Source: Candidatus Omnitrophota bacterium (GTDB lineage Bacteria > Omnitrophota > Omnitrophia > Omnitrophales > Aquincolibacteriaceae). From it: a stretch of 64,000 bases of DNA. This document shows positions 1-64,000 of this stretch, one piece after another (within the stretch, counting starts at the first letter, position 1; the number at the start of each line of letters is the position of its first letter). The stretch lies in contig JBDRCT010000040.1 of assembly GCA_043821445.1 (NCBI GenBank), forward strand, positions 26,745-90,744, given 5' to 3'. Made by a program: the position numbers and the translations under genes. The notes below the pieces were generated by a model, which saw only the letters and a program-made list of their open reading frames with translations, did not search any database and was not told the DNA's origin.

Positions 1-1288
1 CCCTTCTGACAGCGAGTTGATCCTCGTTTCCATCATGTTCTCTCAAGATTGGCCTTATGCCCGGGAATTTTTAAAGGCGCTGAGGAAAAAGGCCCCACAA
101 GCTAAGATCTTGGCTGGAGGTGAGCATGTTACCGCTTTACCGGAATACAGTATGAAGGAGTCTTCCGAGATCGATCTCTGCGTTCTGGGAGAGGGCGAGC
201 TGGTTCTTGAAGAATTGCTGTCAAAATACGCGTTCTCCAAGTCATTACCGCAAGATCTGCCGGGCACTTGCGTACGGATAGCCGGTGAGATCAAAAAAAA
301 TCCAAGAAGGGAACTGATCAAAGACATCAACGTTCTTCCTTGGCCTGACTGGAACGATTTTCCTTTAGAGAATTATCTCGCCGGAGGGCACGGGTTCGGG
401 GTTAATCTCGGAAGATCGATGCCCATTCTTGCGAGCCGGGGATGCCCCTATCAATGCACCTTTTGTTCGTCCCATACGATGTGGACCACTGCCTGGCGGG
501 TCCGGACCCCGGAAAATGTGGTCGAAGAGATGGCTTATTATATTAAAAAATACAAGGTCACGAACTTTGATTTTTATGATCTCACTTTTGTCATAAAAAA
601 AGACTGGATCGTCCAATTCTGCGAATTGCTTATTGCCAAAGGCTGGGATACCACTTGGCAGCTTCCGAGCGGTACTCGCTCTGAAGTTATTGATCGCCAA
701 GTGGCTGCTCTTCTTTATCGGGCAGGTTGCCGGAATCTTTCCTATGCTCCAGAATCCGGTTCCGAGGAAGTGCTGAAGATGATCAAGAAAAAGATCAATT
801 TATCCGACATGCTGTCATCGATGAGCGCCTGCGCCGGGGAGGGATTAAGCGTAAAAGCTAATATTGTTTGCGGGTTCCCGGGCGAAACGTGGCAGCACTT
901 GCTTCAGACGTATTTTTTTATTTTAAAAGCGGGCTGGACCGGCATGGATGATCTATCCATTAACCAGTTCAGTCCGTATCCGGGAAGCGAGTTGTTTGAC
1001 TTTCTGATAGAAAAAGGCGAGGTTAAACTGAATGGGGAATATTTTGAACACCTCTCCTCCTATGCAAGCATGACCACGGCTCACTCCTACAGTGAACACT
1101 TGTCAAATCGGGATATTTTGATTTTTAAGCATCTCGGGACGCTGGGTTTTTACGGAGTTAGCTTCCTAAGGAGGCCTTGGAAGTTGCTCCGGGTGATACG
1201 AAATATTTTCAAGGGCAATGAGACATCCCGGCTTGAGAAGACGTTGCTTTCTTATTTAAAACGATTCCGGCAGGAGCCGGCGTCATGA
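1..1288 (+). CDS. B12-binding-domain radical SAM protein (class B rSAM, putative sugar methyltransferase); 5' end truncated by the window edge
   Basis: The frame is open to nt 1 with no upstream stop; the ORF track starts at a TTG at 17. CxxxCxxC motif RGCPYQCTFCSS. The N-terminal KILAGGEHV segment looks like a cobalamin-binding fold. Paralogs at 37188 and 42694. Confidence 0.75.
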   Translation, partial: PSDSELILVSIMFSQDWPYAREFLKALRKKAPQAKILAGGEHVTALPEYSMKESSEIDLCVLGEGELVLEELLSKYAFSKSLPQDLPGTCVRIAGEIKKNPRRELIKDINVLPWPDWNDFPLENYLAGGHGFGVNLGRSMPILASRGCPYQCTFCSSHTMWTTAWRVRTPENVVEEMAYYIKKYKVTNFDFYDLTFVIKKDWIVQFCELLIAKGWDTTWQLPSGTRSEVIDRQVAALLYRAGCRNLSYAPESGSEEVLKMIKKKINLSDMLSSMSACAGEGLSVKANIVCGFPGETWQHLLQTYFFILKAGWTGMDDLSINQFSPYPGSELFDFLIEKGEVKLNGEYFEHLSSYASMTTAHSYSEHLSNRDILIFKHLGTLGFYGVSFLRRPWKLLRVIRNIFKGNETSRLEKTLLSYLKRFRQEPAS

Positions 1289-1349
1289 ACATTAATTGAT
1301 GGATAACTAGCTCAAAAAAAATTATTATACAACGCAAACAAGAGAGGGT

Positions 1350-2126
1350 GTGTCTATGAAAGCAGTGATCCTGGCAGGCGGGTATGGGACGCGGTTGAGC
1401 GAAGAAACGGATGTGATCCCGAAGCCCATGGTCCAGATCGGAGGGAAACCGATTCTGTGGCATATCATGAAATACTACGCCTCTTTCGGCGTTCATGATT
1501 TTGTTATCTGCTGCGGGTATAAGGGGTATGTCATCAAGGAATATTTTGCGAATTACTTCCTGCATACGTCCGATGTCACATTCCATATCGCGTCAAACCG
1601 AATGAAAGTCCATCAAAAATATGCGGAAGACTGGCGAGTCACCCTGGTCGATACGGGAGAGAACGTCATGACCGGCGGCCGTCTTCGGCGCATCCGGCAA
1701 CATTTAGATGAAAAGCCGTTTTTAATGACCTATGGCGATGGATTGTCGAATGTGGATCTCAAAAGCCTGCTGGGCTTTCACAAAAAGAAAAAACCTCTCG
1801 TTACGGTTACTGCAGTGCAGCCTCCCGTCCGTTTTGGCGCTCTAAGCATTAGGAGCGGGCGTGTCCAAAAATTCCAGGAGAAAACCGCTGGTGACGGCGG
1901 TTGGGTCAACGGTGGGTTTTTTGTCATTGAGCCTAAAGCCCTAAATTATGCCCGCGACGACCGTACGGTTTGGGAGCGTGACGTCATGGAGTTACTCGCT
2001 AAAGACGGGGAACTTGCGGCCTATCAACACTCCGAGTTTTGGCAACCCATGGATACCCTGCGCGACAAACAACACCTCGAAGAACTTTGGCGCTCCGGAA
2101 AAGCGCCTTGGAAAGTCTGGAAATGA
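1350..2126 (+). CDS. rfbF: glucose-1-phosphate cytidylyltransferase
   Basis: GTG start at 1350. MKAVILAGGYGTRL ... PKPMV ... GGKPILWH nucleotidyltransferase motifs. Length (258 aa) and order upstream of rfbG/rfbH match the Ddh pathway. Confidence 0.9.
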   Translation: MSMKAVILAGGYGTRLSEETDVIPKPMVQIGGKPILWHIMKYYASFGVHDFVICCGYKGYVIKEYFANYFLHTSDVTFHIASNRMKVHQKYAEDWRVTLVDTGENVMTGGRLRRIRQHLDEKPFLMTYGDGLSNVDLKSLLGFHKKKKPLVTVTAVQPPVRFGALSIRSGRVQKFQEKTAGDGGWVNGGFFVIEPKALNYARDDRTVWERDVMELLAKDGELAAYQHSEFWQPMDTLRDKQHLEELWRSGKAPWKVWK

Positions 2127-3256
2127 ACGTTCGGCATCCTTTTGGTAATTTTTATAAGAACCGCCGGATCCTTGTAACCGGGCATACCGGGTTTAAGGGA
2201 TCATGGCTCTCGATCTGGCTGACAGAACTTGGAGCCAAGGTCACGGGCTATTCTTTGCAACCGCCTACGAAGCCGAGCATGTTTGCCCAATGTAAATTAT
2301 CGCGGCACATGCATTCTATTACGGGCGACATCCGGGATCTGACAAAACTTTCCACGGTCATTGAATCAACGCGTCCGGAGGTTGTTTTTCACCTTGCCGC
2401 ACAATCGTTGGTCCGGAGGTCCTACCGTGACCCGATCGAAACGGTTGCGACAAATGTTCTCGGAACCGTGAATGTCCTCGAAGCGATCCGTCAACGAGGA
2501 AAGTGTGTCAGGGTTTGTCAATTGATCACCTCGGATAAATGCTATGCCAACCGCGAGATCGATCATGCCTATGCGGAGGAAGAGCCGATGGGAGGACATG
2601 ATCCGTATAGCGCGAGCAAAGGTGCCGCCGAGATCATGATCGCGTCTTTCCGGAGATCTTTTTTTTCTCCCGTATCGCATCTTCCACGCAAAATTTCCGT
2701 CAGCTCTGCGCGTGCGGGAAATGTCATTGGCGGGGGTGATTGGAGTGAAGACCGCATCCTTCCCGATTGCATCCGGGCCTTATCACGGAAGAAGCCGATC
2801 CCGGTGAGAAACCCCCGTGCGATCCGGCCATGGCAACATGTCTTGGATGCTTTGTCCGGTTATTTGCATCTGGCACACCTCCAATCGACCGGTGATGCGA
2901 TCTATGCGGATGCTTGGAACTTTGGACCCGAAAAGGACGAGAAAATGACGGTGGCCGACCTGGTAAAAAATGTCATCGGCTGCTGGGGGGGCGGGTCCTG
3001 GATCAAAAATAAACCTGCGAAGGCCGGAACAAAATTGCACGAAGCGACGCTCTTGAAGTTGGATTGCAGGAAAGCAGAAAAGCTTTTGAAATGGCGTCCT
3101 GTTTACACGGCTGAAGATTGCATCAAGCCGACGGTAGCATGGTACCGGGAAGCGTGCCGTGGAAAATCCCATTTTGACGGATTCGCATTGACTTCGGCTC
3201 AGATACACCGCTACATGAATACTGCAAAAAGGCGGAAGATCCTATGGGCGGTTTAA
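2123..3256 (+). CDS. rfbG: CDP-glucose 4,6-dehydratase
   Basis: ATG at 2123 overlaps the rfbF stop (ATGA). [19 protein letters not shown]ossmann NAD motif. SDR-type short-chain dehydrogenase with the YxxxK region. The track ORF from 2039 is an in-frame upstream extension. Confidence 0.88.
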
Positions 3257-4587
3257 GTTCGGCTAAAAAGTTAAAGACGGTGGCACTACGCAGGAAGATC
3301 TTCGGGCTCGTTGAGGAATTCGCAGAAGTTGCACATGTCCCGCAATCCTTCAAACCGGGCATCACTCACGTGCCGGTGGCCGGCCGTGTTTATGGCGCCC
3401 GCGAGTTGCAGCTTTTAACCGAAGCCGGGCTTGATTTTTGGCTGACGACAGGCCGATTTAACGAGCAGTTCGAAAAGCGGCTCGCGTCATTTCTTAAGAT
3501 CCGTTATGTTTCCACGACAAATTCCGGCTCCTCCGCCAATCTTCTCGCCGTAGCCGCTTTAACCTCTCCCAAATTAGGGGATCGCGCGCTCAAACCGGAC
3601 GATGAAGTGATCACGGCTGCAGCCTGTTTTCCAACAACCGTGAATCCATTACTCCTCTACGGCCTAAGGCCCGTCTTTGTGGACGTTGCCATCCCGACCT
3701 ACAATCCAACTGCTAAGCTGGTCGCGGCGGCCATTACGAAAAAGACCCGTGCGATCATTTTAGCGCATATGCTCGGAAATCCTTTTGAGGCGGAGGCTAT
3801 TGCCGATCTTGCAAAAAAGCATGATCTTTGGCTCGTTGAGGATTGCTGTGACGCGTTGGGCAGCACTTATAACGGTAAGCGTGTCGGCACGTTGGGTCAT
3901 ATCGGAACGGCGAGCTTTTATCCCGCCCACCATATTACAATGGGAGAGGGTGGCGCCCTTTTCACCCAAGATGCATCTTTAAAGCGACTGATCGAGTCTT
4001 TTCGCGACTGGGGGCGTGATTGCTATTGCGATCCCGGAAGAGACAACACCTGCGGCAAGCGATTCACGCAACAATACGGAGATCTGCCGAAAGGTTACGA
4101 TCATAAATATGTTTACTCCCATGCGGGTTACAACCTGAAGATCACTGATATGCAGGCGGCCGTCGGACTGGCTCAAATGGACCGTCTCGAACAATTCATT
4201 AGCATCCGTAAGCGCAACTTCGCGTTCCTAAAAAAGAAGTTTGCGGGGCTTGAAGAGTTTTTTATCTTGCCGGAAGCAACTCCCGGCAGTGATCCGGCCT
4301 GGTTCGGTTTTCCGCTGACCCTACGCTCGAAGGCGCCATTTACTCGCGAAGAACTGCTTCTTCATCTGGATCAAAAACGGATCGGTACAAGGCTGTTGTT
4401 TGCGGGGAATATCACCCAACAGCCGTACTTCAAAGGCCGGAAATACCGGATCAGCGGCGATCTGAAAAATTCTGACACCATCATGAGAAATACCTTCTGG
4501 CTAGGCGTTTACCCGGGACTTACGAAAGCCATGCTGGATTATGCCGGGGATGCGGTCGGAAATTTTGTGCGGAGAAGCCGTGGTTAG
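3244..4587 (+). CDS. rfbH: CDP-4-keto-6-deoxy-D-glucose-3-dehydrase (E1), PLP/PMP-dependent DegT family with [2Fe-2S] motif
   Basis: Colinear over its whole length with RfbH/DdhC as recalled from enterobacterial O-antigen clusters ([43 protein letters not shown]). Cysteine cluster [20 protein letters not shown]. Confidence 0.9.
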
Positions 4588-5491
4588 GTCGCCATTGCGT
4601 AAAAAGACAGCCTTGGTGACCGGGGGGACCGGATACATCGGCTTTTATCTCATTAAAAAATTGTTGCGGGACGGTTGGAAAGTGCATGCGCTCGTTCCGG
4701 GATTTGATGATCCGAAGAAACTCGCAGGACTGTCCGGCCGCTTATCAGTGCATCGTTACGACGGTAAGACGGAGACCGTTTCGAAGATCCTCCGCAGGAC
4801 GCATCCCGACACCGTTTTTCATTTGGCCGCAAAGATTTGCGTGGATCATGAATCCGAGGATATCGAGCCGACCATCGAAGCGAATATTTTGCTTGGGACT
4901 CAATTACTTGAGGGAATGAAGCGCGAGGGTGTTCGCGACTTCATAAACACCGGGAGTTTTTGGCAACATTTTGAGGGGAAGTCTTATGATCCCGTCAATC
5001 TGTATGCGGCCAGCAAGCAGGCTTTTGAGGACATCCTCCGGTTTTACACGGAGGCATGCGGTATCCGGTCGATCACGCTGAAGCTGTTTAACGTCTATGG
5101 TCCGGCGGACTCCAGGAATAAGATCATTCCGCTCTTTGAAAAATACTCTAAAAGCGGCAAACTGTTAACGATGTCGCCCGGAAAACAAATGATGGATCTT
5201 GTTTATATTGATGATGTTGTCAAGGCGTTCTGCCATGCGGCCAAACTTATAAAAAAGTTAAAAGGAAACAAGCCGGAAAACTGCTACGCTGTGACTTCTT
5301 CCCGGCATATCGCGTTGCGGAAAGTCGCGGCGATCTATCAAAAGATCGCCGGGAGGGATCTGAGGATCCAATGGGGCGGACGACCTTACCGGGCACGAGA
5401 AGTCATGGTCCCCTGGAAGGGAAAGCCGCTTCCGGGTTGGAGGCCGGCCGTAACTCTTGAAATGGGTATCCGGAAAATAGGAGGATCTTAG
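4541..5491 (+). CDS. NAD(P)-dependent epimerase/dehydratase family (CDP-paratose/abequose-synthase-like 4-ketoreductase candidate)
   Basis: [15 protein letters not shown]ossmann motif, SDR fold. It sits directly after rfbFGH. The start is uncertain: ATG 4541 overlaps rfbH by 47 nt, and a GTG at 4580 with a GGAG upstream is an alternative. Confidence 0.6.
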
Positions 5492-5492
5492 G

Positions 5493-6473
5493 GTGAACAG
5501 AACAAAGAACCTTATCTCGATCGTTGTTCCGGTTTATAACGAAGAGGATAACGTCGCTATTTGTTATTCTGCCGTCAAAAGCGAGCTTGATAAGATCACG
5601 GATCGCTATGACTACGAATTTGTTTTTACAGACAACTGCAGCACGGACAAAACATTCCAACTGCTCGCGGAGATCGCGGAGAAAGATCCCCGGGTCAAAG
5701 TGGCACGGTTTTCAAAGAATTTTGGCTATCAAAAGTCGATCTTTACGGGCTATTGTCTTGCTGCCGGAGCTGCCGCGATCGAAATGGATGCGGACCTCCA
5801 GGACCCGCCCCAATTGATCCATGAGTTCATCGGTCAATGGGAAAAGGGATTTCAGGTGGTTTTTGGCATTCGAAGATCACGGCAAGAAAGCTGGTGGAAG
5901 GCTAAGATCCGAAAGGTTTTCTATCGATGGATCAATTTTTTGTCGAGTGAGGATCTCCCGCTTAACGCGGGAGACTTCCGTCTTGTGGACCGCGTCATCC
6001 TCGACCAACTCCGACAGCTCTACGATGCGACCCCTTATCTTCGGGGTACCATCGCAACGCTCGGATTTCGCCAGATCGGGATCCCCTATGACCGGGCGCC
6101 GCGTATCCGAGGCAAGGGGAAATTTTCAATACCGCAGCTTTTTGCTCTAGCATTGGACGGGATCCTCAATCACTCCGTGGTGCCGTTACGCGTGGCAACA
6201 TTCACCGGGTTTGCGTTTTCCGGAGGTTTGCTGTTCTATTTTCTGGTTCTCTCTATCCTTACGGTTTTTTTTGACGTTCCTTGGCCTAAGGGTTTTGCGA
6301 CCCTCACGATACTGATCCTTATCTCGATCAGCTTGAACGCCCTTTTTCTCGGAATTATTGGGGAATATCTTGGAAGGATCTACAAACAGATCAAGGCGCA
6401 AGCTCTCGTGGTGATCGATCAGACGCTGAACTTAGATAAGCAAAAAACAAGATCTCAAATTCCAAAACCATAG
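5493..6473 (+). CDS. GT2 polyprenyl-phosphate glycosyltransferase (GtrB/ArnC/DPM1-like) with C-terminal TM helices
   Basis: ISIVVPVYNEE ... DNCSTD ... EMDADLQDPP (DxD) motifs. Two C-terminal hydrophobic helices. Confidence 0.8.
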   Translation: MNRTKNLISIVVPVYNEEDNVAICYSAVKSELDKITDRYDYEFVFTDNCSTDKTFQLLAEIAEKDPRVKVARFSKNFGYQKSIFTGYCLAAGAAAIEMDADLQDPPQLIHEFIGQWEKGFQVVFGIRRSRQESWWKAKIRKVFYRWINFLSSEDLPLNAGDFRLVDRVILDQLRQLYDATPYLRGTIATLGFRQIGIPYDRAPRIRGKGKFSIPQLFALALDGILNHSVVPLRVATFTGFAFSGGLLFYFLVLSILTVFFDVPWPKGFATLTILILISISLNALFLGIIGEYLGRIYKQIKAQALVVIDQTLNLDKQKTRSQIPKP

Positions 6474-6484
6474 AAGAGGGGACG

Positions 6485-7465
6485 ATGGCTAAAAAAGCTC
6501 TCATTACCGGGATCACGGGTCAGGACGGATCCTATTTGGCGGAATTTTTACTTTCCAAGGGTTATGAGGTCCACGGGATCGTCCGGCGCGTGGCCCTTGA
6601 AGATCCCGCGCATCGCACCTGGCGGATCAATCCTATCCGCGACAAGGTAAAGTTGCACTCGGCTTCTTTGGAAAGTTATTCAAGCGTTTTCAATGTGGTC
6701 GAGAGGGTCCAGCCGGACGAATGCTATCATCTCGCAGCGCAAAGTTTTGTGAGCTATTCTTTCGAAGATGAATTCTCGACCATGAACACGAACATCAACG
6801 GCACGCACTCGGTTCTATCCGCTATAAAAGAAAGAGCGCCCAAGTGCCGTTTTTATTTCGCAGGCTCGAGCGAGATGTTCGGCGTAGCTCCGCAAAGCCC
6901 GCAAAACGAGAACACGCCACTCTTCCCGCGTTCTTCGTATGGGATCTCAAAACTTGCGGGTTTTCATTTGACGCGAAATTACCGCGAGGCCTATCATTTG
7001 TTCGGCACAAGCGGGATCCTTTTCAACCATGAATCCCCGCGGCGCGGCTTCGAATTCGTGACGCGCAAGATCACCGATTCGGTCGCCCAGATCAAGTTGG
7101 GCATTGAAAAGGAACTGCGGCTTGGAAATCTGGACGCCAAGCGCGATTGGGGTTTCGCGGGGGATTATGTGAAGGCCATGTGGATGATGCTCCAACAGGA
7201 GAAACCGGATGATTTCGTGATCGCAACGGGCGAGACCCACACGGTCCGGGAATTCCTTGAACTGGCATTCGGGCGCGCGGATCTTGACTGGCAAAAGTAT
7301 GTTAAAAAGGACGAGCAGTTTTTTCGTCCGGCCGAGATCTATGAACTTAAAGGCGATTATTCCAAGGCCCGAAAGATTCTTAAATGGGAACCCGCCGTAA
7401 ACTTCAAAGAGCTGGTATCCATGATGGTGGATGCGGACCTCATGCGCCATCAACAAAAAAGATGA
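6485..7465 (+). CDS. gmd: GDP-mannose 4,6-dehydratase
   Basis: MAKKALITGITGQDGSYLAEFLLSKGYEVHGIVRR is the canonical Gmd N-terminus; SDR fold throughout. Confidence 0.9.
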   Translation: MAKKALITGITGQDGSYLAEFLLSKGYEVHGIVRRVALEDPAHRTWRINPIRDKVKLHSASLESYSSVFNVVERVQPDECYHLAAQSFVSYSFEDEFSTMNTNINGTHSVLSAIKERAPKCRFYFAGSSEMFGVAPQSPQNENTPLFPRSSYGISKLAGFHLTRNYREAYHLFGTSGILFNHESPRRGFEFVTRKITDSVAQIKLGIEKELRLGNLDAKRDWGFAGDYVKAMWMMLQQEKPDDFVIATGETHTVREFLELAFGRADLDWQKYVKKDEQFFRPAEIYELKGDYSKARKILKWEPAVNFKELVSMMVDADLMRHQQKR

Positions 7466-7576
7466 GATTCCTTCACGCGCCTGGCATCTGTGCTTGCTCC
7501 CCCCTGATGAAGTTGCTAGAATCAGTCTTCCTAACAAAGGGCTTGCAGAGAAAAGAATGATCCTTGAGGACTCAAG

Positions 7577-8569
7577 ATGAAAAAAAATAAAAAGGACACC
7601 TACTGGCGGGGTAGAAAAGTCCTGGTGACAGGGGCCGACGGGTTCATGGGGTCCCATCTTACGGAGCGGCTCGTAGAGATGGGGGCGCAGGTTTCCGCGC
7701 TGGTCCGAGGCTCTTCGGTCAGCGGCACCTATAAATACGAACTAAAGAACATCGCCCATCTCAAGCCTCATCTGCACCGGATCATCGCGGTCAATATCGG
7801 AAGTCACGACTCCACTACGCTGGTTAAAAAGCTTAACCCCGAGGTCATTTTCCATTTGGCGGCCGACGCCTATGTCCCGTATTCGTTCGATCATCCCTTC
7901 GAGGTCATGGCGACCAATCTTCATGGGACTTTGAATATGCTTCACGCCGCGATGCGTTGCAGTGATCTCGAGAGGATCGTATGTACTTCATCGAGTGAGA
8001 TCTACGGAACGGCGCAAACAGCTTCCATTGATGAGAACCATCCTCTGAATCCGACCTCGCCTTATGCGGCATCCAAAGTCGCGGCGGATCGTTTCGCCTT
8101 TTCTTATTTTTTGACGTATCATCTTCCGGTGGCGATCATCCGGCCTTTCAATACTTACGGTCCGAGACACACTTATGACGTGATCCCCAAGTTCATTGAT
8201 CTCGCCTTCAAGGACGAGCCGATCACCATTTATGGCGATGGTACGCAGAGCAGGGATTTTACTTATGTGGACGATATGATCCGCGCTTTTTTGATCATGG
8301 GACAGCACAAGGACGCCATCGGGAGAGCCGTCAATTTCGGCACGGGCAAACACGTCAGCGTCAACAGGACGGCACAGCTGATCGTGGAGAAAAGCGGGAG
8401 CCGCTCAGAGATCGTCCACATAAAAAAACGGATGGCGGAAGTCAAAAAACTACTTTGCAATCCTGGATTAGCCCACAGCCTGTTCGGCTGGAAAGCAAGG
8501 ATCGGCATTGAAGAAGGGTTAAAGCGGAACATCGAATGGCACCGTCAGCATCGCGTCAAGCCCACATAG
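7577..8569 (+). CDS. NAD-dependent epimerase/dehydratase (possibly GDP-4-keto-6-deoxy-D-mannose reductase, Rmd-like)
   Basis: VLVTGADGFMGSHL Rossmann motif; YxxxK-type SDR. Adjacent to gmd. GAGGA SD upstream of ATG 7577. Confidence 0.6.
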   Translation: MKKNKKDTYWRGRKVLVTGADGFMGSHLTERLVEMGAQVSALVRGSSVSGTYKYELKNIAHLKPHLHRIIAVNIGSHDSTTLVKKLNPEVIFHLAADAYVPYSFDHPFEVMATNLHGTLNMLHAAMRCSDLERIVCTSSSEIYGTAQTASIDENHPLNPTSPYAASKVAADRFAFSYFLTYHLPVAIIRPFNTYGPRHTYDVIPKFIDLAFKDEPITIYGDGTQSRDFTYVDDMIRAFLIMGQHKDAIGRAVNFGTGKHVSVNRTAQLIVEKSGSRSEIVHIKKRMAEVKKLLCNPGLAHSLFGWKARIGIEEGLKRNIEWHRQHRVKPT

Positions 8570-9111
8570 CTCCAACCGCTATCATCGATCCCACGGCCTG
8601 CATCGGAGCAGGGACCAAGGTTTGGGCCTTCTGTCAGATCGGGGAACATGCGATTGTCGGAAAGGATTGCGTTATCGGGAATGGCGCGTATATCGACCGT
8701 CATGTGCAAGTTGGGGACCGGGTCCGGATCCAGAACAAGGCCCTTCTGTATCACGGCCTGATCGTGGAAGATGACGTTTTTATCGGTCCCGGTGCGGTCT
8801 TCACGAATGATCCGTGGCCCCAGAGTGGAAAGACCCGCGATCTAAAAGGGATCTCCTGGAAAGTTCGCAAAGGCGCATCGATCGGGGCCAATGCGACGAT
8901 CCTTCCTGACGTTGAGATCGGTGCCCATGCGGTGGTGGGAGCCGGTGCCGTGGTCACAAAACATGTTCCGGCGAATGCTCTCGTCTACGGTAATCCGGCA
9001 AGACTGAACGGCTATGTCTGTACCTGCGGGCATATCTTGCGCCTGAAGAGCCGCTCCCAAAAGTTCCGCTGCCCTGAATGCGGCAAAAACCCGGCAGCCA
9101 CGCCCAGATAA
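8536..9111 (+). CDS. left-handed beta-helix (hexapeptide-repeat) acyltransferase with C-terminal CxxC...CxxC zinc ribbon
   Basis: Repeated [LIV]G-x-x-x-x-I hexapeptides (IGAGTKV, IGEHAIV, IGNGAYI, ...). C-terminal CTCGHIL ... CPECGK motif. The start overlaps the upstream gene by 34 nt. Confidence 0.7.
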   Translation: MAPSASRQAHIAPTAIIDPTACIGAGTKVWAFCQIGEHAIVGKDCVIGNGAYIDRHVQVGDRVRIQNKALLYHGLIVEDDVFIGPGAVFTNDPWPQSGKTRDLKGISWKVRKGASIGANATILPDVEIGAHAVVGAGAVVTKHVPANALVYGNPARLNGYVCTCGHILRLKSRSQKFRCPECGKNPAATPR

Positions 9112-9127
9112 GAAGCTGAGGAAGAAC

Positions 9128-10306
9128 ATGGCCCAATCGGTCCTGAAAAACAACAAAGAAGTGTCCGACCAGGTCCGGCTTGCCTTTCAATGGCTGCAGA
9201 ATTCCGGCATTCAGATCCGATCCCAAGACCCTCAAACGAACGGAGGCGTTTGTTCCTGGTTTGATCTCGAACGCAACTCTTATCCGTTCATTTACGCAGA
9301 AATTACCGGATACGCGGTCAACGCGTTCTTGTTCCAGCACAAGATTACGGGTGATCTGTCTTATCTGACCTCTGCGGTCAGAGCGGGAGACTGGCTTCTG
9401 AAGAACCGTTGCTCCCAAACCGGTCTGGTCCGGACCCGCCACTGGCTAGATGAAACCAAAGCCCCCTATTATGATCAGTATTTCTTCACCTTTGACCAAT
9501 GGATCATTGTTTACGGCCTGGCCTGTTTGGCGGAGGTCACCCGGGAGCCTCGATTTCATGAAGGCGCAACTTCTATCGCTAAATACCTGCTTGCCAAAAC
9601 GCTCAGGAGCGACGGCTTCTTTTATCCCTTGTACGATGGCGCTCAGCACAGATCCGTGGAATTCGGCGATAAATGGTCGCGTCAGGCGGGTAGTTTTCAT
9701 GCCAAAGCGCTTATGGCGCTTTCTAAACTTTTCCAGATTACCGGAGAACCGGCCTACCGTCATGCAGCAGAGCGGTTGCTTACAAAAACTCTATTCGCGC
9801 AAACCCCCGAGGGTCGTTTCATCACTCAGGACAGCGATCAAAGTACCCACCTCCATCCTTTTCTGTATACGCTGGAGGGTCTGGCGTCCTACGCGCTTTC
9901 GGAAGGCAAGAAAGAGATCCTAATCGCGGTGGAACGCGCCATGAAGTGGGTCCTGGACCGGCAAAATGCCGATGGTTCCCTGTACTGCTTTTATCAAGGC
10001 GGAAGTTTCAGGCCCTGCGTTAGAGCTGATATTATGGCCCAGGTACTCAGGATGGGTACGATCCTGACGCAGCAGGGGCTTCTGGAGGGATCCGCACAAT
10101 CTCTCGATAAACTCCGTGGAAAATTGGAAACCTATCAGGTTCCCGAAGGATCTCAGACTGGCGGCTTTATGTATGGACAGGAAGAGAACGGCGCGGTGCA
10201 CAGTCATGTGAACGCCTGGGTCACCATGTTCGCATCTCAAGCGATGTGCATTCACGACGGCCTACGTCAGACACGCCCCTCTTACGATATGTCGTTTTTT
10301 GTTTAA
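9128..10306 (+). CDS. hypothetical protein, possibly an (alpha/alpha)6-toroid / six-hairpin-like enzyme of unknown specificity
   Basis: 392-aa soluble protein with a good SD (GAGGAAGAACATG). Aromatic- and acidic-rich repeats (W/Y/F-rich helices) are reminiscent of AGE/glycosidase-like toroids. No secure family assignment from sequence alone. Confidence 0.35.
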   Translation: MAQSVLKNNKEVSDQVRLAFQWLQNSGIQIRSQDPQTNGGVCSWFDLERNSYPFIYAEITGYAVNAFLFQHKITGDLSYLTSAVRAGDWLLKNRCSQTGLVRTRHWLDETKAPYYDQYFFTFDQWIIVYGLACLAEVTREPRFHEGATSIAKYLLAKTLRSDGFFYPLYDGAQHRSVEFGDKWSRQAGSFHAKALMALSKLFQITGEPAYRHAAERLLTKTLFAQTPEGRFITQDSDQSTHLHPFLYTLEGLASYALSEGKKEILIAVERAMKWVLDRQNADGSLYCFYQGGSFRPCVRADIMAQVLRMGTILTQQGLLEGSAQSLDKLRGKLETYQVPEGSQTGGFMYGQEENGAVHSHVNAWVTMFASQAMCIHDGLRQTRPSYDMSFFV

Positions 10307-10324
10307 CCCAACTCCGGAATTGCC

Positions 10325-11503
10325 ATGAAAACGAAAAAAAAGAAGATCCTGATCGCGTTCGGCACACGGCCGGAGGCGATTAAATTCGCCCCGCTTATCC
10401 GCGCGTTGAACGCGTCGCCGCTTTTTGAATGTTATGTCTGTCTTACAGGACAACACCGTCAAATGGTCGATCAGGTGGTAAAACTTTTCCGTATCAAGAT
10501 CGACGAAGACCTGCGCCTGATGCGGACCAACCAAACGCTCGAATATGTCAGCGGCCGCGTGATCTCTCGTTTCGGAAAGATCATCCGGAGACGGAGCCCG
10601 GATCTTGTTTTCGTGCAAGGGGACACAGCCACCGCACTGATGGTCGGGATCGCGTGTTTCTATGCCCGGAGGCCTTTGGCGCATCTTGAGGCTGGGCTCC
10701 GGACATTCAATAAATTCCAGCCATTTCCCGAAGAGATGAATCGTTCTCTTTTGTCCCATATTGCCGATCTTCATTTCACGCCCACAACGACGCCGACACG
10801 CAATCTTCTGAACGAAGGGATCCCCGATAGCGACATCTACCAAGTAGGGAACACGGTCATCGACACGGTCAAGATGGCGGCTCCTTACATCAAAAACCGG
10901 TATCCTGTCTTTCGCGGTGTGGACCCTAAAAAACGAATGATCTTTGTTACGGCACACCGGCGCGAAAGTTTCGGGGACGGCCTTGAGAATATTTTCCGCG
11001 CGATCAAATCGCTCGCTCAACGGTTCCGCGATGTCGAGATCGTCTATCCCGTGCATTTGAACCCTAACGTTTTTGAACCCGCGCACAAGATCCTCGGCAA
11101 CGTGGAGCGGGTCCATCTGGTACGACCTTTGTCGTATGAGGAGACCTTTTGGGCGTTGCGGCACTGTTTTCTGATCCTGACCGATTCCGGAGGGATCCAG
11201 GAAGAAGCGCCCTCGTTCCGAAAACCCGTTCTTGTCCTTCGAAGGCTTACGGAAAGGATGGAAGGGATCCGGAGCGGTGTTGCCAAACTGGTCGGAACAG
11301 ACACGCATGAGATCCTTGCGGAGGCCAGCAAACTTCTGAACTCCAAACGGGCCTACGCTCAGATGAAATCGTTGACGCGGAACAATCCCTATGGGGACGG
11401 GAAAGCGTGTGAACGCATCGTGACCATTCTTTCCAAGTTTTTATTCCACGCCCCTTTGACTTCGGCCATAAGACGGTCGTTAAAATTCCATGGAAAGGTG
11501 TAA
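10325..11503 (+). CDS. wecB: UDP-N-acetylglucosamine 2-epimerase (non-hydrolysing)
   Basis: KILIAFGTRPEAIKFAPLI ... LTGQHRQM ... HLEAGLRT ... are typical WecB/MnaA motifs. Confidence 0.88.
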   Translation: MKTKKKKILIAFGTRPEAIKFAPLIRALNASPLFECYVCLTGQHRQMVDQVVKLFRIKIDEDLRLMRTNQTLEYVSGRVISRFGKIIRRRSPDLVFVQGDTATALMVGIACFYARRPLAHLEAGLRTFNKFQPFPEEMNRSLLSHIADLHFTPTTTPTRNLLNEGIPDSDIYQVGNTVIDTVKMAAPYIKNRYPVFRGVDPKKRMIFVTAHRRESFGDGLENIFRAIKSLAQRFRDVEIVYPVHLNPNVFEPAHKILGNVERVHLVRPLSYEETFWALRHCFLILTDSGGIQEEAPSFRKPVLVLRRLTERMEGIRSGVAKLVGTDTHEILAEASKLLNSKRAYAQMKSLTRNNPYGDGKACERIVTILSKFLFHAPLTSAIRRSLKFHGKV

Positions 11504-11512
11504 ACTCTTCCA

Positions 11513-12586
11513 ATGAAAATCGCTTTCTACGTTTATCCCACAGCCTTCCAGTCGCCGGGCGGGGGAGAGGTCCTCTTGCTCAAGACCAAAGAATACCTGG
11601 AAAAAGAAGGTGTCTCTGTAAAGCTGTTTGACACCTGGAGCGATCAGCTTACGGATTTTGACATTCTTCATGTTTTTGGATCGGTCAAGGATGCTCTCCC
11701 GATAATGGAAGCCGGAAAGCGCGCCGGGATCAAGATCGTGCTCTCAACCATTTGCTGGTACAGCTGGAAGTCGGCATGGGGGATGAACGGCCCTTTTCAA
11801 GCCCGCGCTGCCACACTCCTGCGTCACGCCGCAAAGGTTTTTATGCCGTTCGTGCCTTCTGCGCGAAAACGCATGATGGACATTTCCGATGTTCTCATAC
11901 CGAATTCCGAAAGCGAAGCCGAACAGCTGCGGCGTTTTTTTGCGATCCCGAAAGAAAAGATCACGGTGATCTTGAACGGAGTCGATCCCGCTTTTGAAAA
12001 TGCGACACCGGATTTTTTTCTGAGCAAATTCAATTTTGGAAAATTTGTTCTATGTGTCGGCCGGATCGAACCACGTAAAAATCAGCTTAACATGGTCCGC
12101 GCACTGTCAAATACTCAGATCCCGTTCGTGATCATCGGAGATCCAGTGAAACACTATCCTCATTATTATCAACAATGCCGCAAAGAAGCGGGTCCAAACA
12201 TTCATTTCCTCGGCGGAATGCCGCACGATTCGGTGCTCTTGCGCTCTGCCTATGCGGCCTGCGACACTTTTCTTCTTGCCAGCTGGCTTGAAACGCCGGG
12301 GCTTGCCGCGCTTGAAGCCGGCCTCGCCGGCGCCAAGATTGTCATCACGCAAGAAGGAGCCGCGCAAGAATACTTTCAAAACTTTGCTTTTTATGTCGAT
12401 CCCGGAAACTTATCCGACATTCTCGGAAAAACTCTAACTGCTGTGAAACGGCCGAAAAACGTTTTGCTTCAAGACCACATTCGGCAAAATTTCCTCTGGG
12501 ATCGCACATCAAAAATCGTCTGTGGTGTTTATGAACAACTGCTTCTTTCCGGCCAGGCCGGAAGAATGGCAGAAGACAAATCATGA
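11513..12586 (+). CDS. GT4 (group-1) glycosyltransferase
   Basis: GRIEPRKNQ ... ETPGLAALEAGLAGAKIV, the E-x7-E GT-B motif region. Confidence 0.8.
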   Translation: MKIAFYVYPTAFQSPGGGEVLLLKTKEYLEKEGVSVKLFDTWSDQLTDFDILHVFGSVKDALPIMEAGKRAGIKIVLSTICWYSWKSAWGMNGPFQARAATLLRHAAKVFMPFVPSARKRMMDISDVLIPNSESEAEQLRRFFAIPKEKITVILNGVDPAFENATPDFFLSKFNFGKFVLCVGRIEPRKNQLNMVRALSNTQIPFVIIGDPVKHYPHYYQQCRKEAGPNIHFLGGMPHDSVLLRSAYAACDTFLLASWLETPGLAALEAGLAGAKIVITQEGAAQEYFQNFAFYVDPGNLSDILGKTLTAVKRPKNVLLQDHIRQNFLWDRTSKIVCGVYEQLLLSGQAGRMAEDKS

Positions 12587-13677
12587 TTAAGAGCTTAGCC
12601 AATATTTTTTTGGCTTTTTTCAGCCTTTTTTTGACTCTTGTACTGGTTGAGCTTGGCCTTCGGTCTTTTGCCCCGCAGATCGTTATCTGCCATATCAATT
12701 GTGAGTGGCGCGCCGATGACCCCGTTTTTGCGTATGTGCCCAAACCCAATTATCATGGCAAAATGGTAGTCAAAAATCAGTTCTATGCCGATCTAACCAC
12801 AAATGCGCAGGGTTTTAGAGGAGAAAAAGATGTTTCCGTGGAAAGAACTCCCGGGGTTCGGCGGTTACTTTTTCTGGGAGATTCGTTCGTTTTTGGCTGG
12901 GGGGTCAATGATTCTGAAACTTTCAGCAGCGTTGTCGAAAGAGAACTGAACGCCGCAGCCACGGATTCTCCCACTGAAGTTATTAATGCCGCCGTTTATG
13001 GTTTCGACATTGTCGAATATTCCGAGATGTTCAACCGTGTCATCAAGTATTCTCCGGACGTTCTTTTCTTGGGATTTACGCTCGAAAACGATTTTAATAT
13101 TAACCCATTAAATAATGAGATTGGCACCCAAGCGATACGGGTTGAAAAGGAGGGCGGTTTAAAATACAAAGTCAGGAATTTTCTAAACAGCCTGCATCTC
13201 GTCGCGCTTCTGCGTGACCGGCTTTATATTAACTTTCCGCGAATAAGAAATTTTATGCTGTTCCTCGGGATCAATAACAAAAGGGATATTTTTCTGGAAG
13301 AATACCCCGAGCCGCTCATGGAAAACGTTCAAAAAACAGAGAAGATCCTGCGCCAAATGAAATCGATCTGTGACCAGAAAGGCATCCGTTTCGTGGTTTT
13401 GATCAACCCCCTTCGAGAACAAATTTATTGCGCTGATGAGATCAACCGATTTCCCGGATATGATATCGAAAAGCCCAACAAAACATTAAAGGCGGTCCTG
13501 GATCGGAATAAGATAGAATACGTCGATCTTCTGCCGCCGCTTCTTTTGGAAAGCAAAACAACGAAGAATCGTCTTTATTTTGATATTGATCCTCATTGGA
13601 CAAGATATGGACACGAAGTGGTTGCGCAGCAAATAGTCGCGCTTCTAAGCAAGCCCGAACAACACAAGGTGTTATGA
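12583..13677 (+). CDS. SGNH/GDSL hydrolase-family protein with N-terminal TM anchor (putative glycan O-acyl esterase/transferase)
   Basis: LFLGDSFVFGWGV block-I GDS motif. N-terminal hydrophobic helix. ATGA overlap with the upstream gene. Confidence 0.55.
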   Translation: MIKSLANIFLAFFSLFLTLVLVELGLRSFAPQIVICHINCEWRADDPVFAYVPKPNYHGKMVVKNQFYADLTTNAQGFRGEKDVSVERTPGVRRLLFLGDSFVFGWGVNDSETFSSVVERELNAAATDSPTEVINAAVYGFDIVEYSEMFNRVIKYSPDVLFLGFTLENDFNINPLNNEIGTQAIRVEKEGGLKYKVRNFLNSLHLVALLRDRLYINFPRIRNFMLFLGINNKRDIFLEEYPEPLMENVQKTEKILRQMKSICDQKGIRFVVLINPLREQIYCADEINRFPGYDIEKPNKTLKAVLDRNKIEYVDLLPPLLLESKTTKNRLYFDIDPHWTRYGHEVVAQQIVALLSKPEQHKVL

Positions 13678-14480
13678 TCGAATCTTTGAAAGAACTGAAC
13701 AGGATCTGTCAGAAGCCTGACTACAAGACGCAAGGGAACTGGTATGTCCGGACGATCCTCAGGGATGCCGCTTTGCCCATGACCTGGCTCTTACTCCATA
13801 CCGGCGTGACTGCGAATCAGGTGACCCTGACCTCGCTTGCCGTGAGCCTCGCGGGCATGATCTTTCTGTCGATCCCCGGAACGAGTGCGTTCTTAGCAGG
13901 GGTTGTGCTTTTACAGCTGTGGTATTATCTGGATCATGTGGACGGACAGATCGCGCGCTATCGGAAGACTGATTGTCTCACAGGCCGGTTCCTGGATTTT
14001 CTGACTCATCATATTGTTCACACCGCTCTCTTTTTTGCTTTAGGTTTTCATGTTTTTCAAGTGACAGGATCAGCATTATTCGCTCTGTGGGGGTTCGTGA
14101 ACTCTCTGGCGATCCTGGTCTTCAATATTGCCCATGATGTTAAATATAAGACTTTTTTTGAAGCCATTGCAAAGCAGCGAACAGTGACGTTAACGATCCA
14201 AGAAGAGACCGGGTCGTGCAAGGTTTCCGGAGAACCGGCCTCCTTAAAACGGCGTTTATTTTCCCTTGCTCACAAACTCTGTGAGATTCATGTCATGATG
14301 AACATTCTTACGTTGGGCGCCGTAGTTCAAATATTTGTTAGTGTTTTCGATATCCGGACCGTTCTCTTCCTGATCTATGGTTTTCTCGCTCCCGCAATTT
14401 CGATCATAAAGGTGGCTTACATCCTCAAGACCCGAAAGATCGATCATGAATACCGGGAAATATTTTGCCAAAAAACTTGA
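13674..14480 (+). CDS. polytopic membrane protein, CDP-alcohol phosphatidyltransferase-like
   Basis: DHVDGQIARYRKTDCLTGRFLDFL resembles the D-G-x2-A-R-x8-G-x3-D signature. Multiple TM helices. ATG 13674 overlaps the upstream stop (ATGA). Confidence 0.45.
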   Translation: MIESLKELNRICQKPDYKTQGNWYVRTILRDAALPMTWLLLHTGVTANQVTLTSLAVSLAGMIFLSIPGTSAFLAGVVLLQLWYYLDHVDGQIARYRKTDCLTGRFLDFLTHHIVHTALFFALGFHVFQVTGSALFALWGFVNSLAILVFNIAHDVKYKTFFEAIAKQRTVTLTIQEETGSCKVSGEPASLKRRLFSLAHKLCEIHVMMNILTLGAVVQIFVSVFDIRTVLFLIYGFLAPAISIIKVAYILKTRKIDHEYREIFCQKT

Positions 14481-16486
14481 AGGCCGCCATTCCCCCCCCC
14501 ACTTCTGGAAATTCTTTCCCGGTACTGTCAGCCCATCGGAGTGGCCTCCTCGCGGGTTTTCTGTTCGTGATGCTCGCCTGGCAATGTTTTTATTCGGCCT
14601 GGACCCAGGGACAGACAACCGATGAAGCTTTTTTTGCGCCAAGCGGATATTCCATTGTCCGGTACAATAACTACGAGTTTTTAGGCGAACATCCGCCCTT
14701 GATTTTGCAGCTAGGAGCTTTGCCGCTTTTGGCGATACAGCCGAAATTCCCGATCAAAGATCCGCTCTACGTTCCCGGGACGGACAGGCTTGATCTCACG
14801 CAGAACGGCCTTCGATTTCTTTACAAAATGGGGAATGATCCCGACTTGATACTGTTCCTTCAACGAATTCCTATCGTTCTGTTGACGGTTCTTCTCGGTG
14901 TGGGCGTTTTTCTTTTTACCAGGGAGCTTTGGGGGGATTGGGGAGGGCTGCTTTCGCTGGCTCTTTTTTCGTTCTCTCCGAATATGATCGCCCATGGAAG
15001 TCTCTACACTACCGATCTGGGACTGACAGCCTTCTATTTCTTTGTGATCTACGCATTCAAACGTTTTTCTGACTCGCCTTCAGACCGTCGTGTTGCCTGG
15101 CTCGGACTAGCCTGCGGTGCCGCTTTGATGACAAAGATCAGCAGTCTGATTCTTTTACCGGTCCTTTCCAGTTTGTTTTTGGTCTACTATTTTACGGAGG
15201 CCCGGCAGACCCTTATCGAGGCGCCTTCATTATCTTTTGAAAAATGGATCCTCGGAATCGCGCTTTTCCTGATCGCGAACGCGATCGGAGAGAGGCAAGC
15301 AATGGTTCTCTTCGGACCATTTCTTGTTTTTGCGGCCTATCTTTGCGCCCGTGATATCGAAAAACTCCGGAATTCACGGGCTCTCAGAATTGCACTCAAA
15401 GGGGCGGCCCTTGCCGGAGCTATCCTCTGTGTCGTTTACTCCATACGACTCAAAAAGAAATATGGGATTTCAGCCGCGTCCATTTTAGCCGCCGGGAATC
15501 TCGTGGCGCTTGGTGCCGCTGTCTTATTGGCCCGGCTCTCTACGGAGGATGTCAGGATACGTGTTTTGAAATATTTTCTTGCGATCTGGGTTTTGGCCGC
15601 GCTGGTGATCGTTCTCGGATACACCGATTTTCTTTACAAATTCTACCGTTTCATCGGCTTTGGCAATTACATGAAGCCACTCGGGATCGTTCTGTCGCAT
15701 TCGAAAGGCGGGCATGGGGCCTGCGTTGAAGGCTCGTTCATCACTTGTGATTGGCGATATTTCCCTGGCGTGATGGCGATTAAAACTCCGTTACTGACAT
15801 TGGTTTTAACGGTTATCGGGGCCATGGGGCTGCTCTTCTCCAAACGTTCCATCCTGACTAAGTCCCTAGTCTTTGTTCCGCTTGTTTTTTTTCTCGCCGC
15901 AGCCATGCTGAACAAGATCCATATCGGTCTACGGCATATTCTTCCCGTGTTCCCGTTCTTTTTTCTTCTTGCCGGATATGCCGGGTATCTTATCGGCAAG
16001 ATCAAACCGAAGTTCTTTAGAAATGCCGTGGCAGTGTTTTTGACGCTCCTGGTCATTCTATCTGCCGGCCGGAGCCTGGCCGGTGGGCCAGACCATCTCG
16101 CTTATTTTAACGAGCTTACCGGCGGACCCGAACAGGGGGCCAAGCTGGTCGCGGATTCGAATCTAAACTGGGGACAGGACAATAAGCGTCTTGCCGAGTT
16201 TGTCCTTGAAAAGAAGATCCGTTTTATTAAGATCATGGCCGAGGCAATGAACACGGATGTGTACAGCTACTATAAAATCCCGTGGAAGATGCTCGAGCCG
16301 GGCGATCTTATAGATCCAGCTCCTGGATTTTACGCTCTCGGCATCGGCTGTTACACTCAGCAGCAGAACGATCCACGTTCGTGGTTCAAAGGAAAGCAGC
16401 CCAAATACCGGGCCGGGAAGACGTTTTATGCGTTTGAGGTGCCGAATAAACCGACCCTGGACAACCGACTACAGGCCACAGACTGA
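14465..16486 (+). CDS. GT-C fold membrane glycosyltransferase (ArnT/PMT, GT39/GT83-like)
   Basis: 673 aa with more than 10 TM helices. YTTDLGLTAFYFFVIYAF-type loop. A C9 homopolymer lies in the first 12 codons. Confidence 0.6.
   Translation: MPKNLKAAIPPPTSGNSFPVLSAHRSGLLAGFLFVMLAWQCFYSAWTQGQTTDEAFFAPSGYSIVRYNNYEFLGEHPPLILQLGALPLLAIQPKFPIKDPLYVPGTDRLDLTQNGLRFLYKMGNDPDLILFLQRIPIVLLTVLLGVGVFLFTRELWGDWGGLLSLALFSFSPNMIAHGSLYTTDLGLTAFYFFVIYAFKRFSDSPSDRRVAWLGLACGAALMTKISSLILLPVLSSLFLVYYFTEARQTLIEAPSLSFEKWILGIALFLIANAIGERQAMVLFGPFLVFAAYLCARDIEKLRNSRALRIALKGAALAGAILCVVYSIRLKKKYGISAASILAAGNLVALGAAVLLARLSTEDVRIRVLKYFLAIWVLAALVIVLGYTDFLYKFYRFIGFGNYMKPLGIVLSHSKGGHGACVEGSFITCDWRYFPGVMAIKTPLLTLVLTVIGAMGLLFSKRSILTKSLVFVPLVFFLAAAMLNKIHIGLRHILPVFPFFFLLAGYAGYLIGKIKPKFFRNAVAVFLTLLVILSAGRSLAGGPDHLAYFNELTGGPEQGAKLVADSNLNWGQDNKRLAEFVLEKKIRFIKIMAEAMNTDVYSYYKIPWKMLEPGDLIDPAPGFYALGIGCYTQQQNDPRSWFKGKQPKYRAGKTFYAFEVPNKPTLDNRLQATD
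14492..14500 (+). repeat. C9 homopolymeric tract within the first codons (PPP) of the GT-C glycosyltransferase gene
   Basis: The sequence attCCCCCCCCCact is read directly; it lies 12 nt after the upstream gene's stop. Confidence 0.9.
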
Positions 16487-16491
16487 CAACC

Positions 16492-18186
16492 ATGAAATCT
16501 ATCGAAAAGAGTTCGCTGGTATCTTGGCTTATAAATAGCACACTTTTGTTGGCGGGCCTGGCAGCCATTTTCTTCCTGCTAACCAGCGGCGTTCTGTTTG
16601 TTCAGGCGGGGTGGATCCACGAGCTTGGGAAAAAAGGGCGGTATGTCCGCCTTATGGGAATTTCGGTTTCCGTTTTTGCCGTGCTTATGTTCCTGGCGCG
16701 ATGGAAGTTCCGGAATATCTTCGATGGATGCTGTTGGGTCAAGTGGTGGCAGGGCGTCTGCCGTATCCCTTTTCGGTACACGGCGATGGACTTGTTTGTT
16801 ATCTACGCGGCTATGATGGCGGGGGTGGGGTTTGAACGGCAGCTGGCGCTTGAAACGCGGGCGTTTGACCTCGGGCTCTTCGCGCAGGCGGTCTGGAATA
16901 CACTTCAGGGAGATTTTCTTTTTTGTTCCATCAAAGAAAATATCAACTTGTTGGGCGATCACGTCAGTCCGATCCTGCTGGCAACGGTCCCATTCTATGC
17001 GATCTGGCCCGATCCGTGCATGCTTGTCTTACTACAGGCACTTGCGGCCGCAAGCTCCTTCTTTCCCCTGGCCCTGATCGTGCGGGACAAGCTCAAAGAC
17101 CGTTCGCTTGTTCTGATCTTTCTTCTGATGTTTTTTTTCTTCCAGCCCATGCGCGCCGCACTTCACGAAGATTTTCATCCTGAAGTCCTGGCGGAGCCCT
17201 TTTTATGGTGGGCATTCTTTTTCCTCGACAGGGGAAAAGTTGTCCGGTTTCTGCTTTGTTTGGCTGTCGCGGTCACCGGTAAAGAGAATTTCTTCGGGAT
17301 CGCTTTTATGTTGGGCTTTTATGCTTGCGTTTGGAAGAAAATGCGGTGGACCGGGATCTTGGTGATGACAACCTCGGTCGTGCTTCTTTTGTGGGAGACA
17401 AGATGGCTTGTGCCGCATCTTTCCGGCGCCGTTTATTTCTACGGAGGGAATTACAGCCGGATGTTGGCCGATCCCGTTCATGGGATATTTCTGAGACTGT
17501 TGAGTTTTGAATCGTTAGAGTACCTATTTAAGATCTTTGTTCCCTTCCTCTTTCTTCCGTTCTTCCATCTCCCGACGCTTTTGCTGACTTTCCCGGTGCT
17601 TTTCCAGAATCTCCTTTCCGGGAACGGGGCTATGCGTTCTTTCAACTACCATTACGTAACGGGGATGACGCCTTTCCTTTTCATTTCAACGATCTATGCC
17701 TTGGCTAGGTTAAGAGACCGGAAAGTGTGGATCGCGAAGCATCTCTCGTGGATCGGTTTTGCGTTGTTATTTGCGAGCGTTCTCCGTTCCGGACCATCCG
17801 AGTATTGGTTTTTCTGGAATATCCACTCACACCGGAGCGCTCACACGGATATGGTAAGGGCGAAGTTGAGAGAGATTCCGCCGAGTGCCCGCATCTTGAC
17901 CCATAATACTTTTGTTCCACAGCTGTGCAACCGCAAATACATTTATCAATTTAATTATAACCCCAAACCGGACAAGATCGATTTCGTTGAAAAATATAAG
18001 ACCGACACTGTGATCTGGGACCGGAATTACTGGGAACCCAACACAGAATCCCTGGAAACTTCGCTCGAACGGTTGCAATCAGCCGGTTTTTCGGTGGAGT
18101 TCGAAAAGGATGGCTTTTATATACTTCGGAAGACCGTAGCACTTGCTCCTATGAGCAAGTACGATGCCGCCACTTTCACGGATTGA
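16492..18186 (+). CDS. large polytopic membrane protein (DUF2079-like; possible GT-C-type transferase)
   Basis: 564 aa, highly hydrophobic with many predicted TM segments and a soluble C-terminal domain. Confidence 0.4.
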   Translation: MKSIEKSSLVSWLINSTLLLAGLAAIFFLLTSGVLFVQAGWIHELGKKGRYVRLMGISVSVFAVLMFLARWKFRNIFDGCCWVKWWQGVCRIPFRYTAMDLFVIYAAMMAGVGFERQLALETRAFDLGLFAQAVWNTLQGDFLFCSIKENINLLGDHVSPILLATVPFYAIWPDPCMLVLLQALAAASSFFPLALIVRDKLKDRSLVLIFLLMFFFFQPMRAALHEDFHPEVLAEPFLWWAFFFLDRGKVVRFLLCLAVAVTGKENFFGIAFMLGFYACVWKKMRWTGILVMTTSVVLLLWETRWLVPHLSGAVYFYGGNYSRMLADPVHGIFLRLLSFESLEYLFKIFVPFLFLPFFHLPTLLLTFPVLFQNLLSGNGAMRSFNYHYVTGMTPFLFISTIYALARLRDRKVWIAKHLSWIGFALLFASVLRSGPSEYWFFWNIHSHRSAHTDMVRAKLREIPPSARILTHNTFVPQLCNRKYIYQFNYNPKPDKIDFVEKYKTDTVIWDRNYWEPNTESLETSLERLQSAGFSVEFEKDGFYILRKTVALAPMSKYDAATFTD

Positions 18187-18307
18187 CGTGTGCGGCATCG
18201 ATCGCAGACCGAAGCCGCCTCTTGGCGAGCCGCGCCTGATTTTCAGGGCGGGACTACAGACCACTGACTACGGTAGACCGATGGGGGAACGGAGGGCGCA
18301 ATGAAGC

Positions 18308-18345
18308 GTACCCTGCAAAGACCCGGTCTTTGCACCACAGACGAT
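18308..18345. repeat. left copy of a ~38-bp direct repeat containing a perfect 10/1/10 palindrome TGCAAAGACC-C-GGTCTTTGCA
   Basis: gtaCCCTGCAAAGACCCGGTCTTTGCACCAcagacgat; palindrome at 18314..18334. Confidence 0.85.
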
Positions 18346-18616
18346 AGTTCACGCGCAAGCGGTTCATCATTCCTGGCCAAAGGATGGGGGTTCATCCTAG
18401 AACAGATCCCCGTTCGCTAATCAACCCTGCTGGATATTATCGCGACACCGAGCAGGACCGATCTAGGCCTTTATGAACTCGGGATTGTATGATGTTCCTT
18501 GTAAATGCTCTTAGAGGACATCTATGGGAAATAGAGTGCAACGCGAGGCAGCACCCTTCGAGAACTCTGACGAGAAATTGTTCTAGCCGACTTTGAGCAG
18601 AAGCCTATTCTGCCTG

Positions 18617-18688
18617 TTGACAATTGACGATGGCATGATAGACTTTCATTGTAAAATAGTTACTCAATAGTAATCCAATGGGTTACTT
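18617..18688 (+). promoter_or_regulatory. putative promoter/operator of AbiEi-1
   Basis: TTGACA at 18617 (TTGACAATTGACG). TAGACT-like -10 at about 18639. GTTACT ... AGTAAT ... GTTACT repeats precede the ATG. Confidence 0.4.
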
Positions 18689-19489
18689 ATGAAGAATATA
18701 AATACATTCAGCGGTTTGGGCCCCAAGGAGGCGGAATTCGTAGCTCGTCTTTCCTATGAAAAAAAGACCATCGTCACGGCGGATGAAATAGACAAATTTC
18801 TTCCGGCCGACTTCAAGTATCGCAGGCAATTTGTTTATACTCTGAAACAGAAGCGGGTACTCACACCCATCAAAGGCGGGGTGTATATTTTTACGCCGCT
18901 TGACTCGATCGCCACGGGAACACGCGTTCATGAGTTCCTGATCCCCGCCGTCTTTCTTCCGCGTGGGAACTATTACCTCGGATACTCGGTGATGTTCAAC
19001 TATTACGGGTTCACCGAACAGATCTTCCAGACGGTCTATGTGATCAATACGTCCCTGTGCAAAGAAAAGATGGTGTGCGGCATCGCGTATAAATTCGTTA
19101 AAGTCCCGGAAAAACGCATGTATGGGATCGAGAAGATCACGGTCCAGGGCGTGACCGTCCCCGTCAGTTCGAAGGAAAGGACTTTGGTGGATCTCATTTA
19201 TTTCAATAAACCGGTTGGCGGAGTTATCCCGGCGGTTCAGATCCTTAAGGACACCGTGAAGCGGAAACAGTGCGATATCGGAAAGCTTGTGGAAATGGCG
19301 TCCCGTTTTCCCAATATTACGGCGCGTAAAAGAATCGGCGTAACGCTTGAAGGGCTTGGTGTCGGATGTGCGGTCCTGAAGCCGCTTATAAAGAGTGTCG
19401 AGAAAACAGCGATCAATTCGCTGGAGGATTCCCGTAAAGGTTCTCTGAACACAACATGGAGGGTCATCGTTGGTGATCCACGAAAATAA
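18689..19489 (+). CDS. AbiEi-family antitoxin / transcriptional regulator
   Basis: About 266 aa with an N-terminal wHTH-like segment. Encoded immediately upstream of, and overlapping, a nucleotidyltransferase AbiEii-like gene. Own TTGACA promoter. Confidence 0.65.
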   Translation: MKNINTFSGLGPKEAEFVARLSYEKKTIVTADEIDKFLPADFKYRRQFVYTLKQKRVLTPIKGGVYIFTPLDSIATGTRVHEFLIPAVFLPRGNYYLGYSVMFNYYGFTEQIFQTVYVINTSLCKEKMVCGIAYKFVKVPEKRMYGIEKITVQGVTVPVSSKERTLVDLIYFNKPVGGVIPAVQILKDTVKRKQCDIGKLVEMASRFPNITARKRIGVTLEGLGVGCAVLKPLIKSVEKTAINSLEDSRKGSLNTTWRVIVGDPRK

Positions 19490-20351
19490 AGACGATTTTC
19501 TGAATGTTCTGAAGCAGACGTCGGCGCAGACCGGGTTCACTCTGTCGCTGATCGAAAAGGACTATTACCTGACGCTTGTTCTATCGCGTCTTCAGGATCT
19601 CAGTTCCAATCTGATCTTCAAGGGCGGGACATGTCTCAATAAGGTCTATTATTCCTATTACCGGCTGAGCGAAGACCTTGACTTCAGCATGCGGCTTCCT
19701 GATGGGAAGGTGACTAAGACCGTGCGGAGCCGGTCCATGAAACCCATCAAGGAGAAGATAGGGGAGTTTGCCGCGCAGTTTGGAATGAAACTCGATACCA
19801 CAAAGAACCCCGGCCGGAACGAATCAAAACAATACGTTTTTGATCTCGCTTATCCTTCTGTAGTACTGCCTCAGGAAGCAAAAATAAGGTTTGAGGTTGG
19901 CCTACGGTTCAACCCGGTTTGCCCGGTTGAAAAACATGAAGTTCAGCATCAATTTACGCATCCTTTTACCGGGGAACGTTTGTTTGACGGCGGTGAGGTG
20001 AATTGCCTGGGCCTCAAAGAGCTGGTCTCCGAAAAGCTGCGTGCTGCCGCTCTCCGTAAAACCATCGCGCCCCGTGATTTTTATGATCTTGATTTCATTC
20101 TACGGAAAAAATTTGACCTCACGGATCGCGAAGTGCTGGAGCTTTTCCGGAAGAAACTCGCGGAAGACGGCGGAGATGCGGATATCACCAGGTACCGGGT
20201 GAATCTTGGAAGACGGCCCGAGGAGATCAAAGACATGAGTGGCAGGATCAAGGAGGAGCTCTTCGAAGTTCTGACCGCTGAAGAGCGCAAGAACTTTGAC
20301 CTTGATACTGCGATCGCACGGCTGAACCAGGCATTTTCCAAGTTGGCGTAA
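19470..20351 (+). CDS. AbiEii/AbiGii-family nucleotidyltransferase toxin
   Basis: IFKGGTCLNKVY ... RLSEDLDFS, the hallmark NTase motif. 293 aa. Confidence 0.8.
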   Translation: MVIHENKDDFLNVLKQTSAQTGFTLSLIEKDYYLTLVLSRLQDLSSNLIFKGGTCLNKVYYSYYRLSEDLDFSMRLPDGKVTKTVRSRSMKPIKEKIGEFAAQFGMKLDTTKNPGRNESKQYVFDLAYPSVVLPQEAKIRFEVGLRFNPVCPVEKHEVQHQFTHPFTGERLFDGGEVNCLGLKELVSEKLRAAALRKTIAPRDFYDLDFILRKKFDLTDREVLELFRKKLAEDGGDADITRYRVNLGRRPEEIKDMSGRIKEELFEVLTAEERKNFDLDTAIARLNQAFSKLA

Positions 20352-20404
20352 TGTCCGGAATATCGAAACATTCGACCTAGGACAAGTGTGGATAATACCG
20401 GACG

Positions 20405-20442
20405 GTGCCCTGCAAAGACCCGGTCTTTGCACCATGGAGGAT
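20405..20442. repeat. right copy of the ~38-bp direct repeat (same palindrome)
   Basis: gtgCCCTGCAAAGACCCGGTCTTTGCACCAtggaggat. Together with 18308 it brackets the AbiE cassette. Confidence 0.85.
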
Positions 20443-20467
20443 GGTGCTTTGCAGCGGTAAATTCTGC

Positions 20468-20534
20468 TTGACAGTGCTTTTTTGTAATGTAATACTTATT
20501 ATAGACAATGTAATACATTTAAAAGGAGCCCGTT
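20468..20534 (+). promoter_or_regulatory. putative promoter/operator of the vapB-like gene
   Basis: TTGACA at 20468. Direct repeat ATGTAATAC x2 (about 20488 and 20508). GGAG SD. Confidence 0.4.
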
Positions 20535-20762
20535 ATGAAACGAAAAGGATTGACTTCCGTTCAGCTAAGGCCAAAGATCGCAAAAATGGTTGCGCTCTTG
20601 ATGAACCGGGAGGGCATGACAAAAACCGAGATCATTAATGAGGCGCTTCGCCGATTTCTTCTTGAACGGGAATTTCAAGGGGTCCGGGAAAAGCTCATTC
20701 CGTATGCCCAAGCCAAGGGCATTTATACCGAAGACGATGTTGACCGGGTCCTTGGTCCATGA
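20535..20762 (+). CDS. small antitoxin-like DNA-binding protein (VapB/RHH-like)
   Basis: 75 aa. MTKTEIINEALRRFL is a ribbon-helix-helix-like segment. ATGA overlap with a PIN-domain gene downstream. Confidence 0.6.
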   Translation: MKRKGLTSVQLRPKIAKMVALLMNREGMTKTEIINEALRRFLLEREFQGVREKLIPYAQAKGIYTEDDVDRVLGP

Positions 20763-21157
20763 GGGTGGTTTTTGACACCAATATCCTTCTCTCGGCTTTT
20801 TTGACCAAGGATGGAGTTGCCCAGCAGCTTTTTGCAAGAGTTATTGCGGGGCACGAGATCCTTGCTTCCGAGTATATCCTTAAGGAGGCTGTTGAAAAAT
20901 TATCCGGCAAACTGAAGGTCCCAGAACGGGAAACAGGCTCCTTTATGCGTTATGTCCGGACCCGTATGACCGTGATCGACCTCTCGGGGAAAACGAGGCG
21001 GGTTGATTTTGAGGACCTTAAAGACGTTCCGATACTTCATCTGCTTGAATTCGCCGGGGTCCATTATTTCGTTACAGGCGATAAAAAACTCCTTGCTCTT
21101 AAAAAGCACCGGCAGACCCTCATCTTAAGTCTCCGAGAAGCCCTCGAGCTTTTATGA
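20759..21157 (+). CDS. vapC: PIN-domain ribonuclease toxin
   Basis: MRVVFDTNILLSAF is the conserved PIN N-terminus. Acidic residues (D, E, D) distributed as in VapC. 132 aa. Confidence 0.8.
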   Translation: MRVVFDTNILLSAFLTKDGVAQQLFARVIAGHEILASEYILKEAVEKLSGKLKVPERETGSFMRYVRTRMTVIDLSGKTRRVDFEDLKDVPILHLLEFAGVHYFVTGDKKLLALKKHRQTLILSLREALELL

Positions 21158-22053
21158 GTACTTCGTCCTTTAAAGCCCGCATTGTGATCCTGAACTATAA
21201 CGGGGAAGAGATGCTGGCGAAGTGTCTGCCAAGCATTGCTGAAGCGGTGCGCTGTGCTAAGACACCGACTGCTGTCACGATCTTAGACAATCTGAGCATA
21301 GATCAAAGTGAGTCCTATGTCCGGAAGAATTATCCCGAGATGGAGTTTGTGAAGGCGCCGGAAAACCTAGTGCTTTGCTCCTACAATGATTACCTCAAGA
21401 CGGTCTCTGAGCCGATCGCGATCCTGCTCAATAACGATATCCAGGTCGACAAGAACTTCATTGATCCGATGGTTGAAAAATTTTCAGGCGATCCGAGGAC
21501 TTTCCTGGTCGCTCCGCGCTGCCATAGCTTTGACAAAGCGAATGTGGAAGCGGTGGATGCTAGAATGAAAATCCGGTTCGGGATGCCATGGATTAGCGCA
21601 CGTTATCCGGGATACGAGGCTCATACGATGATCCCATCTAAGACCGTTTCATCCGGATTCGGCGCTTTTTCGAAAGAAAAATTCTTGGAACTCGGAGGCT
21701 ATGACCGGAGGTACTTACCCGGGATCATGGAGGATGTGGATCTGTGCCTTAAAGCCCAACGCTCGGGATATCATCTTTATTACGAGCCGCGCAGTTTGGT
21801 CTATCATATGGGACAGGTAAGTTTTAAAAAAGCTTACACGAGTCTTCGGCGTGAAACGATCGCTTGCCGTAATACATTCCTTTTCGCATGGAAGAATTTC
21901 CGAGGTTTCGGATTTTGGTTTCGGCACATTCTTTTCTTACCGCTTTGGATGGTTTTTTCTCTTTTGAGGCTCCGCCCGGAATTTCCGCTCGGACTTTTCG
22001 AAGCATTGCGCCATGGTTCCGGTCACCGCGACATCCTTCGAGGCATTCATTGA
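21154..22053 (+). CDS. GT2 glycosyltransferase
   Basis: RIVILNYNGEE ... ILDNLS ... DxD-type motifs. Start ATG overlaps the vapC stop (ATGA). Confidence 0.75.
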   Translation: MSTSSFKARIVILNYNGEEMLAKCLPSIAEAVRCAKTPTAVTILDNLSIDQSESYVRKNYPEMEFVKAPENLVLCSYNDYLKTVSEPIAILLNNDIQVDKNFIDPMVEKFSGDPRTFLVAPRCHSFDKANVEAVDARMKIRFGMPWISARYPGYEAHTMIPSKTVSSGFGAFSKEKFLELGGYDRRYLPGIMEDVDLCLKAQRSGYHLYYEPRSLVYHMGQVSFKKAYTSLRRETIACRNTFLFAWKNFRGFGFWFRHILFLPLWMVFSLLRLRPEFPLGLFEALRHGSGHRDILRGIH

Positions 22054-22102
22054 AATAACGGCCCGTGTTTTGATAGACTAGCGCGTCGTTACATCATCAT
22101 CG

Positions 22103-22972
22103 TTGGGCAACAATGGAGTTTTTTCAGGTATGACGTTGAATTCCACAGAAGCCAATGTCCCGGCATCCAAGAAATTCTGGAAACGCCAGGAGGCGGGCTT
22201 TGTCTATGACCGCCAATTCCAGAATAAGGTCGGCTGGTATATTGATTGCTCGGAGACGTTCCCGCTGTTGGAACTGGTACAATCTCTGAAGAACATCAAG
22301 GTCCTGGACGTCGGGTGCGGGACCGGGCGGTTCCTGGTGAGATTCCCCGAGCCGAATACGCTGTTCGGCGTAGATCTTTCCGAGAGCATGCTCCAGACCA
22401 CGAAAACGAAATTGACTCGGGCGTCCCTTTTGGCGGCCTCTGCTACCGAGCTTCCTTTTCCTGATCGCTCTTTTGACCTCGTTTATTCCGTTCGTGTAAT
22501 CCAACATATTCGCAATCAACAAAAAATGATCACGGAACTTTCGCGGGTTTGCAAACCGGGTGGGCGTGTGATCCTCGTGGCCTATAATACCTGGTCGCTC
22601 TTGAATCTCTACAAGCAGATCCGCATGAGCTGGGTGGGACGGATTTTGAACATACCGTTCGGTTTTATCCTTAAAGAAAAGTCTTTTTGGGGAAAATGGG
22701 GATTTGAGTATGACAATTACTGCTCCATCACTGAGATCGAACGAATGATGAAAAGGTCCGAGCTTCAACCTTACTACTCCTGCGGCCTTTCATCGGGGAT
22801 GCCTTGGTTCCTCCAGAGTTTCTTCATCGGGAAGATCTTGCATACGATTGCGCCGTGGCTTCTAAGCGGGCTTTTAAATCTCGCCCTTTTTCTGGATCGG
22901 ACGTTGGCGCGAATGGGCCCGTTCAAATACTTCATGGACCTGGTCCTGGTCGTCGGGGAAAAGCCGCGATGA
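22103..22972 (+). CDS. class I SAM-dependent methyltransferase
   Basis: VLDVGCGTGRFL motif I; DLVYSVRVIQH motif II/III region. Confidence 0.75.
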   Translation: MGNNGVFSGMTLNSTEANVPASKKFWKRQEAGFVYDRQFQNKVGWYIDCSETFPLLELVQSLKNIKVLDVGCGTGRFLVRFPEPNTLFGVDLSESMLQTTKTKLTRASLLAASATELPFPDRSFDLVYSVRVIQHIRNQQKMITELSRVCKPGGRVILVAYNTWSLLNLYKQIRMSWVGRILNIPFGFILKEKSFWGKWGFEYDNYCSITEIERMMKRSELQPYYSCGLSSGMPWFLQSFFIGKILHTIAPWLLSGLLNLALFLDRTLARMGPFKYFMDLVLVVGEKPR

Positions 22973-24471
22973 AGCTTCAGGTGCTTTTGAATGCTGCCGT
23001 TCCTGCTTGGCTTCAGATCCTGGATCAGGAAAAGATATCTTACGCGATTTGGGAAGAAGACAGTGTCTTGCCCGTCGGTGAAAACCGATATCCGGTGCTT
23101 ATTCTCACAAAAAAAGAGCCCCGCCGTAAGTCCATGATCCAGGCTCACCTCAAACAGGGCGGGGCCGTCATCGTGGACCTAGACACGCGTTCAGAGGTTC
23201 GGGAACAGGATTTCCCAGGGCGTATTTTTTCTTTGGATATCAGCATTGCGGATATCTGTGAAAGTTGGGCCAGCCGGCGAAAGGATTTTTTCTTTAATGG
23301 TTTTACGGTTTCCGAGACCGTTGCGGCCCAAAAAAAATCCCGATCCAGGGAGGTAGTGAGATGCGCCGTTCAAAAAGCATTCTGGTGTCAGGGACTGCCT
23401 TATGTTCATCTTTGGTATTATCCTCGGGGATATCGAAGCGTTTTTTCGTTCCGCTTTGACATGGATGAATATGATCCTGACGGTCATTCTGCTTTTTGCC
23501 GGCTGCTTGAAAAATATCGAGGGTCGGTAAGTTGTTTTGCCTGTCTCAAGACTTTCGAGTCTCTTGAAGACGAGCTTGGAAAGGTGGTCCGTTCCGGTGT
23601 TGAGGTGGGGTATCATGGGTATATCCATCATATTTATCAAGACTACGCTCAGAATAAACTCGACTTTGAACAGGCGGAGCGGTTATTGCAAAAACATCCT
23701 CGTTCCGTAAAAAGCTTCGCGGGCCCGCACGGCGTCTGGCATCCGACGCTCCAGCGCATTCTCGAAGAACGGAATTATATCTATAGTTCCGAGTTCGGTC
23801 TCGATTATGATAATTTTCCATTTTTTCCGATCGTTCATGGAAAGACATCGAGCGTCACTCAAATCCCTACACATCCCGTTTGTGAAGGAGCGTTTTTTGA
23901 ACGGTATCCTTATCAGGAGTCCATGCTTCGGGATTATTTTAATGCTGTTATTGACCATAAAATCCGGAAGGAAGAGCCAGCCTTGCTTTTTGGGCATCCC
24001 GACCATCGGATTGGAAGGCATCCGGAAATTTTCACGAACATTATGGAAAAAATCGACGAATATCAAGGCGTGTGGAAAACCGAGTTCCGACAGTGGGCAG
24101 GATGGTGGAAGAAAAGGCATGATATTTCCTTCCTTCCTCAGTACGGTAACGGCACGGTCAGGATAGAGGGCTTGGAGAGAGTCGAAGATTGCACGGCTGA
24201 AATCCTTTTTCAGGACGGGCGGCGGGAATTCAGCACCGACTGGTTCCTGCCGATATTTGACAAAGCAAAGAGCGATTGCGTTTCTCCTGTCGTCGAAACG
24301 TTAACCCAGCAAAGTTATTTTAAAAAAATAAAATTCGGACTTAAAAATTGGCTTGATTGGGAAACGAAAACTCCGCCAGAGCTTCTGAGAATTACAGGAG
24401 TCCGAACGCTGGTGAAGAGAGTGTTTCGGGCTTTAGCGGGCTGTTTTATGCAAAAGGCGAAAAAAATATGA
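22969..24471 (+). CDS. hypothetical protein, possibly polysaccharide-deacetylase (NodB/CE4)-like
   Basis: ATG 22969 overlaps the upstream stop (ATGA). FRFDMDEY and GYHGYIHH loosely resemble NodB motifs 1 and 2. 500 aa. The assignment is weak. Confidence 0.3.
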   Translation: MKLQVLLNAAVPAWLQILDQEKISYAIWEEDSVLPVGENRYPVLILTKKEPRRKSMIQAHLKQGGAVIVDLDTRSEVREQDFPGRIFSLDISIADICESWASRRKDFFFNGFTVSETVAAQKKSRSREVVRCAVQKAFWCQGLPYVHLWYYPRGYRSVFSFRFDMDEYDPDGHSAFCRLLEKYRGSVSCFACLKTFESLEDELGKVVRSGVEVGYHGYIHHIYQDYAQNKLDFEQAERLLQKHPRSVKSFAGPHGVWHPTLQRILEERNYIYSSEFGLDYDNFPFFPIVHGKTSSVTQIPTHPVCEGAFFERYPYQESMLRDYFNAVIDHKIRKEEPALLFGHPDHRIGRHPEIFTNIMEKIDEYQGVWKTEFRQWAGWWKKRHDISFLPQYGNGTVRIEGLERVEDCTAEILFQDGRREFSTDWFLPIFDKAKSDCVSPVVETLTQQSYFKKIKFGLKNWLDWETKTPPELLRITGVRTLVKRVFRALAGCFMQKAKKI

Positions 24472-25208
24472 GCCTGAGTGCGGTATTGATCACGCTTAAC
24501 GAAGAAAGGAAGCTTCCGGAATGCTTGCGTCGGCTAGCTTTTGCTGACGAGATTGTTGTTGTGGATTCTTGCAGTGAAGACCAGACCGTTCAAATTGCTG
24601 AAAAAGCCGGCGCTAAAGTCTTCCAGCGTACATTCGATTCTTTTTCCGGGCAGAAGAATTATGGGATCCAGATGGCCGGAGGAGACTGGATCCTGCTCAT
24701 TGATGCTGACGAGCTTGTCACCCCGGAGTTGCGCGATGAAATACTAAGCGCTATTCGATCTCAGGAATATCGTAGCGCATTTACGCTTCGGCGGGTTAAT
24801 CAGATTTTTGGTGCGGTGTTGCGTCACGGTGCGAGTGGTGAAGACCATCCTATTCGGCTGGTCCGTAAAGGGGCAGGGGTTTTTGAAGGATTGGTTCATG
24901 AAAAACTGCGCATCGAGGGGGAGATTGGGGACCTTCGCGGGGAGTTAACGCACATTACCTATCAAACGTTGGAAGAATATTTTTTAAAATTTAACCAGTT
25001 CTCTTCCTTGGATGCCCGAGAATTCCTGCGCCAAGAAAGAAAGCCGCCTTCTTGGCTTCAGATTTTGGTGAAGCCTGCCGCTGAGTTCTTTTTTTATTAT
25101 ATCGTGAAAGCAGGCTTTCTGGACGGTTGGCCAGGTTTCCAGTATCAGGTTCTCTCCTCGTTCTATGTTTTTATAAAGCATGCTAAAGCGAAGAATCTAA
25201 AAAAATGA
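24468..25208 (+). CDS. GT2 glycosyltransferase, WaaE/KdtX-like (LPS core-type)
   Basis: MSLSAVLITLNEERKL ... VVVDSCSEDQT ... LLIDADE. Paralog at 59297. ATGA overlap upstream. Confidence 0.75.
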   Translation: MSLSAVLITLNEERKLPECLRRLAFADEIVVVDSCSEDQTVQIAEKAGAKVFQRTFDSFSGQKNYGIQMAGGDWILLIDADELVTPELRDEILSAIRSQEYRSAFTLRRVNQIFGAVLRHGASGEDHPIRLVRKGAGVFEGLVHEKLRIEGEIGDLRGELTHITYQTLEEYFLKFNQFSSLDAREFLRQERKPPSWLQILVKPAAEFFFYYIVKAGFLDGWPGFQYQVLSSFYVFIKHAKAKNLKK

Positions 25209-26659
25209 ATCCTTTATTTTTAAAACTAAAAAACATCGCTGCTTTTGAGTGGGCCATTTTTTTTCTGATGGCTTTGTGGACCGCGCTGACGTTTTCCATC
25301 GCCCTAACCGAGATCACATTCGTTTGCGCTTTGATCTGCTGGGTCGGATGGCATATTCAGCAAAAAAAAGGCATCTGCCAAAATGCGCCGGCAGGAGGGA
25401 AAATCGACTGGGCATTCTGGATGCCGCTCGCACTCTTTTTTGTGTGCGTCCTGAGCTCATTTTTCACCTCGGAATATCCAAAACAAAGCCTCCGGGGCCT
25501 ATACAAGATCGCAAAGCCGCTTCTAGCCTTCATCATGGCGATCGATCTCTTCAGGGACACAAGATCCCAGAAACGCTTCGACGGTATTTTTTTAGCAACC
25601 TTTCTTTTGGTGACGATCGATTGTTCGATCCAATACGCCTTCGGGAAGGATATCCTCCGGGGTTTCGCGGCCGAGCAATCCGCGGCAGGGATACGGCTCA
25701 TAGGCCCTTTCGGCAATTTCGCAAAAATGGCCACCTACCTCGTATTGGTGATCCCTGTTTTTGGGATGCGTTTCTGGAGTGATTACACGCGATCGGAACA
25801 GCGCAAAAGATCTTTTTATAGTCTGGCTCTTGCGATAGCCGGCCTTGTGCTTCTCTATCTGACCCGTTGCCGCGGCCCTGTGGTGGCGCTTGCTTTTAGT
25901 TTTGGAATACTCTTCATTTACAAGCGCTGGTTCAAGGTGGTGGGGATCGCTTTGTTGCTCGGCCTTGCTCTGTTGGCGGTCGTGCCGCGAGGAGTGATCA
26001 TTCATGCGAATAAAGATTCTAGAGAGCAGTCTTTCGTCGAACGGCTTTGTCTTTGGCAGCGAGCTTTCGACGTGATCAAAGCCAAACCGTTAACGGGCAC
26101 GGGAATTAATACCTATGACAAGGCGCATGCAAAATACGACACGCAACAGCGCAAAAACCTTGCGTCGTTACGGGGGCCAACAACCAGTGTCCGGCAAGAG
26201 CAGAATGGCTCTGTTAGTTTCATAACAGGGGAAACGATTTACACATCAGACGTAAAACAAACCAATATTCGGCTTGGCGATAAAAAGTACAACCTTTTTA
26301 GAGACGCAAAGGGCGAATATTATATCTATGATACTTTACTTGTTCGCGGTTATTACGCCCATAACGGCTATCTTCAACTCGCGGCGGAGATCGGGCTTCC
26401 CGGGATTTTCTGTTTTCTTTGGTTCCTTTTCATGTTCTTCCGGAAAGTCCTGGGAGGCCTGGGGGCTATTCGAGGCTCTCCCGAGGAATATACGCGTTTG
26501 GGAATTCTGACGGGCCTCCTGGCCTTTTTGATCTATGCCATTGGTGATAACAATCTTCAAAGTCCGCCTTCCCTGATGTTTTTCTGGTTCTCGGCGGGCA
26601 TTTTGATGGCAAGGCAAAGCGCCGCTCCGTCGGAAATCATTTCATCAAAAAAACCATAA
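25205..26659 (+). CDS. O-antigen ligase / polymerase family membrane protein (Wzy_C domain)
   Basis: About 10 TM helices. AHNGYLQLAAEIGLPG Wzy_C/WaaL signature. ATGA overlap upstream. Confidence 0.7.
   Translation: MNPLFLKLKNIAAFEWAIFFLMALWTALTFSIALTEITFVCALICWVGWHIQQKKGICQNAPAGGKIDWAFWMPLALFFVCVLSSFFTSEYPKQSLRGLYKIAKPLLAFIMAIDLFRDTRSQKRFDGIFLATFLLVTIDCSIQYAFGKDILRGFAAEQSAAGIRLIGPFGNFAKMATYLVLVIPVFGMRFWSDYTRSEQRKRSFYSLALAIAGLVLLYLTRCRGPVVALAFSFGILFIYKRWFKVVGIALLLGLALLAVVPRGVIIHANKDSREQSFVERLCLWQRAFDVIKAKPLTGTGINTYDKAHAKYDTQQRKNLASLRGPTTSVRQEQNGSVSFITGETIYTSDVKQTNIRLGDKKYNLFRDAKGEYYIYDTLLVRGYYAHNGYLQLAAEIGLPGIFCFLWFLFMFFRKVLGGLGAIRGSPEEYTRLGILTGLLAFLIYAIGDNNLQSPPSLMFFWFSAGILMARQSAAPSEIISSKKP
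26530..26628. repeat. left copy of a ~95-bp diverged direct repeat (native 3' end of the Wzy-like gene)
   Basis: gatctatgccattggtgataacaatcttcaaagtccgccttccctgatgtttttctggttctcggcgggcattttgatggcaaggcaaagc. Confidence 0.85.
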
Positions 26660-26704
26660 GTGGCACAGTCTTAGGAATTCAAGGTCGACTCTGTTGCGTT
26701 GGGC

Positions 26705-26768
26705 TTGACAATCTATAACTCATAATTTAACATATAAGTATACAAAACAGTATACTTATAGGTGGAAT
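26705..26768 (+). promoter_or_regulatory. putative promoter/operator of AbiEi-2
   Basis: TTGACA at 26705. After a 17-nt spacer, TAACAT as a -10 candidate. Perfect inverted repeat AAGTATAC-aaaaca-GTATACTT at 26735..26757. AGGTGG SD. Confidence 0.45.
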
Positions 26769-27326
26769 ATGAACCATTCAGAGCGTTTTAAAATACTCAT
26801 GGAATCCGGCCGGACGGTGTTTACGCCTCTGGACATGCGCATGTTATGGCGGGTAAATACGCTGAACGCCAAGATCAGTATCGTGCGTATGGTAGAAAAA
26901 GGTCTTGTGGTCCGGTTGGCCACAGGCTTTTACGCCCTGAATGACCGTTACAACCGGTACGAGTTTGCCAATAGGATCCTGTCGCCCTCCTATGTGTCCT
27001 TCCAGTCCGCGCTTTTTCATGCGGGAATCAATTTTCAGGCCCGTGACGAGATCGGATCGGTGGCCCTGCGGGATCATCGGAAGAAGGTCGGGAATACGCT
27101 CTATACCCATGCGGCCATGAAACAAGATCTTTTTTTTAATATCAAAGGGGTCGTGACGCGTGAGGGGGTAGCGATGGCATTGCCCGAGCGCGCGATCCTG
27201 GACAGCTTCTACTTCGGGTATCTTCCGGACATTGATGACGCTTCAAAGCTGAATAAGACATTTCTTGAGGAACTCAGCGCTCTTTACCCGAAAACGGTCC
27301 AAAAAAAGGTGAAGGGGCTTCTATGA
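26769..27326 (+). CDS. AbiEi-family antitoxin / regulator (second copy)
   Basis: 185 aa. Precedes and overlaps (ATGA) an AbiEii-like gene. Own TTGACA promoter with a palindromic operator. Confidence 0.6.
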   Translation: MNHSERFKILMESGRTVFTPLDMRMLWRVNTLNAKISIVRMVEKGLVVRLATGFYALNDRYNRYEFANRILSPSYVSFQSALFHAGINFQARDEIGSVALRDHRKKVGNTLYTHAAMKQDLFFNIKGVVTREGVAMALPERAILDSFYFGYLPDIDDASKLNKTFLEELSALYPKTVQKKVKGLL

Positions 27327-28018
27327 GCCGCCTTTTTGATCCGGATGTTCACAAGCGGTATCTGTCGCTTTTGCTGACGGAACTGGCCAAAGCTTTCCCC
27401 GAGAAGATCGCCTTTAAAGGCGGGACCTGCGCTTATTTTTTTTATAACCTTCCGAGGTTTTCGTTCGATCTTGATTTTGACATGCTCCGGGAGTTCAGCG
27501 CCGGGGACGCGGACAGGTTCCGTGAAGTCCTTTCGCGGCATGGGCAAGCGAAGGAATTTCGGGACAAGCAGAACACGCTTTTCTGCCTTTTTGATTACGG
27601 AAAGGGACATCCCAACATCAAGATCGAACTGGGCCGGCGCGTATGGAAAAATAACGTTTATAAACCGGTCTGGTTTTTAGGAGTGCCTCTTGTCATCGCC
27701 GATGAACGAACGGTGCTGACCAATAAACTTGTTGCCCTGACCGACCGGAAGACCGCGGTTGCGAGGGATCTTTATGACAGTTGGTATTTTTTGAAGGCGG
27801 GATTTCCCGTGAGCGAGGCTCTTGTCATGGAGCGTACGGGAAAGGATCTTGGAGCGTACCTTAAAGGGGCGATGGGCTTTATCAGAAGGACCTATACCCC
27901 GCGCAATGTCCTGCACGGGCTGGGTGACGTGCTGGATGAGAAGCAAAAGTCGTGGGCCAAAGACCATCTTGTTCTTGAAACGATCCTGGAGATGAAGAAA
28001 CGGATCACACCGCTATGA
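27323..28018 (+). CDS. AbiEii-family nucleotidyltransferase toxin (second copy)
   Basis: IAFKGGTCAYFF ... RFSFDLDFD NTase motif. Confidence 0.8.
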   Translation: MSRLFDPDVHKRYLSLLLTELAKAFPEKIAFKGGTCAYFFYNLPRFSFDLDFDMLREFSAGDADRFREVLSRHGQAKEFRDKQNTLFCLFDYGKGHPNIKIELGRRVWKNNVYKPVWFLGVPLVIADERTVLTNKLVALTDRKTAVARDLYDSWYFLKAGFPVSEALVMERTGKDLGAYLKGAMGFIRRTYTPRNVLHGLGDVLDEKQKSWAKDHLVLETILEMKKRITPL

Positions 28019-28034
28019 AAAATTATGACTTTCT

Positions 28035-28124
28035 GATCGATGCCTTCGGCGATAACAATCTCCAAAGTCCGCCCTCCCTGATGTTTTTCTGGTTCTCGGC
28101 GGGCATTTTGATGGCAAGGCAGAA
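28035..28124. repeat. right copy of the ~95-bp direct repeat, downstream of AbiE pair 2
   Basis: gatcgatgccttcggcgataacaatctccaaagtccgccctccctgatgtttttctggttctcggcgggcattttgatggcaaggcagaac. About 8 mismatches against the left copy. Confidence 0.85.
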
Positions 28125-28141
28125 CAATCAAAAGGCGCTCC

Positions 28142-29002
28142 ATGCTTGAGTTGACGGTCCCAATGATCTTCGCGATCGCGGTAATCGCTTTTTTTTGTGA
28201 ATATATGGATTCCACGCTCGGGATGGGCTACGGAACGACGATGACGCCTGTCCTCATGCTTTTTGGCTTCGCGCCTCTCGAGATTGTTCCGGCAGTCCTG
28301 CTTTCCGAGCTTGTTACGGGAGTGCTTGCCGGTGCGATGCACCACCGCGAAGGGAATGTGAATTTCCACTTCAAAGTCCTGAATTTTCAAAGGATCAAGA
28401 ACAGTCTCAAGCTTCCCGAGCCGGTCAACCCCGATCATCACACCTACGGGATCCAGGTCTCGACCCATCTTAAAGTGGTCCTTCTGCTTTTATCCGCAAC
28501 GATCCTCGGAGCAACCAGCGCTGTCTTTACGGCCAAGGTCCTTCCCAAGCCATGGACCTCCCTTTATATCAGCGGGATGGTCATCGCCATGGGCGTTCTG
28601 ATCCTGACCTGTTTTAACCGGCAATTCAAATATTCCTGGAAGAGAATCATCGGTCTCGGATTGCTCGCGTCTTTCAACAAAGGGCTTACCGGCGGGGGAT
28701 ACGGGCCGCTCGTGGTCAGCGGACAAATGCTTTCGGGCGTCGAAGGTAAAAATGCCATCGGGATCACATCCTTGGCCGAGGGCATTACTTGCGCCCTAGG
28801 TGTTTTGATCTATTTTTTTACCGCTCATAATCGGATCGACTGGCGGCTTGCCCCCATCCTTATTGCCGGAGCAGTTTGTTCGGTCCCGCTCTCGGTGAAA
28901 AGCGTCAAGATCATGAACCCGAAACTTTTAAAAGCGCTTATTGCCATTCTAACGATCATTTTGGGAGTCCTCACGCTCCTTAAAACATTGAAAAATTTTT
29001 GA
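28142..29002 (+). CDS. TauE/SafE (DUF81) family anion exporter
   Basis: Two homologous 4-TM halves. GMGYGTTMTPVLM and LTGGGYGPLVV motifs. Confidence 0.75.
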   Translation: MLELTVPMIFAIAVIAFFCEYMDSTLGMGYGTTMTPVLMLFGFAPLEIVPAVLLSELVTGVLAGAMHHREGNVNFHFKVLNFQRIKNSLKLPEPVNPDHHTYGIQVSTHLKVVLLLLSATILGATSAVFTAKVLPKPWTSLYISGMVIAMGVLILTCFNRQFKYSWKRIIGLGLLASFNKGLTGGGYGPLVVSGQMLSGVEGKNAIGITSLAEGITCALGVLIYFFTAHNRIDWRLAPILIAGAVCSVPLSVKSVKIMNPKLLKALIAILTIILGVLTLLKTLKNF

Positions 29003-29047
29003 CTCGTGATGATGACTGCGTAAAAGATTATAGGGAAGGAAAAAAGC

Positions 29048-29857
29048 ATGTTCACGTTGCTTAAAAGAATCATCCAACATTTTTTTTTACTGACACAGCT
29101 CGTCCGGGTCGACTTGACCGGGAAATACAAGACGTCGGTTCTGGGGATGTTGTGGATTTTTCTGAACCCGCTTATTCTTTTTTTTCTCTACATGTTTATT
29201 TTCTCAATCGTTCTAAAAGTCCGCTTTCCGGAACAACAAAGTGTCTTTTTTTACGGGCTCAACCTTTTTTGCGGTTTGATCGCCTGGAACGCATTCGCCG
29301 AAAGCATCCAGCGGTCATCTTCTGTGATTATGAATCACGCTCACCTTATAAAGCGCTCTCTTTTTCCGACCGAGATCCTGGGGATATCAATCTCGCTTTC
29401 AACGATCATCCGCCTCATTATTGAAATGGCGCTTTTTATCGTGTTGCTCACGGCTATTGGGTGGCAGATCACGCCGGCTTTCTTATGGCTGCCTTTTCTC
29501 GTCATTCTTCAATTGCTTTTTACCACAGCTCTTGCCTGGCTTGTGTCCGCGATGACCGTTCTTGTGAGGGATCTCGCGCATCTTGTGGGACCGCTGCTTA
29601 CAGTGTGGTTCTTCATGACGCCTGTCGTGTATCCGGAGACCATGGCAAAGTCGCTTGGGGGATGGCAATGGCTGGCATTTCTTATTCACATCAATCCCAT
29701 GGCAAAGCTTATCAGTACCTATCGCGGTATTTTGCTCTTTGGTTATTTTGATTTTACCCCGAACGTAATCTTATTAACGGTTTTTGTGCTGGTTTTCTTC
29801 CTGTTGAGCGCCGCAGTTTTCCAGAAACTTCAGCCGGAGATTATCGAAAACTTATGA
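29048..29857 (+). CDS. wzm: ABC-2 type polysaccharide export permease
   Basis: 269 aa with 6 TM helices. ABC-2 signature region. Followed by an overlapping ATPase gene. Confidence 0.8.
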   Translation: MFTLLKRIIQHFFLLTQLVRVDLTGKYKTSVLGMLWIFLNPLILFFLYMFIFSIVLKVRFPEQQSVFFYGLNLFCGLIAWNAFAESIQRSSSVIMNHAHLIKRSLFPTEILGISISLSTIIRLIIEMALFIVLLTAIGWQITPAFLWLPFLVILQLLFTTALAWLVSAMTVLVRDLAHLVGPLLTVWFFMTPVVYPETMAKSLGGWQWLAFLIHINPMAKLISTYRGILLFGYFDFTPNVILLTVFVLVFFLLSAAVFQKLQPEIIENL

Positions 29858-31077
29858 AACCTGTGATCTGCCTTCAGGGCGTTTCCAAGAAGTTCAAGAT
29901 CTACGATAATTCGTGGGGGCACTTGAAAGAGTTCGCGACTTTTGGCCTGATCAAGGATCACGAGGTTTTTTGGGCTCTCCGTGATATCGACCTCTCCGTG
30001 CAGCGGGGAGAAACGGTCGGAGTTATTGGTATGAATGGGAGCGGGAAGAGCACGCTTCTTCAATTGGCATCGGGCATCTTGAGGCCTACCGAGGGAGCGG
30101 TATCCATCCCCGCGCGGATCGCAACGCTGCTTGAGCTTGGCGGACTTTTCCATCCCGAGCTCAGTGGGTTGGAGAATGTTTTTCTCGCGGCAGGCATCCT
30201 TGGCTATCGCCGGAAAGAGATCCAGACAAAACTGGACGAGGTCATCGCCTTCGCGGATATCGGTCACTTTATCAATCATCCCGTCAAGATCTACTCTCAG
30301 GGGATGTTCCTCAGGCTGGCCTTTGCGGTGGTCGTGTGCCTTGATCCCGCGGCGGTTCTTATCGACGAGGTGCTGGCTGTCGGAGATGTTCTTTTTCAGC
30401 AGAAATGCTATGAGAGGATCGGAAGATTCGCTGAGGAAGGAAAAGCCGTGCTTCTCGTATCCCATAACACCGAGGAGATCAAAAAACTTACCGACCGCTG
30501 CGTTCTTCTGGACGGCGGAAAAATAGCCGCGGAGGGAAATCCGTGGGAAGTGACAGAGGTCTATCACAAAAAGCTGAATGAGCTTCGGATCGCGAGGGAG
30601 GGTTCGTCCCGCGCGTACACCATGAAAGCGGAAAGCTTCTTTACGGAAGAGGCGGAACTGATGCGTGTCCGGATCCTTAAAGGGGAACGTGAGATCACCG
30701 GGAATATTCAAGTCGGTGAAGAGGTCGAAGTGGAAGTGATGCTGCGGTTCAAAGTCGCGCTTCATGAATCCACGATTGGAATTTTTATTACCGATCTTTA
30801 CGGGTCTACTGTCACGGGAACTCACACAGGTTTCCACGGTATCAAGTTGGACAAGGCCATTCCAGGAGGCGTCGTGACGGCCCGGTTTTCGATCGCAGCC
30901 CATCTCAAGCCTGATCCTTACAGTATCACGGTTCGGGTACTTGAATATCCCGAGAAGGGCACCTCTCGAACGGTGATGAAGATGAACGGGGCGGCCGTCT
31001 TCAATGTGGCCGGCGACGCACCCTTTTACGGTGTGACCAACCTTTGCCGTTCGATAGAAATACTCAAAAACGCTTGA
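29854..31077 (+). CDS. wzt: ABC transporter ATP-binding protein with C-terminal extension (glycan-binding-domain candidate)
   Basis: Walker A GMNGSGKST; LSGG-like signature; Walker B LIDEVLAVGD. About 150 aa of C-terminal extension beyond the NBD. Confidence 0.85.
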   Translation: MKPVICLQGVSKKFKIYDNSWGHLKEFATFGLIKDHEVFWALRDIDLSVQRGETVGVIGMNGSGKSTLLQLASGILRPTEGAVSIPARIATLLELGGLFHPELSGLENVFLAAGILGYRRKEIQTKLDEVIAFADIGHFINHPVKIYSQGMFLRLAFAVVVCLDPAAVLIDEVLAVGDVLFQQKCYERIGRFAEEGKAVLLVSHNTEEIKKLTDRCVLLDGGKIAAEGNPWEVTEVYHKKLNELRIAREGSSRAYTMKAESFFTEEAELMRVRILKGEREITGNIQVGEEVEVEVMLRFKVALHESTIGIFITDLYGSTVTGTHTGFHGIKLDKAIPGGVVTARFSIAAHLKPDPYSITVRVLEYPEKGTSRTVMKMNGAAVFNVAGDAPFYGVTNLCRSIEILKNA

Positions 31078-31110
31078 ATACTTATATTCCAAAAGGACTC
31101 AAGAGCCCTA

Positions 31111-32591
31111 TGACGCCTCCCAAAATGATCTTGCTTGGATTGGACGGGGCAACATTTCAAGTTCTAGATCCTCTGATTGCTACGGGGAAGCTCCCCAACT
31201 TCAATCGGCTCAAAACCGAAGGCTGTTGGAGCGAGATATCCTCCAATATCCATCCAATTACCCCTTCCGCATGGGCCTCGATCTGTACGGGTTTGAACCC
31301 TGGGAAACACGGTGTCTTTGATTTTCGGAAGCTCGACCGGGAAAATTACCGGCTTGATTTTGTGAATGGCAATTCCCGGAAAGGCGAAACGTTATGGTGG
31401 GTACTCAGTAAAAAAAAGAAAAAAGTCGGTATCGTGAATGTGCCTTTGACGTATCCCCCTGAGCCGGTCAATGGTTTTATGGTCTCGGGGATGGACACTC
31501 CTTTTCCGACGACCCATTATACTTACCCTGCCGGATTTTCCAAAGAAATCGAAAAGGCGATCGGACCCTATCAAATTGACTTGGACGGAAGTTGCAGTTC
31601 GCTAGAGGATTATCTGGCTCAAGTTGAGGCTATGTTTCAAAAACGCATCCGTTTTTTTGAATATCTTGTCACATCGCACCATGAGCTGGATTTGCTTTTC
31701 TTTGTTTTTGTTATTTTGGACAGATTCCAGCACGTTCTGTGGAAATATCTTGATCCATCCCAGGCGGCCCACGCATTGCCTGAGGCTGCGGGTTACCGGA
31801 AAAAGGTTGAGCAGGCCTGTTGTCAGATCGATGAGTTGATAGGGCGTTATTATTTTTCCAACGCAAATCTCACAAGCTTAATGGTCGTTTCCGACCACGG
31901 ATTTGGGCCTTTGATGAAAGATGTTTATTTGAACCGGTGGCTTGAATCTATAGGCCTGCTCGTCTTTAAGAAGAGCGACTTCAGAGGGGGTATAGCATTT
32001 CTTGAGAACATTGACTGGTCGCGGACCCAAGCCTACTCATATGGTTTTTTTGGACAGATTAATCTGAACTTGAAAGGACGTGAAGCCCAGGGGATCGTTA
32101 AGAAGGGCAGGGAAGAAAAGCGGCTGCGGGCTTACATCAAAGAGAAAGCCATGGAATTTATCGACCCTGCGACGCAGCAACGGGTCGTGACGGGTTTCTT
32201 TTTCAACGAAGAGCTTTATAAAGGAGCGCATGCCGTGCTGGGACCCGATATCGTTTTGATCTTAAAGGATTATGCCTATATTACGCGGGACGGATACGAA
32301 TCGTTCACCGGAGATCTTTTCGGGGAGCCCATGAAGTATCACGATAAGGCGGTGCCTCATTCGGGGAATCATCGGCGCGAGGGGGTGTTTGTGTTCCACC
32401 GGAAGGACGTTCTATTGAAGAATACTAAATTGGAGAATACTTGTCTCAATGACATTTTTCCGACCGTTCTCGATTTTTTTGATGTAAAATTGCCCCACCA
32501 TTTGGACGGCCGATCGCTGATCCCGGAGATTCAAGGGGCTCCGAGGGTGAGTTTTTTAAAGAAAGTCTTTTCGCGGTTGGTGCGTTGTTGA
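31111..32591 (+). CDS. alkaline-phosphatase superfamily protein (type I phosphodiesterase/nucleotide pyrophosphatase-like)
   Basis: ILLGLDGATFQ ... ITPSAWASICTG metal-site region of the AP superfamily. ATG 31111 chosen because the track start at 31044 lies inside wzt. Confidence 0.6.
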
Positions 32592-32665
32592 ATTCAAAGA
32601 TATATGTGTCTTCCGATTGTGTTGGCGGAAGAAGGCATTCCGTATGATTCGCAGGCAATTGCGAT

Positions 32666-33313
32666 TTGTACCATACGTGCAACCGATGGATCGGTATGAG
32701 GAAACAAGGAATCGATCTTAGAAATATTCTATCTTGGCCATTGGCCTATGGTTTCTTCTCGAATATTTTAGCTCCGGGCAAGACCTATCCCATAGTCGCG
32801 AAAGAATACATTAAGTCCCAAGCAGGTGACAGAATTTTGGATCTCGGATGCGGCATCGCCAGAATCTTGAATTATTTGCCGTGCGTTGAATACACAGGAC
32901 TTGATATGAACCGTCGCTACATTGAAAAGGCAAAAAAAACTTATGGGGAGCGCGGCGCTTTTGTGTGCGAAGAGGTCAGCGCGGAACTTATCGATCGATT
33001 CAAGGATCACGATATTGTTTTGGCTCTGGGCGTTTTGCATCATATTGATGACGCTAAAGCTGAGCAATTATTCAAGATCGCCAAGAGCGCGTTAAAGGCC
33101 GGTGGGCGATTGATAACGTTTGACGGTTGTTATGTTCATCGACAGAATAGATTTGCGCGGTATTTGCTATCCAAGGATCGCGGGAAATATGTACGAACAA
33201 AGGATGAATATGTCGCGATCGCATCGAGGGTTTTCTCTCGGGTGGCTGTTGATGTACGGACCGATCTGATCTTTATTCCGTACAATCACATTATTATGGA
33301 ATGCTCGGCTTAG
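32666..33313 (+). CDS. class I SAM-dependent methyltransferase
   Basis: ILDLGCGIARIL motif I. About 215 aa. Confidence 0.7.
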   Translation: MYHTCNRWIGMRKQGIDLRNILSWPLAYGFFSNILAPGKTYPIVAKEYIKSQAGDRILDLGCGIARILNYLPCVEYTGLDMNRRYIEKAKKTYGERGAFVCEEVSAELIDRFKDHDIVLALGVLHHIDDAKAEQLFKIAKSALKAGGRLITFDGCYVHRQNRFARYLLSKDRGKYVRTKDEYVAIASRVFSRVAVDVRTDLIFIPYNHIIMECSA

Positions 33314-33338
33314 TAATTTCAATAAGGGAGGCTCGTTC

Positions 33339-34349
33339 ATGCAGACAAATAGTCTCAATGGCGAAATTATGTATTCGATAGTCATTCCTGTGTACAAGAC
33401 GGAGGCATGCTTAAACGAACTTTTTAAAAGAGTAGAAAGCGTGATGGCGGCCGACTCTCCGTCCTTTGAAATCATTTTTGTGGAAGACTGCGGGGGGGAT
33501 AGGTCCTGGGAGATCATTGAAAAGCTTTGTCATTCGGATAGCCGCGTGAAAGGCATTCAGCTGAGCAGTAATTATGGACAGCACAATGCATTATTGTGTG
33601 GTATACGCGCTGCAAGAGGGAATATCATTATTACGATGGACGATGACCTCCAACATCCTCCCGAAGAGATACCTAAGCTCTTGCAAAAGCTGTCGCAAGG
33701 ATTCGATGTGGTCTATGGTGCTCCGGAGAAGGAAAGACACGGCGTCCTGCGCAACCTTGCGTCGCAAATAACAAAAATAGTGTTACAAGGCACCATGGGC
33801 ATAAAGACCGCGAGGAATGTAAGCGCCTTCCGGGTATTCCGCACCTATCTCAGAAACGCCTTTCAAAACTATCAAGGCAATTTTGTATCGATCGATGTGC
33901 TGCTTACGTGGGGAACGAAACGTTTTACATCCGTTCTCGTCGCTCACGATCCAAGACGCTCGGGCCAATCAAACTATGCGTTTGGATCTTTGCTCACCCA
34001 CGCTTTCAATATGATAACGGGTTTTTGCATACTGCCCTTGCAATTCGCAAGCCTTCTTGGCTTTATCGTAACCCTTTTGGGTGTGATCGTTTTAGTCTCT
34101 GTGTTAGTAGAATATTTCCGCATCGGTGGACGTGTGCCGGGGTTCCCTTTTCTAGCTTCGATCATTACTTTATTTTCCGGGGCGCAACTGCTGGTTTTAG
34201 GAGTGATGGGTGAATATTTGGCGCGTATGCATTTTGATATCATGGAGAAACCACCGTACGTTATTCGTTCTTTGACTAAAAAAAATGCCGTACCCACGGA
34301 AAACATGGCGAGTGAGAGGAACAAGAAACGTGAAAACGCGGAAAAATAA
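33339..34349 (+). CDS. GT2 polyprenyl-phosphate glycosyltransferase (GtrB/ArnC-like) with C-terminal TM helices
   Basis: YSIVIPVYKTE ... VEDCGGDRS ... TMDDDLQHPP. Two C-terminal TM helices. Paralog of 5493. Confidence 0.8.
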   Translation: MQTNSLNGEIMYSIVIPVYKTEACLNELFKRVESVMAADSPSFEIIFVEDCGGDRSWEIIEKLCHSDSRVKGIQLSSNYGQHNALLCGIRAARGNIIITMDDDLQHPPEEIPKLLQKLSQGFDVVYGAPEKERHGVLRNLASQITKIVLQGTMGIKTARNVSAFRVFRTYLRNAFQNYQGNFVSIDVLLTWGTKRFTSVLVAHDPRRSGQSNYAFGSLLTHAFNMITGFCILPLQFASLLGFIVTLLGVIVLVSVLVEYFRIGGRVPGFPFLASIITLFSGAQLLVLGVMGEYLARMHFDIMEKPPYVIRSLTKKNAVPTENMASERNKKRENAEK

Positions 34350-35163
34350 AAAGGGGGCGGAGTCCATTAAAAAGTCTCAACGCGACTTAATAAAAAGCTA
34401 TTGGAGTCAGCAAGCCGTGAAGCATGGCAAATCCCATGTCGCATCATGGTCAGACCTCCGTGTTATCGAAATGGAGATCCGCGAACTCGATAAGCACCTC
34501 TCGGATGGCGATAGAGTTTTAGATGCCGGTTGCGCCAACGGATATATGTCCATTCAGTTGGCCAGAAAAAAAGAGATTGAAATTACAGGTATCGATTATA
34601 GCCGGAAGATGATCGATCAAGCGCGGTCGATGCTTAATGGTTTGAAAGGAGATTTTGTTCAACGGATCAATTTCAAAACCGATGATATAACCCGCTTGAA
34701 AGAAGCAGATAGAGTTTATGATAAGGTTATCGTTGTGAGAGTTTTGATTAATCTACATAATTGGGGCTCGCAGCTTAAGGGATTGCGTGAATGCGTGAGG
34801 GTCCTTAAACCGGGTGGCAGACTTTTGCTTTCCGAGGCCACGCTGCAGGGCTGGCAACGGCTGAATAAGTTCCGAAATGAATGGGGATTGCCCAAAATTC
34901 CGATGCCTTGGTTTAACCGCTATCTTGATCAGGAGAAGGTTGTTAAAGCAGTTTCTCCTCTTTTGCAATTAGTCGATATAATAAATTTTGCCAGTACTTA
35001 TTATATCGGTACGCGTGTCCTCAAGCCTTTACTAGCTATCGGAAGAGATATTGATACAGCCAACCCGAATATGGAGTGGAATCGTTGGTTTTCCCAACTG
35101 CCATCTTGGGGTGATTACGGAACACAGAAGCTATTCGTATTCAAAAAGCAACTTGGTGAATAG
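34330..35163 (+). CDS. class I SAM-dependent methyltransferase
   Basis: VLDAGCANG motif I. GTG 34330 proposed because the track's ATG 34285 lies deep inside the upstream gene. The start is uncertain. Confidence 0.6.
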   Translation: MKTRKNKKGAESIKKSQRDLIKSYWSQQAVKHGKSHVASWSDLRVIEMEIRELDKHLSDGDRVLDAGCANGYMSIQLARKKEIEITGIDYSRKMIDQARSMLNGLKGDFVQRINFKTDDITRLKEADRVYDKVIVVRVLINLHNWGSQLKGLRECVRVLKPGGRLLLSEATLQGWQRLNKFRNEWGLPKIPMPWFNRYLDQEKVVKAVSPLLQLVDIINFASTYYIGTRVLKPLLAIGRDIDTANPNMEWNRWFSQLPSWGDYGTQKLFVFKKQLGE

Positions 35164-35181
35164 TAATCGGATGAATCCCTC

Positions 35182-36054
35182 ATGAAGGTATGTCTCTCCT
35201 GCAGGGCTGGATTCCATAGCCAAGATTGGTCCTGTCCAAACTGCGGGGCACAGGCAGAGCATATCAACGGCTATCCCGTTCTCTACCCGAGATCGACAGT
35301 GCCAGAAGATGGATTTAAAGCAGAGTATTTTGCAAGGTTAGCCGGCATCGAAGCTGCTAATTTTTGGTTTCGCTCACGCAACAGGCTGATATTATGGGCG
35401 GTAGAAAGATATTTTTCGGGCGCTGAAAATTTTCTAGAAATAGGCTGCGGTACGGGTTTTGTTCTTTCCGCTATAAAAAAAAAGTTTCCCAGTCTTTCTT
35501 TGTACGGAAGTGATATTTATGCGGAAGGATTGAATTGCGCTAAAGAACGTGCAGGGCACCTTTCTTTGATGCTTATGGATGCCCGAGCGATACCGTATGA
35601 AAACGAATTTGATCTCATAGGCGCTTTTGATATTCTTGAACATGTCAAAGAAGAGGAGCTCGTCCTTTCGCAAATTCACAAATCATTGCGAAAAGGAGGA
35701 GGCATGCTTTTGACGGTTCCGCAGCACCCCTTTCTTTGGAGCCGATCCGATGAAGCGGCGTGCCACCTGCGCCGTTATCATGCGGCACAACTCAAGGCTA
35801 AAGTTGAGAAAACAGGATTCAGAATTCTCAAAATGACATCTTTTGTTTCGCTGCTCTTGCCGCTGATGATCTTAGCGCGTTTATGGGAAAAGCATGTGCG
35901 CAGGGAAAAATATGATGTTATGCGTTCTTTGGAGTTTAACTGGACGGTTGACATCCTCATGGAGAAGGTGCTCGACTTTGAGAGATTTCTCGTTCAGAAG
36001 GGTGTATCGTTCCCATTTGGAGGGAGTCTTTTCTTAATTGCCCGCAGAACATGA
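35182..36054 (+). CDS. class I SAM-dependent methyltransferase with N-terminal zinc ribbon
   Basis: CLSC ... CPNCG ribbon; EIGCGTGFVL motif I. Confidence 0.7.
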   Translation: MKVCLSCRAGFHSQDWSCPNCGAQAEHINGYPVLYPRSTVPEDGFKAEYFARLAGIEAANFWFRSRNRLILWAVERYFSGAENFLEIGCGTGFVLSAIKKKFPSLSLYGSDIYAEGLNCAKERAGHLSLMLMDARAIPYENEFDLIGAFDILEHVKEEELVLSQIHKSLRKGGGMLLTVPQHPFLWSRSDEAACHLRRYHAAQLKAKVEKTGFRILKMTSFVSLLLPLMILARLWEKHVRREKYDVMRSLEFNWTVDILMEKVLDFERFLVQKGVSFPFGGSLFLIARRT

Positions 36055-37184
36055 AAATACCGTTTAACAAACCATTTTTCATCGGAAAAGAAATCGAGTA
36101 TATCAAGAAGTCCGTCAAGACCGGACATATAGCGGGAGATGGCCTATTTACCCGTAAATGTCACGTTCTTCTTGAGAAGAAACTCAATGCAAAAAAAGTC
36201 CTTTTAACGACCTCCTGCACATCCGCTCTTGAGATGACCGCTATTCTTTGCGGCGTTAAGCCCGGAGACGAGGTTATTTTACCGTCCTATACTTTTGTTT
36301 CCACCGCCAATGCTTTTTATTTAAGAGGAGCCAAGCCTGTTTTTGTTGATATCCGGCCGGATACTCTCAATATTGATGAAAGCAAAATAAATCAAGCGGT
36401 CACCAAGCGAACTAAAGTAATCGTTCCGGTCCACTATGCCGGAGTAGGATGCGAGATGGATCGCATTATGAAAATAGCTCGTGATAACGGACTTTACGTC
36501 GTGGAGGATGCGGCTCAAGGGATTGATGCCACTTATAAAAAAAGACGCCTCGGCACGATAGGTGATTTCGGAGCTCTCAGTTTTCACGAAACAAAGAACT
36601 GCATGTGCGGGGAAGGTGGCGCTCTTATCATAAATAATAAGAAGTTTATTGCTCGGGCGGAGGTCATACGCGAAAAGGGAACTGACCGCAGTAAGTATTT
36701 CAGAGGTGAGATAGATAAATATACCTGGGTCGATGCGGGGTCATCATATTTGCCGTCTGACATCCTGGCGGCTTTTCTTTACGCGCAACTCGAAAATCTG
36801 CATAAGATCACTCGGCGTCGTAAAGAGATTTACGGTTTTTATTACGACAAGCTTTTTTCATTGGCCCAAAAAGGTCTCCTCAAACTACCAAACATTCCAA
36901 AACATTGCGGGTCAAACCACCATCTTTTTCATATTCAACTCAAGGACATGAAAACACGCGATGATTTATTGAATTATCTTAAACGAAAAAAAATACATGC
37001 CGTTTTTCACTACATCCCACTTCACCTTTCTGCAGTTGGCCGTTCAATGGGGTATAAAAAAGGCCAGTTTCCGATTACCGAAGCTGTAAGCGATCGATCG
37101 TTGAGATTGCCCTTTTACTACGGGTTAAATGATATCCAACAGCTCAAGGTTGTAAGAAGCATACGGCAGTTCTTTAAGGAGTAG
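36051..37184 (+). CDS. DegT/DnrJ/EryC1/StrS-family sugar aminotransferase (WecE/ArnB-like)
   Basis: FNKPFF.GKE ... SCTSALE ... GDEVI.PSYTFVSTANA ... HETKN (PLP lysine region). Confidence 0.85.
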   Translation: MKIPFNKPFFIGKEIEYIKKSVKTGHIAGDGLFTRKCHVLLEKKLNAKKVLLTTSCTSALEMTAILCGVKPGDEVILPSYTFVSTANAFYLRGAKPVFVDIRPDTLNIDESKINQAVTKRTKVIVPVHYAGVGCEMDRIMKIARDNGLYVVEDAAQGIDATYKKRRLGTIGDFGALSFHETKNCMCGEGGALIINNKKFIARAEVIREKGTDRSKYFRGEIDKYTWVDAGSSYLPSDILAAFLYAQLENLHKITRRRKEIYGFYYDKLFSLAQKGLLKLPNIPKHCGSNHHLFHIQLKDMKTRDDLLNYLKRKKIHAVFHYIPLHLSAVGRSMGYKKGQFPITEAVSDRSLRLPFYYGLNDIQQLKVVRSIRQFFKE

Positions 37185-37187
37185 ACG

Positions 37188-38642
37188 ATGAAGGTGATGT
37201 TGATAAGTTCTTTGCCCAAGGAGGGCGCGTATGCCACCGCTGATTGGAACCCGACTCCGGATTCTGCGGGAGAGTTTCCTCCGATCGGGCTGAGCTATAT
37301 AGCAGGCTATCTCATTGATCGCACCCATCATGAGGTTGTCGTTCTGGATGCCGTGTCCGAGCATCTCGATTATCCGCAAATAGAGGCACGCCTGTTGGCG
37401 TTCAGGCCAGATATCGTGGGCACTACGATATTCACGCCGACATTTTACGGTAATCTGGTCCTGGCTAAATCAGTAAAGCGCGTACTTCCAAAGTGTTACG
37501 TCTGTATGGGGGGCGTACAGCATGTACGAATGTTTTTGGAAGAGACGTTGAATCATCCGGAGATAGATTTACTTGTGCGCGGTGAAGGAGAAACGATCTT
37601 CGCCAATCTGTTAGATGCTCTTGAAAACGATCGTCCATTGGATACCGTGGACGGCATAAGTTTCAAGCGGAATGGCAAAACTATTTCACCCGGAAGGGAG
37701 GGGTATGTTGACGATATTAATTCGTTGCCCTCTCCCGCTTTCAACCTCTTGCCGTTTAAGCTGTATAAAAACAGAGTAGGCACCGGCAAGCAGATCGGCG
37801 TTGTTCTCACATCGAGAGGTTGTCCCTATGTTTGCACATTCTGCGATCATCCTTACCGCACTTTCAGGAAATATTCTTTAGATCGCATTATGAATGAAAT
37901 GAATTTTTTTTATGAAAGGGGAGTTCGAGAGTTTGTTTTCTTTGATGATATGTTCAATGTTACATCGGATAGAGCGATAGAAATAAGTGAGGGGATCATC
38001 CGTCGATTTCCAGGCATTGTATGGTCTTTCCGTGGAAGGGCCGACCAGATCACTCAGGAAATGATAGAAAAAGTTAAGAAGGCCGGATGCACGCAAGCGA
38101 TGTTTGGATTGGAAGCAGCTAAGGATGAGGATCTGAAAGCGATAAAGAAAAATATCACGATCGAAAAGTTTTTAAACGGTATCAGGCTGTGCAAGAAGAA
38201 CGGTCTCAGCACGAGTGCGAATTATATTATTGGTCTTCCGACACACAAAAGCCGCAAGGACGTACTGGACATGCTGGACTTTGCGATTAAGAGCGGGACC
38301 GATTACGCCCAGTTCAACATATTGTTGCCCTACGCCGGCACAGAAATCTATGCTGAAGCAGTAAGGCAAAATATTATTCCTGGGGATTTTTGGAAAAATT
38401 ACATCTTAAATCCCCAGCCGAATGCTTATATTCCGGTATTGGAGCAGCATTTAAGTCGTAAAGAGCTGAGCGAGTTGCTCCTGCTGTCTTTCCGAAAGTT
38501 TTATCTTCGTCCATCAAAAATACTGGAGAAGGTGCTCAGCGTAAGAAGTTTTTCGCAGTTCATGATGTCGCTGCGCGGAATGTTCGTGGTCATGGGCTTT
38601 GGCGGTTTCCGAAGAAAGAAAACAGGATCTCTAGCGACTTAG
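37188..38642 (+). CDS. B12-binding-domain radical SAM protein (class B)
   Basis: N-terminal B12-binding-like segment. LTSRGCPYVCTFCDH CxxxCxxC motif. Confidence 0.8.
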   Translation: MKVMLISSLPKEGAYATADWNPTPDSAGEFPPIGLSYIAGYLIDRTHHEVVVLDAVSEHLDYPQIEARLLAFRPDIVGTTIFTPTFYGNLVLAKSVKRVLPKCYVCMGGVQHVRMFLEETLNHPEIDLLVRGEGETIFANLLDALENDRPLDTVDGISFKRNGKTISPGREGYVDDINSLPSPAFNLLPFKLYKNRVGTGKQIGVVLTSRGCPYVCTFCDHPYRTFRKYSLDRIMNEMNFFYERGVREFVFFDDMFNVTSDRAIEISEGIIRRFPGIVWSFRGRADQITQEMIEKVKKAGCTQAMFGLEAAKDEDLKAIKKNITIEKFLNGIRLCKKNGLSTSANYIIGLPTHKSRKDVLDMLDFAIKSGTDYAQFNILLPYAGTEIYAEAVRQNIIPGDFWKNYILNPQPNAYIPVLEQHLSRKELSELLLLSFRKFYLRPSKILEKVLSVRSFSQFMMSLRGMFVVMGFGGFRRKKTGSLAT

Positions 38643-38737
38643 GGTTATGCTGCAAGAGTAATAAGCTTCCGTATGCATGTGAGATGGGTAGCCGTCGAAT
38701 TTGAAATTCATTTAAAAAATATCATAGAGAGTCAAAG

Positions 38738-48519: not shown

Positions 48520-49588
48520 AGACAGACTCAATAGCAGGATGGTGAATGGCGGAATGAGGATTAAATCACCGGCCCGTCAATATGCGCATCTCCGGAAGGC
48601 CATTGCCGGCGAGCTTCTGTCCGGGGCCGAGCGGGTCCGGCGGTCTTACCGGGAAGAGGTCGTACGCACCGCCTGGAACATCGGGCGGATCCTGCGGGGG
48701 ACCCTGGGACTCGAGGACCGGCCCAGCGCCGAAAATGCCGCGCTCGTCAGACGCCTCTCTAAGGACTTCGGTAAGTCTGACTCTTTCTTCTACGATGCTG
48801 CCAAATTCCACCGGTTGTATCCCTCGAAAGCACCAGTCGCGCTCAGTTTGTCGCATTATTCTCTTTTGATCCGCCTGGAAGATCCGGGGGAGCGTCTCGC
48901 CCTTGAAAAAAAGGCCATCGCCGAAGACATTAATGCCAAAGATCTCCGGATGTACACGCGCCTCGATCCATGGCAAGCCCCTGCTGACGGAAAGAGGGTT
49001 GTCCTCACCGCCCCGCGCGGGCGTCTTTATCATTATCGCGCGTCGAACGCACCCAAGGATGGGCGGGTCTTGATCGACATCGGGTTTGGGATCGAACGAG
49101 ACGTACGCTTTAATAGCAAAAAAAGTTTCCACTCAGGGCTTATTGTGCGGGCAGTCAGGACCGTTCCTGGCTTGAAGAGTAGCCCCATGGAGAATTATTC
49201 TGCAAAGATAGCGCCTTTCGACAAAAACCGGCTCTATACCTATGCCGCCTCGCTTGTGCGAGTGATCGACGGGGATACGCTGATCGCGCGCGTCGATCTA
49301 GGTTTCCGGACATGGATCACCCAGACGTTCCGCCTCCGGGGGATCGATGCGCCCGAGATGACCTGCGCTTTAGGACAGAAAGCAAAGGCCGAGGTAAAGG
49401 CCCGTTTGGCTCCCTGCGCCTGTCTTGTGATCAAGACTTACAAACAGGAAAAATACGGCCGTTTTCTAGCGGATGTGTTCTACCTGAAAGGAGTTGAGGA
49501 CCGAGACCGGATCCTGCGTGAGGGCGCTTTTTTGAACCAGGAGCTTTTGGATGAGAGGTTGGCGGTGCCGTACGAAGAGGAAGGCTAG
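48500..49588 (+). CDS. DUF1016_N (YhcG N-terminal)-like domain fused to a staphylococcal-nuclease (SNase/thermonuclease) domain
   Basis: N-terminal WNIGR ... LSLSHYSLLIRLEDPGERLALEKKAIAEDINAKDLR matches the recalled DUF1016_N pattern. C-terminal VIDGDTL ... RLRGIDAPE ... EKYGRFLADV SNase motifs. Visibly GC-rich. Confidence 0.55.
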   Translation: MNRCCRRDRLNSRMVNGGMRIKSPARQYAHLRKAIAGELLSGAERVRRSYREEVVRTAWNIGRILRGTLGLEDRPSAENAALVRRLSKDFGKSDSFFYDAAKFHRLYPSKAPVALSLSHYSLLIRLEDPGERLALEKKAIAEDINAKDLRMYTRLDPWQAPADGKRVVLTAPRGRLYHYRASNAPKDGRVLIDIGFGIERDVRFNSKKSFHSGLIVRAVRTVPGLKSSPMENYSAKIAPFDKNRLYTYAASLVRVIDGDTLIARVDLGFRTWITQTFRLRGIDAPEMTCALGQKAKAEVKARLAPCACLVIKTYKQEKYGRFLADVFYLKGVEDRDRILREGAFLNQELLDERLAVPYEEEG

Positions 49589-49848
49589 AAGCACGAGATC
49601 CTTCTCCGCCTTTGGCGGATCAGGATGACGGGAAGAGCAAAACGGACTGCGGGTTGATGGAGGAGGGCGGTGCCGTACTTGTTCCTTTGAACACGGTGCC
49701 GTCACTTTATTTGGAATGACGTGTACGGCGACCGTACGAAGAGAAGGGCTTGGGCCGCACCTTGGGCGGAACGACAGGCTGGAGACCCAATGAACACGAC
49801 CATGAAAAAACAACTTGCAAAGTTGCTTTTTCATGGTAGCATTTAGGT

Positions 49849-51012
49849 ATGATAAAGCGACAGGCGATCCTGAAACAGATACGCGCGGCTTTTCGCTATG
49901 GCCGTGTCGTGGCGATCCTGGGGCCCAGGCAGTGCGGTAAGACGACCCTGGCGCGGCAATTCGTTCCGCCTCATTCCGAAAACTATTTCGATCTCGAGGA
50001 TCCCGTAAGTCTCGCGCGTTTGTCGGAACCTATGACCGCCTTATCCGGCCTTCGCGGAACTGTGGTTCTCGATGAGGTCCAACTGGAGCCAAAGCTCTTC
50101 TCCGTCCTTCGCGTTTTAGCAGACCGGAAACCTCTTCCCGCACGGTTTTTGATCCTTGGCAGCGCGTCTCCGAGTCTCGTCAAGCATTCGGCCGAATCCT
50201 TGGCCGGGCGATTGGCCCGCGTTGAAATGGGAGGATTCTGTGTCAGGGAAGTGGGCTACAAGAACGACCTCAAGCTTTGGCTTCGCGGGGGATTCCCGCT
50301 CTCGTTCCTCGCCAAGACCGACGCGGACAGTTTTGCGTGGCGGAAAGATCTGATCATGAGTTTTATCGAAAAAGATCTTCCGGCTCATGGAATGTCACTG
50401 CCTCCCGTTACGCTTCTACGTTTTTGGACGATGCTCGCTCATTATCACGGCCAGATCTGGAACGCGGCGGAACCGGCGCGATCTCTCGGGATCAGCGAAA
50501 TGACCGTGAAGCGCTACCTGGATATACTGTCCGGACTTTTCCTGGTGCGTCAGTTGCAGCCCTGGCATGCTAATATCCAAAAAAGGCAAGTTAAAACCCC
50601 TAAAATATATATCCGGGATACCGGGATCCTGCATCAGTTGTTGGGGATTCGTACTAAGGAAGAGCTTCTCTCTCACCCAAAATGCGGCGCTTCCTGGGAA
50701 GGATTTGTGGTCGGTGAGGTGATCCGGTCCCTTCAACCCGATGAAGCTTTTTTTTGGGCGACCCATAACGGCGCCGAGCTCGAACTCATCATTAAAAAAG
50801 ACGGGAAGCTCTACGGGATCGAATGTAAACGCCGGGACGCGCCCGCCATGAGCGCATCGATGAAAATAGCACTGAAAGATCTAAGGCTGGAACGTATGGC
50901 TGTGATCTATCCCGGGACCCGGCGCTATCCTTTGTCCGGACAGGTCGAGGTCGTACCGTTTTCTTTTGTTCGAGGCGGGATGCGCGCTGTCTTTCCGCCG
51001 CACAAATCCTAG
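49849..51012 (+). CDS. COG1373-type AAA+ ATPase (AAA_14 + DUF4143), second copy
   Basis: Walker A ILGPRQCGKTT. C-terminal ELELII ... GIECKRR PD-(D/E)xK-like. TTGCAA ... TAGCAT promoter-like sequence immediately upstream. Confidence 0.75.
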   Translation: MIKRQAILKQIRAAFRYGRVVAILGPRQCGKTTLARQFVPPHSENYFDLEDPVSLARLSEPMTALSGLRGTVVLDEVQLEPKLFSVLRVLADRKPLPARFLILGSASPSLVKHSAESLAGRLARVEMGGFCVREVGYKNDLKLWLRGGFPLSFLAKTDADSFAWRKDLIMSFIEKDLPAHGMSLPPVTLLRFWTMLAHYHGQIWNAAEPARSLGISEMTVKRYLDILSGLFLVRQLQPWHANIQKRQVKTPKIYIRDTGILHQLLGIRTKEELLSHPKCGASWEGFVVGEVIRSLQPDEAFFWATHNGAELELIIKKDGKLYGIECKRRDAPAMSASMKIALKDLRLERMAVIYPGTRRYPLSGQVEVVPFSFVRGGMRAVFPPHKS

Positions 51013-51021
51013 GCAAAATCG

Positions 51022-51198
51022 ATGAACGACAGGATGAAGAAAAAACACTCGCATACCACGATAGCACGAAAAGCTGCGGCTCTGGCGGCTCTTAAGGCGA
51101 TCCAGGCTGCGTCCGTCCGGAAGGGACTGGACAAGATGACGATGGATGAGATCGATGCTGAGATCCAAGAGGTCCGCAGGGAGCGTCGCTGTCTGTAG
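51022..51198 (+). CDS. small ORF (58 aa), basic N-terminus and charged helical C-terminus; possible DNA-binding/antitoxin-like protein
   Basis: ATG 51022 to TAG 51198, too short for the ORF track. MNDRMKKKHSHTTIARKAAALAALKAIQAASVRKGLDKMTMDEIDAEIQEVRRERRCL. Confidence 0.3.
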   Translation: MNDRMKKKHSHTTIARKAAALAALKAIQAASVRKGLDKMTMDEIDAEIQEVRRERRCL

Positions 51199-51279
51199 TA
51201 TCGTTTTGATTTTTGGTGGAAAAACTATATACTCCTTCGAAATCCAATACCGAACGTTTAAAACAGTTAGGGAAATTTC

Positions 51280-53097
51280 TTGAACATTCTCGGGATCTCG
51301 GCTTTTTATCATGATAGCGCGGCGTGTCTCATCCGGGACGGAGAGATCGTGGCCGCGGCACAGGAAGAGCGTTTTACGCGCAAAAAGCATGATTTCTCGT
51401 TCCCGAAGCATGCCATCGACTGTTGCCTTAAAAAAGGCGGTATCGAAGCCTCCGGCCTCGATTGTGTCGCATTTTATGATAAGCCCTTCATCAAATTCGA
51501 GCGCATCCTCGAGACCTATCTCGCTTACGCCCCGCATGGCATCGCGTCCTTTCTTATGGCCATGCCTCTTTGGATCAAACAGAAGCTCTGGATGAAGGAT
51601 TACATCCAGACCGAGCTTGGTTTCGAAGGGAAGATCATTTTTCCGGAACACCGTGAGTCGCATGCCGCCTCGGCGTTCTTTCCGTCGCCTTTTGAGGAAG
51701 CCGCGTTCCTTACCATGGACGGCGTGGGGGAATGGGCGACCACCAGTTACGGCGTGGGGAAAGGCAATAAGATCGAGATCCTCGCAGAGATCAAATTCCC
51801 GCATTCGCTCGGCCTCCTTTACTCCGCTTTCACTTATTATACGGGCTTTAAGGTCAATTCCGGGGAATACAAGGTCATGGGCCTCGCCCCCTACGGCAAG
51901 CCGGTGTACAAAGACCTGATCCTGAAAGAATTGATCGATCTGAAAGAGGACGGTTCGTTCAAGCTCAACATGAAATATTTCGATTATTGCGCCGGACTCC
52001 GCATGACGAACAGCCGCTTTCATAAGCTCTTTGGCGCGCCTCCGCGAAAGCCCGAATCCCGCGTCGCACAGCGCGAAATGGACCTCGCGCGTTCCATCCA
52101 GGAAGTGACTGAGGAAGTCATGCTCCGGATCACGCGCCAGGTCCACAAAGTGACGGGGCAGAAGAACCTTTGTCTTGCCGGAGGCGTGGCCCTGAACTGC
52201 GTCGGGAACGGCCGCATTCTTCGCGAAGGCCCGTTCGAGCATATCTGGATCCAGCCGGCTTCAGGTGACGCCGGCGGAGCCGTGGGGGCGGCTTATTTCG
52301 GCTGGTATCAGTATCTTGGAAAAACGAGGGCCGCGAACGGGAAAACGGACAGCATGCAAGGTTCTTATTTGGGGCCGGAGTTCTCAGACACCGAGATCGT
52401 GGAATTCTTGTCGAGGCACGGGATCCCGTTCACCCGTCTCCCGGATAAAGAACTCCCGGAGAAGATCGCGGACCTGGTCGCGCAGGAGAAAGTGATCGGA
52501 TGGTTCGAGGGCGCGATGGAGTTCGGACCCCGGGCACTCGGCGGCCGCTCCATTCTCGGGGACCCGCGTTCGCCCAAGATGCAGGAACAAATGAATCTCA
52601 AGATCAAATTCCGCGAAAGTTTCCGCCCGTTCGCCCCTTCGATCACGGCCGAGAAGGTCTCGGACTATTTCGAAATGAAATCGGAGAGTCCTTATATGCT
52701 CCTGGTCGCGCCGGTCCAAAAAAAATGGCGCCGGGAGATGACAGAAGATGAGAAAAAACTTGAAGGGATCGAACTCCTGAACGTGAAGCGGTCTACGATC
52801 CCGGCCGTCACGCATGTCGACTATTCTGCGCGCGTTCAAACGATCACCGAGACGCAGCACCCAAGGTTCTACCAGCTTCTTAAGAAATTCGACGAAAGGC
52901 ACGGCTGCCCGGTCCTGATCAACACTTCGTTCAATGTGCGGGGAGAACCGATCGTCTGCACGCCCGAAGACGCCTTCCGGTGTTTCATGCGCACGCACAT
53001 GGATTATTTGATCCTTGGGAACTATCTGCTCGACAAGAAAGAGCAGAAGCCTCTTGAAAAGGACAGTGCCTGGATGAAGGAGTTTGAACTGGACTAA
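51280..53097 (+). CDS. carbamoyltransferase, NodU/CmcH family
   Basis: TTG start. NILGISAFYHDSAACLIRDGEIVAAAQEERFTRKKHD is the canonical NodU N-terminus. 605 aa. Confidence 0.88.
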   Translation: MNILGISAFYHDSAACLIRDGEIVAAAQEERFTRKKHDFSFPKHAIDCCLKKGGIEASGLDCVAFYDKPFIKFERILETYLAYAPHGIASFLMAMPLWIKQKLWMKDYIQTELGFEGKIIFPEHRESHAASAFFPSPFEEAAFLTMDGVGEWATTSYGVGKGNKIEILAEIKFPHSLGLLYSAFTYYTGFKVNSGEYKVMGLAPYGKPVYKDLILKELIDLKEDGSFKLNMKYFDYCAGLRMTNSRFHKLFGAPPRKPESRVAQREMDLARSIQEVTEEVMLRITRQVHKVTGQKNLCLAGGVALNCVGNGRILREGPFEHIWIQPASGDAGGAVGAAYFGWYQYLGKTRAANGKTDSMQGSYLGPEFSDTEIVEFLSRHGIPFTRLPDKELPEKIADLVAQEKVIGWFEGAMEFGPRALGGRSILGDPRSPKMQEQMNLKIKFRESFRPFAPSITAEKVSDYFEMKSESPYMLLVAPVQKKWRREMTEDEKKLEGIELLNVKRSTIPAVTHVDYSARVQTITETQHPRFYQLLKKFDERHGCPVLINTSFNVRGEPIVCTPEDAFRCFMRTHMDYLILGNYLLDKKEQKPLEKDSAWMKEFELD

Positions 53098-53101
53098 CCG
53101 A

Positions 53102-53183
53102 GTGTCAGCGTATCAAAGTATCAATGTGTCAAAGATCCAAATCTGAAATCCTGACACTCTGACACCTTGACACTATGACACTT
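53102..53183. repeat. dyad-symmetric pair of tandem 8-mer arrays: (GTRTCANN)x4, an 18-nt spacer, then (TGACACNN)x4
   Basis: gtgtcagc gtatcaaa gtatcaat gtgtcaaa | gatccaaatctgaaatcc | tgacactc tgacacct tgacacta tgacactt. Confidence 0.85.
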
Positions 53184-53198
53184 TCAATAAGGATTTAA

Positions 53199-53618
53199 AT
53201 GAGTATCGTTAAAGAAATAAAAAAGATTGAGTCGAGCAGGAAAAAGCTCCGCGAATTCGGTTTCGTGGTCGGGGGAGTCCTGTGCGTGCTGGGGATCCTT
53301 TTTTACTGGCGGGGGCGGGGGAGTTTCCCGTATTTTCTTGTGCCCGGGATCTTCCTTGTTATTGCGGGAGCCATCATCCCTTCGATCCTGAAGCCTGTCC
53401 AAAAGGCATGGATGACGCTCGCGGTCCTGATGGGTTGGGTCATGACGCGCGTGTTACTTTCCCTCCTTTTCTATCTCGCGATCACACCGATCGGGCTCAT
53501 CTTGCGCCTTATGGGAAAAGACCTCCTGGACGAGAGGCTTGATCCCAAAAAGCAAAGTCACTGGAAGATCCGGCCGCAAGACACGCGCGTTCCGAGCGAC
53601 TACGAAAAGCAGTTTTGA
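53199..53618 (+). CDS. SxtJ-like small membrane protein
   Basis: 139 aa with 3 TM helices. Position immediately after the carbamoyltransferase matches the conserved NodU-SxtJ-DUF5989 neighbourhood. Confidence 0.55.
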   Translation: MSIVKEIKKIESSRKKLREFGFVVGGVLCVLGILFYWRGRGSFPYFLVPGIFLVIAGAIIPSILKPVQKAWMTLAVLMGWVMTRVLLSLLFYLAITPIGLILRLMGKDLLDERLDPKKQSHWKIRPQDTRVPSDYEKQF

Positions 53619-53726
53619 GTTTTTCATTCCAGCCTCAGGCGGCATCTGCTAGTATATCCGCCAATTGCGGTGTCTTTAATAACGGAAGCGCGTCAGAGAG
53701 CGCCTTCTATCACTCACGGGGGAACT

Positions 53727-53885
53727 ATGGGCAAATTAGGGATTTTGAAGGAGTTCTTGGATTTTCTGAAAGTTCGCAAAAAATGGTGGCTCACCCCGAT
53801 CGTCGTGGTCATGGTCCTTTTGGGTGCCTTGATCGTGTTTTCACAAGGGTCCACAGTGGCGCCTTTCATCTACACCCTTTTTTAA
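53727..53885 (+). CDS. DUF5989-family small membrane protein (SxtK-like)
   Basis: MGKLGILKEFLDFLKVRKKWWLTPIVVVMVLLGALIVFSQGSTVAPFIYTLF. Internal ATG 53727 with a GGGGGAA SD. The track start at 53670 is probably too far upstream. Confidence 0.6.
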   Translation: MGKLGILKEFLDFLKVRKKWWLTPIVVVMVLLGALIVFSQGSTVAPFIYTLF

Positions 53886-53891
53886 CAGCGC

Positions 53892-55055
53892 ATGCCGTTC
53901 TATCCTTTCAAAAGCCGGTGGAAACGGATAGCGGCCGGATGTTTCGACGCGGTCGGCCGGATCTGTTTCATCCCTTGGAAGTCGCTCCGGAAGCCCTTGG
54001 ACCTTGCGGCGGTGCGGCGCATCCTTGTGGTCCGCCTGGACCATATCGGCGATGTCGTCATGTCCCGGCCGATGATCCGGGCCCTGCATAAGAAATTCCC
54101 GCACGCGGAGATCGATCTTCTTGTGACCGAAGATATCGCGCCGCTTTTCGCATTTTCCAAAGAGATCCGGACCGTGATCACGGCCCAACACGGATGGTTC
54201 ATGCGCAGGGCTTCTTTTCTCCTAAAGTGGTCCGAGTTCTGGCGTCTTGTCAGGATCTTAAAAACTACGCCGTATGACATGGGGTTCGATCCGCGCGGGG
54301 ATCTCCGGAATATCCTTTTAATGTTTTTGGCCGGTGTCCGGTACACGGTCGGTTATGGGATCACAAGCGGCGGATTTTTGCTGAACGAAGAGATCCCGCA
54401 TGACGCCTCCCGGCATCAGGTGGAGCTCAACATGTGCCTTTTAAATTCATTCCACATCGCACAGGATAACAAGCTTCTGCCATTCGAATATTCCTCCGAG
54501 AGGGCGCGTGAATTCTGGAAGAAAACCGGAGTGCTGCCGCTCACGACCCTCTTGCCGCGCGTCGCGATCCATATGGGGTCCGGATATCCGTCCAAACGCT
54601 GGCCGCCCGAGAACTTCAAGGCGCTTATCCAGCAGATCGACAAGGAAGCGCTCGCCCAGATCGTGCTGGTCGGGACGAAGGCCGAGAAGGACGCGGCCCC
54701 GGACCTCAAACTGAACTCGGAGCGTCTTATCGATCTGCGGGGCAAAACGGCCCTGCAGGATCTTCCGGTCCTCATGGATGTGTGCGATGTTTTTATCGGG
54801 AACGATTCAGGGCCGGCGCATATCGCCGCAGCCCAGGGACTGGAGATCATTTTGCTGGTAAGCGGCACGAACGACATCCATCTCTGGCATCCTTGGACCG
54901 AACGGTTGTGCTTTCTCCAACACGAAGTTCCGTGTTCACCGTGCGGATTTGAGAACTGTCCGGTCGAAGGCCATCCCTGCGTGGATGAGATCACGGTCGA
55001 TCAAGCTTTTGACGCGTTCCTTTCGGTCCTCGGCCGCCTTCAGAAGCGATCTTAG
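53892..55055 (+). CDS. GT9 glycosyltransferase (ADP-heptose:LPS heptosyltransferase family)
   Basis: ILVVRLDHIGDVVMSRP is the GT9 N-terminal motif. GNDSGPAHIAAA C-terminal motif. Confidence 0.8.
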   Translation: MPFYPFKSRWKRIAAGCFDAVGRICFIPWKSLRKPLDLAAVRRILVVRLDHIGDVVMSRPMIRALHKKFPHAEIDLLVTEDIAPLFAFSKEIRTVITAQHGWFMRRASFLLKWSEFWRLVRILKTTPYDMGFDPRGDLRNILLMFLAGVRYTVGYGITSGGFLLNEEIPHDASRHQVELNMCLLNSFHIAQDNKLLPFEYSSERAREFWKKTGVLPLTTLLPRVAIHMGSGYPSKRWPPENFKALIQQIDKEALAQIVLVGTKAEKDAAPDLKLNSERLIDLRGKTALQDLPVLMDVCDVFIGNDSGPAHIAAAQGLEIILLVSGTNDIHLWHPWTERLCFLQHEVPCSPCGFENCPVEGHPCVDEITVDQAFDAFLSVLGRLQKRS

Positions 55056-55058
55056 GCC

Positions 55059-56159
55059 ATGGTCCTCCATCGTGTCGGGCTCGATATCAGGATGCTCCAG
55101 AACTCGGGAATCGGGACTTATCTGCGCGGGCTTCTCTCGGGATTGAGGGCGCTCGGCTTGGACAGGGATCTGGCGCTTTTTGGCCTCGGGCCGACAGAGA
55201 CTCGACGGGATCGCGTTTTTTCAGCGCCGATCTATTCCATTCGTGAGCAACTCCAGTATCCGGATCTTTTAAGGCAGTGCCGCCTCTGGCACGCGCCGCA
55301 TTACAATGTCCCGCTCCTGAAGGGGAAGACAAAACTCGTGGTCACGATCCACGACATCATTCACTGGATCTTCCGCAAACAATTTTTATCGCCCCTCCAG
55401 GCCGCTTATGCCGGTTTCATGCTGGGAAAAGCGGTCATGTCCGCCGATCAGATCATCGCGGTGTCGCATCACACCCAAAAGGACCTCATCGATCATTTTC
55501 GCGCGCCGGAGAAAAAGATCACCGTCATCCATCAAGGGGTCGATGAGACCTGCCGAGAGCTTCCGCCCGAGGAACTTGTGCCGGCTTTCGAAAAGATCCG
55601 CTGGAAGTACAAGGTCCCTCAGGATTTTTTTCTCTACGTCGGGCTCATCAAACCGCACAAGAACGTGCTTATGCTCTTGCATCTTTTCCGCAGGCTCAAG
55701 GAAGAGGGGAAGGTCCGGGCATCGCTTGTCCTGATCGGTCGTAAGGACAAGTCCTATCCGCCCGGGTATGAGGCATTGGCCTCTCTGAGTTCGACGAAGG
55801 ACATCTTCTACTTGCCGGCGATCGAGCCCCAGGAGCTCAAGGTCTTTTATAATCAAGCGCTCGCCCTGGTCCATCCTTCGCTCTACGAGGGGTTCGGGCT
55901 GACGCTTCTGGAAGCGATGGGTTCCGGAACGCCGGTGCTGACCACGAACTCCTCCTCGATCCCCGAAGTGGTCGGGGATGCGGCCCTGCGGGTCAACGCC
56001 ATGGATGAGATTGCGATGGGGAATGCCCTCATCCGTTTGGATCAAGACGTGCCCCTCCGGGGATCGTTACGCCTCAAAGGCCTGGAACGGGTCAAGCTTT
56101 TCAACTGGAAGGAGACCGCCCGCAGAACGGCCGAGGTGTATGAAAAGGCGCTCCGATAG
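55059..56159 (+). CDS. GT4 (group-1) glycosyltransferase
   Basis: EGFGLTLLEAMGSGTPVL E-x7-E motif. Confidence 0.8.
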   Translation: MVLHRVGLDIRMLQNSGIGTYLRGLLSGLRALGLDRDLALFGLGPTETRRDRVFSAPIYSIREQLQYPDLLRQCRLWHAPHYNVPLLKGKTKLVVTIHDIIHWIFRKQFLSPLQAAYAGFMLGKAVMSADQIIAVSHHTQKDLIDHFRAPEKKITVIHQGVDETCRELPPEELVPAFEKIRWKYKVPQDFFLYVGLIKPHKNVLMLLHLFRRLKEEGKVRASLVLIGRKDKSYPPGYEALASLSSTKDIFYLPAIEPQELKVFYNQALALVHPSLYEGFGLTLLEAMGSGTPVLTTNSSSIPEVVGDAALRVNAMDEIAMGNALIRLDQDVPLRGSLRLKGLERVKLFNWKETARRTAEVYEKALR

Positions 56160-56167
56160 CCCAAAGG

Positions 56168-56204
56168 TGTTACAAGAGGTTTCTAGAGGTTACAGAATGT
56201 TACA
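56168..56204. repeat. three GTTACA motifs (with GAGGTT repeats) upstream of the four-helix-bundle gene
   Basis: ggtGTTACAagaggtttctagagGTTACAgaatGTTACAcgaggtt. Confidence 0.8.
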
Positions 56205-56237
56205 CGAGGTTGCTTGATATTCGAAAGGGTGTGTTAT

Positions 56238-56651
56238 ATGTCGGCGGCATATGAAAAATTGAAATTTTATCAGGATATTTGCGACATCAGACGACTTGTA
56301 CAAAAAATCACTGCCAGATTTCCCGCCTCCCAGTTTCGTCTCACGAGCCAAATACGGGATGCGGCACGATCCGCAAAACAGAACATTCGGGAGGGATATA
56401 AAAAGGGCACCGCGAATGAATTCATGAGAAGTATCATGATCTCGCGCGGATCGTTGGAAGAACTTGGCGGGGATATCGAGGATTGTTGGGAAGATGGCTT
56501 GATCACTGAAGATGAATGCGAGCACCTGAAGCGGCTGATCCGCAGTGTGGATTTTCTTTCAGTGCGATATTTGCGGGCTTTGACCGTTATGAAGAAGGCC
56601 GGAACATGGAAGGCCCCGAGTTTTTATCGCGGAGGGGAGAAAACCCTTTGA
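56238..56651 (+). CDS. four-helix-bundle protein (23S rRNA intervening-sequence protein family, PF05635-like)
   Basis: YEKLKFYQDICDIRRLVQKITARFPASQFRLTSQIRDAARSAKQNIREGY matches the family pattern. Flanked by GTTACA/GTAAC repeat arrays. Confidence 0.7.
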   Translation: MSAAYEKLKFYQDICDIRRLVQKITARFPASQFRLTSQIRDAARSAKQNIREGYKKGTANEFMRSIMISRGSLEELGGDIEDCWEDGLITEDECEHLKRLIRSVDFLSVRYLRALTVMKKAGTWKAPSFYRGGEKTL

Positions 56652-56663
56652 AGGTGTCATTTC

Positions 56664-56726
56664 GTAACATCCTGCAACTTTTTTGCGTAACTTTTCTTTG
56701 TGTAACCTATGGTAACCTTCTGTAAC
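56664..56726. promoter_or_regulatory. five GTAAC motifs (reverse complement of GTTAC), the last three at an exact 10-bp period, ending 2 nt before the ATG of the GT4 gene
   Basis: cGTAACatcctgcaacttttttgcGTAACttttctttgtGTAACctatgGTAACcttctGTAACtcATG. Confidence 0.6.
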
Positions 56727-56728
56727 TC

Positions 56729-57823
56729 ATGCTAAAGATCGCTCTGGTCCATGATTGGCTCATTCATATGCGCGGCGGCGAGAAGGTCCTGGACGCCTTG
56801 GCCGAACTTTATCCGGAGGCCACACTTTACACGCTGTTCATTGACCGGAAAAAGATAAGCCCGAACCTTTCACGGCTCAGGACCAAGGCCTCGTTCCTGC
56901 AATATTTTCCGGGCATCAAGTTCTACTACCGGTGGCTTCTCCCGATCCTGCCCTGGGCGATCCGTTCCCTGAAAATCGAGGAGGCGGACCTGGTGATCTC
57001 AAGCTCCCACTGCGTCGCGAAAGGCATCCGTGTCCCCGCAAACGCTTTCCATGTCTGCTACTGCCATACGCCGATGCGCTATCTTTGGGGGTTCCAGGAC
57101 GCCTATTTCAAGCGCTATCTGTCACCGGTCCGGCTGCTCATCAATGGCGTATTCCATTTCCTCAAAAAATGGGACCTGGGGACCAACGAGCGGGTGGACC
57201 TTTTCGTCGCGAATTCCGAATATATCAGAAAGCGCATCAAAACGGTCTACGGGTGCGACGCCGTGGTCGTCCATCCGCCGCTTGAGACGGACTTCTTCAA
57301 GCCCGTGGGCACTCCGGAGAATTTTTTTCTTGCAGTTTCACACTTTGTTCCGTATAAAAGACTTGACCTGGTGATCGAGGCTTTTAACGGCCTGGAACGG
57401 CGGCTGGTCGTGATCGGGTCCGGTCCTCTGGCGTCCCAATATCAAAAACTCCGGAAAAGCGACCGGATATCCTTCTGGGGCGGCGTGAGCGATGACGAGC
57501 TTCGCAAGGCCTACTCGGAAGCGAAGGCGCTTGTCTTTCCGACGGAGGAAGATTTCGGGATCGTGCCGCTGGAGGCCCAGGCCTGCGGCACGCCGGTGAT
57601 CGCGTTCCGGAGAGGCGGGGCACTGGAAACAGTGAAAAGCGGTGTTTTTTTTGATGAACAGACCCCGGAAGCCGTTCGCGAGGCCGTGCTGCGGTTCGAG
57701 GGACAGAGCTTCGACCGCGGAGAGGTTTCCGGAAAAGTGCAGGGGTTCGGACGAAAGCATTTCCTAGAAAATATGAAAAAAACCATCGACGAACATTACG
57801 CGAAGAAGGTTGTGCCGTCATGA
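56729..57823 (+). CDS. GT4 (group-1) glycosyltransferase
   Basis: EDFGIVPLEAQACGTPVI E-x7-E motif. 364 aa. Confidence 0.8.
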   Translation: MLKIALVHDWLIHMRGGEKVLDALAELYPEATLYTLFIDRKKISPNLSRLRTKASFLQYFPGIKFYYRWLLPILPWAIRSLKIEEADLVISSSHCVAKGIRVPANAFHVCYCHTPMRYLWGFQDAYFKRYLSPVRLLINGVFHFLKKWDLGTNERVDLFVANSEYIRKRIKTVYGCDAVVVHPPLETDFFKPVGTPENFFLAVSHFVPYKRLDLVIEAFNGLERRLVVIGSGPLASQYQKLRKSDRISFWGGVSDDELRKAYSEAKALVFPTEEDFGIVPLEAQACGTPVIAFRRGGALETVKSGVFFDEQTPEAVREAVLRFEGQSFDRGEVSGKVQGFGRKHFLENMKKTIDEHYAKKVVPS

Positions 57824-59211
57824 GGTCCGGTCACGCGCGCAGGATCACGGCGGCAACCGTCCTCGTTGATGCGGCCATGATCGTGCTCAGCTTCATTGTG
57901 GCGTATTACTTCAGGTTCCTGGGCGTGCTGCCCACGCGCGGCGTTCCGCCGCTTCTCAATTACTGTCACGCGCTCCTCGGGATCATCCCGATCTATCTTT
58001 GGCTTTTCCGTGAGGCCGGGCTTTATCAGACTTCGCGTCATATACGGCGGATTGAAGAGATCTTTCTCGTGGTCAAGGTGGTGACCTACGCGGTGATCCT
58101 CCTCATGGCCCTCACGTTCTTCTACCGCCAATTCTCTTACTCGCGCCTTTATCTGGTTTTTATGTGGCTCTTCTCCTGTGTCTTCATCAGCGTCGGCCGC
58201 TACGCGCTCATTCAGTGGGGCTATTGGCGTCGCATGCAGAAAAAGGACACGATCGAGGTCCTGATCATCGGTTTTAACGCCAACACGCATGCCCTGATTA
58301 AGTGGGCCAAGAATAATCCGCACTACGGTCAGAGACCGGTCGGGATCCTCGCCCCGGCCGTGGGGGATATCGGCAAGCTTGTGGAGGATATTCCTGTCGT
58401 GGGCCTCACGGAACACTGGGAGACCTTCATTCAAAAGCTTCAGCCGAATCAGGTCGTGCTCGTGGACGAAAGTTTTTCCAGGGAAAAGGTCACGGACCTC
58501 GTAGCGACCTGTGAGGATGCATTCATTGATTTCAAGATGGGTGCTGACATTCACGGCCTCATTACGAGTAATGTCGGCATCGAATATGTCAGCCATATTC
58601 CGCTTCTCGGGTTCCGTGCGCTCCCGCTCGACGACCCGTGGAACCGGTTCCTGAAAAGGGTCTTCGATTTTGTCGTGGCAAGCGTCATGACTCTCGTTTT
58701 TCTTCCCATCGGACTGGCCGTCGTGGTGCTGATCCTTTTGGAAGGAAAGGGCCCCGTTTTTTATTTTCAGGAACGCATGGGCCGCGACGGGCATGTCTTC
58801 CGCCTCATCAAATTCCGTACGATGAAGATCGACGCCGAGAAGGAAACGGGGCCCGTGTGGGCGTGTCCGGAAGACGACCGGAGAACGCGGACCGGGGAGT
58901 TTCTCCGCCGCTGGAATCTCGACGAGCTCCCGCAGCTTTTGAACGTGCTTTCCGGAAAAATGAGTCTTGTGGGCCCTCGGCCGGAGCGTCCCCACTTCGT
59001 GGATAAATTCCGGGAAAGCGTGCCGCGTTACATGGCGCGTCACAAAGTGAAGTCCGGCCTCACCGGGTGGGCCCAGGTCCACGGTCTGCGGGGTGACACG
59101 TCGATCGAAGAGCGCATTAAATACGATCTTTATTACATGGAGAACTGGTCGCTTCTCCTGGATGTTGAGATCCTGGTGATGACGCTCTTTGCGTTCAAGA
59201 ATGCGTATTGA
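57820..59211 (+). CDS. undecaprenyl-phosphate sugar phosphotransferase (WbaP/WcaJ-like initiating enzyme)
   Basis: N-terminal TM helices. C-terminal bacterial sugar-transferase domain RPGLTGWAQV. Confidence 0.85.
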   Translation: MRSGHARRITAATVLVDAAMIVLSFIVAYYFRFLGVLPTRGVPPLLNYCHALLGIIPIYLWLFREAGLYQTSRHIRRIEEIFLVVKVVTYAVILLMALTFFYRQFSYSRLYLVFMWLFSCVFISVGRYALIQWGYWRRMQKKDTIEVLIIGFNANTHALIKWAKNNPHYGQRPVGILAPAVGDIGKLVEDIPVVGLTEHWETFIQKLQPNQVVLVDESFSREKVTDLVATCEDAFIDFKMGADIHGLITSNVGIEYVSHIPLLGFRALPLDDPWNRFLKRVFDFVVASVMTLVFLPIGLAVVVLILLEGKGPVFYFQERMGRDGHVFRLIKFRTMKIDAEKETGPVWACPEDDRRTRTGEFLRRWNLDELPQLLNVLSGKMSLVGPRPERPHFVDKFRESVPRYMARHKVKSGLTGWAQVHGLRGDTSIEERIKYDLYYMENWSLLLDVEILVMTLFAFKNAY

Positions 59212-59296
59212 ATCGGCACAGCGCGCAAAGCCCAACGCACGACGGTTTAGTTTTCGTTGTGCGTTGCGCCCCGAATTGAAAACGGAGAATTTAAAA

Positions 59297-60073
59297 ATGA
59301 ATAAGGCTCCAGTGTCCGTAGTCGTGATTGCTAAAAATGAGGAAAAGCGTTTGGCCGAATGCCTCCAAAGCGCCGAGTTCGCGGCGGAGATCGTGGTCCT
59401 GGACGATCTGTCGACCGACCGCACGGTGGAGATCGCCAAGTCATTCGGCGCCAAAGTTTTTCAGCGGGCGATGGACATCGAAGGCCGGCACCGGAATTAC
59501 GCCTACGGCCTCGCCACGCAGCCGTGGGTCTTCTCACTCGACGCCGACGAGCGCATCACGCCCGAACTGGCAGAGGAACTCGCCCAGGTCGCCGCGAAGG
59601 CGAACGATCCGCACACCTGCTATTCCATGCCCGTCAAAACCTTCATCGGGACCGACTGGATCAAGGGTGGCGGCTATTATCCCGCGCCCAAAACCAGGTT
59701 TTTCAAAAAAGGACAATTCAAGTATGAAGAGGCCCGCGTCCATCCCAAGATGTTCTATGAGGGCACCTGCGGTTCTTTGAAGGGTGACATTCTGCATTAT
59801 TCCAGCCCGAGCTGGGAGAACTGGCTTTCGAAATTCAACCGCGAAACCGGCCTTGAGGCTGAAAAGTGGGTGAGGGACGGCCGCAAGATGGGACCGTGGC
59901 GCGTTCTCCGGAAGGCCGCAAGCCGTTTCCTCAAATATTATTTTCAGAAAGACGGCATCCGGAACGGCTACACCGGATTCTTGATGTCCTTTTTCCATTC
60001 TGCTTACCAGATTATTGCCTTTGCAAAATACCGCGAACTCAAACGGGCGCAAGAAAGCGCCCCTCACAAATAG
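59297..60073 (+). CDS. GT2 glycosyltransferase, WaaE/KdtX-like (second copy)
   Basis: VSVVVIAKNEEKRL ... VVLDDLSTDRT ... SLDADE. Paralog of 24468. Confidence 0.75.
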   Translation: MNKAPVSVVVIAKNEEKRLAECLQSAEFAAEIVVLDDLSTDRTVEIAKSFGAKVFQRAMDIEGRHRNYAYGLATQPWVFSLDADERITPELAEELAQVAAKANDPHTCYSMPVKTFIGTDWIKGGGYYPAPKTRFFKKGQFKYEEARVHPKMFYEGTCGSLKGDILHYSSPSWENWLSKFNRETGLEAEKWVRDGRKMGPWRVLRKAASRFLKYYFQKDGIRNGYTGFLMSFFHSAYQIIAFAKYRELKRAQESAPHK

Positions 60074-60080
60074 GAGCGAC

Positions 60081-61202
60081 ATGAAAGTCCCGTATTTTGA
60101 CCTCTCCCGATCGCACCAGAAATTTGCCGCCCAGGCCCAGGAGGCCTTTGACCGTATTATGAAAAGCGGCGCCTACATTCTCGGCCCCGCGCTGAAGGAC
60201 CTCGAAGCCGAATTCGCGGCCTATATCGGGACACCATACGCCCTGGGCGTCGGCTCGGGGACGGACGCCCTGATCTTCGCTTTGCGCGCGCTGGACATCA
60301 AAAAAGGAGACGAAGTCATCGTTCCTTCCTTCACATTCATGGCGACCGCGCTTGCCGTGCTTCACGTCGGCGCGACGCCTGTCTTTGCCGACGTCAATGA
60401 AAAAACTTTCAATCTTGATCCGAAGTCCGTCGCTCAGGCGCTCAATCCCAAGACCCGCGCCATGATCCCGGTGCATCTTTTCGGCCAATGCGCCAACATG
60501 ACGGCCTTGGTGGCCCTCGCCAAGCAAAAGAAACTGAAAGTCGTGGAAGACGCCTGCCAGGCCCACGGAGCCCTTTGGAACAAGGTGATGGCCGGGGCAT
60601 TCGGCCATGCCGGATGTTTCAGTTTTTATCCGACCAAGAACTTGGGCGGCATCGGGGACGGAGGCATGATTACCACCTCCGATGAAAAGCTTCTGAAACG
60701 CGTCATCCAATACCGCAATCTCGGCAAGGGCATTGACGACCCGTTCATCCACGACGAGATCGGTTGGACAAGCCGTCTGGACAGCCTCCAAGCCGCGTTC
60801 CTCAGCATCAAGCTAAAATTCCTGGATGAGCTGAACCGGGAACGTCGCGCGGTCGCCGAAATGTATCACAAAAAACTTGCGGGAACTCCGCTCGGCCTGC
60901 CGCGGGAAACCGCCCGGGCCTATCATGTTTATCACCTCTATGTAGTCTGCGTGCCGGACGGAAAAAGGAACGCTCTCAAAGAACATCTCGCGGCTCAAGG
61001 CATACCGACCATGGTCCATTATGCGACCCCGGTCCATGCCCAGCCCATTATGAAAAAGTACAAGACCCGGAAAGTGAAGCTCCCGGTCACGGAGAGGCTC
61101 TCGGAAGAAGTCCTGACCCTGCCGCTTTTCCCGGGCATGACCGGACCGGAAGTGGACGCCGTGGCCGGCGCCATCCGGCGTTTCTTCGGGGAGAAATCAT
61201 GA
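60081..61202 (+). CDS. DegT/DnrJ/EryC1/StrS-family sugar aminotransferase (second copy)
   Basis: VPYFDL ... GSGTDAL ... GDEVIVPSFTF ... YPTKNLG (PLP lysine region). Confidence 0.85.
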   Translation: MKVPYFDLSRSHQKFAAQAQEAFDRIMKSGAYILGPALKDLEAEFAAYIGTPYALGVGSGTDALIFALRALDIKKGDEVIVPSFTFMATALAVLHVGATPVFADVNEKTFNLDPKSVAQALNPKTRAMIPVHLFGQCANMTALVALAKQKKLKVVEDACQAHGALWNKVMAGAFGHAGCFSFYPTKNLGGIGDGGMITTSDEKLLKRVIQYRNLGKGIDDPFIHDEIGWTSRLDSLQAAFLSIKLKFLDELNRERRAVAEMYHKKLAGTPLGLPRETARAYHVYHLYVVCVPDGKRNALKEHLAAQGIPTMVHYATPVHAQPIMKKYKTRKVKLPVTERLSEEVLTLPLFPGMTGPEVDAVAGAIRRFFGEKS

Positions 61203-61759
61203 GGAACCCGCACCGCAAAGTCGTTTTTATCGACCGGGACGGCGTCATCAATGTGGATCTCTGGAAGTACGTGGAGCACTGGAAGGAATTCCGTTTTGAA
61301 AAAGGCGCGCTGGAAGGGCTCCGGGCTTTAAGCGAAAAAGGATTCGATATTTTCATTATTTCAAACCAGGCCGGCGTGGGAGACGGGACCTTCAGCGAGG
61401 CGGCCATGTGGCAGGTGCATGAAAAGATGGTCGCGGCCATGGCCAAGCGCGACATCAAGATCCGCGGAGCGCGCTACTGCATTCACGCCAAAAAAGAAAA
61501 ATGTAATTGCCGCAAACCCAAGACGCAACTCCTTGAAAAAGCCGTCGCGAATCTCAACTTTGACAAAAATAGCACCTATTTTGTCGGGGATAAAATGAGC
61601 GACCTTGAGGCCGGAAAGAATTTCGGGATCCGGACGATCCTAGTGCGGACCGGATATGGCCGGAAGACGGAAAAGCAACTGACGAAAGAGCTTCGGCCTG
61701 ACCATATCGTCAACGATCTCCGCGAAGCGGTCCCGATCATCCTGAAGGCAGCGGCATGA
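61199..61759 (+). CDS. HAD-IIIA phosphatase, D,D-heptose 1,7-bisphosphate phosphatase (GmhB)-like
   Basis: VVFIDRDGVIN (DxDG[TV]) motif I. ISNQAGV motif II. CxC zinc-site-like CNCRKPK. Confidence 0.75.
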   Translation: MRNPHRKVVFIDRDGVINVDLWKYVEHWKEFRFEKGALEGLRALSEKGFDIFIISNQAGVGDGTFSEAAMWQVHEKMVAAMAKRDIKIRGARYCIHAKKEKCNCRKPKTQLLEKAVANLNFDKNSTYFVGDKMSDLEAGKNFGIRTILVRTGYGRKTEKQLTKELRPDHIVNDLREAVPIILKAAA

Positions 61760-61811
61760 GGTTTCAGGAAAGTTGCATGACGTCACGGACATGGTAATCT
61801 GAGAGGACTTT

Positions 61812-62945
61812 ATGAAGATCGATATCATTCACGCGACGGCCGGGGAGGGGCATCGCAAGATCGCCATGGCGGTCCAGGATGGCCTGGCGCGTTATGGCCT
61901 CCTTGGAAAGAAGGGCCCGGGCGACCTCCAAGTCCGCTTGCTTAACTGCCTTGATTTCACCGACGCCTTTTTTCAAAAAGCCTACACTTCCTTTTATTAC
62001 TGGTCCGTCCGTCATGTTCCGAATCTCTGGGGCGGATCCTACGAGGTTTTGGATCACGCATGGGTCTATCAGCTGATCCGGCCGTTTCGTTCGCTCACGA
62101 ATAGCCTCCACGCGAAGCGTCTGGTGGAGGACATCATCAAAAACCAGCCCGATGTGATCGTCTCTACCCATTTCCTTCCTCCCGAGATCCTGGGCCGAGC
62201 CAAGCAAAAGGGCCTGATCCGGTCGAAAATGATCACCATTGTCACGGATTTTTATCCTCACACGTTTTGGATCAATCCCGGAACCGATCACTACTGGGTC
62301 ATGGCCGATGAGACCAAACAGGACTTGATCCGGCGTGGCATTCCGGACGGGATCATTACCGCCGGTGGCATTCCCATTCTTCCCGCCTTTCAACCTACGG
62401 GGAAAAAACCCGAGATCCTGAAGAAATACGGTCTGGAAGAGAACCGGTTCACTATTTTTCTTACGAGCGGCAGCTTCGGCCTCGGGCCCCAGGAGGCGAT
62501 CCTGGAAGAGCTCAAGGCGTTCAAGGACAAGGTCCAATGTTTCGTGGTCTGCGCCAACAACAAAAAACTCAAGGCGATCCTGGACGCTAAAGTCTATCCC
62601 TATCCCGTGAAGATCTTCGGCTTCGTCGATTTTATGCCTGACCTCATGGAGGTCAGCGATCTCATGGTTGCGAAATCCGGAGGCTCCACGACCTCCGAAG
62701 CCCTGACCAAGGGCGTGATCATGGTCGTCATGGCGCCGATCCCCGGGCAGGAAACCCGGAATGTGAAGCTCCTGAAGCTGCGCGACGCGGCGTATTTCTT
62801 GAACGATCCTCACGAGATCCACACCATCGTCAAGGGGATCCTGGATGATCCCTCTTCCTTACAGAAAAAGCAGGACGCCGTAAGGCTTCTGGCAAAGCCC
62901 AACGCCTCGGAGGATCTCGTCAAAATGATCCTCGGCGGGAAATAG
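61812..62945 (+). CDS. GT28 glycosyltransferase (MGDG-synthase/UgtP-like diacylglycerol or lipid-carrier glycosyltransferase)
   Basis: KIDIIHATAGEGHRKIAMAV N-terminal motif. C-terminal Glyco_tran_28_C-like GGSTTSEAL. Confidence 0.7.
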   Translation: MKIDIIHATAGEGHRKIAMAVQDGLARYGLLGKKGPGDLQVRLLNCLDFTDAFFQKAYTSFYYWSVRHVPNLWGGSYEVLDHAWVYQLIRPFRSLTNSLHAKRLVEDIIKNQPDVIVSTHFLPPEILGRAKQKGLIRSKMITIVTDFYPHTFWINPGTDHYWVMADETKQDLIRRGIPDGIITAGGIPILPAFQPTGKKPEILKKYGLEENRFTIFLTSGSFGLGPQEAILEELKAFKDKVQCFVVCANNKKLKAILDAKVYPYPVKIFGFVDFMPDLMEVSDLMVAKSGGSTTSEALTKGVIMVVMAPIPGQETRNVKLLKLRDAAYFLNDPHEIHTIVKGILDDPSSLQKKQDAVRLLAKPNASEDLVKMILGGK

Positions 62946-62950
62946 TCTCT

Positions 62951-63718
62951 ATGCCGGAGAACGAGTCCCTTTTATTCCTGAAGGCCCTGAAAGAAGACGG
63001 CATTGAACATGTGCACGTATCCCCGAAATCCTCTCATTCCGTCATTCTGAGCCGTGAAACTGCGAAGAATCTCAAGCGAGATCCTTCGCCCTCTGCGGGG
63101 CTCAGGACGACCGAGAACGGGGTTTTTCAGCAGTCTGCAACGGGGAGCCAATCGTCCCATAGCGAAATCCAAGCGCTTCGCGACACGGTTCTCAAATGCA
63201 AACTTTGCGCTGAACTCGCGAGAACCCGCAAGACGGTCGTTTTTGGTTCCGGCGATCTTCAGGCCAAGCTTGTCTTTGTGGGCGAAGCTCCGGGAGCGGA
63301 TGAAGACGAGCAGGGGCTTCCTTTCGTCGGCCGCGCCGGCCAGCTCCTGACCAAGATCATCGAAGCCATGGGGATGACTCGCGATCAGGTCTTCATTTGC
63401 AACGTCCTGAAGTGCCGCCCTCCGAACAATCGTCCGCCGGCGCCCGGGGAAGTCGTGAATTGCCGCCCTTTTCTCAAACGCCAGATCGAATTGATCCGTC
63501 CGAAGGCGATCGTGGCCCTTGGCAATCACGCGGTCAAAGCGCTCCTCCAGACCGAAAAGGGCATTTCGGGGCTGCGCGGCACGTTCCAGGAATACGAAGG
63601 CATTCCCGTGATGTGCACTTATCATCCGGCATATCTTCTGCGAAGCCCGGGCGAGAAACGCAAGGTCTGGGAGGACATGAAGAAGGTCATCCAGCTTCTT
63701 GCGAGGTCCGCGGAGTGA
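62951..63718 (+). CDS. uracil-DNA glycosylase, family 4, with N-terminal extension containing a REP-like repeat
   Basis: CKLCAEL ... [20 protein letters not shown] ... GRAGQLL ... CNVLKCRPP motifs. The first 55 aa or so are not part of the usual UDG4 core. Confidence 0.8.
63041..63111. repeat. nested-palindromic REP/MITE-like element, copy 1 (inside the UDG N-terminal extension)
   Basis: GTCATTCTGAGCC-gtgaaact-GCGAAGAATCTC-aagc-GAGATCCTTCGC-cctctgcgg-GGCTCAGGACGAC; outer and inner arms are reverse complements. Confidence 0.8.
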
Positions 63719-64000
63719 AAGCTTTCTCCAAGAACGTCATTCTGAGCCCCCCAGGAGCGAAGAATCTTAAACGAGATCCTTCGGCTACGTCTCAGGATGA
63801 CAAGACAATATCCGTTCCAGTAGCTCAAGTGGCGGTTCCGCTCCCGATCCCCACGATCTTCAGCTATGGAATCCCGGAGCCTCTCCTCTCCAAGGCCGTT
63901 CCCGGCGTTCGCGTGACCGTTCCGTTCCGTAACACCGAGATCACGGGGTACCTGGTCGGCACTGGCGAAAATGAGTGCGGCACCGAGAGTCCCCAAAAGC
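63714..64000 (+). CDS. priA: primosomal protein N' (PriA), 5' partial; start uncertain
   Basis: VAQVAVPLPIPTIFSYGIPEPL ... GVRVTVPFRNTEITGYLVG matches the PriA N-terminal consensus. The GTG at 63714 overlaps the UDG stop; an internal GTG near 63828 is an alternative. The ORF runs off the window. Confidence 0.65.
63736..63801. repeat. nested-palindromic REP/MITE-like element, copy 2 (5' region of priA)
   Basis: GTCATTCTGAGCC-ccccagga-GCGAAGAATCTT-aaac-GAGATCCTTCGG-ctacgt-CTCAGGATGAC. Confidence 0.8.

Follow-up and report, generated by a model that had tools for sequence, protein, structure and literature searches.

A run of nine cytosines (CCCCCCCCC, positions 14492–14500 of the forward strand, preceded by ATT and followed by ACT) near the 5′ end of a GT-C glycosyltransferase gene has the layout of an on/off slippage switch and is, judged from its sequence, a plausible candidate for this well-known mechanism. 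The run is present in the sequence of the window, by which we mean the whole 64-kb stretch of DNA analyzed, and is a genuine, lineage-specific poly-C run encoding Pro-Pro-Pro in a disordered, unconserved tail. To the reading that C9 may serve as a heritable and reversible three-state translational slippage switch (a contingency locus), we assign a probability of about 0.45; an incidental polyproline-coding run is nearly as likely.

The glycosyltransferase gene and its operon

The ORF that carries the run (Table 1), whose translation begins MPKNLKAAIPPPTSG... from the TTG at 14465, is identical to MFH1800859.1, annotated by NCBI as 'glycosyltransferase family 39 protein' of Candidatus Omnitrophota bacterium and originating from a MAG. 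The window sequence and the ORF frame agree that the nine cytosines are three proline codons at codons 10–12, as the earlier note had read them; the same codons become Pro6–8 if the TTG at 14477 serves as the start. Identification of the product as an ArnT/PMT-like GT-C enzyme is supported by both profile and fold. The PF13231 (PMT_2) profile matched the protein with E = 5.3e-10 and 40.2 bits (curated cutoff of 26.1). Because neither the single sequence nor a profile yielded a sequence-level match to solved structures, a fold search was needed. With an AlphaFold model (pLDDT 87, pTM 0.89), the best 31 Foldseek matches in the PDB were all GT-C enzymes (STT3, PglB, AglB, ArnT, Pmt, ALG and AftA), with E values down to 1.9e-7 and TM-scores of 0.25–0.39. 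The residues D53-E54 belong to the sequence G-Q-T-T-D-E, right after TM1 in the first extracytoplasmic loop, and neither of them varies among 45 homologues.

Residues 1–18 are disordered in the model (pLDDT < 50), and the N-terminal tail is conserved across homologues in neither length nor sequence. The proposed position of the run just before the first transmembrane helix was borne out by the model, in which it lies ~10 residues ahead of TM1. The C9 run is located in a length-tolerant cytoplasmic tail, yet upstream of every essential element.

Table 1 Features at and around the C9 run
Feature	Positions	Strand	Description
CDP-alcohol phosphatidyltransferase gene (upstream)	13674..14480	+	268 aa; MFH1800858.1; TGA stop at 14478-14480
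ATG in the -1 frame	14446..14448	+	Within the D-H-E codons of the upstream gene; opens full-length ORF MNTGKYFAKKLEGRHSPPTSG... if C8 or C11
Inverted repeat	14451..14524	+	Arms 14451-14466 and 14509-14524; 14/16 complementary; 42-nt loop
GT-C (PMT_2 / GT39-like) glycosyltransferase CDS	14465..16486	+	673 aa; NCBI places the start at the TTG
Alternative in-frame TTG	14477..14479	+	Overlaps the upstream stop as cTTGAag
C9 homopolymer	14492..14500	+	In-frame CCC CCC CCC, Pro10-Pro11-Pro12 of the GT-C protein
First transmembrane helix (TM1)	14531..14605	+	Residues 23-47, AlphaFold model; kept in 45 homologues
DUF2079 membrane protein gene (downstream)	16492..18186	+	Same operon; also adjoins the GT-C gene in relatives

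That the GT-C gene belongs to a large surface-polysaccharide cluster is supported by its surroundings. The operon encodes nucleotide-sugar enzymes, GT2 and GT4 glycosyltransferases, an AlgX-like SGNH protein, the CDP-alcohol transferase, GT-C and DUF2079 proteins, Wzy_C and Wzm/Wzt, a gene content that points to surface-glycan synthesis. The CDP-alcohol phosphatidyltransferase and DUF2079 neighbors offer circumstantial indication only that the sugar donor may be polyprenyl-phosphate linked. Abortive-infection genes are located within the same glycan cluster.

An inverted repeat, one of 11 of its kind in the window, encloses the C9 run together with the TTG starts and the stop codon of the upstream gene. 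Its significance is uncertain. The stem is part of the MFE fold, but shuffled versions of the region fold just as well (z = −0.44). An invertible-DNA switch operating through the flanking repeat was set aside, as the spacer is very short for recombinase-driven inversion and the ATG of the inverted orientation would not read into the GT-C frame.

Start codons and the three reading phases

Variants of the site from C6 to C12 were built in silico to follow the frame of each possible start. With C9 (and likewise C6 and C12), the TTG at 14465 or 14477 is in frame; with C8 (and C11), the ATG at 14446 comes into frame and the protein is still full length; with C10 (and C7), the gene is left without any start, because the TGA of the upstream gene closes the third frame 11 nt ahead of the run. 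Across these variants, a change in unit number at this position alters the frame. Since a −1 slip brings the ATG at 14446 into frame, the enzyme could be made in two of the three phases. The earlier note had claimed that a slip of plus or minus one would frameshift the protein, which is correct for +1, where all upstream starts are lost, but not for −1, where the ATG gives a full-length protein. This −1-frame ATG could be a chance occurrence, with a probability that is appreciable though below even, and this counts against a switch. The overlap of the TTG at 14477 with the upstream stop is of the 4-nt kind also seen at the ATGA junctions of the operon at 12583 and 13674. Starts in two frames precede the run, and the gene lacks the short N-terminus, begun at an ATG, that nearly all relatives have.

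Shine–Dalgarno scores of the three candidate starts were near the background median and showed no separation, and many genes of the operon have no Shine–Dalgarno sequence; with all candidates so close to background, a choice between ATG and TTG on this basis was dropped. Downstream of the run, the only in-frame starts are GTG 14567 (codon 35) and ATG 14570 (codon 36). Both fall within the conserved TM1, which places the C9 run inside the CDS, and the suggestion that the run may instead sit in a promoter or RBS spacer ahead of a downstream start was rejected.

At nine bases, the run is within the hypermutable range for homopolymers (~8 or more, with G/C the most mutable), using thresholds from PMC5084427, PMC2651432 and PMC3315296. 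A G/C run of this length is by its nature liable to slipped-strand mispairing when it is replicated, and because C9 lies between the possible starts and the first essential element, TM1, every +1 or −1 change would re-phase translation initiation. If C9 is a switch, cells in the C9 state (also C6 and C12) would initiate at the weak TTG at 14465 or at the stop-overlapping TTG at 14477, those in the C8 state (also C11) would initiate at the ATG at 14446 and make an equally full-length enzyme, and those in the C10 state (also C7) would have no start and the enzyme would be off. One step of surface-glycan synthesis would thereby be diversified within the population. We infer in this scheme the variation in run length, the difference in expression between TTG and ATG initiation and the selection for a switch.

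Expected frequency and comparison with homologous loci

Among the G/C runs of the window C9 is the longest, followed by three G7 runs (at 2985, 33492 and 40321) and four C6 runs. An A9 (35475–35483) and a T9 (29080–29088) equal it in length, so that the description of C9 as the longest homopolymer in the window stands among G/C runs and not overall. The 64-kb window contains no C7 or C8 run, and a second G/C run of at least eight bases was not found in it; with a single long G/C run in 64 kb, the sign of a 'phasome' is absent. A first-order Markov model predicts 0.14 C runs of at least nine bases per 64 kb, and G/C runs of at least nine occur five times in homologous glycan loci totaling 939 kb (~1 per 190 kb, or ~0.34 per 64 kb). 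C9 is therefore unusual for the window and not extraordinary for a genome.

Codon usage seems a poor explanation for the run, although the ~0.34 runs per 64 kb of comparable loci make its over-representation no more than possible. CCC accounts for 26% of proline codons, giving a probability of ~0.017 for three CCC codons at a given PPP. The window has no further PPP, and its other Pro-Pro dicodons, 36 in number, include no CCC-CCC. C9 runs counter to the local avoidance of C runs. Its less expected features are this otherwise avoided codon pair and its closeness to a gene start (36 nt or less), which a randomly placed run would show in ~3–10% of cases.

Among 151 homologues with complete 5′ ends, none has a G/C run of at least eight bases at the 5′ end; the closest relatives (70–81% identity) have an ATG or GTG start and plain sequence there, and PPP is conserved in none of the homologues. 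Orthologues with non-repetitive sequence and an identical protein start had been named as evidence against a switch. The 151 homologues do have non-repetitive sequence at this site, but their N-termini are unconserved, so the start is not strictly identical. G/C runs of 8–9 occur in related Omnitrophota loci at ~1 per 46 kb, mostly mid-gene at Gly-Gly codons, and include, elsewhere in the operon, a G9 in the transferase gene of locus L012 and a G8 in the GT-C gene of locus L081. Such G8–G9 runs lie mid-CDS in intact frames and are thus tolerated without an obvious switch role. Two GT-C orthologues from other MAGs, L165 and L166, are interrupted close to or at homopolymers, L165 at a T7.

The protein clusters of the GT-C gene and of both its neighbors have one member each. 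When the products of the GT-C, DUF2079 and SGNH genes were looked up by exact sequence, no other contig was returned, and a DNA pattern scan of JGI metagenomes for C7–C13 versions of the site gave 0 matches. Within the window, 52 ORFs of at least 180 aa span 94% of the sequence. Of the 41 longest homopolymer runs, 39 fall inside long open frames and break none of them, including a T8 and a G6 in the GT-C gene itself. The presence of these homopolymers inside intact long ORFs indicates that the assembly is reliable at homopolymers.

Weighing of alternative explanations

The strongest competitor to a switch is an incidental run, produced by slippage-driven expansion of Pro-Pro(-Pro) in a dispensable tail. 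Such a run would be neutral or slightly deleterious, mutable but unselected as a switch, and would persist because the tail tolerates in-frame changes and a slip to C8 keeps the protein full length. A disordered tail free to vary in length and sequence is what this explanation calls for, and the absence of a 5′ run in all 151 homologues, the ~0.3 G/C runs of at least nine bases expected per window from comparable loci and the intact frames around mid-CDS G8–G9 runs in relatives are consistent with it. The U-shaped density of simple sequence repeats (SSRs) along genes can also come from structural constraints alone (PMC3315296). The organism is not a known host-adapted pathogen, and we found no papers on phase variation in Omnitrophota or on homopolymer phase variation in metagenomes. 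Harder to reconcile with an incidental origin are the avoidance of C runs in the rest of the window (no C7 or C8; CCC-CCC in 0/36 Pro-Pro pairs), the landing of the sole long G/C run in the ~3–10% of sequence best suited to a frameshift switch and the occurrence of the run in a GT-C gene that lacks the short ATG-initiated N-terminus of its relatives and has starts in two frames upstream.

It is improbable that the length of the run is an assembly or consensus error, in which case the run would truly be C8, the gene would begin at ATG 14446 and overlap its upstream neighbor by 35 nt, and the TTG would be an annotation rescue. A C8 would yield the ATG that starts nearly all clear genes of the window and nearly all orthologues, homopolymer miscalls are known for some platforms (454, PMC2651432) and the split L165 and L166 orthologues could reflect such MAG errors generally. 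This explanation is opposed by the unbroken frames around the longest homopolymers of the window and by the location of the ATG within conserved D-H-E-Y codons of the upstream gene, where it is missing in the syntenic relative L080. Moreover, a 35-nt overlap would be unlike the 4-nt overlaps of the operon, and the GT-C gene carries no NCBI frameshift flag.

We give very little credence to an effect exerted without any change in DNA, in which GT-C output would be tuned by ribosomes pausing at PPP in an EF-P-dependent manner, or RNA polymerase slippage would generate mixed-phase mRNAs, and the inverted repeat may keep the starts occluded as long as the upstream ORF is untranslated. Polyproline stalling requires EF-P, and transcriptional slippage happens at long runs; it is best documented for A/T rather than C runs, which counts against the polymerase version. 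The placement of PPP at codons 10–12, the start codons in two frames and the 16-nt inverted repeat that brackets the starts and the run, one of only 11 in the window, would suit such an effect. Against it, PPP is conserved in no homologue, the hairpin region is no more stable than its shuffles and neither version would require the codon choice CCC-CCC-CCC.

Relation to known phase-variable loci

Poly-G/C runs in 5′ coding sequence are found in the Neisseria lgt genes, Campylobacter jejuni CPS/LOS genes and Helicobacter pylori fucosyltransferases. As in such LOS/LPS glycosyltransferase loci, C9 is a G/C homopolymer of at least eight bases within the CDS of a surface-glycan transferase, where a one-base change shifts the frame. 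Those loci have documented length polymorphism, are many per genome and belong to host-associated bacteria often without full mismatch repair, whereas here one run in 64 kb is known from a single assembly of an environmental uncultured phylum. The GT-C protein is also an integral-membrane enzyme, in contrast to the soluble GT-A/GT-B enzymes typical of the LOS/LPS examples.

Genes for glycan modification are the classic case of SSR control (PMC8437040). SSR indel variability climbs by orders of magnitude between 6 and 10 bp, and biophysical causes alone can make SSRs more frequent close to N-termini (PMC3315296). Meningococcal homopolymers of at least 8 nt were mostly variable in deep sequencing, with G/C runs dominating the strong candidates (PMC5084427), and a nine-base run is of a length at which deep sequencing has shown variation (PMC5084427, PMC8437040). 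In Haemophilus influenzae lic2A, start codons in two frames lie upstream of the repeat (PMC3116884), an arrangement resembled here by TTG 14465/14477 and ATG 14446. The lic2A and lic1A repeats consist of many copies of the 4-nt unit CAAT and their expression was measured, whereas the repeat here is a 9-nt homopolymer for which expression is predicted.

Slippage-controlled surface-glycan genes are textbook material in a few host-adapted pathogens and almost undocumented in uncultured environmental phyla. If C8, C9 and C10 subpopulations are real, stochastic surface variation would extend to Omnitrophota, and run length would be a simple, testable marker of how heterogeneous the glycans of a population are, for instance when phages exert pressure. 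A run of constant length would be an ordinary polyproline-coding oddity that carries a caution for start annotation (TTG versus a frame-shifted ATG). A more ambitious reading, which we regard as unlikely, is that of a working ATG-initiated/TTG-initiated/off switch, the first in Omnitrophota and part of a phylum-wide habit of long G/C runs in the CDP-alcohol-transferase/GT-C glycan operon, diversifying the surface of very small, possibly host-dependent cells against phages or hosts. The G9 of L012, the G8 of L081 and the frame-split GT-C genes of L165 and L166 would then be other possible instances.

The enzyme itself resembles the PMT_2/GT39/GT83 group (ArnT and PMT; more distantly STT3/PglB) in its multi-helix membrane fold and in the position of D53-E54 after TM1. 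What sets it apart from this group is its membership of a separate subfamily, found mainly in Omnitrophota, whose C-terminal soluble domain is conserved.

The C9 run lies within the coding sequence of a GT-C glycosyltransferase gene

Nine cytosines, flanked by ATT on one side and ACT on the other, read in frame as CCC CCC CCC and form codons 10–12 of a 673-aa open reading frame that starts at TTG and begins MPKNLKAAIPPPTSG..., bearing out the earlier note's reading of the site. The product matches MFH1800859.1 exactly from end to end; NCBI records that protein with the same TTG start as 'MAG: glycosyltransferase family 39 protein [Candidatus Omnitrophota bacterium]' on a 93,859-bp contig. Its Pfam PMT_2 match exceeds the curated threshold, and all 31 best PDB fold matches of its AlphaFold model (pLDDT 87, pTM 0.89) are GT-C enzymes (STT3, PglB, AglB, ArnT, Pmt, ALG9/12 and AftA), with no sequence match to any solved structure detectable. 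The gene sits in a co-directional surface-glycan cluster containing nucleotide-sugar enzymes, GT2, GT4, an AlgX-like SGNH protein, a CDP-alcohol phosphatidyltransferase directly upstream and DUF2079 directly downstream, followed by more GT2, a methyltransferase, a deacetylase, Wzy_C and a Wzm/Wzt exporter. Relatives also show the gene order CDP-alcohol transferase, GT-C, DUF2079. AbiEi/AbiEii genes (type IV toxin–antitoxin/abortive infection) lie inside the polysaccharide cluster, and the relative L080 carries an AbiEii gene just downstream of its GT-C orthologue.

Conservation across 45 homologues begins at the first transmembrane helix (TM1), followed directly by G-Q-T-T-D-E with an invariant D53-E54; the model places TM1 at residues 23–47, and residues 1–18 are disordered. 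Past the run, the gene's frame offers as ATG, GTG or TTG codons only GTG at codon 35 and ATG at codon 36, both in the middle of TM1. Initiation at either would cost the protein half of its first helix; the start is therefore upstream and the run is inside the coding sequence, which rules out the alternative raised earlier of a tract in the promoter or RBS spacer.

Coordinates of the features discussed (window positions unless a relative's locus is named)
Feature	Position	Remark
CDP-alcohol phosphatidyltransferase gene	13674-14480 (+)	TGA at 14478-14480
ATGA junctions of the operon	12583, 13674	
ATG start	14446	C8 (also C11): predicted full-length protein, MNTGKYFAKKLEGRHSPPTSG...
TTG starts	14465, 14477	C9 (also C6, C12): predicted full-length protein
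Upstream start, C10 (also C7)	none	predicted off
Inverted-repeat arms	14451-14466, 14509-14524	
GT-C gene	14465-16486 (+)	
C9 run	14492-14500	
DUF2079 gene	16492-18186 (+)	
AbiEi/AbiEii genes	18689-20351, 27323-28018	
Wzm-like ABC-2 permease gene	29048-29857	
T9	29080-29088	codons 11-14 (Phe-Phe-Leu) of the permease gene
A9	35475-35483	
Start-near A8	after ATG 7577	directly after ATG
Start-near A8	after ATG 10325	
Start-near T8	52 nt into Wzy_C gene at 25205	
G8, L002	2237	GT2
Two G8, L009	2529, 2622	carbamoyltransferase
G9, L012	2939-2947	CDP-alcohol transferase orthologue, Ca. Taenariivivens; non-conserved Gly-Gly-Gly
G8, L081	4599-4606	GT-C orthologue; identical in L082, L083
G13, L030	12596-12608	unannotated ORF
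AbiEii gene, L080	5797-6609	
Frame change, L165	3972-3992	T7 at 3981-3987
Frame change, L166	1361-1366	

A homopolymer scan returned the C9 run as the longest G/C homopolymer of the window and its sole G/C run of at least 8, at most 36 nt from the gene start; other C runs reach only C6 (n = 4), with C7 and C8 absent, and G runs reach G7 (n = 3). The description of it as the longest homopolymer holds for G/C only, because an A9 and a T9 tie with it. A first-order Markov model predicts 0.14 C runs of at least 9 per 64 kb. Across 52 long ORFs (60.4 kb), CCC accounts for 26% of Pro codons, CCC-CCC occurs in 0 of 36 Pro-Pro dicodons (2.4 expected) and no second PPP is found; from Pro codon usage, the probability of three CCC codons given PPP is ~0.017. 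The run thus goes counter to a local avoidance of C runs.

A/T runs of at least 8 number 28 in the window versus ~10 expected under a first-order Markov model, and roughly one in four is no more than 100 nt from a likely gene start. The T9 is a second 9-nt homopolymer within the first 14 codons of a gene, here a glycan-export gene of the same cluster, which precedes a Wzt ATPase gene whose product carries a Wzt_C domain.

Predicted effects of run-length change

Versions of the run from C6 to C12 were built in silico and the starts upstream of it compared. The earlier note had expected a slip in either direction to frameshift the whole protein. A +1 slip would turn the gene off, but a −1 slip would exchange the TTG start for an ATG start and keep the protein full length. 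In the C10/C7 phase the GT-C frame is that of the upstream gene, closed by its TGA 11 nt before the run; readthrough of this single stop codon would fuse the CDP-alcohol transferase with the GT-C protein. The second TTG overlaps the same TGA as cTTGAag, the 4-nt coupling geometry of the operon's ATGA junctions. Shine-Dalgarno pairing energies of the three candidate starts (−5.0, −4.3 and −3.3 kcal/mol) are near background (median −3.9) and do not discriminate among them. The arrangement resembles Haemophilus influenzae lic2A, in which initiation codons in two frames precede the repeat (PMC3116884).

An inverted repeat (16-nt arms, 14/16 complementary, 42-nt loop) brackets both TTG codons, the upstream stop codon and the C9 run. 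The window contains just 11 inverted repeats of at least 14 nt within 80 nt. Compared with shuffled sequence, the region shows no gain in folding stability (z = −0.44). The repeat may serve as a translational-coupling hairpin or be fortuitous.

Conservation, background frequency and competing explanations

Loci were collected from species-representative genomes (79), JGI metagenomes (80) and the contigs of the closest proteins, the nearest homologue being only 74% identical. A scan of 45.9 kb at the 5′ ends of 151 homologues in which this end is complete found no G/C run of at least 8; it turned up a single G7, far upstream, and some 6-nt runs. Among the closest relatives the start codon, ATG or in L080 GTG, lies 7–30 residues ahead of TM1, their N-terminal tails are unrelated sequences, and in the alignment with the syntenic L080 the C9 run stands at the edge of an indel-rich, unalignable inter-gene junction. 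This makes the C9 run lineage-specific. The earlier note had counted non-repetitive orthologues sharing an identical protein start against a switch; only half of this applies, since the starts, too, lack conservation. The GT-C protein and those of its two neighbors each form a single-member protein cluster, exact protein look-ups matched no other contig and a metagenome DNA scan for C7–C13 versions of the site gave zero matches. A literature search found no paper tying Omnitrophota to phase variation.

Omnitrophota loci totaling 231 kb contain 26, 3, 4 and 1 G/C runs of length 6, 7, 8 and 9, respectively, a heavy-tailed distribution in which runs of at least 8 exceed geometric extrapolation from shorter ones; these are G runs within intact glycan genes, encoding Gly-Gly(-Gly). 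Five G/C runs of at least 9 in 939 kb (84 loci) correspond to ~0.34 per 64 kb, so the presence of a C9 is by itself statistically unremarkable. About one third of 17 distinct runs of at least 8 lie within ~130 nt of a start, in agreement with a general excess of SSRs near N-termini, whose cause can be biophysical rather than adaptive (PMC3315296). On length alone, a G13 in a Terracidiphilus (Acidobacteriota) MAG, 42 nt past the first start codon of an ORF adjoining that MAG's GT-C homologue, is a stronger contingency-locus candidate.

We regard the C9 site as a candidate slippage switch, with a probability of about 0.45. It has the anatomy of a translational SSR switch, and the gene is of a suitable kind; homopolymers of at least 8 are empirically variable in length in other bacteria (PMC5084427), and SSR variability climbs steeply between 6 and 10 bp (PMC3315296). 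Against a switch stand the lack of conservation in homologues and of any wider pattern of such runs, and an incidental polyproline-coding stretch within a dispensable tail is nearly as probable a reading. A consensus length error, with a true C8 and the ATG start, is unlikely: 52 ORFs of at least 180 aa cover 94% of the window, 39 of the 41 longest homopolymers lie inside long open frames left unbroken, including a T8 and a G6 in the GT-C gene itself, and the NCBI record of the gene has no frameshift flag. Effects of the run at the RNA or translation level are very improbable. If real, the switch would be a further member of a well-known kind, its main points of interest being the phylum, the GT-C host gene and the starts in two frames.

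In other MAGs, single-base frame changes split two GT-C orthologues: the L165 gene at a T7 run, and the L166 gene within a conserved Ser-x-Gly-Gly-His site at which G7 runs occur in L080 and L018. The splits may reflect true inactivation or errors in the MAG consensus.

What the first reader, a model, noticed from the sequence alone, without database searches (positions are those of the whole stretch)
18187..51198. Recurrent embedding of toxin-antitoxin, Abi and ATPase-nuclease cassettes inside a single co-directional glycan-biosynthesis operon
Five separate selfish or defence units are interleaved with glycosyltransferase genes on the same strand. Several are translationally coupled to them: the vapC stop overlaps the GT2 start at 21154 as ATGA, and the ATPase stop overlaps the GT2 start at 47548 as ATGA. 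Each TA unit also carries its own TTGACA promoter. Phage receptors are usually surface glycans, so co-location and co-transcription of abortive-infection genes with glycan-variation genes could be a linked 'receptor plus immunity' diversity hot spot. It could also simply reflect that this locus is recombinogenic.
Basis: inference. Interest (0 to 1): 0.65.

Follow-up and report, generated by a model that had tools for sequence, protein, structure and literature searches.

The report
Defence cassettes inside a glycan locus
A 64-kb surface-sugar gene cluster of an uncultivated Omnitrophota bacterium has eight small toxin-antitoxin, abortive-infection and nuclease units between its genes, and relatives show these are come-and-go passengers of a recombination hot spot, not fixed parts of the pathway.

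Summary
On the + strand sit AbiEi/AbiEii (18689-20351), VapB-like/PIN (20535-21157), a second AbiEi/AbiEii (26769-28018) and two AAA_14+DUF4143 ATPase-nucleases (PADLOC candidate PDC-S01; 46358-47551, 49849-51012). Both ATGA overlaps exist. The three TA units have the best TTGACA promoters in their region. I add three units: a DUF1016_N-SNase nuclease (48500-49588), a Phd-antitoxin remnant (51022-51198) and a 23S_rRNA_IVP element (56214-56651).

The window comes from a Candidatus Omnitrophota MAG. Its conserved frame (PMT2-DUF2079-GT2-GT2-Wzy ... carbamoyltransferase-SxtJ-GT9) recurs in about 14 metagenomic lineages. In the minimal relative, Wzy overlaps the carbamoyltransferase, so window 26612-51196 is a lineage-specific variable segment. 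The junction before GT2_a is empty in five lineages and holds three unrelated PIN pairs, sometimes with AbiE or the nuclease, in six.

Three cassettes are flanked by 41-93-nt diverged duplicates of neighbouring gene ends, differing mostly at synonymous sites. That indicates entry by recombination with other alleles. The ATPase/GT2 ATGA is inherited from the old Wzy/GT2 junction.

Verdict: accessory cassettes in an O-antigen-like hypervariable island. A functional "receptor plus immunity" link remains untested.

The parts
14465..18186 (+). Conserved left frame of the glycan locus: PMT_2 (14465-16486) and DUF2079 (16492-18186).
   Evidence: Pfam. Orthologues are 71% and 83% identical in L026, and the same order recurs in L027, L030, L033, L037-L039 and L041.
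18208..20464 (+). AbiE-1 insertion segment. It holds the promoter at 18617-18644, AbiEi 18689-19489, AbiEii 19470-20351, and 41-nt direct repeats (88% identical) at 18308-18348 and 20405-20445 that contain the hairpin TGCAAAGAC-CCG-GTCTTTGCA.
   Evidence: PADLOC AbiEi 5e-43 and AbiEii 2.7e-38. Repeats (z 16.9). blastn homology to L026 stops at 18207 and resumes at 20465, and L026 has 62 bp there instead.
20468..21157 (+). VapB-like/PIN_3 type II TA. It comprises the promoter 20468-20496 with two AATGTAATAC repeats, VapB-like 20535-20762, and PIN 20759-21157. There is an ATGA overlap between the two genes and another between PIN and GT2_a.
   Evidence: Orthologues sit at the same junction in L026 (VapB 98.7% identical, PIN 89.4%) and L042 (88% and 76.5%). 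dN/dS is 0.02 for VapB and 0.11 for PIN.
21154..26659 (+). Conserved GT2_a (21154-22053), GT2_b (24357-25208) and Wzy_C (25205-26659). A methyltransferase and a polysaccharide deacetylase (22103-24471) lie between the two GT2 genes.
   Evidence: GT2_a is 66-75% identical in about 14 lineages. The MT and deacetylase are present only in the window and L035.
26524..26616 (+). Left copy of the duplicated Wzy_C 3' end. It is part of the functional gene.
   Evidence: 93 nt, 92% identical to 28029-28121 (z 57.5). The differences are 5 synonymous and 2 non-synonymous codons.
26704..28018 (+). AbiE-2 minimal cassette. It comprises the -35 TTGACA at 26705, operator palindrome 26734-26759, AbiEi 26769-27326 and AbiEii 27323-28018.
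   Evidence: PADLOC 1.4e-27 and 1.1e-43. Homology to cassettes 84-87% identical in four other contexts starts at the -35 hexamer and ends at the stop codon.
28015..28148 (+). Displaced remnant of a Wzy_C 3' end (44-codon ORF). Its start overlaps the AbiEii stop (ATGA) and its stop overlaps the TauE start (ATGCTTGA).
   Evidence: Sequence. This right copy is 84-85% identical to the Wzy 3' ends of L027 and L029, against 76-78% for the left copy.
26612..51196 (+). Lineage-specific variable segment between Wzy_C and the carbamoyltransferase. It holds TauE, Wzm/Wzt, phosphodiesterase, GT2s, MTs, DegT, B12-rSAMs, YfhO, a truncated RgpF, a second Wzy_C and the cassettes.
   Evidence: blastn to L026 ends at 26611 and resumes at 51197. 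In L033/L034 the Wzy stop overlaps the CarbT start, and in L043 the gap is about 45 bp. GC is 0.43-0.47 at 31-46 kb, against 0.55-0.58 in the right flank.
46203..46275 (+). Left copy of the duplicated Wzy_C(b)-tail/GT2-start junction. It leaves a decaying GT2 5' remnant ORF at 46219-46353.
   Evidence: (z 27).
46358..47551 (+). ATPase_1: AAA_14 + DUF4143 (PD-(D/E)XK), PADLOC candidate PDC-S01. The last 9 or so codons (IGSENSTS*) come from the duplicated Wzy tail (LGSENHAS*).
   Evidence: The closest relatives, 84% and 83% identical in Omnitrophota MAGs L001 and L002, align only to residue 385-386.
47525..48519 (+). Right copy of the duplication (47525-47598) and the functional GT2_e (47548-48519). 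The ATGA overlap is inherited from the Wzy/GT2 junction.
48500..49588 (+). DUF1016_N-like + SNase nuclease, a YhcG-type N-terminal domain with a staphylococcal-nuclease domain. It is a further mobile or defence-type unit.
   Evidence: Pfam SNase, PADLOC PDC-S02 7e-8 on residues 19-150, and PDB thermonuclease matches. Homologues in L001 and L002 score DUF1016_N at 7e-20 and 7e-24 plus SNase. A 62% identical homologue lies between VapBC and GT2_a in L042.
49799..51012 (+). ATPase_2 (PDC-S01), 49849-51012, with a 39-nt palindrome at 49799-49837 that ends 11 nt before the ATG.
   Evidence: palindrome z 9.5. No flanking duplication was found (z 2.3).
51022..51198 (+). C-terminal remnant of a Phd/YefM-type antitoxin, with no toxin gene left. 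It marks the right edge of the variable segment.
   Evidence: tblastn with the L043 antitoxin gives 84% identity over 25 aa, E 2e-8. The L043 protein scores PhdYeFM and is followed by a PIN_3 protein.
51280..55055 (+). Conserved right frame: carbamoyltransferase, SxtJ, DUF5989-like and GT9.
   Evidence: Identity to L026 is 94.5%, 80% and 85%.
56169..56726 (+). 23S_rRNA_IVP gene (56214-56651) with flanking inverted GTTAC/GTAAC arrays. It is inserted between two GT4 genes that overlap in L033.

Best explanation
The window is one co-directional cell-surface glycan locus (Wzy-type plus Wzm/Wzt-type genes) of a Candidatus Omnitrophota bacterium. It behaves like an O-antigen locus, with a conserved frame and hypervariable content.

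The TA, Abi and nuclease units are accessory passengers. Each is a compact self-expressed module, running from its promoter/operator to its stop codon, that has landed at a gene boundary of the operon.

They enter and spread by recombination with diverged alleles of the same or similar loci. One end is anchored by homology in a neighbouring gene end and the other end is joined illegitimately. This resembles homology-facilitated illegitimate recombination, or Campbell-type integration of a circle. It leaves a second, diverged copy of the gene end beside the cassette.

Insertion at a stop/start overlap leaves operon continuity intact, which I infer is why such insertions are tolerated. A remnant ORF bridges AbiEii_2 to TauE. 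ATPase_1 reads into the old Wzy tail and inherits its ATGA overlap with GT2_e.

Once in, TA units probably persist because they are addictive and resist replacement, and defence genes because they are useful.

Shown here: gene identities, accessory status, junction polymorphism and duplication footprints. Inferred: the recombination mechanism, read-through transcription, and any selective benefit.
For: Identity of the locus and organism:
- Pfam, PADLOC and NCBIfam results.
- A 100% identical Wzy_C is annotated in an NCBI Omnitrophota MAG, MFH1800869.1.

Conserved frame and variable centre:
- Orthologous loci L026-L046.
- In L033/L034, Wzy overlaps CarbT.
- The homology breakpoints with L026 are at 26611 and 51197.

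Accessory status:
- AbiE-1 replaces 62 bp of L026.
- The junction before GT2_a is empty in L030, L032, L037, L038 and L041.
- The same junction is occupied by VapB/PIN (window, L026, L042), Phd-like/PIN (L027), AbiE + Phd/PIN (L043) and PIN/Phd remnants (L040). The three PIN types are only 25-27% identical to each other.
- Other junctions of the frame hold HTH-Fic (L042), a MazE-type TA (L043) and the IVP gene (window).

Insertion footprints:
- Direct duplications flank AbiE-1, AbiE-2 and ATPase_1, with z of 16.9, 57.5 and 27. None flanks VapBC, ATPase_2 or the MT/deacetylase pair.
- The ATPase relative in L002 is flanked by two SNase 3' ends (z 24).
- Nucleotide differences between copies fall at codon positions 1, 2 and 3 as 3, 0, 5 (Wzy) and 4, 1, 8 (L002 SNase), and include a CGC/AGG Arg pair. 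Pooled 7, 1, 13 against a uniform expectation gives chi-square 10.3, p about 0.006 (my arithmetic). The copies therefore diverged as functional genes in different lineages before they were juxtaposed.

Linked exchange:
- Identity to L026 is 92-97% in VapB, 84-90% in PIN and 82-86% in the first 260 nt of GT2_a, then falls to 57-73%.
- dS is 0.29 and 0.47 for VapB and PIN, against 1.9 for GT2_a and PMT2.

Minimal modules:
- AbiE-2 homology across four contexts starts at the -35 hexamer and ends at the stop codon.

Inherited coupling:
- C-termini.

Precedents in the literature:
- HFIR was proposed for T6SS effector-immunity arrays and Rhs orphan 3' ends (PMC5361080).
- Hypervariable polysaccharide cassettes and TA/RM cargo were reported in Omnitrophota hypervariable regions (bioRxiv 10.64898/2026.05.20.726742 and 10.64898/2026.06.07.730766).
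Against: - The relatives are 66-75% identical in GT2_a. They are different species or genera, not strains, so turnover rates within a population are unknown.
- No genome-wide background is available. I cannot show that cassette density in this locus exceeds the rest of the genome.
- Several related glycan loci (L029, L030, L032, L033, L038) show no cassette in 13-21 kb.
- VapBC, ATPase_2, the SNase gene and the IVP gene have no flanking duplication.
- The D8 hairpin is not found in any of the 72 fetched loci, so its origin is unexplained.
- The mechanism is inferred from footprints only. A 20-nt perfect repeat around the AbiE cassette in L071/L072 could point to a different, site-specific route.
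- The codon-position test rests on 21 differences.
- The source is a MAG contig, and no reads were available to verify the joins.
Confidence: 0.72

Rival explanations
1. This is a functional 'receptor plus immunity' module. Abortive-infection and defence genes are selected to sit in, and be co-transcribed with, the glycan genes that make the phage receptor. Receptor variants and matching immunity are then inherited and regulated together.
For: - At least 12 units in the window, L026, L027, L042 and L043 are co-directional and lie at gene boundaries.
- No convincing intrinsic terminator follows the cassettes.
- The PIN/GT2_a ATGA overlap is conserved in L026.
- VapBC and the 5' part of GT2_a share a high-identity tract.
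- One AbiE-2 relative also lies in a sulfation/glycan cluster (L067-L070).
Against: - The same cassette families occur at 84-87% identity in non-glycan contexts.
- Many orthologous glycan loci carry none.
- The whole window is on one strand and GC skew rises throughout, so co-orientation is partly generic.
- One ATGA overlap is an insertion by-product.
- The cassette types at a given junction are unrelated between lineages, which does not suggest a co-adapted pair.
Confidence: 0.12
2. The TA units are domesticated. They act as addiction modules that protect adjacent glycan segments from deletion or allelic replacement, as autoregulated stress-responsive internal promoters for downstream glycan genes, or as both.
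For: - VapBC is retained at the same junction in three lineages under purifying selection (dN/dS 0.02 and 0.11). It is more conserved than its glycan neighbours.
- Each TA has a strong promoter with operator-like repeats directly upstream of glycan genes, with no terminator between them.
- PIN is translationally coupled to GT2_a in the window and in L026.
Against: - VapBC is absent from at least eight lineages with the same frame, so it is dispensable for the pathway.
- Purifying selection is also expected for a purely selfish TA.
- There are no expression or stability data.
Confidence: 0.25
3. The cassettes are moved by a dedicated site-specific or transpositional system acting in trans, such as an integron-like, tyrosine-recombinase or long-TSD transposase system. 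On this view the flanking repeats are att sites or target-site duplications.
For: - Direct repeats of 41-93 nt flank three cassettes.
- A palindromic hairpin lies in the AbiE-1 repeats.
- 36-46-nt repeats flank PDC-S01 genes in L006, L011 and L020.
- A 20-nt perfect repeat flanks the AbiE cassette in L071/L072.
Against: - No integrase or transposase domain appears in any + strand ORF of the window, and there is no tRNA.
- The three repeat pairs share no sequence with one another.
- Two of them are coding gene ends whose copies differ mainly at synonymous sites. A fresh target-site duplication would not show that pattern.
- The repeats in L006 and L011 are the cassette's own operator-like palindrome.
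Confidence: 0.08
4. This is an assembly artefact. The MAG contig is a chimera of co-occurring strains joined at short shared sequences, and that creates apparent insertions and duplications.
For: - The source is a metagenome-assembled genome.
- The duplicated segments contain identical stretches of up to about 44 nt.
- Close AbiEii homologues mostly lie on contigs of 1-2 kb, which is typical of regions that break assemblies.
Against: - Independent assemblies show the same architecture: VapBC-GT2_a in L026 and L042, and AbiE plus PIN before GT2_a in L043.
- The reading frames across the joins are coherent. Examples are the remnant ORF that bridges to TauE and the ATPase that reads into the Wzy tail.
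- The L002 assembly shows the same kind of footprint.
Confidence: 0.04

Closest known systems
O-antigen/capsule-type hypervariable glycan loci ('replacement' flexible genomic islands, glycotypes)
   Same: - There is a conserved syntenic frame.
- The centre ranges from 0 to 24.6 kb between lineages.
- GC is lower in the centre.
- Glycan alleles have saturated dS (1.6-1.9) next to low-dS frame genes.
- Pseudogene remnants of swapped genes are present.
(. Concept from PMC4898812 and PMC11898729 as listed, and for Omnitrophota.)
   Different: Here small TA/defence modules are added inside the operon at gene boundaries. This 'additive' behaviour occurs inside a 'replacement' island, without a tRNA, integrase or IS element.
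Defence islands and core defence hot spots
   Same: - Several unrelated defence or candidate-defence genes cluster together: AbiE twice, PDC-S01 twice, and a YhcG-like nuclease.
- They turn over at fixed positions between conserved genes.
(Concept: PMC10250203, listed.)
   Different: - The hot spots lie within a biosynthetic operon, not between housekeeping operons.
- The cassettes are interleaved singly with glycan genes rather than forming one contiguous island.
HFIR-type displacement arrays (T6SS effector-immunity arrays, Rhs/CDI orphan 3' ends)
   Same: - A conserved gene segment acts as a one-sided recombination anchor.
- The incoming module leaves the old, diverged gene end behind as an orphan copy (PMC5361080).
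   Different: - Here the anchors are ordinary glycan or nuclease gene ends, and the cargo is TA/defence modules.
- Arrays of successive orphans are not seen. There is one remnant per site.
TA cassettes in chromosomal integrons
   Same: - The cassettes are co-directional and promoter-bearing in an otherwise single-direction array.
- A stabilising role is plausible (from my own knowledge of the superintegron literature).
   Different: - There is no IntI, attI or attC.
- The neighbours are overlapping operon genes conserved in synteny.
- The flanking repeats are gene ends.
AbiE (type IV TA/abortive infection), VapBC (type II TA), PDC-S01 (PADLOC candidate)
   Same: - Domain content, gene order, 4-nt overlaps and operator-like repeats match the families.
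- PDC-S01 is described as an ATPase fused to a PD-(D/E)XK domain. [quoted passage not shown] DUF4143 is mentioned in the PD-(D/E)XK survey PMC3424549 (passage not read).
   Different: Nothing in the proteins themselves is unusual. ATPase_1 has a chimeric C-terminus captured from Wzy.

Membership tests
AbiE type IV toxin-antitoxin / abortive infection | An AbiEi (wHTH antitoxin/regulator) gene is followed by an AbiEii (DUF1814 nucleotidyltransferase) gene in one operon. | tested here: met
   Pair 1: PADLOC AbiEi 5e-43 and AbiEii 2.7e-38, Pfam AbiEi_1 and AbiEii. Pair 2: PADLOC AbiEi 1.4e-27 and AbiEii 1.1e-43. The genes overlap by 20 nt in pair 1 and 4 nt in pair 2.
AbiE type IV toxin-antitoxin / abortive infection | The promoter is autoregulated through inverted repeats bound by AbiEi. 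| tested here: inconclusive
   A perfect 10+10 palindrome, ATAAGTATAC-N6-GTATACTTAT, lies between the promoter and the RBS of pair 2. It is conserved in L066-L072. Binding was not tested.
AbiE type IV toxin-antitoxin / abortive infection | Toxicity is neutralised by the antitoxin, and the system gives phage abortive infection. | not testable with these tools
   This needs expression and phage assays.
VapBC type II toxin-antitoxin | A PIN-domain toxin with conserved acidic residues is preceded by a small overlapping antitoxin gene. | tested here: met
   PIN_3 scores 32.7 bits (cut-off 27) and TIGR00305 scores 30.6 bits (cut-off 29.15). The sequence shows D6 (VFDTN) and D108 (TGD). The 75-aa upstream ORF overlaps by ATGA. 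Its family assignment is weak, with VapB/PSK hits below cut-off.
PDC-S01 (PADLOC phage-defence candidate) | It is a single gene encoding AAA_14 ATPase + DUF4143 (PD-(D/E)XK). | tested here: met
   PDLC04790 scores 3e-103 and 4e-83. Pfam gives AAA_14 + DUF4143.
PDC-S01 (PADLOC phage-defence candidate) | It has demonstrated anti-phage activity. | not testable with these tools
Integron cassette array | An IntI integrase, attI, and attC sites at cassette 3' ends. | tested here: not met
   No integrase domain was found in any + strand ORF scanned. The repeats flanking cassettes share no sequence and are gene ends. The Rfam scan was empty.
O-antigen-like hypervariable glycan island | Conserved flanking genes with a variable gene set between them in related genomes. 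| tested here: met
   The frame is shared by about 14 lineages. The centre is 0 bp (L033), about 45 bp (L043), 1.4 kb (L042), 7 kb (L026) and 24.6 kb (window).
O-antigen-like hypervariable glycan island | It makes a surface polysaccharide that serves as a phage receptor. | not testable with these tools
   The gene content (Wzy_C, Wzm/Wzt, GT2/GT4/GT9, Bac_transf) is compatible with this. No phage or structural data exist.
Defence island / defence hot spot | Defence genes are statistically enriched relative to the genome background, and content turns over at a fixed position. | tested here: inconclusive
   Turnover at fixed junctions is shown. Enrichment cannot be computed without the rest of the genome or phylum.

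The most novel reading that the evidence does not exclude
In Omnitrophota, gene boundaries of the surface-glycan operon are preferred landing sites where minimal promoter-to-stop TA/defence modules are exchanged together with adjacent glycan-gene segments. Exchange runs through gene-end homology anchors. Receptor alleles and abortive-infection or addiction modules would then travel as linked units. The autoregulated TA promoters would double as internal, stress-responsive promoters of the glycan genes downstream.
Probability: 0.15. Interest if true: 0.65.

Novelty: new variant of a known kind. Interest (0 to 1): 0.42.

Why it matters
This is a clear, coordinate-level example of how accessory TA and defence genes enter and persist inside a long biosynthetic operon without breaking it.
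- They insert at stop/start overlaps.
- They bring their own promoter.
- They leave diverged gene-end copies behind as a datable footprint.

It shows that a glycan 'replacement' island can also be an 'additive' hot spot in a poorly known, uncultivated phylum. The gene-end duplication signature with synonymous differences is a practical, searchable marker for recombination-mediated cassette acquisition in metagenomes.

It does not by itself show a functional link between phage-receptor variation and immunity.

Tried and rejected
- Exact-sequence look-ups of window proteins (DegT, VapB and the P0001 Wzy) found no positional record. The source contig could therefore not be read beyond the window.
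- The hairpin in the AbiE-1 repeats was searched in all 72 fetched loci and not found, so it is not a lineage-wide REP or att element.
- Flanking duplications were sought around VapBC, ATPase_2, the MT/deacetylase pair and the IVP gene. None was found.
- Rfam and tRNA scans of the whole window were empty. This rules out a tRNA-linked island and known RNA elements.
- The integron idea was rejected: no integrase, and no shared cassette-end motif.
- Simple post-insertion target-site duplication was rejected for the Wzy and SNase repeats because of the codon-position pattern.
- I first read VapBC as fixed and syntenic. Wider sampling showed it absent from eight lineages.
- The sigma-70 consensus scan as a whole is not above shuffles. 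I rely on conservation of the promoters in relatives instead.
- The minus-strand ORFs of 400-550 aa (for example 50881-52242, no Pfam hit) were treated as shadow ORFs.

Full report
**1. What is in the window**

Every sizeable gene of the 64-kb window is on the + strand, and cumulative GC skew rises throughout.

Pfam annotation gives a continuous cell-surface glycan cluster:
- Nucleotide-sugar enzymes, GT2 and GT4.
- PMT_2 and DUF2079.
- GT2, MT, deacetylase, GT2 and Wzy_C.
- TauE, Wzm/Wzt, phosphodiesterase, MTs, GT2, DegT, two B12-radical-SAM enzymes, YfhO, GT2, a truncated RgpF and a second Wzy_C.
- GT2, carbamoyltransferase, SxtJ, GT9, GT4, GT4, Bac_transf, GT2 and DegT.

The Wzy_C protein is 100% identical to NCBI MFH1800869.1 from a Candidatus Omnitrophota MAG, on a 93,859-bp contig. 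The closest ATPase relatives are also in Omnitrophota MAGs. There is no tRNA, no Rfam family and no integrase or transposase domain.

**2. The observation**

- AbiEi/AbiEii at 18689-20351.
- A 75-aa VapB-like ORF plus PIN_3 at 20535-21157.
- A second AbiEi/AbiEii at 26769-28018. Its antitoxin has no Pfam hit but scores PADLOC AbiEi at 1.4e-27.
- Two AAA_14+DUF4143 proteins at 46358-47551 and 49849-51012. They match the PADLOC candidate PDC-S01 at 3e-103 and 4e-83.

PDC-S01 is described as an ATPase fused to a PD-(D/E)XK domain. [quoted passage not shown]

Both ATGA overlaps are in the sequence.

The only 10-of-12 sigma-70-type matches in 18-29 kb lie directly upstream of the three TA units. 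Their reality is better supported by conservation:
- The VapB promoter with two AATGTAATAC repeats is conserved in L026.
- The AbiE-2 promoter plus a perfect palindrome is conserved in four other genomic contexts.

The ATPases lack TTGACA. ATPase_2 has a 39-nt palindrome ending 11 nt before its start.

I found three further non-glycan units.
- A DUF1016_N-like + SNase nuclease at 48500-49588. Homologues in L001 and L002 score DUF1016_N at 7e-20 and 7e-24.
- A remnant of a Phd-type antitoxin at 51022-51198, 84% identical over 25 aa to the antitoxin of a Phd/PIN pair in L043.
- A 23S_rRNA_IVP gene at 56214-56651.

**3. Comparison with relatives**

Wzy_C and GT2_a orthologues, 56-75% identical, were traced to their contigs. 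The frame PMT2-DUF2079-GT2_a-GT2_b-Wzy_C ... CarbT-SxtJ-DUF5989-GT9-GT4-GT4-Bac_transf recurs.

The segment between Wzy and CarbT varies widely:
- In L033/L034 the Wzy stop overlaps the carbamoyltransferase start.
- In L043 the gap is about 45 bp, and in L042 1.4 kb.
- In L026 it is 7 kb, containing DegT and radical-SAM pseudogene remnants.
- In the window, homology to L026 stops at 26611 and resumes at 51197. That leaves a 24.6-kb lineage-specific segment of lower GC.

Synonymous divergence from L026 is uneven: PMT2 1.9, DUF2079 0.9, VapB 0.29, PIN 0.47, GT2_a 1.9, Wzy 1.6 and CarbT 0.5. This is the pattern of an O-antigen-like island with old glycan alleles in a younger frame.

**4. The cassettes are accessory and the junctions are polymorphic**

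The boundary upstream of GT2_a is covered in 14 lineages.
- DUF2079 or PMT2 abuts GT2_a within 7-33 bp in five: L030, L032, L037, L038 and L041.
- Another glycan gene sits there in three: L033, L035 and L044.
- A TA sits there in six.

The six occupied junctions are:
- VapB/PIN orthologues in the window, L026 (98.7% and 89%) and L042 (88% and 76.5%). L042 also has a 62% homologue of the SNase nuclease there.
- A Phd-like antitoxin with PIN_3 in L027.
- AbiEii+AbiEi followed by Phd/PIN_3 in L043.
- PIN/Phd remnants in L040.

The three PIN types are 25-27% identical, and their antitoxins belong to different families.

AbiE-1 is unique to the window. It replaces 62 bp of L026.

Other boundaries of the frame carry an HTH-Fic gene (L042), a MazE-type pair (L043) and the IVP gene (window). 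All these units are co-directional with the operon. Because these genomes have long single-strand gene runs, that is only weak evidence of selection.

VapBC is the nearest to fixed, being present in three lineages with dN/dS of 0.02 and 0.11.

**5. How they got in**

Three cassettes are bracketed by direct duplications far beyond chance.
- A 41-nt intergenic hairpin-containing repeat surrounds AbiE-1 (z 16.9).
- The last 93 nt or so of the conserved part of Wzy_C surround AbiE-2 (92% identity, z 57.5).
- About 70 nt spanning the Wzy(b) tail and the GT2_e start surround ATPase_1 (z 27).

In L002, the 83%-identical ATPase lies between two SNase 3' ends (sequences).

The copies differ mostly at synonymous sites. 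The counts are 5 synonymous and 2 non-synonymous codons for Wzy, and 6 and 3 for SNase, including a CGC/AGG arginine pair. Nucleotide differences by codon position, pooled, are 7, 1 and 13. Chi-square against uniform is 10.3, p about 0.006 (my arithmetic). The two copies therefore evolved as functional genes in different lineages and were then juxtaposed. They are not fresh target-site duplications.

The right-hand Wzy remnant keeps the original stop/start overlap with TauE, and it is closer to the L027 and L029 alleles than the left copy is.

The simplest mechanism is recombination anchored by homology in one neighbouring gene, with an illegitimate join at the other end. Campbell-type integration of a circle carrying one repeat would give the same result. 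This is the mechanism proposed for T6SS effector-immunity arrays and Rhs orphan ends (PMC5361080). It is inferred, not shown.

The AbiE-2 module has sharp borders. Homology among four contexts, at 84-87% protein identity, begins at the -35 hexamer and ends at the stop codon. The contexts are a type III RM island, a TauE-PAPS reductase-CysNC/epimerase/Wzy cluster, LptFG-Dus, and this locus.

**6. The translational coupling**

- ATPase_1 aligns with its relatives only to residue 385-386. Its last residues, IGSENSTS*, are the duplicated Wzy tail, LGSENHAS*. Its ATGA overlap with GT2_e is the old Wzy/GT2 overlap.
- AbiEii_2's stop overlaps the start of a 44-codon Wzy-remnant ORF, whose stop overlaps TauE's start.
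- The PIN/GT2_a ATGA is conserved in L026.
- VapBC and the first 260 nt or so of GT2_a form one high-identity tract with L026, after which identity collapses. The TA and the adjacent gene start have thus been exchanged together.

Insertions at stop/start overlaps preserve operon continuity. I take this to be why they are tolerated, but read-through is untested. No convincing terminator follows any cassette.

**7. Interpretation**

The best-supported reading is that accessory, self-expressed TA/defence modules accumulate at gene boundaries of a hypervariable, recombinogenic glycan island.

The 'receptor plus immunity' idea is not excluded but has no specific support. The same cassette families occur outside glycan loci. 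Five related glycan loci have none within the DNA fetched. Enrichment over the genome background could not be measured.

A stabilising or internal-promoter role for the TAs is a reasonable, non-exclusive alternative.

Recent preprints already report hypervariable polysaccharide cassettes, and RM/TA cargo in hypervariable regions, in Omnitrophota. The finding is therefore a detailed new variant of known phenomena rather than a new kind of system.

**8. Limits**

- The relatives are distant, at species level or above.
- The source is a MAG contig, and no reads were available.
- The codon-position test rests on few sites.
- No expression or phenotype data exist.

Noticed in passing
window 56169-56726: A 145-aa 23S_rRNA_IVP (PF05635) gene is inserted between two GT4 genes that overlap directly in relative L033. 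It is flanked by inverted arrays of GTTAC(A)/(T)GTAAC (29-nt arms, 79% complementary). The MFE fold pairs these into a long stem enclosing the ORF, which is reminiscent of rRNA intervening sequences. The whole-region z-score is only -1.0.
   Followed up: partly
window 49799-49837; L001-L025 just upstream of the match: 17 of 26 PDC-S01 (AAA_14+DUF4143) genes from several phyla have a significant palindrome of about 30-40 nt ending 0-55 nt before the start codon. A typical example is TTGACAAATTCGGAATC-AGATTCCGAATTTGTCAA. It looks like a family-wide operator, and I am not aware of a description of it.
   Followed up: partly
L002 5840-5907 / 7166-7233; L006 5950-5985 / 7468-7503; L011 5937-5982 / 7173-7218; L020 5935-5977 / 7200-7241: 4 of 18 other PDC-S01 loci, from Omnitrophota, Elusimicrobia and Bacteroidia, have direct repeats of 36-68 nt bracketing the ATPase gene. 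In L002 the repeats are SNase 3' ends. In L006 and L011 they are copies of the upstream palindrome. This suggests single-gene mobility.
   Followed up: partly
window 48500-49588; L001 4686-5864; L002 8623-9654; L042 8875-9945: This is a DUF1016_N (YhcG N-terminal) domain fused to a staphylococcal-nuclease domain in place of the usual PDDEXK domain. It lies next to PDC-S01 in the window, L001 and L002, and next to VapBC in L042. It may be a mobile or defence nuclease in its own right.
   Followed up: partly
window 44288-44968: The RgpF-like ORF matches only positions 322-502 of the 503-position Pfam model and follows a 217-bp non-coding gap. It is a truncated glycan gene inside the variable segment.
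   Followed up: no
L026 11522-12197: Two small ORFs after Wzy_C are pseudogene remnants of a DegT gene (45% identical to window DegT residues 194-286) and of the radical-SAM gene 37188-38642 (71% identical to residues 417-478). They are deletion scars in a relative's variable segment.
   Followed up: yes
window 22103-24471; L035 1816-4172: The methyltransferase and polysaccharide deacetylase pair between GT2_a and GT2_b is present only in the window and L035 (86% and 73% identity). Glycan-modifying genes are thus also gained at operon boundaries. No flanking duplication was seen.
   Followed up: partly
window 18313-18337 and 20410-20434: A perfect 25-nt repeat contains the hairpin TGCAAAGAC-CCG-GTCTTTGCA on both sides of AbiE-1. 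It is absent from all 72 fetched loci, and its origin is unexplained.
   Followed up: yes
L042 17070-17990; L043 14970-15527: An HTH-Fic protein (L042) and a MazE-type antitoxin with an 89-aa partner (L043) are inserted in the conserved right frame, between SxtJ and GT9, of relatives.
   Followed up: partly
L071/L072 4947-4966 and 6889-6908: A perfect 20-nt direct repeat (ATTCCCTTCGCCCGCTCCAG) brackets the AbiE-2-type cassette between LptFG and Dus in another lineage. It may be a site-specific footprint.
   Followed up: no

What the first reader, a model, noticed from the sequence alone, without database searches (positions are those of the whole stretch)
18308..20442. AbiEi/AbiEii pair 1 is bracketed by 38-bp direct repeats built around a perfect 21-bp palindrome
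gtaCCCTGCAAAGACCCGGTCTTTGCACCAcagacgat at 18308-18345 and the near-identical gtgCCCTGCAAAGACCCGGTCTTTGCACCAtggaggat at 20405-20442 flank the 2-kb AbiE unit. The palindrome has 10-nt arms and a 1-nt centre. That looks more like a recombinase or nuclease recognition site (attachment-site-like) than a transcription terminator, since no U-tract follows. The vapBC pair sits just outside the right repeat. The repeat therefore marks a boundary between two independently acquired toxin-antitoxin units.
Basis: seen in the sequence. Interest (0 to 1): 0.65.

Follow-up and report, generated by a model that had tools for sequence, protein, structure and literature searches.

The report
REP palindromes flanking an AbiE cassette
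The two repeats around this toxin-antitoxin gene pair are copies of a small hairpin-forming "REP" repeat that travels with a dedicated transposase family in Candidatus Omnitrophota, so they are a fairly ordinary kind of genomic repeat and not a special docking site for the gene cassette.

Summary
A 41-nt direct repeat (88% identical) lies at 18308-18348 and 20405-20445. It holds a perfect 27-nt core and a 21-nt palindrome, occurs only at these two places in the window, and has no T-tract.

- **Independent acquisition is supported.** Two relatives of this Candidatus Omnitrophota MAG have DUF2079 abutting GT2. One has vapBC only. The window has AbiE plus vapBC.
- **The palindrome is not a cassette attachment site.**
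  - The conserved AbiE unit, seen in five other contexts, spans only ~18608-20378.
  - None of those five copies carries the palindrome.
  - The vapBC-only relative has no copy in its spacer.
  - A close relative carries a 93%-identical copy in an unrelated spacer.
- **It belongs to a REP family.** The same hairpin, with compensatory stem changes, flanks REP-associated tyrosine transposase (RAYT)-like genes. A sister variant is scattered as intergenic doublets in an Omnitrophota MAG.

Why a copy sits on each side is unresolved. Either the cassette integrated at a REP-bearing spacer, or the two spacers were seeded independently. Most accessory cassettes examined are bracketed by local imperfect direct repeats. 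This is a new member of a known kind, of modest interest.

The parts
18308..18348 (+). REP copy 1. Layout: GTAC tag, CC, 10-nt arm TGCAAAGACC, centre C, arm GGTCTTTGCA, CCA tail, then CAGACGATAGT. The palindrome is 18314-18334 and the perfect core shared with copy 2 is 18311-18337.
18252..18307 (+). Left extension of copy 1 (the 'long form'). It consists of an ACTACAGAC-type motif followed by CGGAGGGCGCAATGAAGC. It is shared with the single copy in relative L001 (window 18290-18345 is 93% identical to L001 9328-9383) and is absent from copy 2.
20405..20445 (+). REP copy 2 (the 'short form', GTGC tag). The palindrome is 20411-20431. It is followed at 20446-20456 by GCTTTGCAGCG, an extra arm-like sequence that can pair with the left arm in an alternative fold.
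18208..20464 (+). Segment present in the window but replaced by 62 unrelated nt in the vapBC-only relative L008. It contains both REP copies, a 260-nt leader and the AbiE unit.
   Evidence: window 18100-18207 aligns to L008 11612-11719, and 20465-20600 to L008 11782-11917
18349..18607 (.). Unassigned non-coding leader between REP copy 1 and the AbiE promoter. It has no ORF of 40 aa or more that lies wholly within it, no homology in any fetched locus, and no RAYT remnant.
18608..20378 (+). Conserved AbiE unit, as defined by nucleotide homology in four other loci representing three genomic contexts. It contains a sigma-70-like promoter (18617-18644), abiEi (18689-19489) and abiEii (19473-20351).
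20468..21157 (+). The older vapBC-like unit: promoter 20468-20496, AATGTAATAC direct repeats 20486-20525, RHH antitoxin gene 20535-20762 and PIN toxin gene 20759-21157. The PIN stop codon overlaps the GT2 start codon (ATGA).
16492..18186 (+). Upstream flanking gene, a DUF2079 membrane protein. In relatives L005 and L009 its stop codon lies 9 nt from the GT2 start codon.
21154..22053 (+). Downstream flanking gene, a family-2 glycosyltransferase. It is the ancestral neighbour of DUF2079.

Best explanation
Both repeats are copies of a REP (repetitive extragenic palindrome) from a family found in Candidatus Omnitrophota.

**What the element is.** It has an unpaired GTRC tag, a 9-10-bp stem with a small loop, and a CCA tail followed by about 10 nt. 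It forms a hairpin in single-stranded DNA or RNA. It is the kind of substrate recognised by a REP-associated tyrosine (Y1/HUH) transposase, which would be encoded elsewhere in the genome. That step is inferred, because no such gene lies in the window.

**Order of events at the locus (shown by comparison with relatives).**
1. DUF2079 and GT2 were originally adjacent.
2. A vapBC unit was inserted between them.
3. An AbiE unit with its own promoter was inserted upstream of vapBC.

**Why a REP sits on each side (inferred).** The AbiE DNA most likely integrated at a spacer that already held a REP. The ~41-nt REP unit then ended up on both sides, either as the short homology used for recombination or as the duplicated target. 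Most other accessory cassettes in these genomes are likewise bracketed by imperfect direct repeats of local sequence.

The REP is therefore not a cassette-specific attachment site. Any present function, such as an mRNA 3' hairpin or an insulator between the AbiE and vapBC transcription units, is untested.
For: **REP identity**
- The identical stem flanks a Y1-transposase ORF on both sides in L004. Pfam assigns that ORF to Y1_Tnp. Its only NCBIfam hit is 'REP-associated tyrosine transposase'.
- Homologous genes 72% and 61% identical in protein are flanked by hairpins with compensatory stem changes: GACC/GGTC becomes CACC/GGTG and then TACC/GGTA.
- In the formal pair count, the co-varying pair is G:C in 6 copies, C:G in 4 and U:A in 4, and is never unpaired. 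Overall 83% of cells are paired, against 27-41% when the partners are slid.
- The transposase family is common in Omnitrophota MAGs.
- A degenerate family pattern finds 7 Omnitrophota loci among 55 hits in 185,579 species genomes. These include intergenic doublets on 4 contigs of the RAYT-bearing MAG.
- A 56-nt copy 93% identical to copy 1 lies in an unrelated spacer of a relative with 82-89% nucleotide identity. The window's orthologous spacer lacks it.

**Not a cassette attachment site**
- The conserved AbiE unit spans only 18608-20378.
- None of the five other contexts carries the palindrome (for L010-L013; for L071).
- The vapBC-only relative has no copy.

**Order of insertions**
-.

**Integration at a REP**
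- D7 is the only significant direct repeat around AbiE pair 1.
- Five other cassette insertions carry local direct repeats of 42-210 nt at 82-95% identity. They are AbiE pair 2 and DUF4143 in the window, and the AbiE units in L010, L011 and L012.
- Copy 2 lacks the long left flank that copy 1 shares with L001.
Against: - The source genome could not be examined beyond the window. Only 2 copies occur in 64 kb.
- The relative's 232-kb contig gave one exact hit.
- About 65 kb of loci from three relatives have none.
- High copy number, and a cognate RAYT in this organism, are therefore not shown.
- L004, which has the identical stem, is a 1.2-kb metagenome contig of unknown host.
- The edges of D7 coincide with the natural REP unit. 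All 5 mismatches fall in the 14 flank positions and none in the 27-nt core (hypergeometric p = 0.003). That pattern fits two independently seeded REPs as well as, or better than, a plain target duplication.
- One AbiE context (L071) has no direct-repeat bracket.
- No single-REP 'pre-insertion' site was found.
Confidence: 0.55

Rival explanations
1. Two independent REP insertions. After the AbiE cassette arrived, a RAYT acting in trans seeded a REP unit separately into each of the two new non-coding spacers. The bracketing is then incidental. It reflects the scarcity of spacers in a tightly packed operon.
For: - The edges of D7 equal the natural REP unit shared by copy 1, copy 2 and L001.
- The mismatches lie only in the flanks.
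- REPs in the sister MAG sit in many unrelated spacers.
- The spacers next to inserted cassettes are among the few long non-coding stretches here. The simulated chance that two elements land in adjacent spacers is about 0.07.
- The vapBC-only relative has no REP.
Against: - The cassette would then lack the direct-repeat bracket seen in 5 of 6 comparable insertions.
- Copy 2 is a short form, whereas copy 1 and L001 share a long left flank.
- A chance of 0.07 is low, though not negligible.
- The element is rare in all sequence examined.
Confidence: 0.3
2. A RAYT-mobilised cargo transposon. The two REP hairpins, in the same orientation, act like the left and right ends of an IS200/IS605-type element. 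The segment ~18208-20464, carrying AbiE as cargo, would move as single-stranded DNA.
For: - The hairpins lie in direct orientation at both ends of the window-specific segment.
- Y1 transposases use subterminal hairpins in that geometry (established knowledge on IS608).
- RAYT-like genes with this hairpin exist.
Against: - No second instance of a REP-AbiE-REP unit was found.
- An exact palindrome scan of 241 million metagenome records gave only L001 and L004 as related hits. The 185,579 species genomes gave none.
- Other AbiE copies lack the hairpins.
- RAYTs are generally regarded as domesticated single-copy genes (abstract of PMC5581495, listed).
Confidence: 0.05
3. A dedicated site-specific recombination site, such as an integron attC, a Xer/pdif-type module border or an integrase att site, that brackets the cassette.
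For: - Direct repeats flank a 2-kb accessory unit.
- The palindrome could be read as two inverted arms around a 7-bp centre.
- In L011 a resolvase gene lies next to the same type of cassette.
Against: - The centre is itself palindromic, and stem positions co-vary to keep pairing. That indicates a hairpin and not an asymmetric crossover region.
- There is no attC-type R'/R'' core, and the cassette has its own promoter.
- The other five contexts of the cassette have different borders or none.
- The vapBC-only relative has no site.
- The element flanks RAYT genes instead.
Confidence: 0.03
4. The hairpins are kept mainly for an RNA-level function. They would be 3'-end stabilisers or U-tract-less terminators or insulators at the ends of the DUF2079 and abiEii transcripts. 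Their REP ancestry would then be secondary.
For: - All three window-type copies lie shortly downstream of a + strand gene and in the same orientation.
- The core is perfectly conserved while the flanks diverge.
- REPs lie mostly downstream of coding regions and are thought to act as RNA elements (PMC3733652).
Against: - There are no expression data.
- The fold z-scores of the 81-nt contexts are unremarkable, at -1.3 to -1.9.
- There is no T-tract.
- Relatives manage without the element at the same junctions.
Confidence: 0.07

Closest known systems
REP elements with their REP-associated tyrosine transposases (RAYT; REPINs and 'REPtrons' of Proteobacteria)
   Same: - It is a short extragenic palindrome with an unpaired 5' tetranucleotide and a 3' CCA-like tail.
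- The hairpin is maintained by compensatory changes.
- The same hairpin flanks a Y1/HUH transposase gene on both sides.
- Presence differs between close relatives.
- Doublets occur in a sister genome.
   Different: - The host phylum is Omnitrophota. A three-term full-text search (Omnitrophota, transposase, palindromic) found no paper.
- The tag is GTAC or GTGC, not GTAG.
- The transposases are about 213 aa long and score below the NCBIfam equivalog cut-off.
- The copies in the window are singletons in direct orientation 2.1 kb apart.
- High copy number is not shown.
IS200/IS605-family elements (IS608, ISDra2) and their non-autonomous derivatives
   Same: The transposase has the Y1/HUH chemistry. 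Subterminal hairpins lie in the same orientation at both ends of a DNA segment.
   Different: There is no transposase between the hairpins, no second copy of the unit, and no evidence of insertion next to a fixed tetranucleotide.
pdif modules and integron cassettes (toxin-antitoxin or resistance genes bracketed by recombination sites)
   Same: A small accessory unit holding a toxin-antitoxin pair is bracketed by short repeats with dyad symmetry.
   Different: - The site architecture does not fit. The centre is palindromic, there is no conserved crossover core, and the repeats are direct, not inverted.
- No recombinase is present.
- The same cassette has other borders elsewhere.
Homology-facilitated illegitimate recombination or single-crossover integration of foreign DNA (described for naturally transformable bacteria; abstract of PMC3240628, listed)
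   Same: It would yield inserts carrying variable amounts of foreign flank. The inserts would be bracketed by imperfect direct repeats of local sequence with variable length, as seen for 5 of 6 cassettes here.
   Different: This is inferred from sequence scars only. A 27-41-nt REP would be a very short homology anchor. Competence and recombination in Omnitrophota are unstudied.

Membership tests
REP (RAYT-associated repetitive extragenic palindrome) | Short (20-40 nt) palindrome able to form a stem-loop, kept by compensatory change | tested here: met
   The palindrome has 10-nt arms and folds as a hairpin. Across 14 copies 83% of cells are paired, against 27-41% when the partners are slid. One pair is G:C, C:G or U:A and is never broken.
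REP (RAYT-associated repetitive extragenic palindrome) | Extragenic location | tested here: met
   Both window copies, the L001 copy and the copies in the sister MAG lie between genes.
REP (RAYT-associated repetitive extragenic palindrome) | Many dispersed copies in the same genome | tested here: inconclusive
   - The source has 2 copies in 64 kb.
- The relative's 232-kb contig gave 1 exact hit.
- About 65 kb of loci from relatives have none.
- At family level, one Omnitrophota MAG has at least 8 copies on 4 contigs.
- The rest of the source genome could not be read.
REP (RAYT-associated repetitive extragenic palindrome) | A cognate RAYT gene flanked by the same REP | tested here: inconclusive
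   The feature is met on L004, which has the identical stem and a Y1_Tnp/NF047646-like ORF. It is met with co-varying stems on L014 and L015. The host of L004 is unknown, and no RAYT lies in the window.
REP (RAYT-associated repetitive extragenic palindrome) | Conserved unpaired GTAG (or CGTC) tag at one end, with a short tail at the other (PMC3733652) | tested here: inconclusive
   The window and L001 copies have GTAC, GTGC and GTAC with a CCA tail. The RAYT-flanking copies show no conserved tag.
REPIN (inverted REP doublet as the mobile unit) | Two REPs in inverted orientation separated by a short spacer | tested here: not met
   The window copies are direct and 2097 nt apart. Doublets about 38 nt apart are seen only in the sister MAG.
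Integron attC / gene cassette | Imperfect attC with R''/R' core sites, a promoterless cassette and an integrase nearby | tested here: not met
   The palindrome is perfect and has no GTTRRRY-type core. The AbiE unit has its own TTGACA-16-TAGACT promoter. No integrase was seen among the neighbouring genes. The window was not scanned exhaustively for integrases.
Xer/dif-type (pdif) module border | Two 11-nt arms around a 6-nt non-palindromic centre, with sites in inverted orientation around the module | tested here: not met
   The centre is palindromic and co-varies as a stem. The two sites are direct repeats.
Intrinsic terminator | G+C-rich stem-loop followed by a T/U tract | tested here: not met
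   The terminator scan did not call either copy. The sequences after the stems are CACAGACGAT and CATGGAGGAT.
IS200/IS605-type transposon | The same hairpin-ended unit present at several loci, and a transposase in cis or in trans | tested here: not met
   No second REP-AbiE-REP unit was found in two public collections. Other AbiE copies lack the hairpins.
AbiE (type IV toxin-antitoxin / abortive infection) pair | Adjacent, overlapping AbiEi and AbiEii genes | tested here: met
   Pfam gives AbiEi_1 at E = 7e-7 and AbiEii at E = 8e-31, and the two ORFs overlap.

The most novel reading that the evidence does not exclude
The REP pair is one instance of a more general integration route in Omnitrophota that has not been described. 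Small defence or toxin-antitoxin cassettes with their own promoters enter polysaccharide operons and leave variable-length (25-210 nt) imperfect direct repeats of the target. At this locus the route would be REP/RAYT-assisted: a REP-bearing DNA would be joined at a chromosomal REP, or a REP-ended segment would be mobilised as a cargo transposon.
Probability: 0.1. Interest if true: 0.7.

Novelty: new member of a known kind. Interest (0 to 1): 0.3.

Why it matters
Taken alone, this shows that a repeat that looked like an attachment site is a REP-type palindrome. It also adds an apparently undescribed REP/RAYT family from an uncultivated phylum, Candidatus Omnitrophota.

It gives a clean natural series for one locus: empty, then vapBC, then AbiE plus vapBC. 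That series shows toxin-antitoxin units stacking stepwise inside a cell-surface polysaccharide operon.

The more useful lead is the pattern seen alongside. Most accessory cassettes in these operons are bracketed by imperfect direct repeats of the local sequence. If that pattern reflects a specific mechanism, it would explain how defence genes are shuffled into surface-glycan loci in these bacteria.

Tried and rejected
- **Rfam.** A gathering-threshold scan of the whole window found no family.
- **Exact protein look-ups.** The window's AbiEi and GT2 proteins are not on record, so the source contig could not be extended beyond the window.
- **Exact palindrome in 185,579 species genomes.** There were no hits.
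- **L002 and L003.** Both are single copies with unrelated flanks and a different centre base. I treated them as chance or unrelated hits.
- **A single-REP empty site.**
  - Only the window and the L008 lineage have the vapBC-type junction, judged from the C-termini of 17 DUF2079 homologues.
  - L008 has no REP.
- **Another direct repeat as the 'true' scar of AbiE pair 1.** None rose above noise.
- **A decayed RAYT gene in the 260-nt leader 18349-18607.**
  - This would make the two REPs the flanks of a former REP-RAYT-REP unit.
  - A weak tblastn hit (E = 3) prompted the idea.
  - A 25-sequence family profile gave only negative scores, so I rejected it.
- **A decayed REP at window 48513-48596.** This was my early reading. 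It is doubtful, because the aligned part resembles a GAATG-rich simple motif also seen in L012. What is safe is that the palindrome is present in L001 and absent from the window at that spacer.
- **Donor/recipient origin versus in-place duplication of the direct repeats.** I compared each copy with the orthologous single copy. The result was not discriminating: D1 copies are 92% identical to each other and 80-89% identical to orthologues.
Full report
**1. The observation**

The sequence is as described. The 27-nt core CCCTGCAAAGACCCGGTCTTTGCACCA occurs exactly at 18311-18337 and 20408-20434 on the + strand. Even with 3 mismatches allowed it occurs nowhere else in the 64-kb window, and it never appeared in 100 shuffles.

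The ungapped repeat runs 41 nt (18308-18348 and 20405-20445) at 88% identity. The palindrome has 10-nt arms around one central base. Folded, it gives an 8-9-bp stem. No T-tract follows, and the terminator scan does not call either copy.

Pfam confirms the surrounding genes:
- a PMT_2 glycosyltransferase at 14465-16486;
- DUF2079 at 16492-18186;
- AbiEi at 18689-19489 and AbiEii at 19470/19473-20351;
- an RHH/VapB-like gene at 20535-20762 and a PIN gene at 20759-21157;
- GT2 at 21154-22053, whose ATG overlaps the PIN stop codon.

Nearly all genes in the window lie on the + strand in a long polysaccharide-biosynthesis cluster. The base composition shows no anomaly.

**2. Source and relatives**

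The DUF2079 protein is 100% identical to a protein of an NCBI 'Candidatus Omnitrophota bacterium' MAG. Orthologous loci from relatives form a natural series.
- In L005 (85% protein identity) and L009 (78%), the DUF2079 stop codon lies 9 nt from the GT2 start codon. Neither toxin-antitoxin unit is present.
- In L006-L008 (83%), the order is DUF2079, a 153-nt spacer, a 75-aa RHH gene, a 132-aa PIN gene and GT2. vapBC is present and AbiE is absent.
- The window has both units.

The two toxin-antitoxin units were therefore acquired separately, and the right repeat lies at their boundary.

Against L008, window 18100-18207 and 20465-20600 are homologous. Window 18208-20464 replaces 62 unrelated nucleotides. 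The L008 spacer contains no copy of the palindrome.

**3. The palindrome is not part of the AbiE cassette**

AbiEii homologues 81-85% identical in protein sit in other neighbourhoods, most of them polysaccharide clusters:
- L010 lies between GT1 and an Asn-synthase/GT fusion gene;
- L011 lies next to a resolvase gene;
- L012/L013 lies upstream of Wzy_C;
- L071 lies after a radical-SAM gene.

Nucleotide homology to the window spans only 18608/18617 to 20338/20378, that is, from the -35 box to just past the stop codon. None of L010-L013 has the palindrome even with 5 substitutions allowed. The L071 junctions show none either.

Copy 1 is thus about 260 nt outside the unit and copy 2 about 27 nt outside. 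The 260-nt leader (18349-18607) has no ORF of 40 aa or more lying wholly within it and no homologue in any fetched locus.

**4. What the palindrome is**

An exact scan for TGCAAAGACCNGGTCTTTGCA found nothing in 185,579 species genomes. It found four stretches in 241 million metagenome records. Two of these, L002 and L003, have unrelated flanks. The other two are informative.

*L001.* This locus comes from a 232-kb contig that is 82-89% identical in nucleotides to window 45-53.6 kb. It carries a 56-nt copy 93% identical to window 18290-18345. That copy lies in the spacer between a GT2 gene and an SNase-like gene. The window's orthologous spacer (48513-48596) lacks the palindrome. The element is therefore polymorphic between close relatives and unconnected with AbiE.

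*L004.* This 1.2-kb contig has ACCCTGCAAAGACCGGGTCTTTGCAGGGT twice upstream of a 213-aa ORF, one copy being degenerate, and once immediately downstream. The ORF matches Pfam Y1_Tnp. Its only NCBIfam hit is NF047646, 'REP-associated tyrosine transposase' (59 bits against a cut-off of 80). It has an HUH-type motif (THLH) and the YIHLNP tyrosine motif.

The protein family is common in Omnitrophota MAGs. Homologues 72% (L014) and 61% (L015) identical are flanked by the same hairpin with compensatory changes: CAAACACC/GGTGTTTG and CAAATACC/GGTATTTG.

Over 14 copies the stem is 83% paired, against 27-41% when the partners are slid. One pair is G:C in 6 copies, C:G in 4 and U:A in 4, and is never unpaired. 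These changes amount to about three lineages, not 14 independent events.

A degenerate pattern for the family gave 55 loci in the species genomes, where I estimated roughly 39 by chance. Seven of them come from Omnitrophota. They include intergenic doublets about 38 nt apart on four contigs of the MAG that carries the L015 transposase. They also include a copy with the window's own stem in another MAG.

The layout is a GTAC or GTGC tag, stem, loop, stem and a CCA tail. It resembles the tag-stem-tail scheme described for REPs, although the tag is not GTAG (PMC3733652).

I conclude that the repeat is a REP of a RAYT-associated family. The window and the fetched loci of relatives hold no RAYT gene.

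**5. Why a copy on each side?**

This is not settled.

*Arguments for two independently seeded REPs*
- The edges of the direct repeat coincide with the unit shared by copy 1, copy 2 and L001: GT-R-CCCTGCAAAGACC-S-GGTCTTTGCACCA-NN-GASGAT-N-G.
- All five mismatches lie in the 14 flank positions and none in the 27-nt core (p = 0.003).
- Long spacers are few in this packed cluster. Two elements dropped at random into spacers land in adjacent ones about 7% of the time.

*Arguments for a link with the integration event*
- D7 is the only significant direct repeat around AbiE pair 1.
- Comparable insertions are usually bracketed by imperfect direct repeats of local sequence.
  - AbiE pair 2 (26769-28018) is bracketed by about 95 nt at 92% identity. 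This sequence duplicates part of the Wzy_C 3' region and is single-copy in L005.
  - The DUF4143 ATPase gene (46358-47551) is bracketed by about 75 nt. This sequence duplicates the overlap between the upstream gene's stop and the GT2 start, and is single-copy in L001.
  - L010 has 68 nt at 82%, L011 has 42 nt at 86% and L012 has 210 nt at 82%.
  - L071 has none around AbiE.
- Copy 2 lacks the long left flank shared by copy 1 and L001.

*Preferred reading.* The cassette integrated at a REP-bearing spacer, and the REP unit served as the short homology or the duplicated target. This reconciles both sets of facts, and I prefer it narrowly.

The variable lengths, the imperfect identity and the variable foreign flanks inside the brackets fit one-sided homologous plus illegitimate recombination, or single-crossover integration (abstract of PMC3240628, listed). 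They do not fit an enzyme that makes a fixed target duplication. That remains inference.

**6. Rejected or weak alternatives**
- **Integron attC, Xer/pdif or integrase att site.** The centre of the site is palindromic and co-varies as a stem. The cassette has its own promoter. The cassette has other borders elsewhere.
- **Intrinsic terminator.** There is no T-tract.
- **Remnant of a REP-RAYT-REP unit.** The profile search of the leader was negative.
- **RAYT-mobilised cargo transposon.** The geometry fits, but no second copy of the unit exists in the collections searched.

**7. Verdict**

The independent-acquisition claim is confirmed. The finding is a new member of a known kind. Its most interesting aspect is the recurring direct-repeat bracketing of accessory cassettes in these operons.

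Noticed in passing
window 26524-26618 and 28029-28123 (bracketing 26769-28018): A second AbiE-like pair is bracketed by a ~95-nt direct repeat at 92% identity. The pair is a 185-aa ORF plus a 231-aa AbiEii. The repeat duplicates part of the 3' region of the Wzy_C gene. Relative L005 has that sequence once, with Wzy_C directly followed by TauE.
   Followed up: partly
window 46200-46277 and 47523-47600 (bracketing 46358-47551): A DUF4143/AAA_14 ATPase gene is inserted exactly at the stop/start overlap between the upstream gene (44823-46229; its L001 counterpart looks O-antigen-ligase-like, not Pfam-tested) and a GT2 gene. It is flanked by a ~75-nt duplication of that junction. In the left copy the GT2 ATG has become ATA. 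Relative L001 is the empty site.
   Followed up: partly
L010 9047-9114/11045-11112; L011 8146-8187/11288-11329; L012 8935-9144/11212-11421: The same AbiE cassette type in three other genomes is bracketed each time by a different local imperfect direct repeat of 68, 42 or 210 nt (82-86% identical). In L012 the left copy is a duplicated 5' fragment of Wzy_C and abuts the cassette's TTGACA box. In L011 the bracket also encloses a resolvase gene. L071 has no such bracket.
   Followed up: partly
L071 7108-7132 and 7525-7549: A 25-nt duplication of the start of an epimerase gene brackets a 392-nt non-coding insert. The insert is rich in GTCATCC...GAAGGATCTC-type repeats.
   Followed up: no
window 63040-63088 and 63735-63783; also 10124-10154 (inverted match to 63773-63803): A different short repeat family (CGTCATTCTGAGC...GCGAAGAATCT...GAGATCCTTCG) occurs at the right end of the window. 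It resembles the repeats in the L071 insert.
   Followed up: no
window 21154-21157; window 18136-18186 compared with L005 and L009: The PIN toxin stop codon overlaps the start of the operon's GT2 gene (ATGA), so the vapBC unit is translationally coupled to the host operon. In lineages with vapBC, DUF2079 carries a C-terminal extension (...RKTVALAPMSKYDAATFTD) that is absent from empty-site relatives (...RCS or ...RRS).
   Followed up: partly
L036 5034-5088; L046 153-206; L059 742-795; L069 5877-5931: In the Omnitrophota MAG SO_2016_LW3_53, the sister REP variant (CAAATACC-S-GGTATTTG) occurs as doublets about 38 nt apart in intergenic DNA on four contigs. One doublet lies next to the RAYT-like gene. 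This is a REPIN-like organisation.
   Followed up: partly
window 20408-20460: Copy 2 is followed by GGTGCTTTGCAGCGG, an extra arm-like sequence. The predicted minimum-free-energy fold pairs it with the left arm around an inner CACCAT/ATGGTG hairpin, as an alternative to the REP hairpin. It lies 10-20 nt upstream of the vapB -35 box.
   Followed up: no
window 20486-20525 and 18640-18690: There are likely antitoxin operators. AATGTAATAC direct repeats overlap the vapB promoter. GTTACT/AGTAAT-type repeats lie between the abiEi promoter and its start codon. These are separate from the REP palindrome.
   Followed up: no
L012 10981-11022; window ~48540-48570: A GAATG-rich simple motif occurs in spacers of two genomes. 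In L012 it is a tandem GAATGCGGAATGACGAATGGC x2. Its nature is unknown.
   Followed up: no

What the first reader, a model, noticed from the sequence alone, without database searches (positions are those of the whole stretch)
26530..28124. AbiEi/AbiEii pair 2 is an insertion bracketed by ~95-bp direct repeats that duplicate the 3' end of the Wzy-like gene
The last ~95 bp of the O-antigen-ligase-like gene (26530-26628) reappear with about 8 mismatches at 28035-28124. The second copy lies just after the AbiEii stop and before the TauE gene. The only material between the copies is a TTGACA promoter, a palindromic operator and the AbiEi/AbiEii pair. This is the footprint of a cassette that carried or duplicated its target end when it integrated. 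The mismatches show the event is not recent.
Basis: seen in the sequence. Interest (0 to 1): 0.7.

Follow-up and report, generated by a model that had tools for sequence, protein, structure and literature searches.

The report
Displaced gene end beside inserted AbiE pair
A toxin-antitoxin (AbiE) gene pair was recombined into a sugar-polymer gene cluster of an uncultured Omnitrophota bacterium together with the end of a foreign copy of the neighbouring gene, pushing the resident gene's old end downstream as a fossil; this is a real but fairly ordinary recombination scar.

Summary
The repeat is real: 26524-26619 and 28029-28124 match without gaps at offset 1505, with 9 mismatches in 96 nt (86/93 by the repeat finder). 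Only two copies exist in the window.

The cassette is an insertion. In L003, L017 and L014 the Wzy-like gene runs directly into TauE with one copy of the segment.

It is not a target-site duplication, and the mismatches do not date the event. The downstream copy plus its tail (QNNQKALHA*, stop overlapping the TauE ATG) is the ancestral Wzy-TauE junction, as in L011 and L003. The upstream copy continues into a different but also authentic Wzy tail (SAAPSEIISSKKP*, like P0006 and P0002). The two copies differ mainly at synonymous sites (dN 0.03, dS 0.41, p about 0.01). They are therefore the ends of two functional alleles.

The AbiE module (about 26694-28013) occurs elsewhere at 80-88% identity without Wzy fragments or flanking repeats.

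Best model: one-sided homologous recombination in the conserved Wzy 3' segment brought in a foreign Wzy end plus AbiE and displaced the resident end. Decayed Wzy ends upstream of TauE recur in L013, L022 and L026.

Interest is low to moderate.

The parts
25205..26659 (+). Intact Wzy-like (O-antigen-ligase family) gene, 484 aa, 'allele A'.
   Evidence: Pfam Wzy_C E=7.6e-19. It is 100% identical to P0001 from a Candidatus Omnitrophota MAG. The closest other homologue is 72% identical.
26524..26619 (+). Repeat copy 1. It encodes the conserved last transmembrane segment FLIYAIGDNNLQSPPSLMFFWFSAGILMARQ (Wzy codons 441-471).
   Evidence: The conserved residues, including the invariant Tyr, are intact.
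26620..26659 (+). Tail 1 (SAAPSEIISSKKP*), the variable C-terminal tail of allele A. It is not repeated.
   Evidence: It matches the tails of P0006/P0026 (NASDPEAVSSK) and P0002 (GASLTEVFLS) in register; 65 of 5000 shuffles reach the score.
26660..26693 (+). 34-nt spacer of unknown origin between the Wzy stop and the conserved AbiE module.
   Evidence: It is not conserved with any other AbiE locus or with the sequence downstream of Wzy in L010 or L064.
26694..26768 (+). AbiE promoter and operator. The -35 TTGACA is at 26705-26710 and the -10 TAACAT at 26728-26733. The inverted repeat is 26725-26743 / 26750-26768.
   Evidence: Promoter scan gives 10/12 matches. The block is nearly invariant across five AbiE loci, starting at the -35 box.
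26769..27326 (+). AbiEi antitoxin/repressor, 185 aa.
   Evidence: PADLOC AbiEi PDLC02255 E=1.4e-27, full length. Pfam and NCBIfam give only weak hits.
27323..28018 (+). AbiEii nucleotidyltransferase toxin, 231 aa. Its start overlaps the AbiEi stop (ATGA).
   Evidence: Pfam PF08843 E=2.1e-14. PADLOC AbiEii E=1.1e-43. Homologues at 85-92% identity come mostly from unnamed metagenome contigs, and the named hits are Candidatus Omnitrophota/Omnitrophica.
28014..28028 (+). Right-hand junction or filler (CTATGAAAAATTATGAC region). Similarity to other AbiE modules ends at about 28012. The window's AbiEii is one codon longer than its relatives.
   Evidence: Alignment A2. blastn end points are 28005-28012. 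Microhomology to the Wzy sequence preceding copy 1 is 1-3 nt at most.
28029..28124 (+). Repeat copy 2. It is the displaced 3' end of the resident Wzy 'allele B' (FLIDAFGDNNLQ...ARQ), a fossil.
   Evidence: One continuous blastn alignment, window 28029-29003 to L003 3674-4649, is 81.7% identical and starts exactly at 28029. The invariant Tyr is replaced by Asp.
28125..28148 (+). Tail 2 (NNQKALHA*). Its stop overlaps the TauE start (ATGCTTGA). This is the ancestral Wzy-TauE junction.
   Evidence: It is almost identical to L011 (NNQKVLHA*, same ATGCTTGAGTTGAC junction) and related to L003/L017. No shuffle out of 5000 reaches the score.
28015..28148 (+). Open 44-codon frame through the fossil. Its ATG overlaps the AbiEii stop (ATGA) and its stop overlaps the TauE ATG. 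It may be translated as a coupling bridge; this is inferred only.
   Evidence: Translation. No NCBIfam family hit.
28142..29002 (+). TauE/SafE-family anion exporter gene, the conserved right-hand neighbour.
   Evidence: Pfam TauE E=1.1e-28. It is 79-90% aa identical in the 14 closest metagenome loci (L013-L026, L031) and 40-60% in the more distant ones.

Best explanation
The structure is a recombination scar of the 'C-terminal displacement' type.

The ancestral arrangement was Wzy(allele B)-TauE, with the Wzy stop overlapping the TauE start. DNA from a related Omnitrophota lineage then entered. It carried the 3' part of a different Wzy allele (allele A, with its own variable tail) followed by a compact, integrase-less AbiEi/AbiEii module. 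The host's homologous-recombination machinery integrated it, using the highly conserved last transmembrane segment of Wzy as the only homology.

The route was one of two. Either a circularised fragment integrated by a single crossover, or a linear fragment joined by homologous recombination on the left and an illegitimate join on the right at 28028/28029.

The result is an intact Wzy gene ending in tail 1, then the AbiE operon, then the displaced last 40 codons of the old allele still fused to TauE.

Shown: the repeat, the empty sites, the authenticity of both tails, the selection signature, and the module boundaries. Inferred: the recombination route; that AbiE is an autoregulated toxin-antitoxin/abortive-infection module; and that TauE is now co-transcribed from the AbiE promoter, possibly coupled translationally through the open fossil frame.
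For: 1.
2. Empty sites with a single copy exist in L003, L017 and L014. Window 28029-29003 aligns as one block to the intact Wzy-end + TauE of L003 and L017.
3. Tail 2 and the ATGCTTGA overlap are reproduced in L011 and L003.
4. Tail 1 is homologous to the tails of P0006, P0026 and P0002. Those Wzy genes are not followed by TauE.
5. Copy 1 against copy 2 gives dN 0.028 and dS 0.405, with 5 synonymous and 3 non-synonymous nucleotide differences (Fisher p=0.008). This is divergence under purifying selection, meaning two functional alleles.
6. The AbiE module (26694 to about 28012) is a discrete unit, 80-88% identical in L056-L063 in unrelated contexts, with no Wzy fragment and no flanking repeat.
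7. Neither the cassette nor the neighbouring genes scanned against Pfam (22804-31077, except the ORF at 22103-22972, which was not scanned) encode an integrase or transposase.
8. The same kind of scar recurs independently. There are decayed Wzy 3' ends upstream of TauE in L013, L022 and L026, and a TauE 5' stub after Wzy in L011.
9. There is experimental precedent. Single crossover of a circularised fragment gave 109-950-bp duplications of the homologous locus in E. coli (PMC3240628). Displacement leaving orphaned 3' ends is proposed for T6SS and Rhs loci (PMC5361080).
Against: No donor and no close (>90% nt) relative was found, so the left crossover and the donor/recipient assignment of the Wzy body cannot be determined.

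The selection test rests on only 31 codons.

The two copies are each other's closest relatives: 9 mismatches in the 96 nt, against 9-21 mismatches over shorter 53-97-nt alignments to the orthologues (83-89% identity for the best of them). This would also fit an in-genome origin.

Microhomology at the illegitimate junction is minimal.

The circular (single-crossover) and linear (illegitimate-end) routes cannot be told apart.

The source is a metagenome-assembled genome and I could not inspect reads.
Confidence: 0.6

Rival explanations
1. The structure is the remnant of a site-specific integrative element. The element targeted the 3' end of Wzy and carried a replacement gene end in its attP, so the two repeats would be attL and attR. 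The integrase was then lost, or acts in trans, as in a cis-mobilisable element.
For: Direct repeats of tens of bases that restore the interrupted gene's end are typical of tyrosine-recombinase islands (general knowledge). The repeat contains a 47-nt exact core. AbiE systems are known cargo that stabilises integrative elements (PMC11062541, abstract listed). AbiE pair 1 in the same window is also an insertion with a perfect 27-nt direct repeat.
Against: There is no integrase between the repeats or among the neighbouring genes scanned against Pfam. The same AbiE module elsewhere has no such repeats and no Wzy fragment. None of the other Wzy-downstream contexts examined shows a recombinase; ORF tables were read for L001, L005 and L009 and precomputed Pfam gene calls for L010, L012 and L064. 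The right end of the repeat coincides with the conserved/variable boundary of the protein family, as expected for allele homology rather than for an att site. No phage, plasmid or viral-contig relatives were found.
Confidence: 0.15
2. The repeat arose in place. The host's own Wzy end was duplicated when the cassette inserted, by a long target duplication or a tandem duplication, and the copies have since diverged.
For: The two copies are more similar to each other than to any sampled orthologue. The non-functional copy has lost the invariant Tyr, as expected for decay.
Against: The copies continue into two different tails, and each is matched by tails of real Wzy genes elsewhere. The cassette-side tail therefore cannot be read-through into insert DNA. 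Differences are mainly synonymous (dN/dS about 0.07, p about 0.01), whereas a dead copy should accumulate changes at dN/dS near 1. No known transposition mechanism makes 96-bp target duplications (general knowledge). No terminal inverted repeats are conserved across AbiE loci.
Confidence: 0.1
3. The structure is an assembly artefact. The MAG contig would be a chimera of two strains joined through the shared segment.
For: The source is a metagenome-assembled genome. One related contig (L003/L004) is visibly an inverted self-duplication.
Against: A join through a shared repeat yields one copy, not two copies 1.5 kb apart. The longest exact run is only 47 nt. The AbiEii-to-copy-2 junction is unique sequence. 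Analogous fossil ends occur in independent assemblies (L013, L022, L026, L011).
Confidence: 0.06

Closest known systems
C-terminal displacement with orphaned 3' ends in Rhs, CDI and T6SS effector loci (Jackson et al. 2009; Kirchberger et al. 2017, PMC5361080)
   Same: An incoming segment consists of the end of the conserved core, a new variable tip and accompanying gene(s). It displaces the resident tip, which stays downstream as an orphan that still begins with a piece of the conserved core. The proposed route is a homologous anchor plus an illegitimate end. Here the repeat ends exactly at the conserved/variable boundary ('ARQ') of the Wzy family.
   Different: Wzy is a polysaccharide polymerase/ligase-family membrane protein, not a polymorphic toxin. 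The variable tip is only a 9-14-residue tail. The accompanying genes are an AbiE toxin-antitoxin pair, not a cognate immunity gene. Only one displaced end is present, not an array.
Single-crossover (Campbell-type) integration and homology-facilitated illegitimate recombination (de Vries & Wackernagel 2002; Amarir-Bouhram et al. 2011, PMC3240628)
   Same: Foreign DNA with homology at one side only is captured. Single crossover of a circularised fragment produced 109-950-bp duplications of the homologous segment flanking the insert. That matches a 96-bp duplication flanking a 1.4-kb insert.
   Different: Those are laboratory events in E. coli and in naturally competent bacteria. Competence or conjugation in Omnitrophota is unknown. 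The homology here is short (96 nt, with a 47-nt exact run) and diverged.
AbiE type IV toxin-antitoxin / abortive infection systems (Dy et al. 2014, PMC3985639; Beck et al. 2020, PMC7319586)
   Same: It is a bicistronic operon with overlapping genes. AbiEi sits upstream of a DUF1814 nucleotidyltransferase, AbiEii. Inverted repeats overlap the promoter, as expected for AbiEi autoregulation.
   Different: It is a short variant (AbiEi 185 aa, AbiEii 231 aa). AbiEi is below the Pfam and NCBIfam cut-offs. No activity was tested. It sits inside a polysaccharide biosynthesis operon rather than on a plasmid, phage or island.
Mosaic O-antigen/capsule loci with gene remnants at junctions (general knowledge of Enterobacteriaceae and pneumococcal cps loci)
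   Same: The same flanking genes carry variable gene content, with remnants of displaced genes at junctions. Here L005 and L009 carry other cargo at the same junction, and L013, L022, L026 and L011 carry fossils.
   Different: The cargo at this junction is a defence/TA module, and no IS elements are involved.

Membership tests
AbiE type IV toxin-antitoxin system | A DUF1814/AbiEii nucleotidyltransferase toxin gene | tested here: met
   Pfam PF08843 E=2.1e-14, above the cut-off. PADLOC AbiEii E=1.1e-43 over the full length.
AbiE type IV toxin-antitoxin system | An AbiEi antitoxin/regulator gene immediately upstream, in a bicistronic and overlapping arrangement | tested here: met
   PADLOC AbiEi E=1.4e-27 over the full length. 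There is a 4-nt ATGA overlap at 27323-27326. Pfam and NCBIfam hits are below their cut-offs.
AbiE type IV toxin-antitoxin system | Inverted repeats in the promoter for AbiEi autoregulation | tested here: met
   A 19-nt inverted repeat lies at 26725-26743 / 26750-26768 and overlaps the -10 box. It is conserved in five loci. Binding was not tested.
AbiE type IV toxin-antitoxin system | Toxicity of AbiEii, neutralisation by AbiEi, and phage defence | not testable with these tools
   This needs expression assays.
Transposon/IS insertion with target-site duplication | A short (2-15 bp) exact target duplication, terminal inverted repeats and a transposase | tested here: not met
   The repeat is 96 nt with 9 mismatches. 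The only end-spanning inverted repeat (I5, 18 nt, 83% complementary) is not conserved in other AbiE loci. There is no transposase ORF.
Integrase-mediated integrative element (attL/attR) | A tyrosine or serine recombinase gene within or next to the element | tested here: not met
   Only AbiEi and AbiEii lie between the repeats. The scanned neighbours are a deacetylase, GT2, Wzy, TauE and ABC transporter genes.
Integrase-mediated integrative element (attL/attR) | The same att repeat travels with the element in other genomes | tested here: not met
   The AbiE module in L056-L063 has no Wzy-like segment and no flanking direct repeat of 16 nt or more that brackets the module.
Integrase-mediated integrative element (attL/attR) | The element restores the 3' end of the interrupted gene | tested here: met
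   Copy 1 plus tail 1 gives a full-length Wzy with an authentic tail. This feature is shared with the recombination model.
C-terminal displacement / orphan 3' ends | The displaced end begins inside the conserved core, and the repeat stops at the conserved/variable boundary | tested here: met
   Identity ends at the 'ARQ' codon, after which tails differ across all 11 aligned orthologous loci and across the listed homologue C-termini.
C-terminal displacement / orphan 3' ends | The host gene is a polymorphic toxin with a cognate immunity gene | tested here: not met
   The gene belongs to the Wzy_C O-antigen ligase family. The cargo is a TA pair.
Single-crossover / homology-facilitated illegitimate recombination product | One homologous junction, one non-homologous junction with little or no homology, and duplication or deletion of the anchor | tested here: inconclusive
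   The duplicated anchor is present. The right junction at 28028/28029 has at most 1-3 nt of microhomology. The left crossover cannot be located because no close relative is available.

The most novel reading that the evidence does not exclude
Integrase-less AbiE modules in Omnitrophota might spread between polysaccharide gene clusters as 'homology-arm cassettes'. In this reading they travel with a captured, conserved gene end (here the last transmembrane segment of Wzy). They integrate through host recombination and displace the resident end, as Rhs/T6SS tips do. The displaced end would then be kept open (ATG overlapping the AbiEii stop, stop overlapping the TauE ATG) because it now couples TauE translation to the AbiE operon. 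Three observations keep this open. Both AbiE pairs in this window are insertions bracketed by direct repeats. Wzy-end fossils recur upstream of TauE. The 44-codon frame is intact.
Probability: 0.1. Interest if true: 0.55.

Novelty: new member of a known kind. Interest (0 to 1): 0.3.

Why it matters
It is a clean, datable-in-principle example of how small defence/toxin-antitoxin modules that lack any mobility gene get into the middle of housekeeping operons in an uncultured phylum. Host recombination uses a short conserved coding segment as the only homology. This leaves a displaced gene end that automated annotation would miss or miscall.

It also carries a practical warning. Mismatches between such repeats can predate the event, because they are allelic differences, and must not be read as its age.

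The Wzy-TauE junction appears to be a recurrent recombination point in Omnitrophota surface-polysaccharide loci. This is relevant to how these ultra-small, possibly host-attached bacteria vary their surfaces.

None of this overturns current understanding.

Tried and rejected
- Exact-protein look-ups for the window's Wzy and TauE found nothing.
- The closest AbiEii relative (P0114, 92%) has no DNA on file.
- I searched for flanking direct repeats or Wzy fragments around the same AbiE module in L056-L063 and found none. This rejects 'the cassette always carries this repeat'.
- I tested whether tail 1 is read-through into insert DNA. It is not, because it matches real Wzy tails.
- I looked for a second Wzy paralogue in the window as a source of copy 2. 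The equal-length ORF 37188-38642 is unrelated, and the core pattern occurs only twice.
- I tried to locate a left crossover by region-wise identity to 44 homologues and by blastn to all loci. There is no resolution, because the best relatives are about 72-82% identical.
- Composition gives only a weak GC3 step: 0.47-0.56 for the deacetylase/GT2/Wzy block against 0.61-0.63 for AbiE/TauE/Wzt.
- Rfam and tRNA scans found nothing. The only hit is a sub-threshold archaeal snoRNA match at 27988-28038, treated as chance.
- There are no relatives of AbiEii in the plasmid, phage or IMG/VR collections.
- The end-spanning 18-nt inverted repeat I5 was rejected as chance, because it is not conserved in other loci.
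- My first regular expression for tail extraction was wrong and was redone.
Full report
**Observation**

The repeat finder reports one family of two copies, 26524-26616 and 28029-28121. It is 93 nt long, 92% identical, with a spacing of 1505.

An ungapped comparison at that offset extends the match to 26524-26619 against 28029-28124. There are 9 mismatches in 96 nt, and similarity collapses on both sides. The longest exact run is 47 nt. The chance probability of such an alignment is about 1e-42. A 42-nt core pattern occurs exactly twice in the window and never in shuffles.

The repeat also does not reach the end of the gene. It covers Wzy codons 441-471 of 484, and the final 13 codons and the stop (26620-26659) are unique.

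Gene identities hold:
- 25205-26659 is Wzy_C (E=7.6e-19).
- 27323-28018 is AbiEii.
- 28142-29002 is TauE.
- 26769-27326 is AbiEi by PADLOC (1.4e-27), and AbiEii scores 1.1e-43 there.

The source is a Candidatus Omnitrophota MAG (P0001, 100% identity).

**Reading frames**

In the Wzy frame, copy 1 encodes FLIYAIGDNNLQSPPSLMFFWFSAGILMARQ and continues as SAAPSEIISSKKP* (tail 1). Copy 2 encodes FLIDAFGDNNLQSPPSLMFFWFSAGILMARQ and continues as NNQKALHA* (tail 2). The tail 2 stop overlaps the TauE start (ATGCTTGA).

Copy 2 lies in an open 44-codon frame, 28015-28148. Its ATG overlaps the AbiEii stop (ATGA).

**Is it an insertion?**

Yes. Nine genome loci and 43 metagenome loci were recovered with Wzy and TauE as queries.

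In L003, L017 and L014 the Wzy gene is followed directly by TauE with one copy of the segment. Window 28029-29003 aligns as a single block (81.7% over 978 nt) to the uninterrupted Wzy-end + TauE of L003 and L017. The block begins exactly at 28029.

In L011 the Wzy gene ends NNQKVLHA*. It has the same ATGCTTGAGTTGAC junction as the window's copy 2.

Copy 2 plus tail 2 is therefore the ancestral Wzy end in its original place next to TauE.

**Is it a duplication of the host's own gene end?**

No. Three lines of evidence point the same way.

First, tail 1 is also a genuine Wzy tail.
- In register after the 'ARQ' codon it matches the tails of P0006/P0026 (NASDPEAVSSK) and P0002 (GASLTEVFLS). Only 65 of 5000 shuffles reach the score.
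- Tail 2 matches P0011, and no shuffle out of 5000 reaches that score.
- The nucleotide alignment agrees.
- Alleles with tail-1-type ends (L064, L010) are not followed by TauE. Tail-2-type ends are followed by TauE.

Second, the differences between the copies look allelic.
- They fall in seven codons, of which five are synonymous.
- Nei-Gojobori dN is 0.028 and dS is 0.405.
- Fisher p is 0.008.
- A dead copy decaying in place would not show this.
- The differences are mostly those between two functional alleles and predate the event, so they do not date it.
- The one clearly deleterious change is Tyr to Asp at a position where all 11 orthologues have T. It lies in the fossil copy.

Third, the right end of the repeat coincides with the family-wide boundary between the conserved last helix and the hypervariable tail. 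This is what two alleles would give.

**The cargo**

The same AbiE module recurs in other contexts:
- 88% identity in L063 (window 26694-28005).
- 81% in L057-L061, where it sits between CysNC and an epimerase gene.
- 80% in L056, where it sits next to a restriction-modification system.

Conservation starts at the -35 TTGACA and includes the inverted repeat over the -10. It ends at the AbiEii stop.

None of those loci has a Wzy fragment or a bracketing direct repeat. The cassette and the neighbouring genes scanned against Pfam contain no integrase or transposase. No relatives occur in the plasmid, phage or viral-contig collections.

Two short pieces remain unexplained. They are the 34-nt spacer 26660-26693 and the roughly 15-nt filler 28014-28028. 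At the filler, the window's AbiEii runs one codon longer than its relatives.

**Mechanism**

The simplest account is one-sided homologous recombination. Incoming DNA of the form [Wzy allele A 3' part - tail 1 - spacer - AbiE] paired with the resident allele B in the conserved segment.

Integration could have occurred in two ways. One is a single crossover of a circularised fragment. In E. coli this experimentally gives 109-950-bp duplications of the homologous segment (PMC3240628). The other is a homologous left end plus an illegitimate right end at 28028/28029.

Either route leaves the resident end displaced downstream. This is formally the 'C-terminal displacement' pattern proposed for Rhs and T6SS effector loci, which leaves orphaned 3' ends (PMC5361080).

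I cannot separate the two routes. I also cannot say how much of the Wzy body is foreign. The best relatives are only 72-82% identical, and region-wise identities give no breakpoint. A weak GC3 step fits a foreign left block but is not decisive.

**Recurrence**

The junction is a recombination point in this lineage.
- L005/L031 carry Rrf2, ABC-ATPase and GTPase genes between Wzy and TauE. L009 carries CysD and CysNC there.
- L013 has a decayed Wzy end, with an in-frame stop, between a GDP-mannose dehydratase gene and TauE.
- L022 has that dehydratase's own 3' remnant plus the Wzy remnant.
- L026 has a shorter Wzy remnant.
- L011 has the mirror image, a 27-nt TauE 5' stub after Wzy.

These remnants derive from a different tail type (L014-like), so they are independent of the window's event.

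**Function after the event (inferred)**

AbiE is expected to be an autoregulated type IV toxin-antitoxin / abortive-infection module (PMC3985639, PMC7319586).

No terminator-like site separates AbiEii from TauE. TauE is therefore probably co-transcribed. The open fossil frame could preserve translational coupling. This is untested.

**Rivals**

- A decayed integrase-type element (about 0.15). It lacks any recombinase, and the repeat does not travel with the module.
- In-place duplication with later divergence (about 0.10). The two authentic tails and the low dN/dS contradict it.
- An assembly chimera (about 0.06). A join through a repeat gives one copy, not two, and analogous scars occur in independent assemblies.

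**Verdict**

It is wrong on the duplication and on the meaning of the mismatches.

This is a new example of a known kind of recombination scar, with an AbiE module as cargo, in an uncultured phylum. Interest is about 0.3.

Noticed in passing
window 18207-20465 (repeats at 18311-18337 and 20408-20434): AbiE pair 1 (18689-20351) is also an insertion. The related locus L012 has only about 63 nt between the DUF2079 gene and the VapB-like promoter, where the window has about 2.26 kb. The insert carries a perfect 27-nt direct repeat containing a 9-bp hairpin (CCCTGCAAAGACCCGGTCTTTGCACCA) at both sides. Both AbiE pairs in this window are therefore bracketed by direct repeats.
   Followed up: partly
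window 18187-18688: There is about 500 nt without a convincing ORF upstream of AbiE pair 1. It gave no Rfam or tRNA hit. Its origin is unknown.
   Followed up: partly
window 20535-21157: A small VapB/RHH-like ORF (weak hits only) is followed by a PIN_3 toxin (E=1.5e-7). The PIN gene's stop overlaps the start of the next glycosyltransferase gene. The same pair sits at the same place in L012. A third toxin-antitoxin module therefore lies inside this polysaccharide cluster.
   Followed up: partly
L011 7480-7510: The Wzy gene is followed by only the first 27 nt or so of TauE (MLELTIHMI), and then an unrelated epimerase-like gene. This is a mirror-image fossil of the same junction.
   Followed up: partly
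L013 1714-1920; L022 5780-6000; L026 about 150-250: Decayed Wzy 3' ends, with stops and indels, lie directly upstream of TauE with no Wzy gene nearby. L022 additionally keeps the 3' remnant of the GDP-mannose dehydratase gene that is intact in L013. These are nested fossils of successive replacements.
   Followed up: partly
L008 1587-4328: A related MAG has a DUF2079-like membrane protein gene and a Phd-like/PIN toxin-antitoxin pair inserted between the GT2 and Wzy genes. Those two genes are adjacent in the window.
   Followed up: no
L003/L004 (CAZPCF010000022.1): The contig is an inverted duplication of itself: GT2-Wzy-TauE, then the same genes reversed. This is probably an assembly artefact.
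   Followed up: no
window 26150-26290 (Wzy residues 316-362): A segment of about 47 residues in the Wzy-like protein is present in only some alleles, such as P0002-P0007 and P0011. It is absent from many others, and where present it is poorly conserved (26-49% identity).
   Followed up: no
window 26524-26619 vs 28029-28124: At seven of the nine differing positions copy 1 has A or T where copy 2 has G or C. The other two are an A/T difference and one in the opposite direction. This fits the lower GC3 of the deacetylase/GT2/Wzy block (0.47-0.56) compared with AbiE/TauE/Wzt (0.61-0.63). The sample is too small to interpret.
   Followed up: partly
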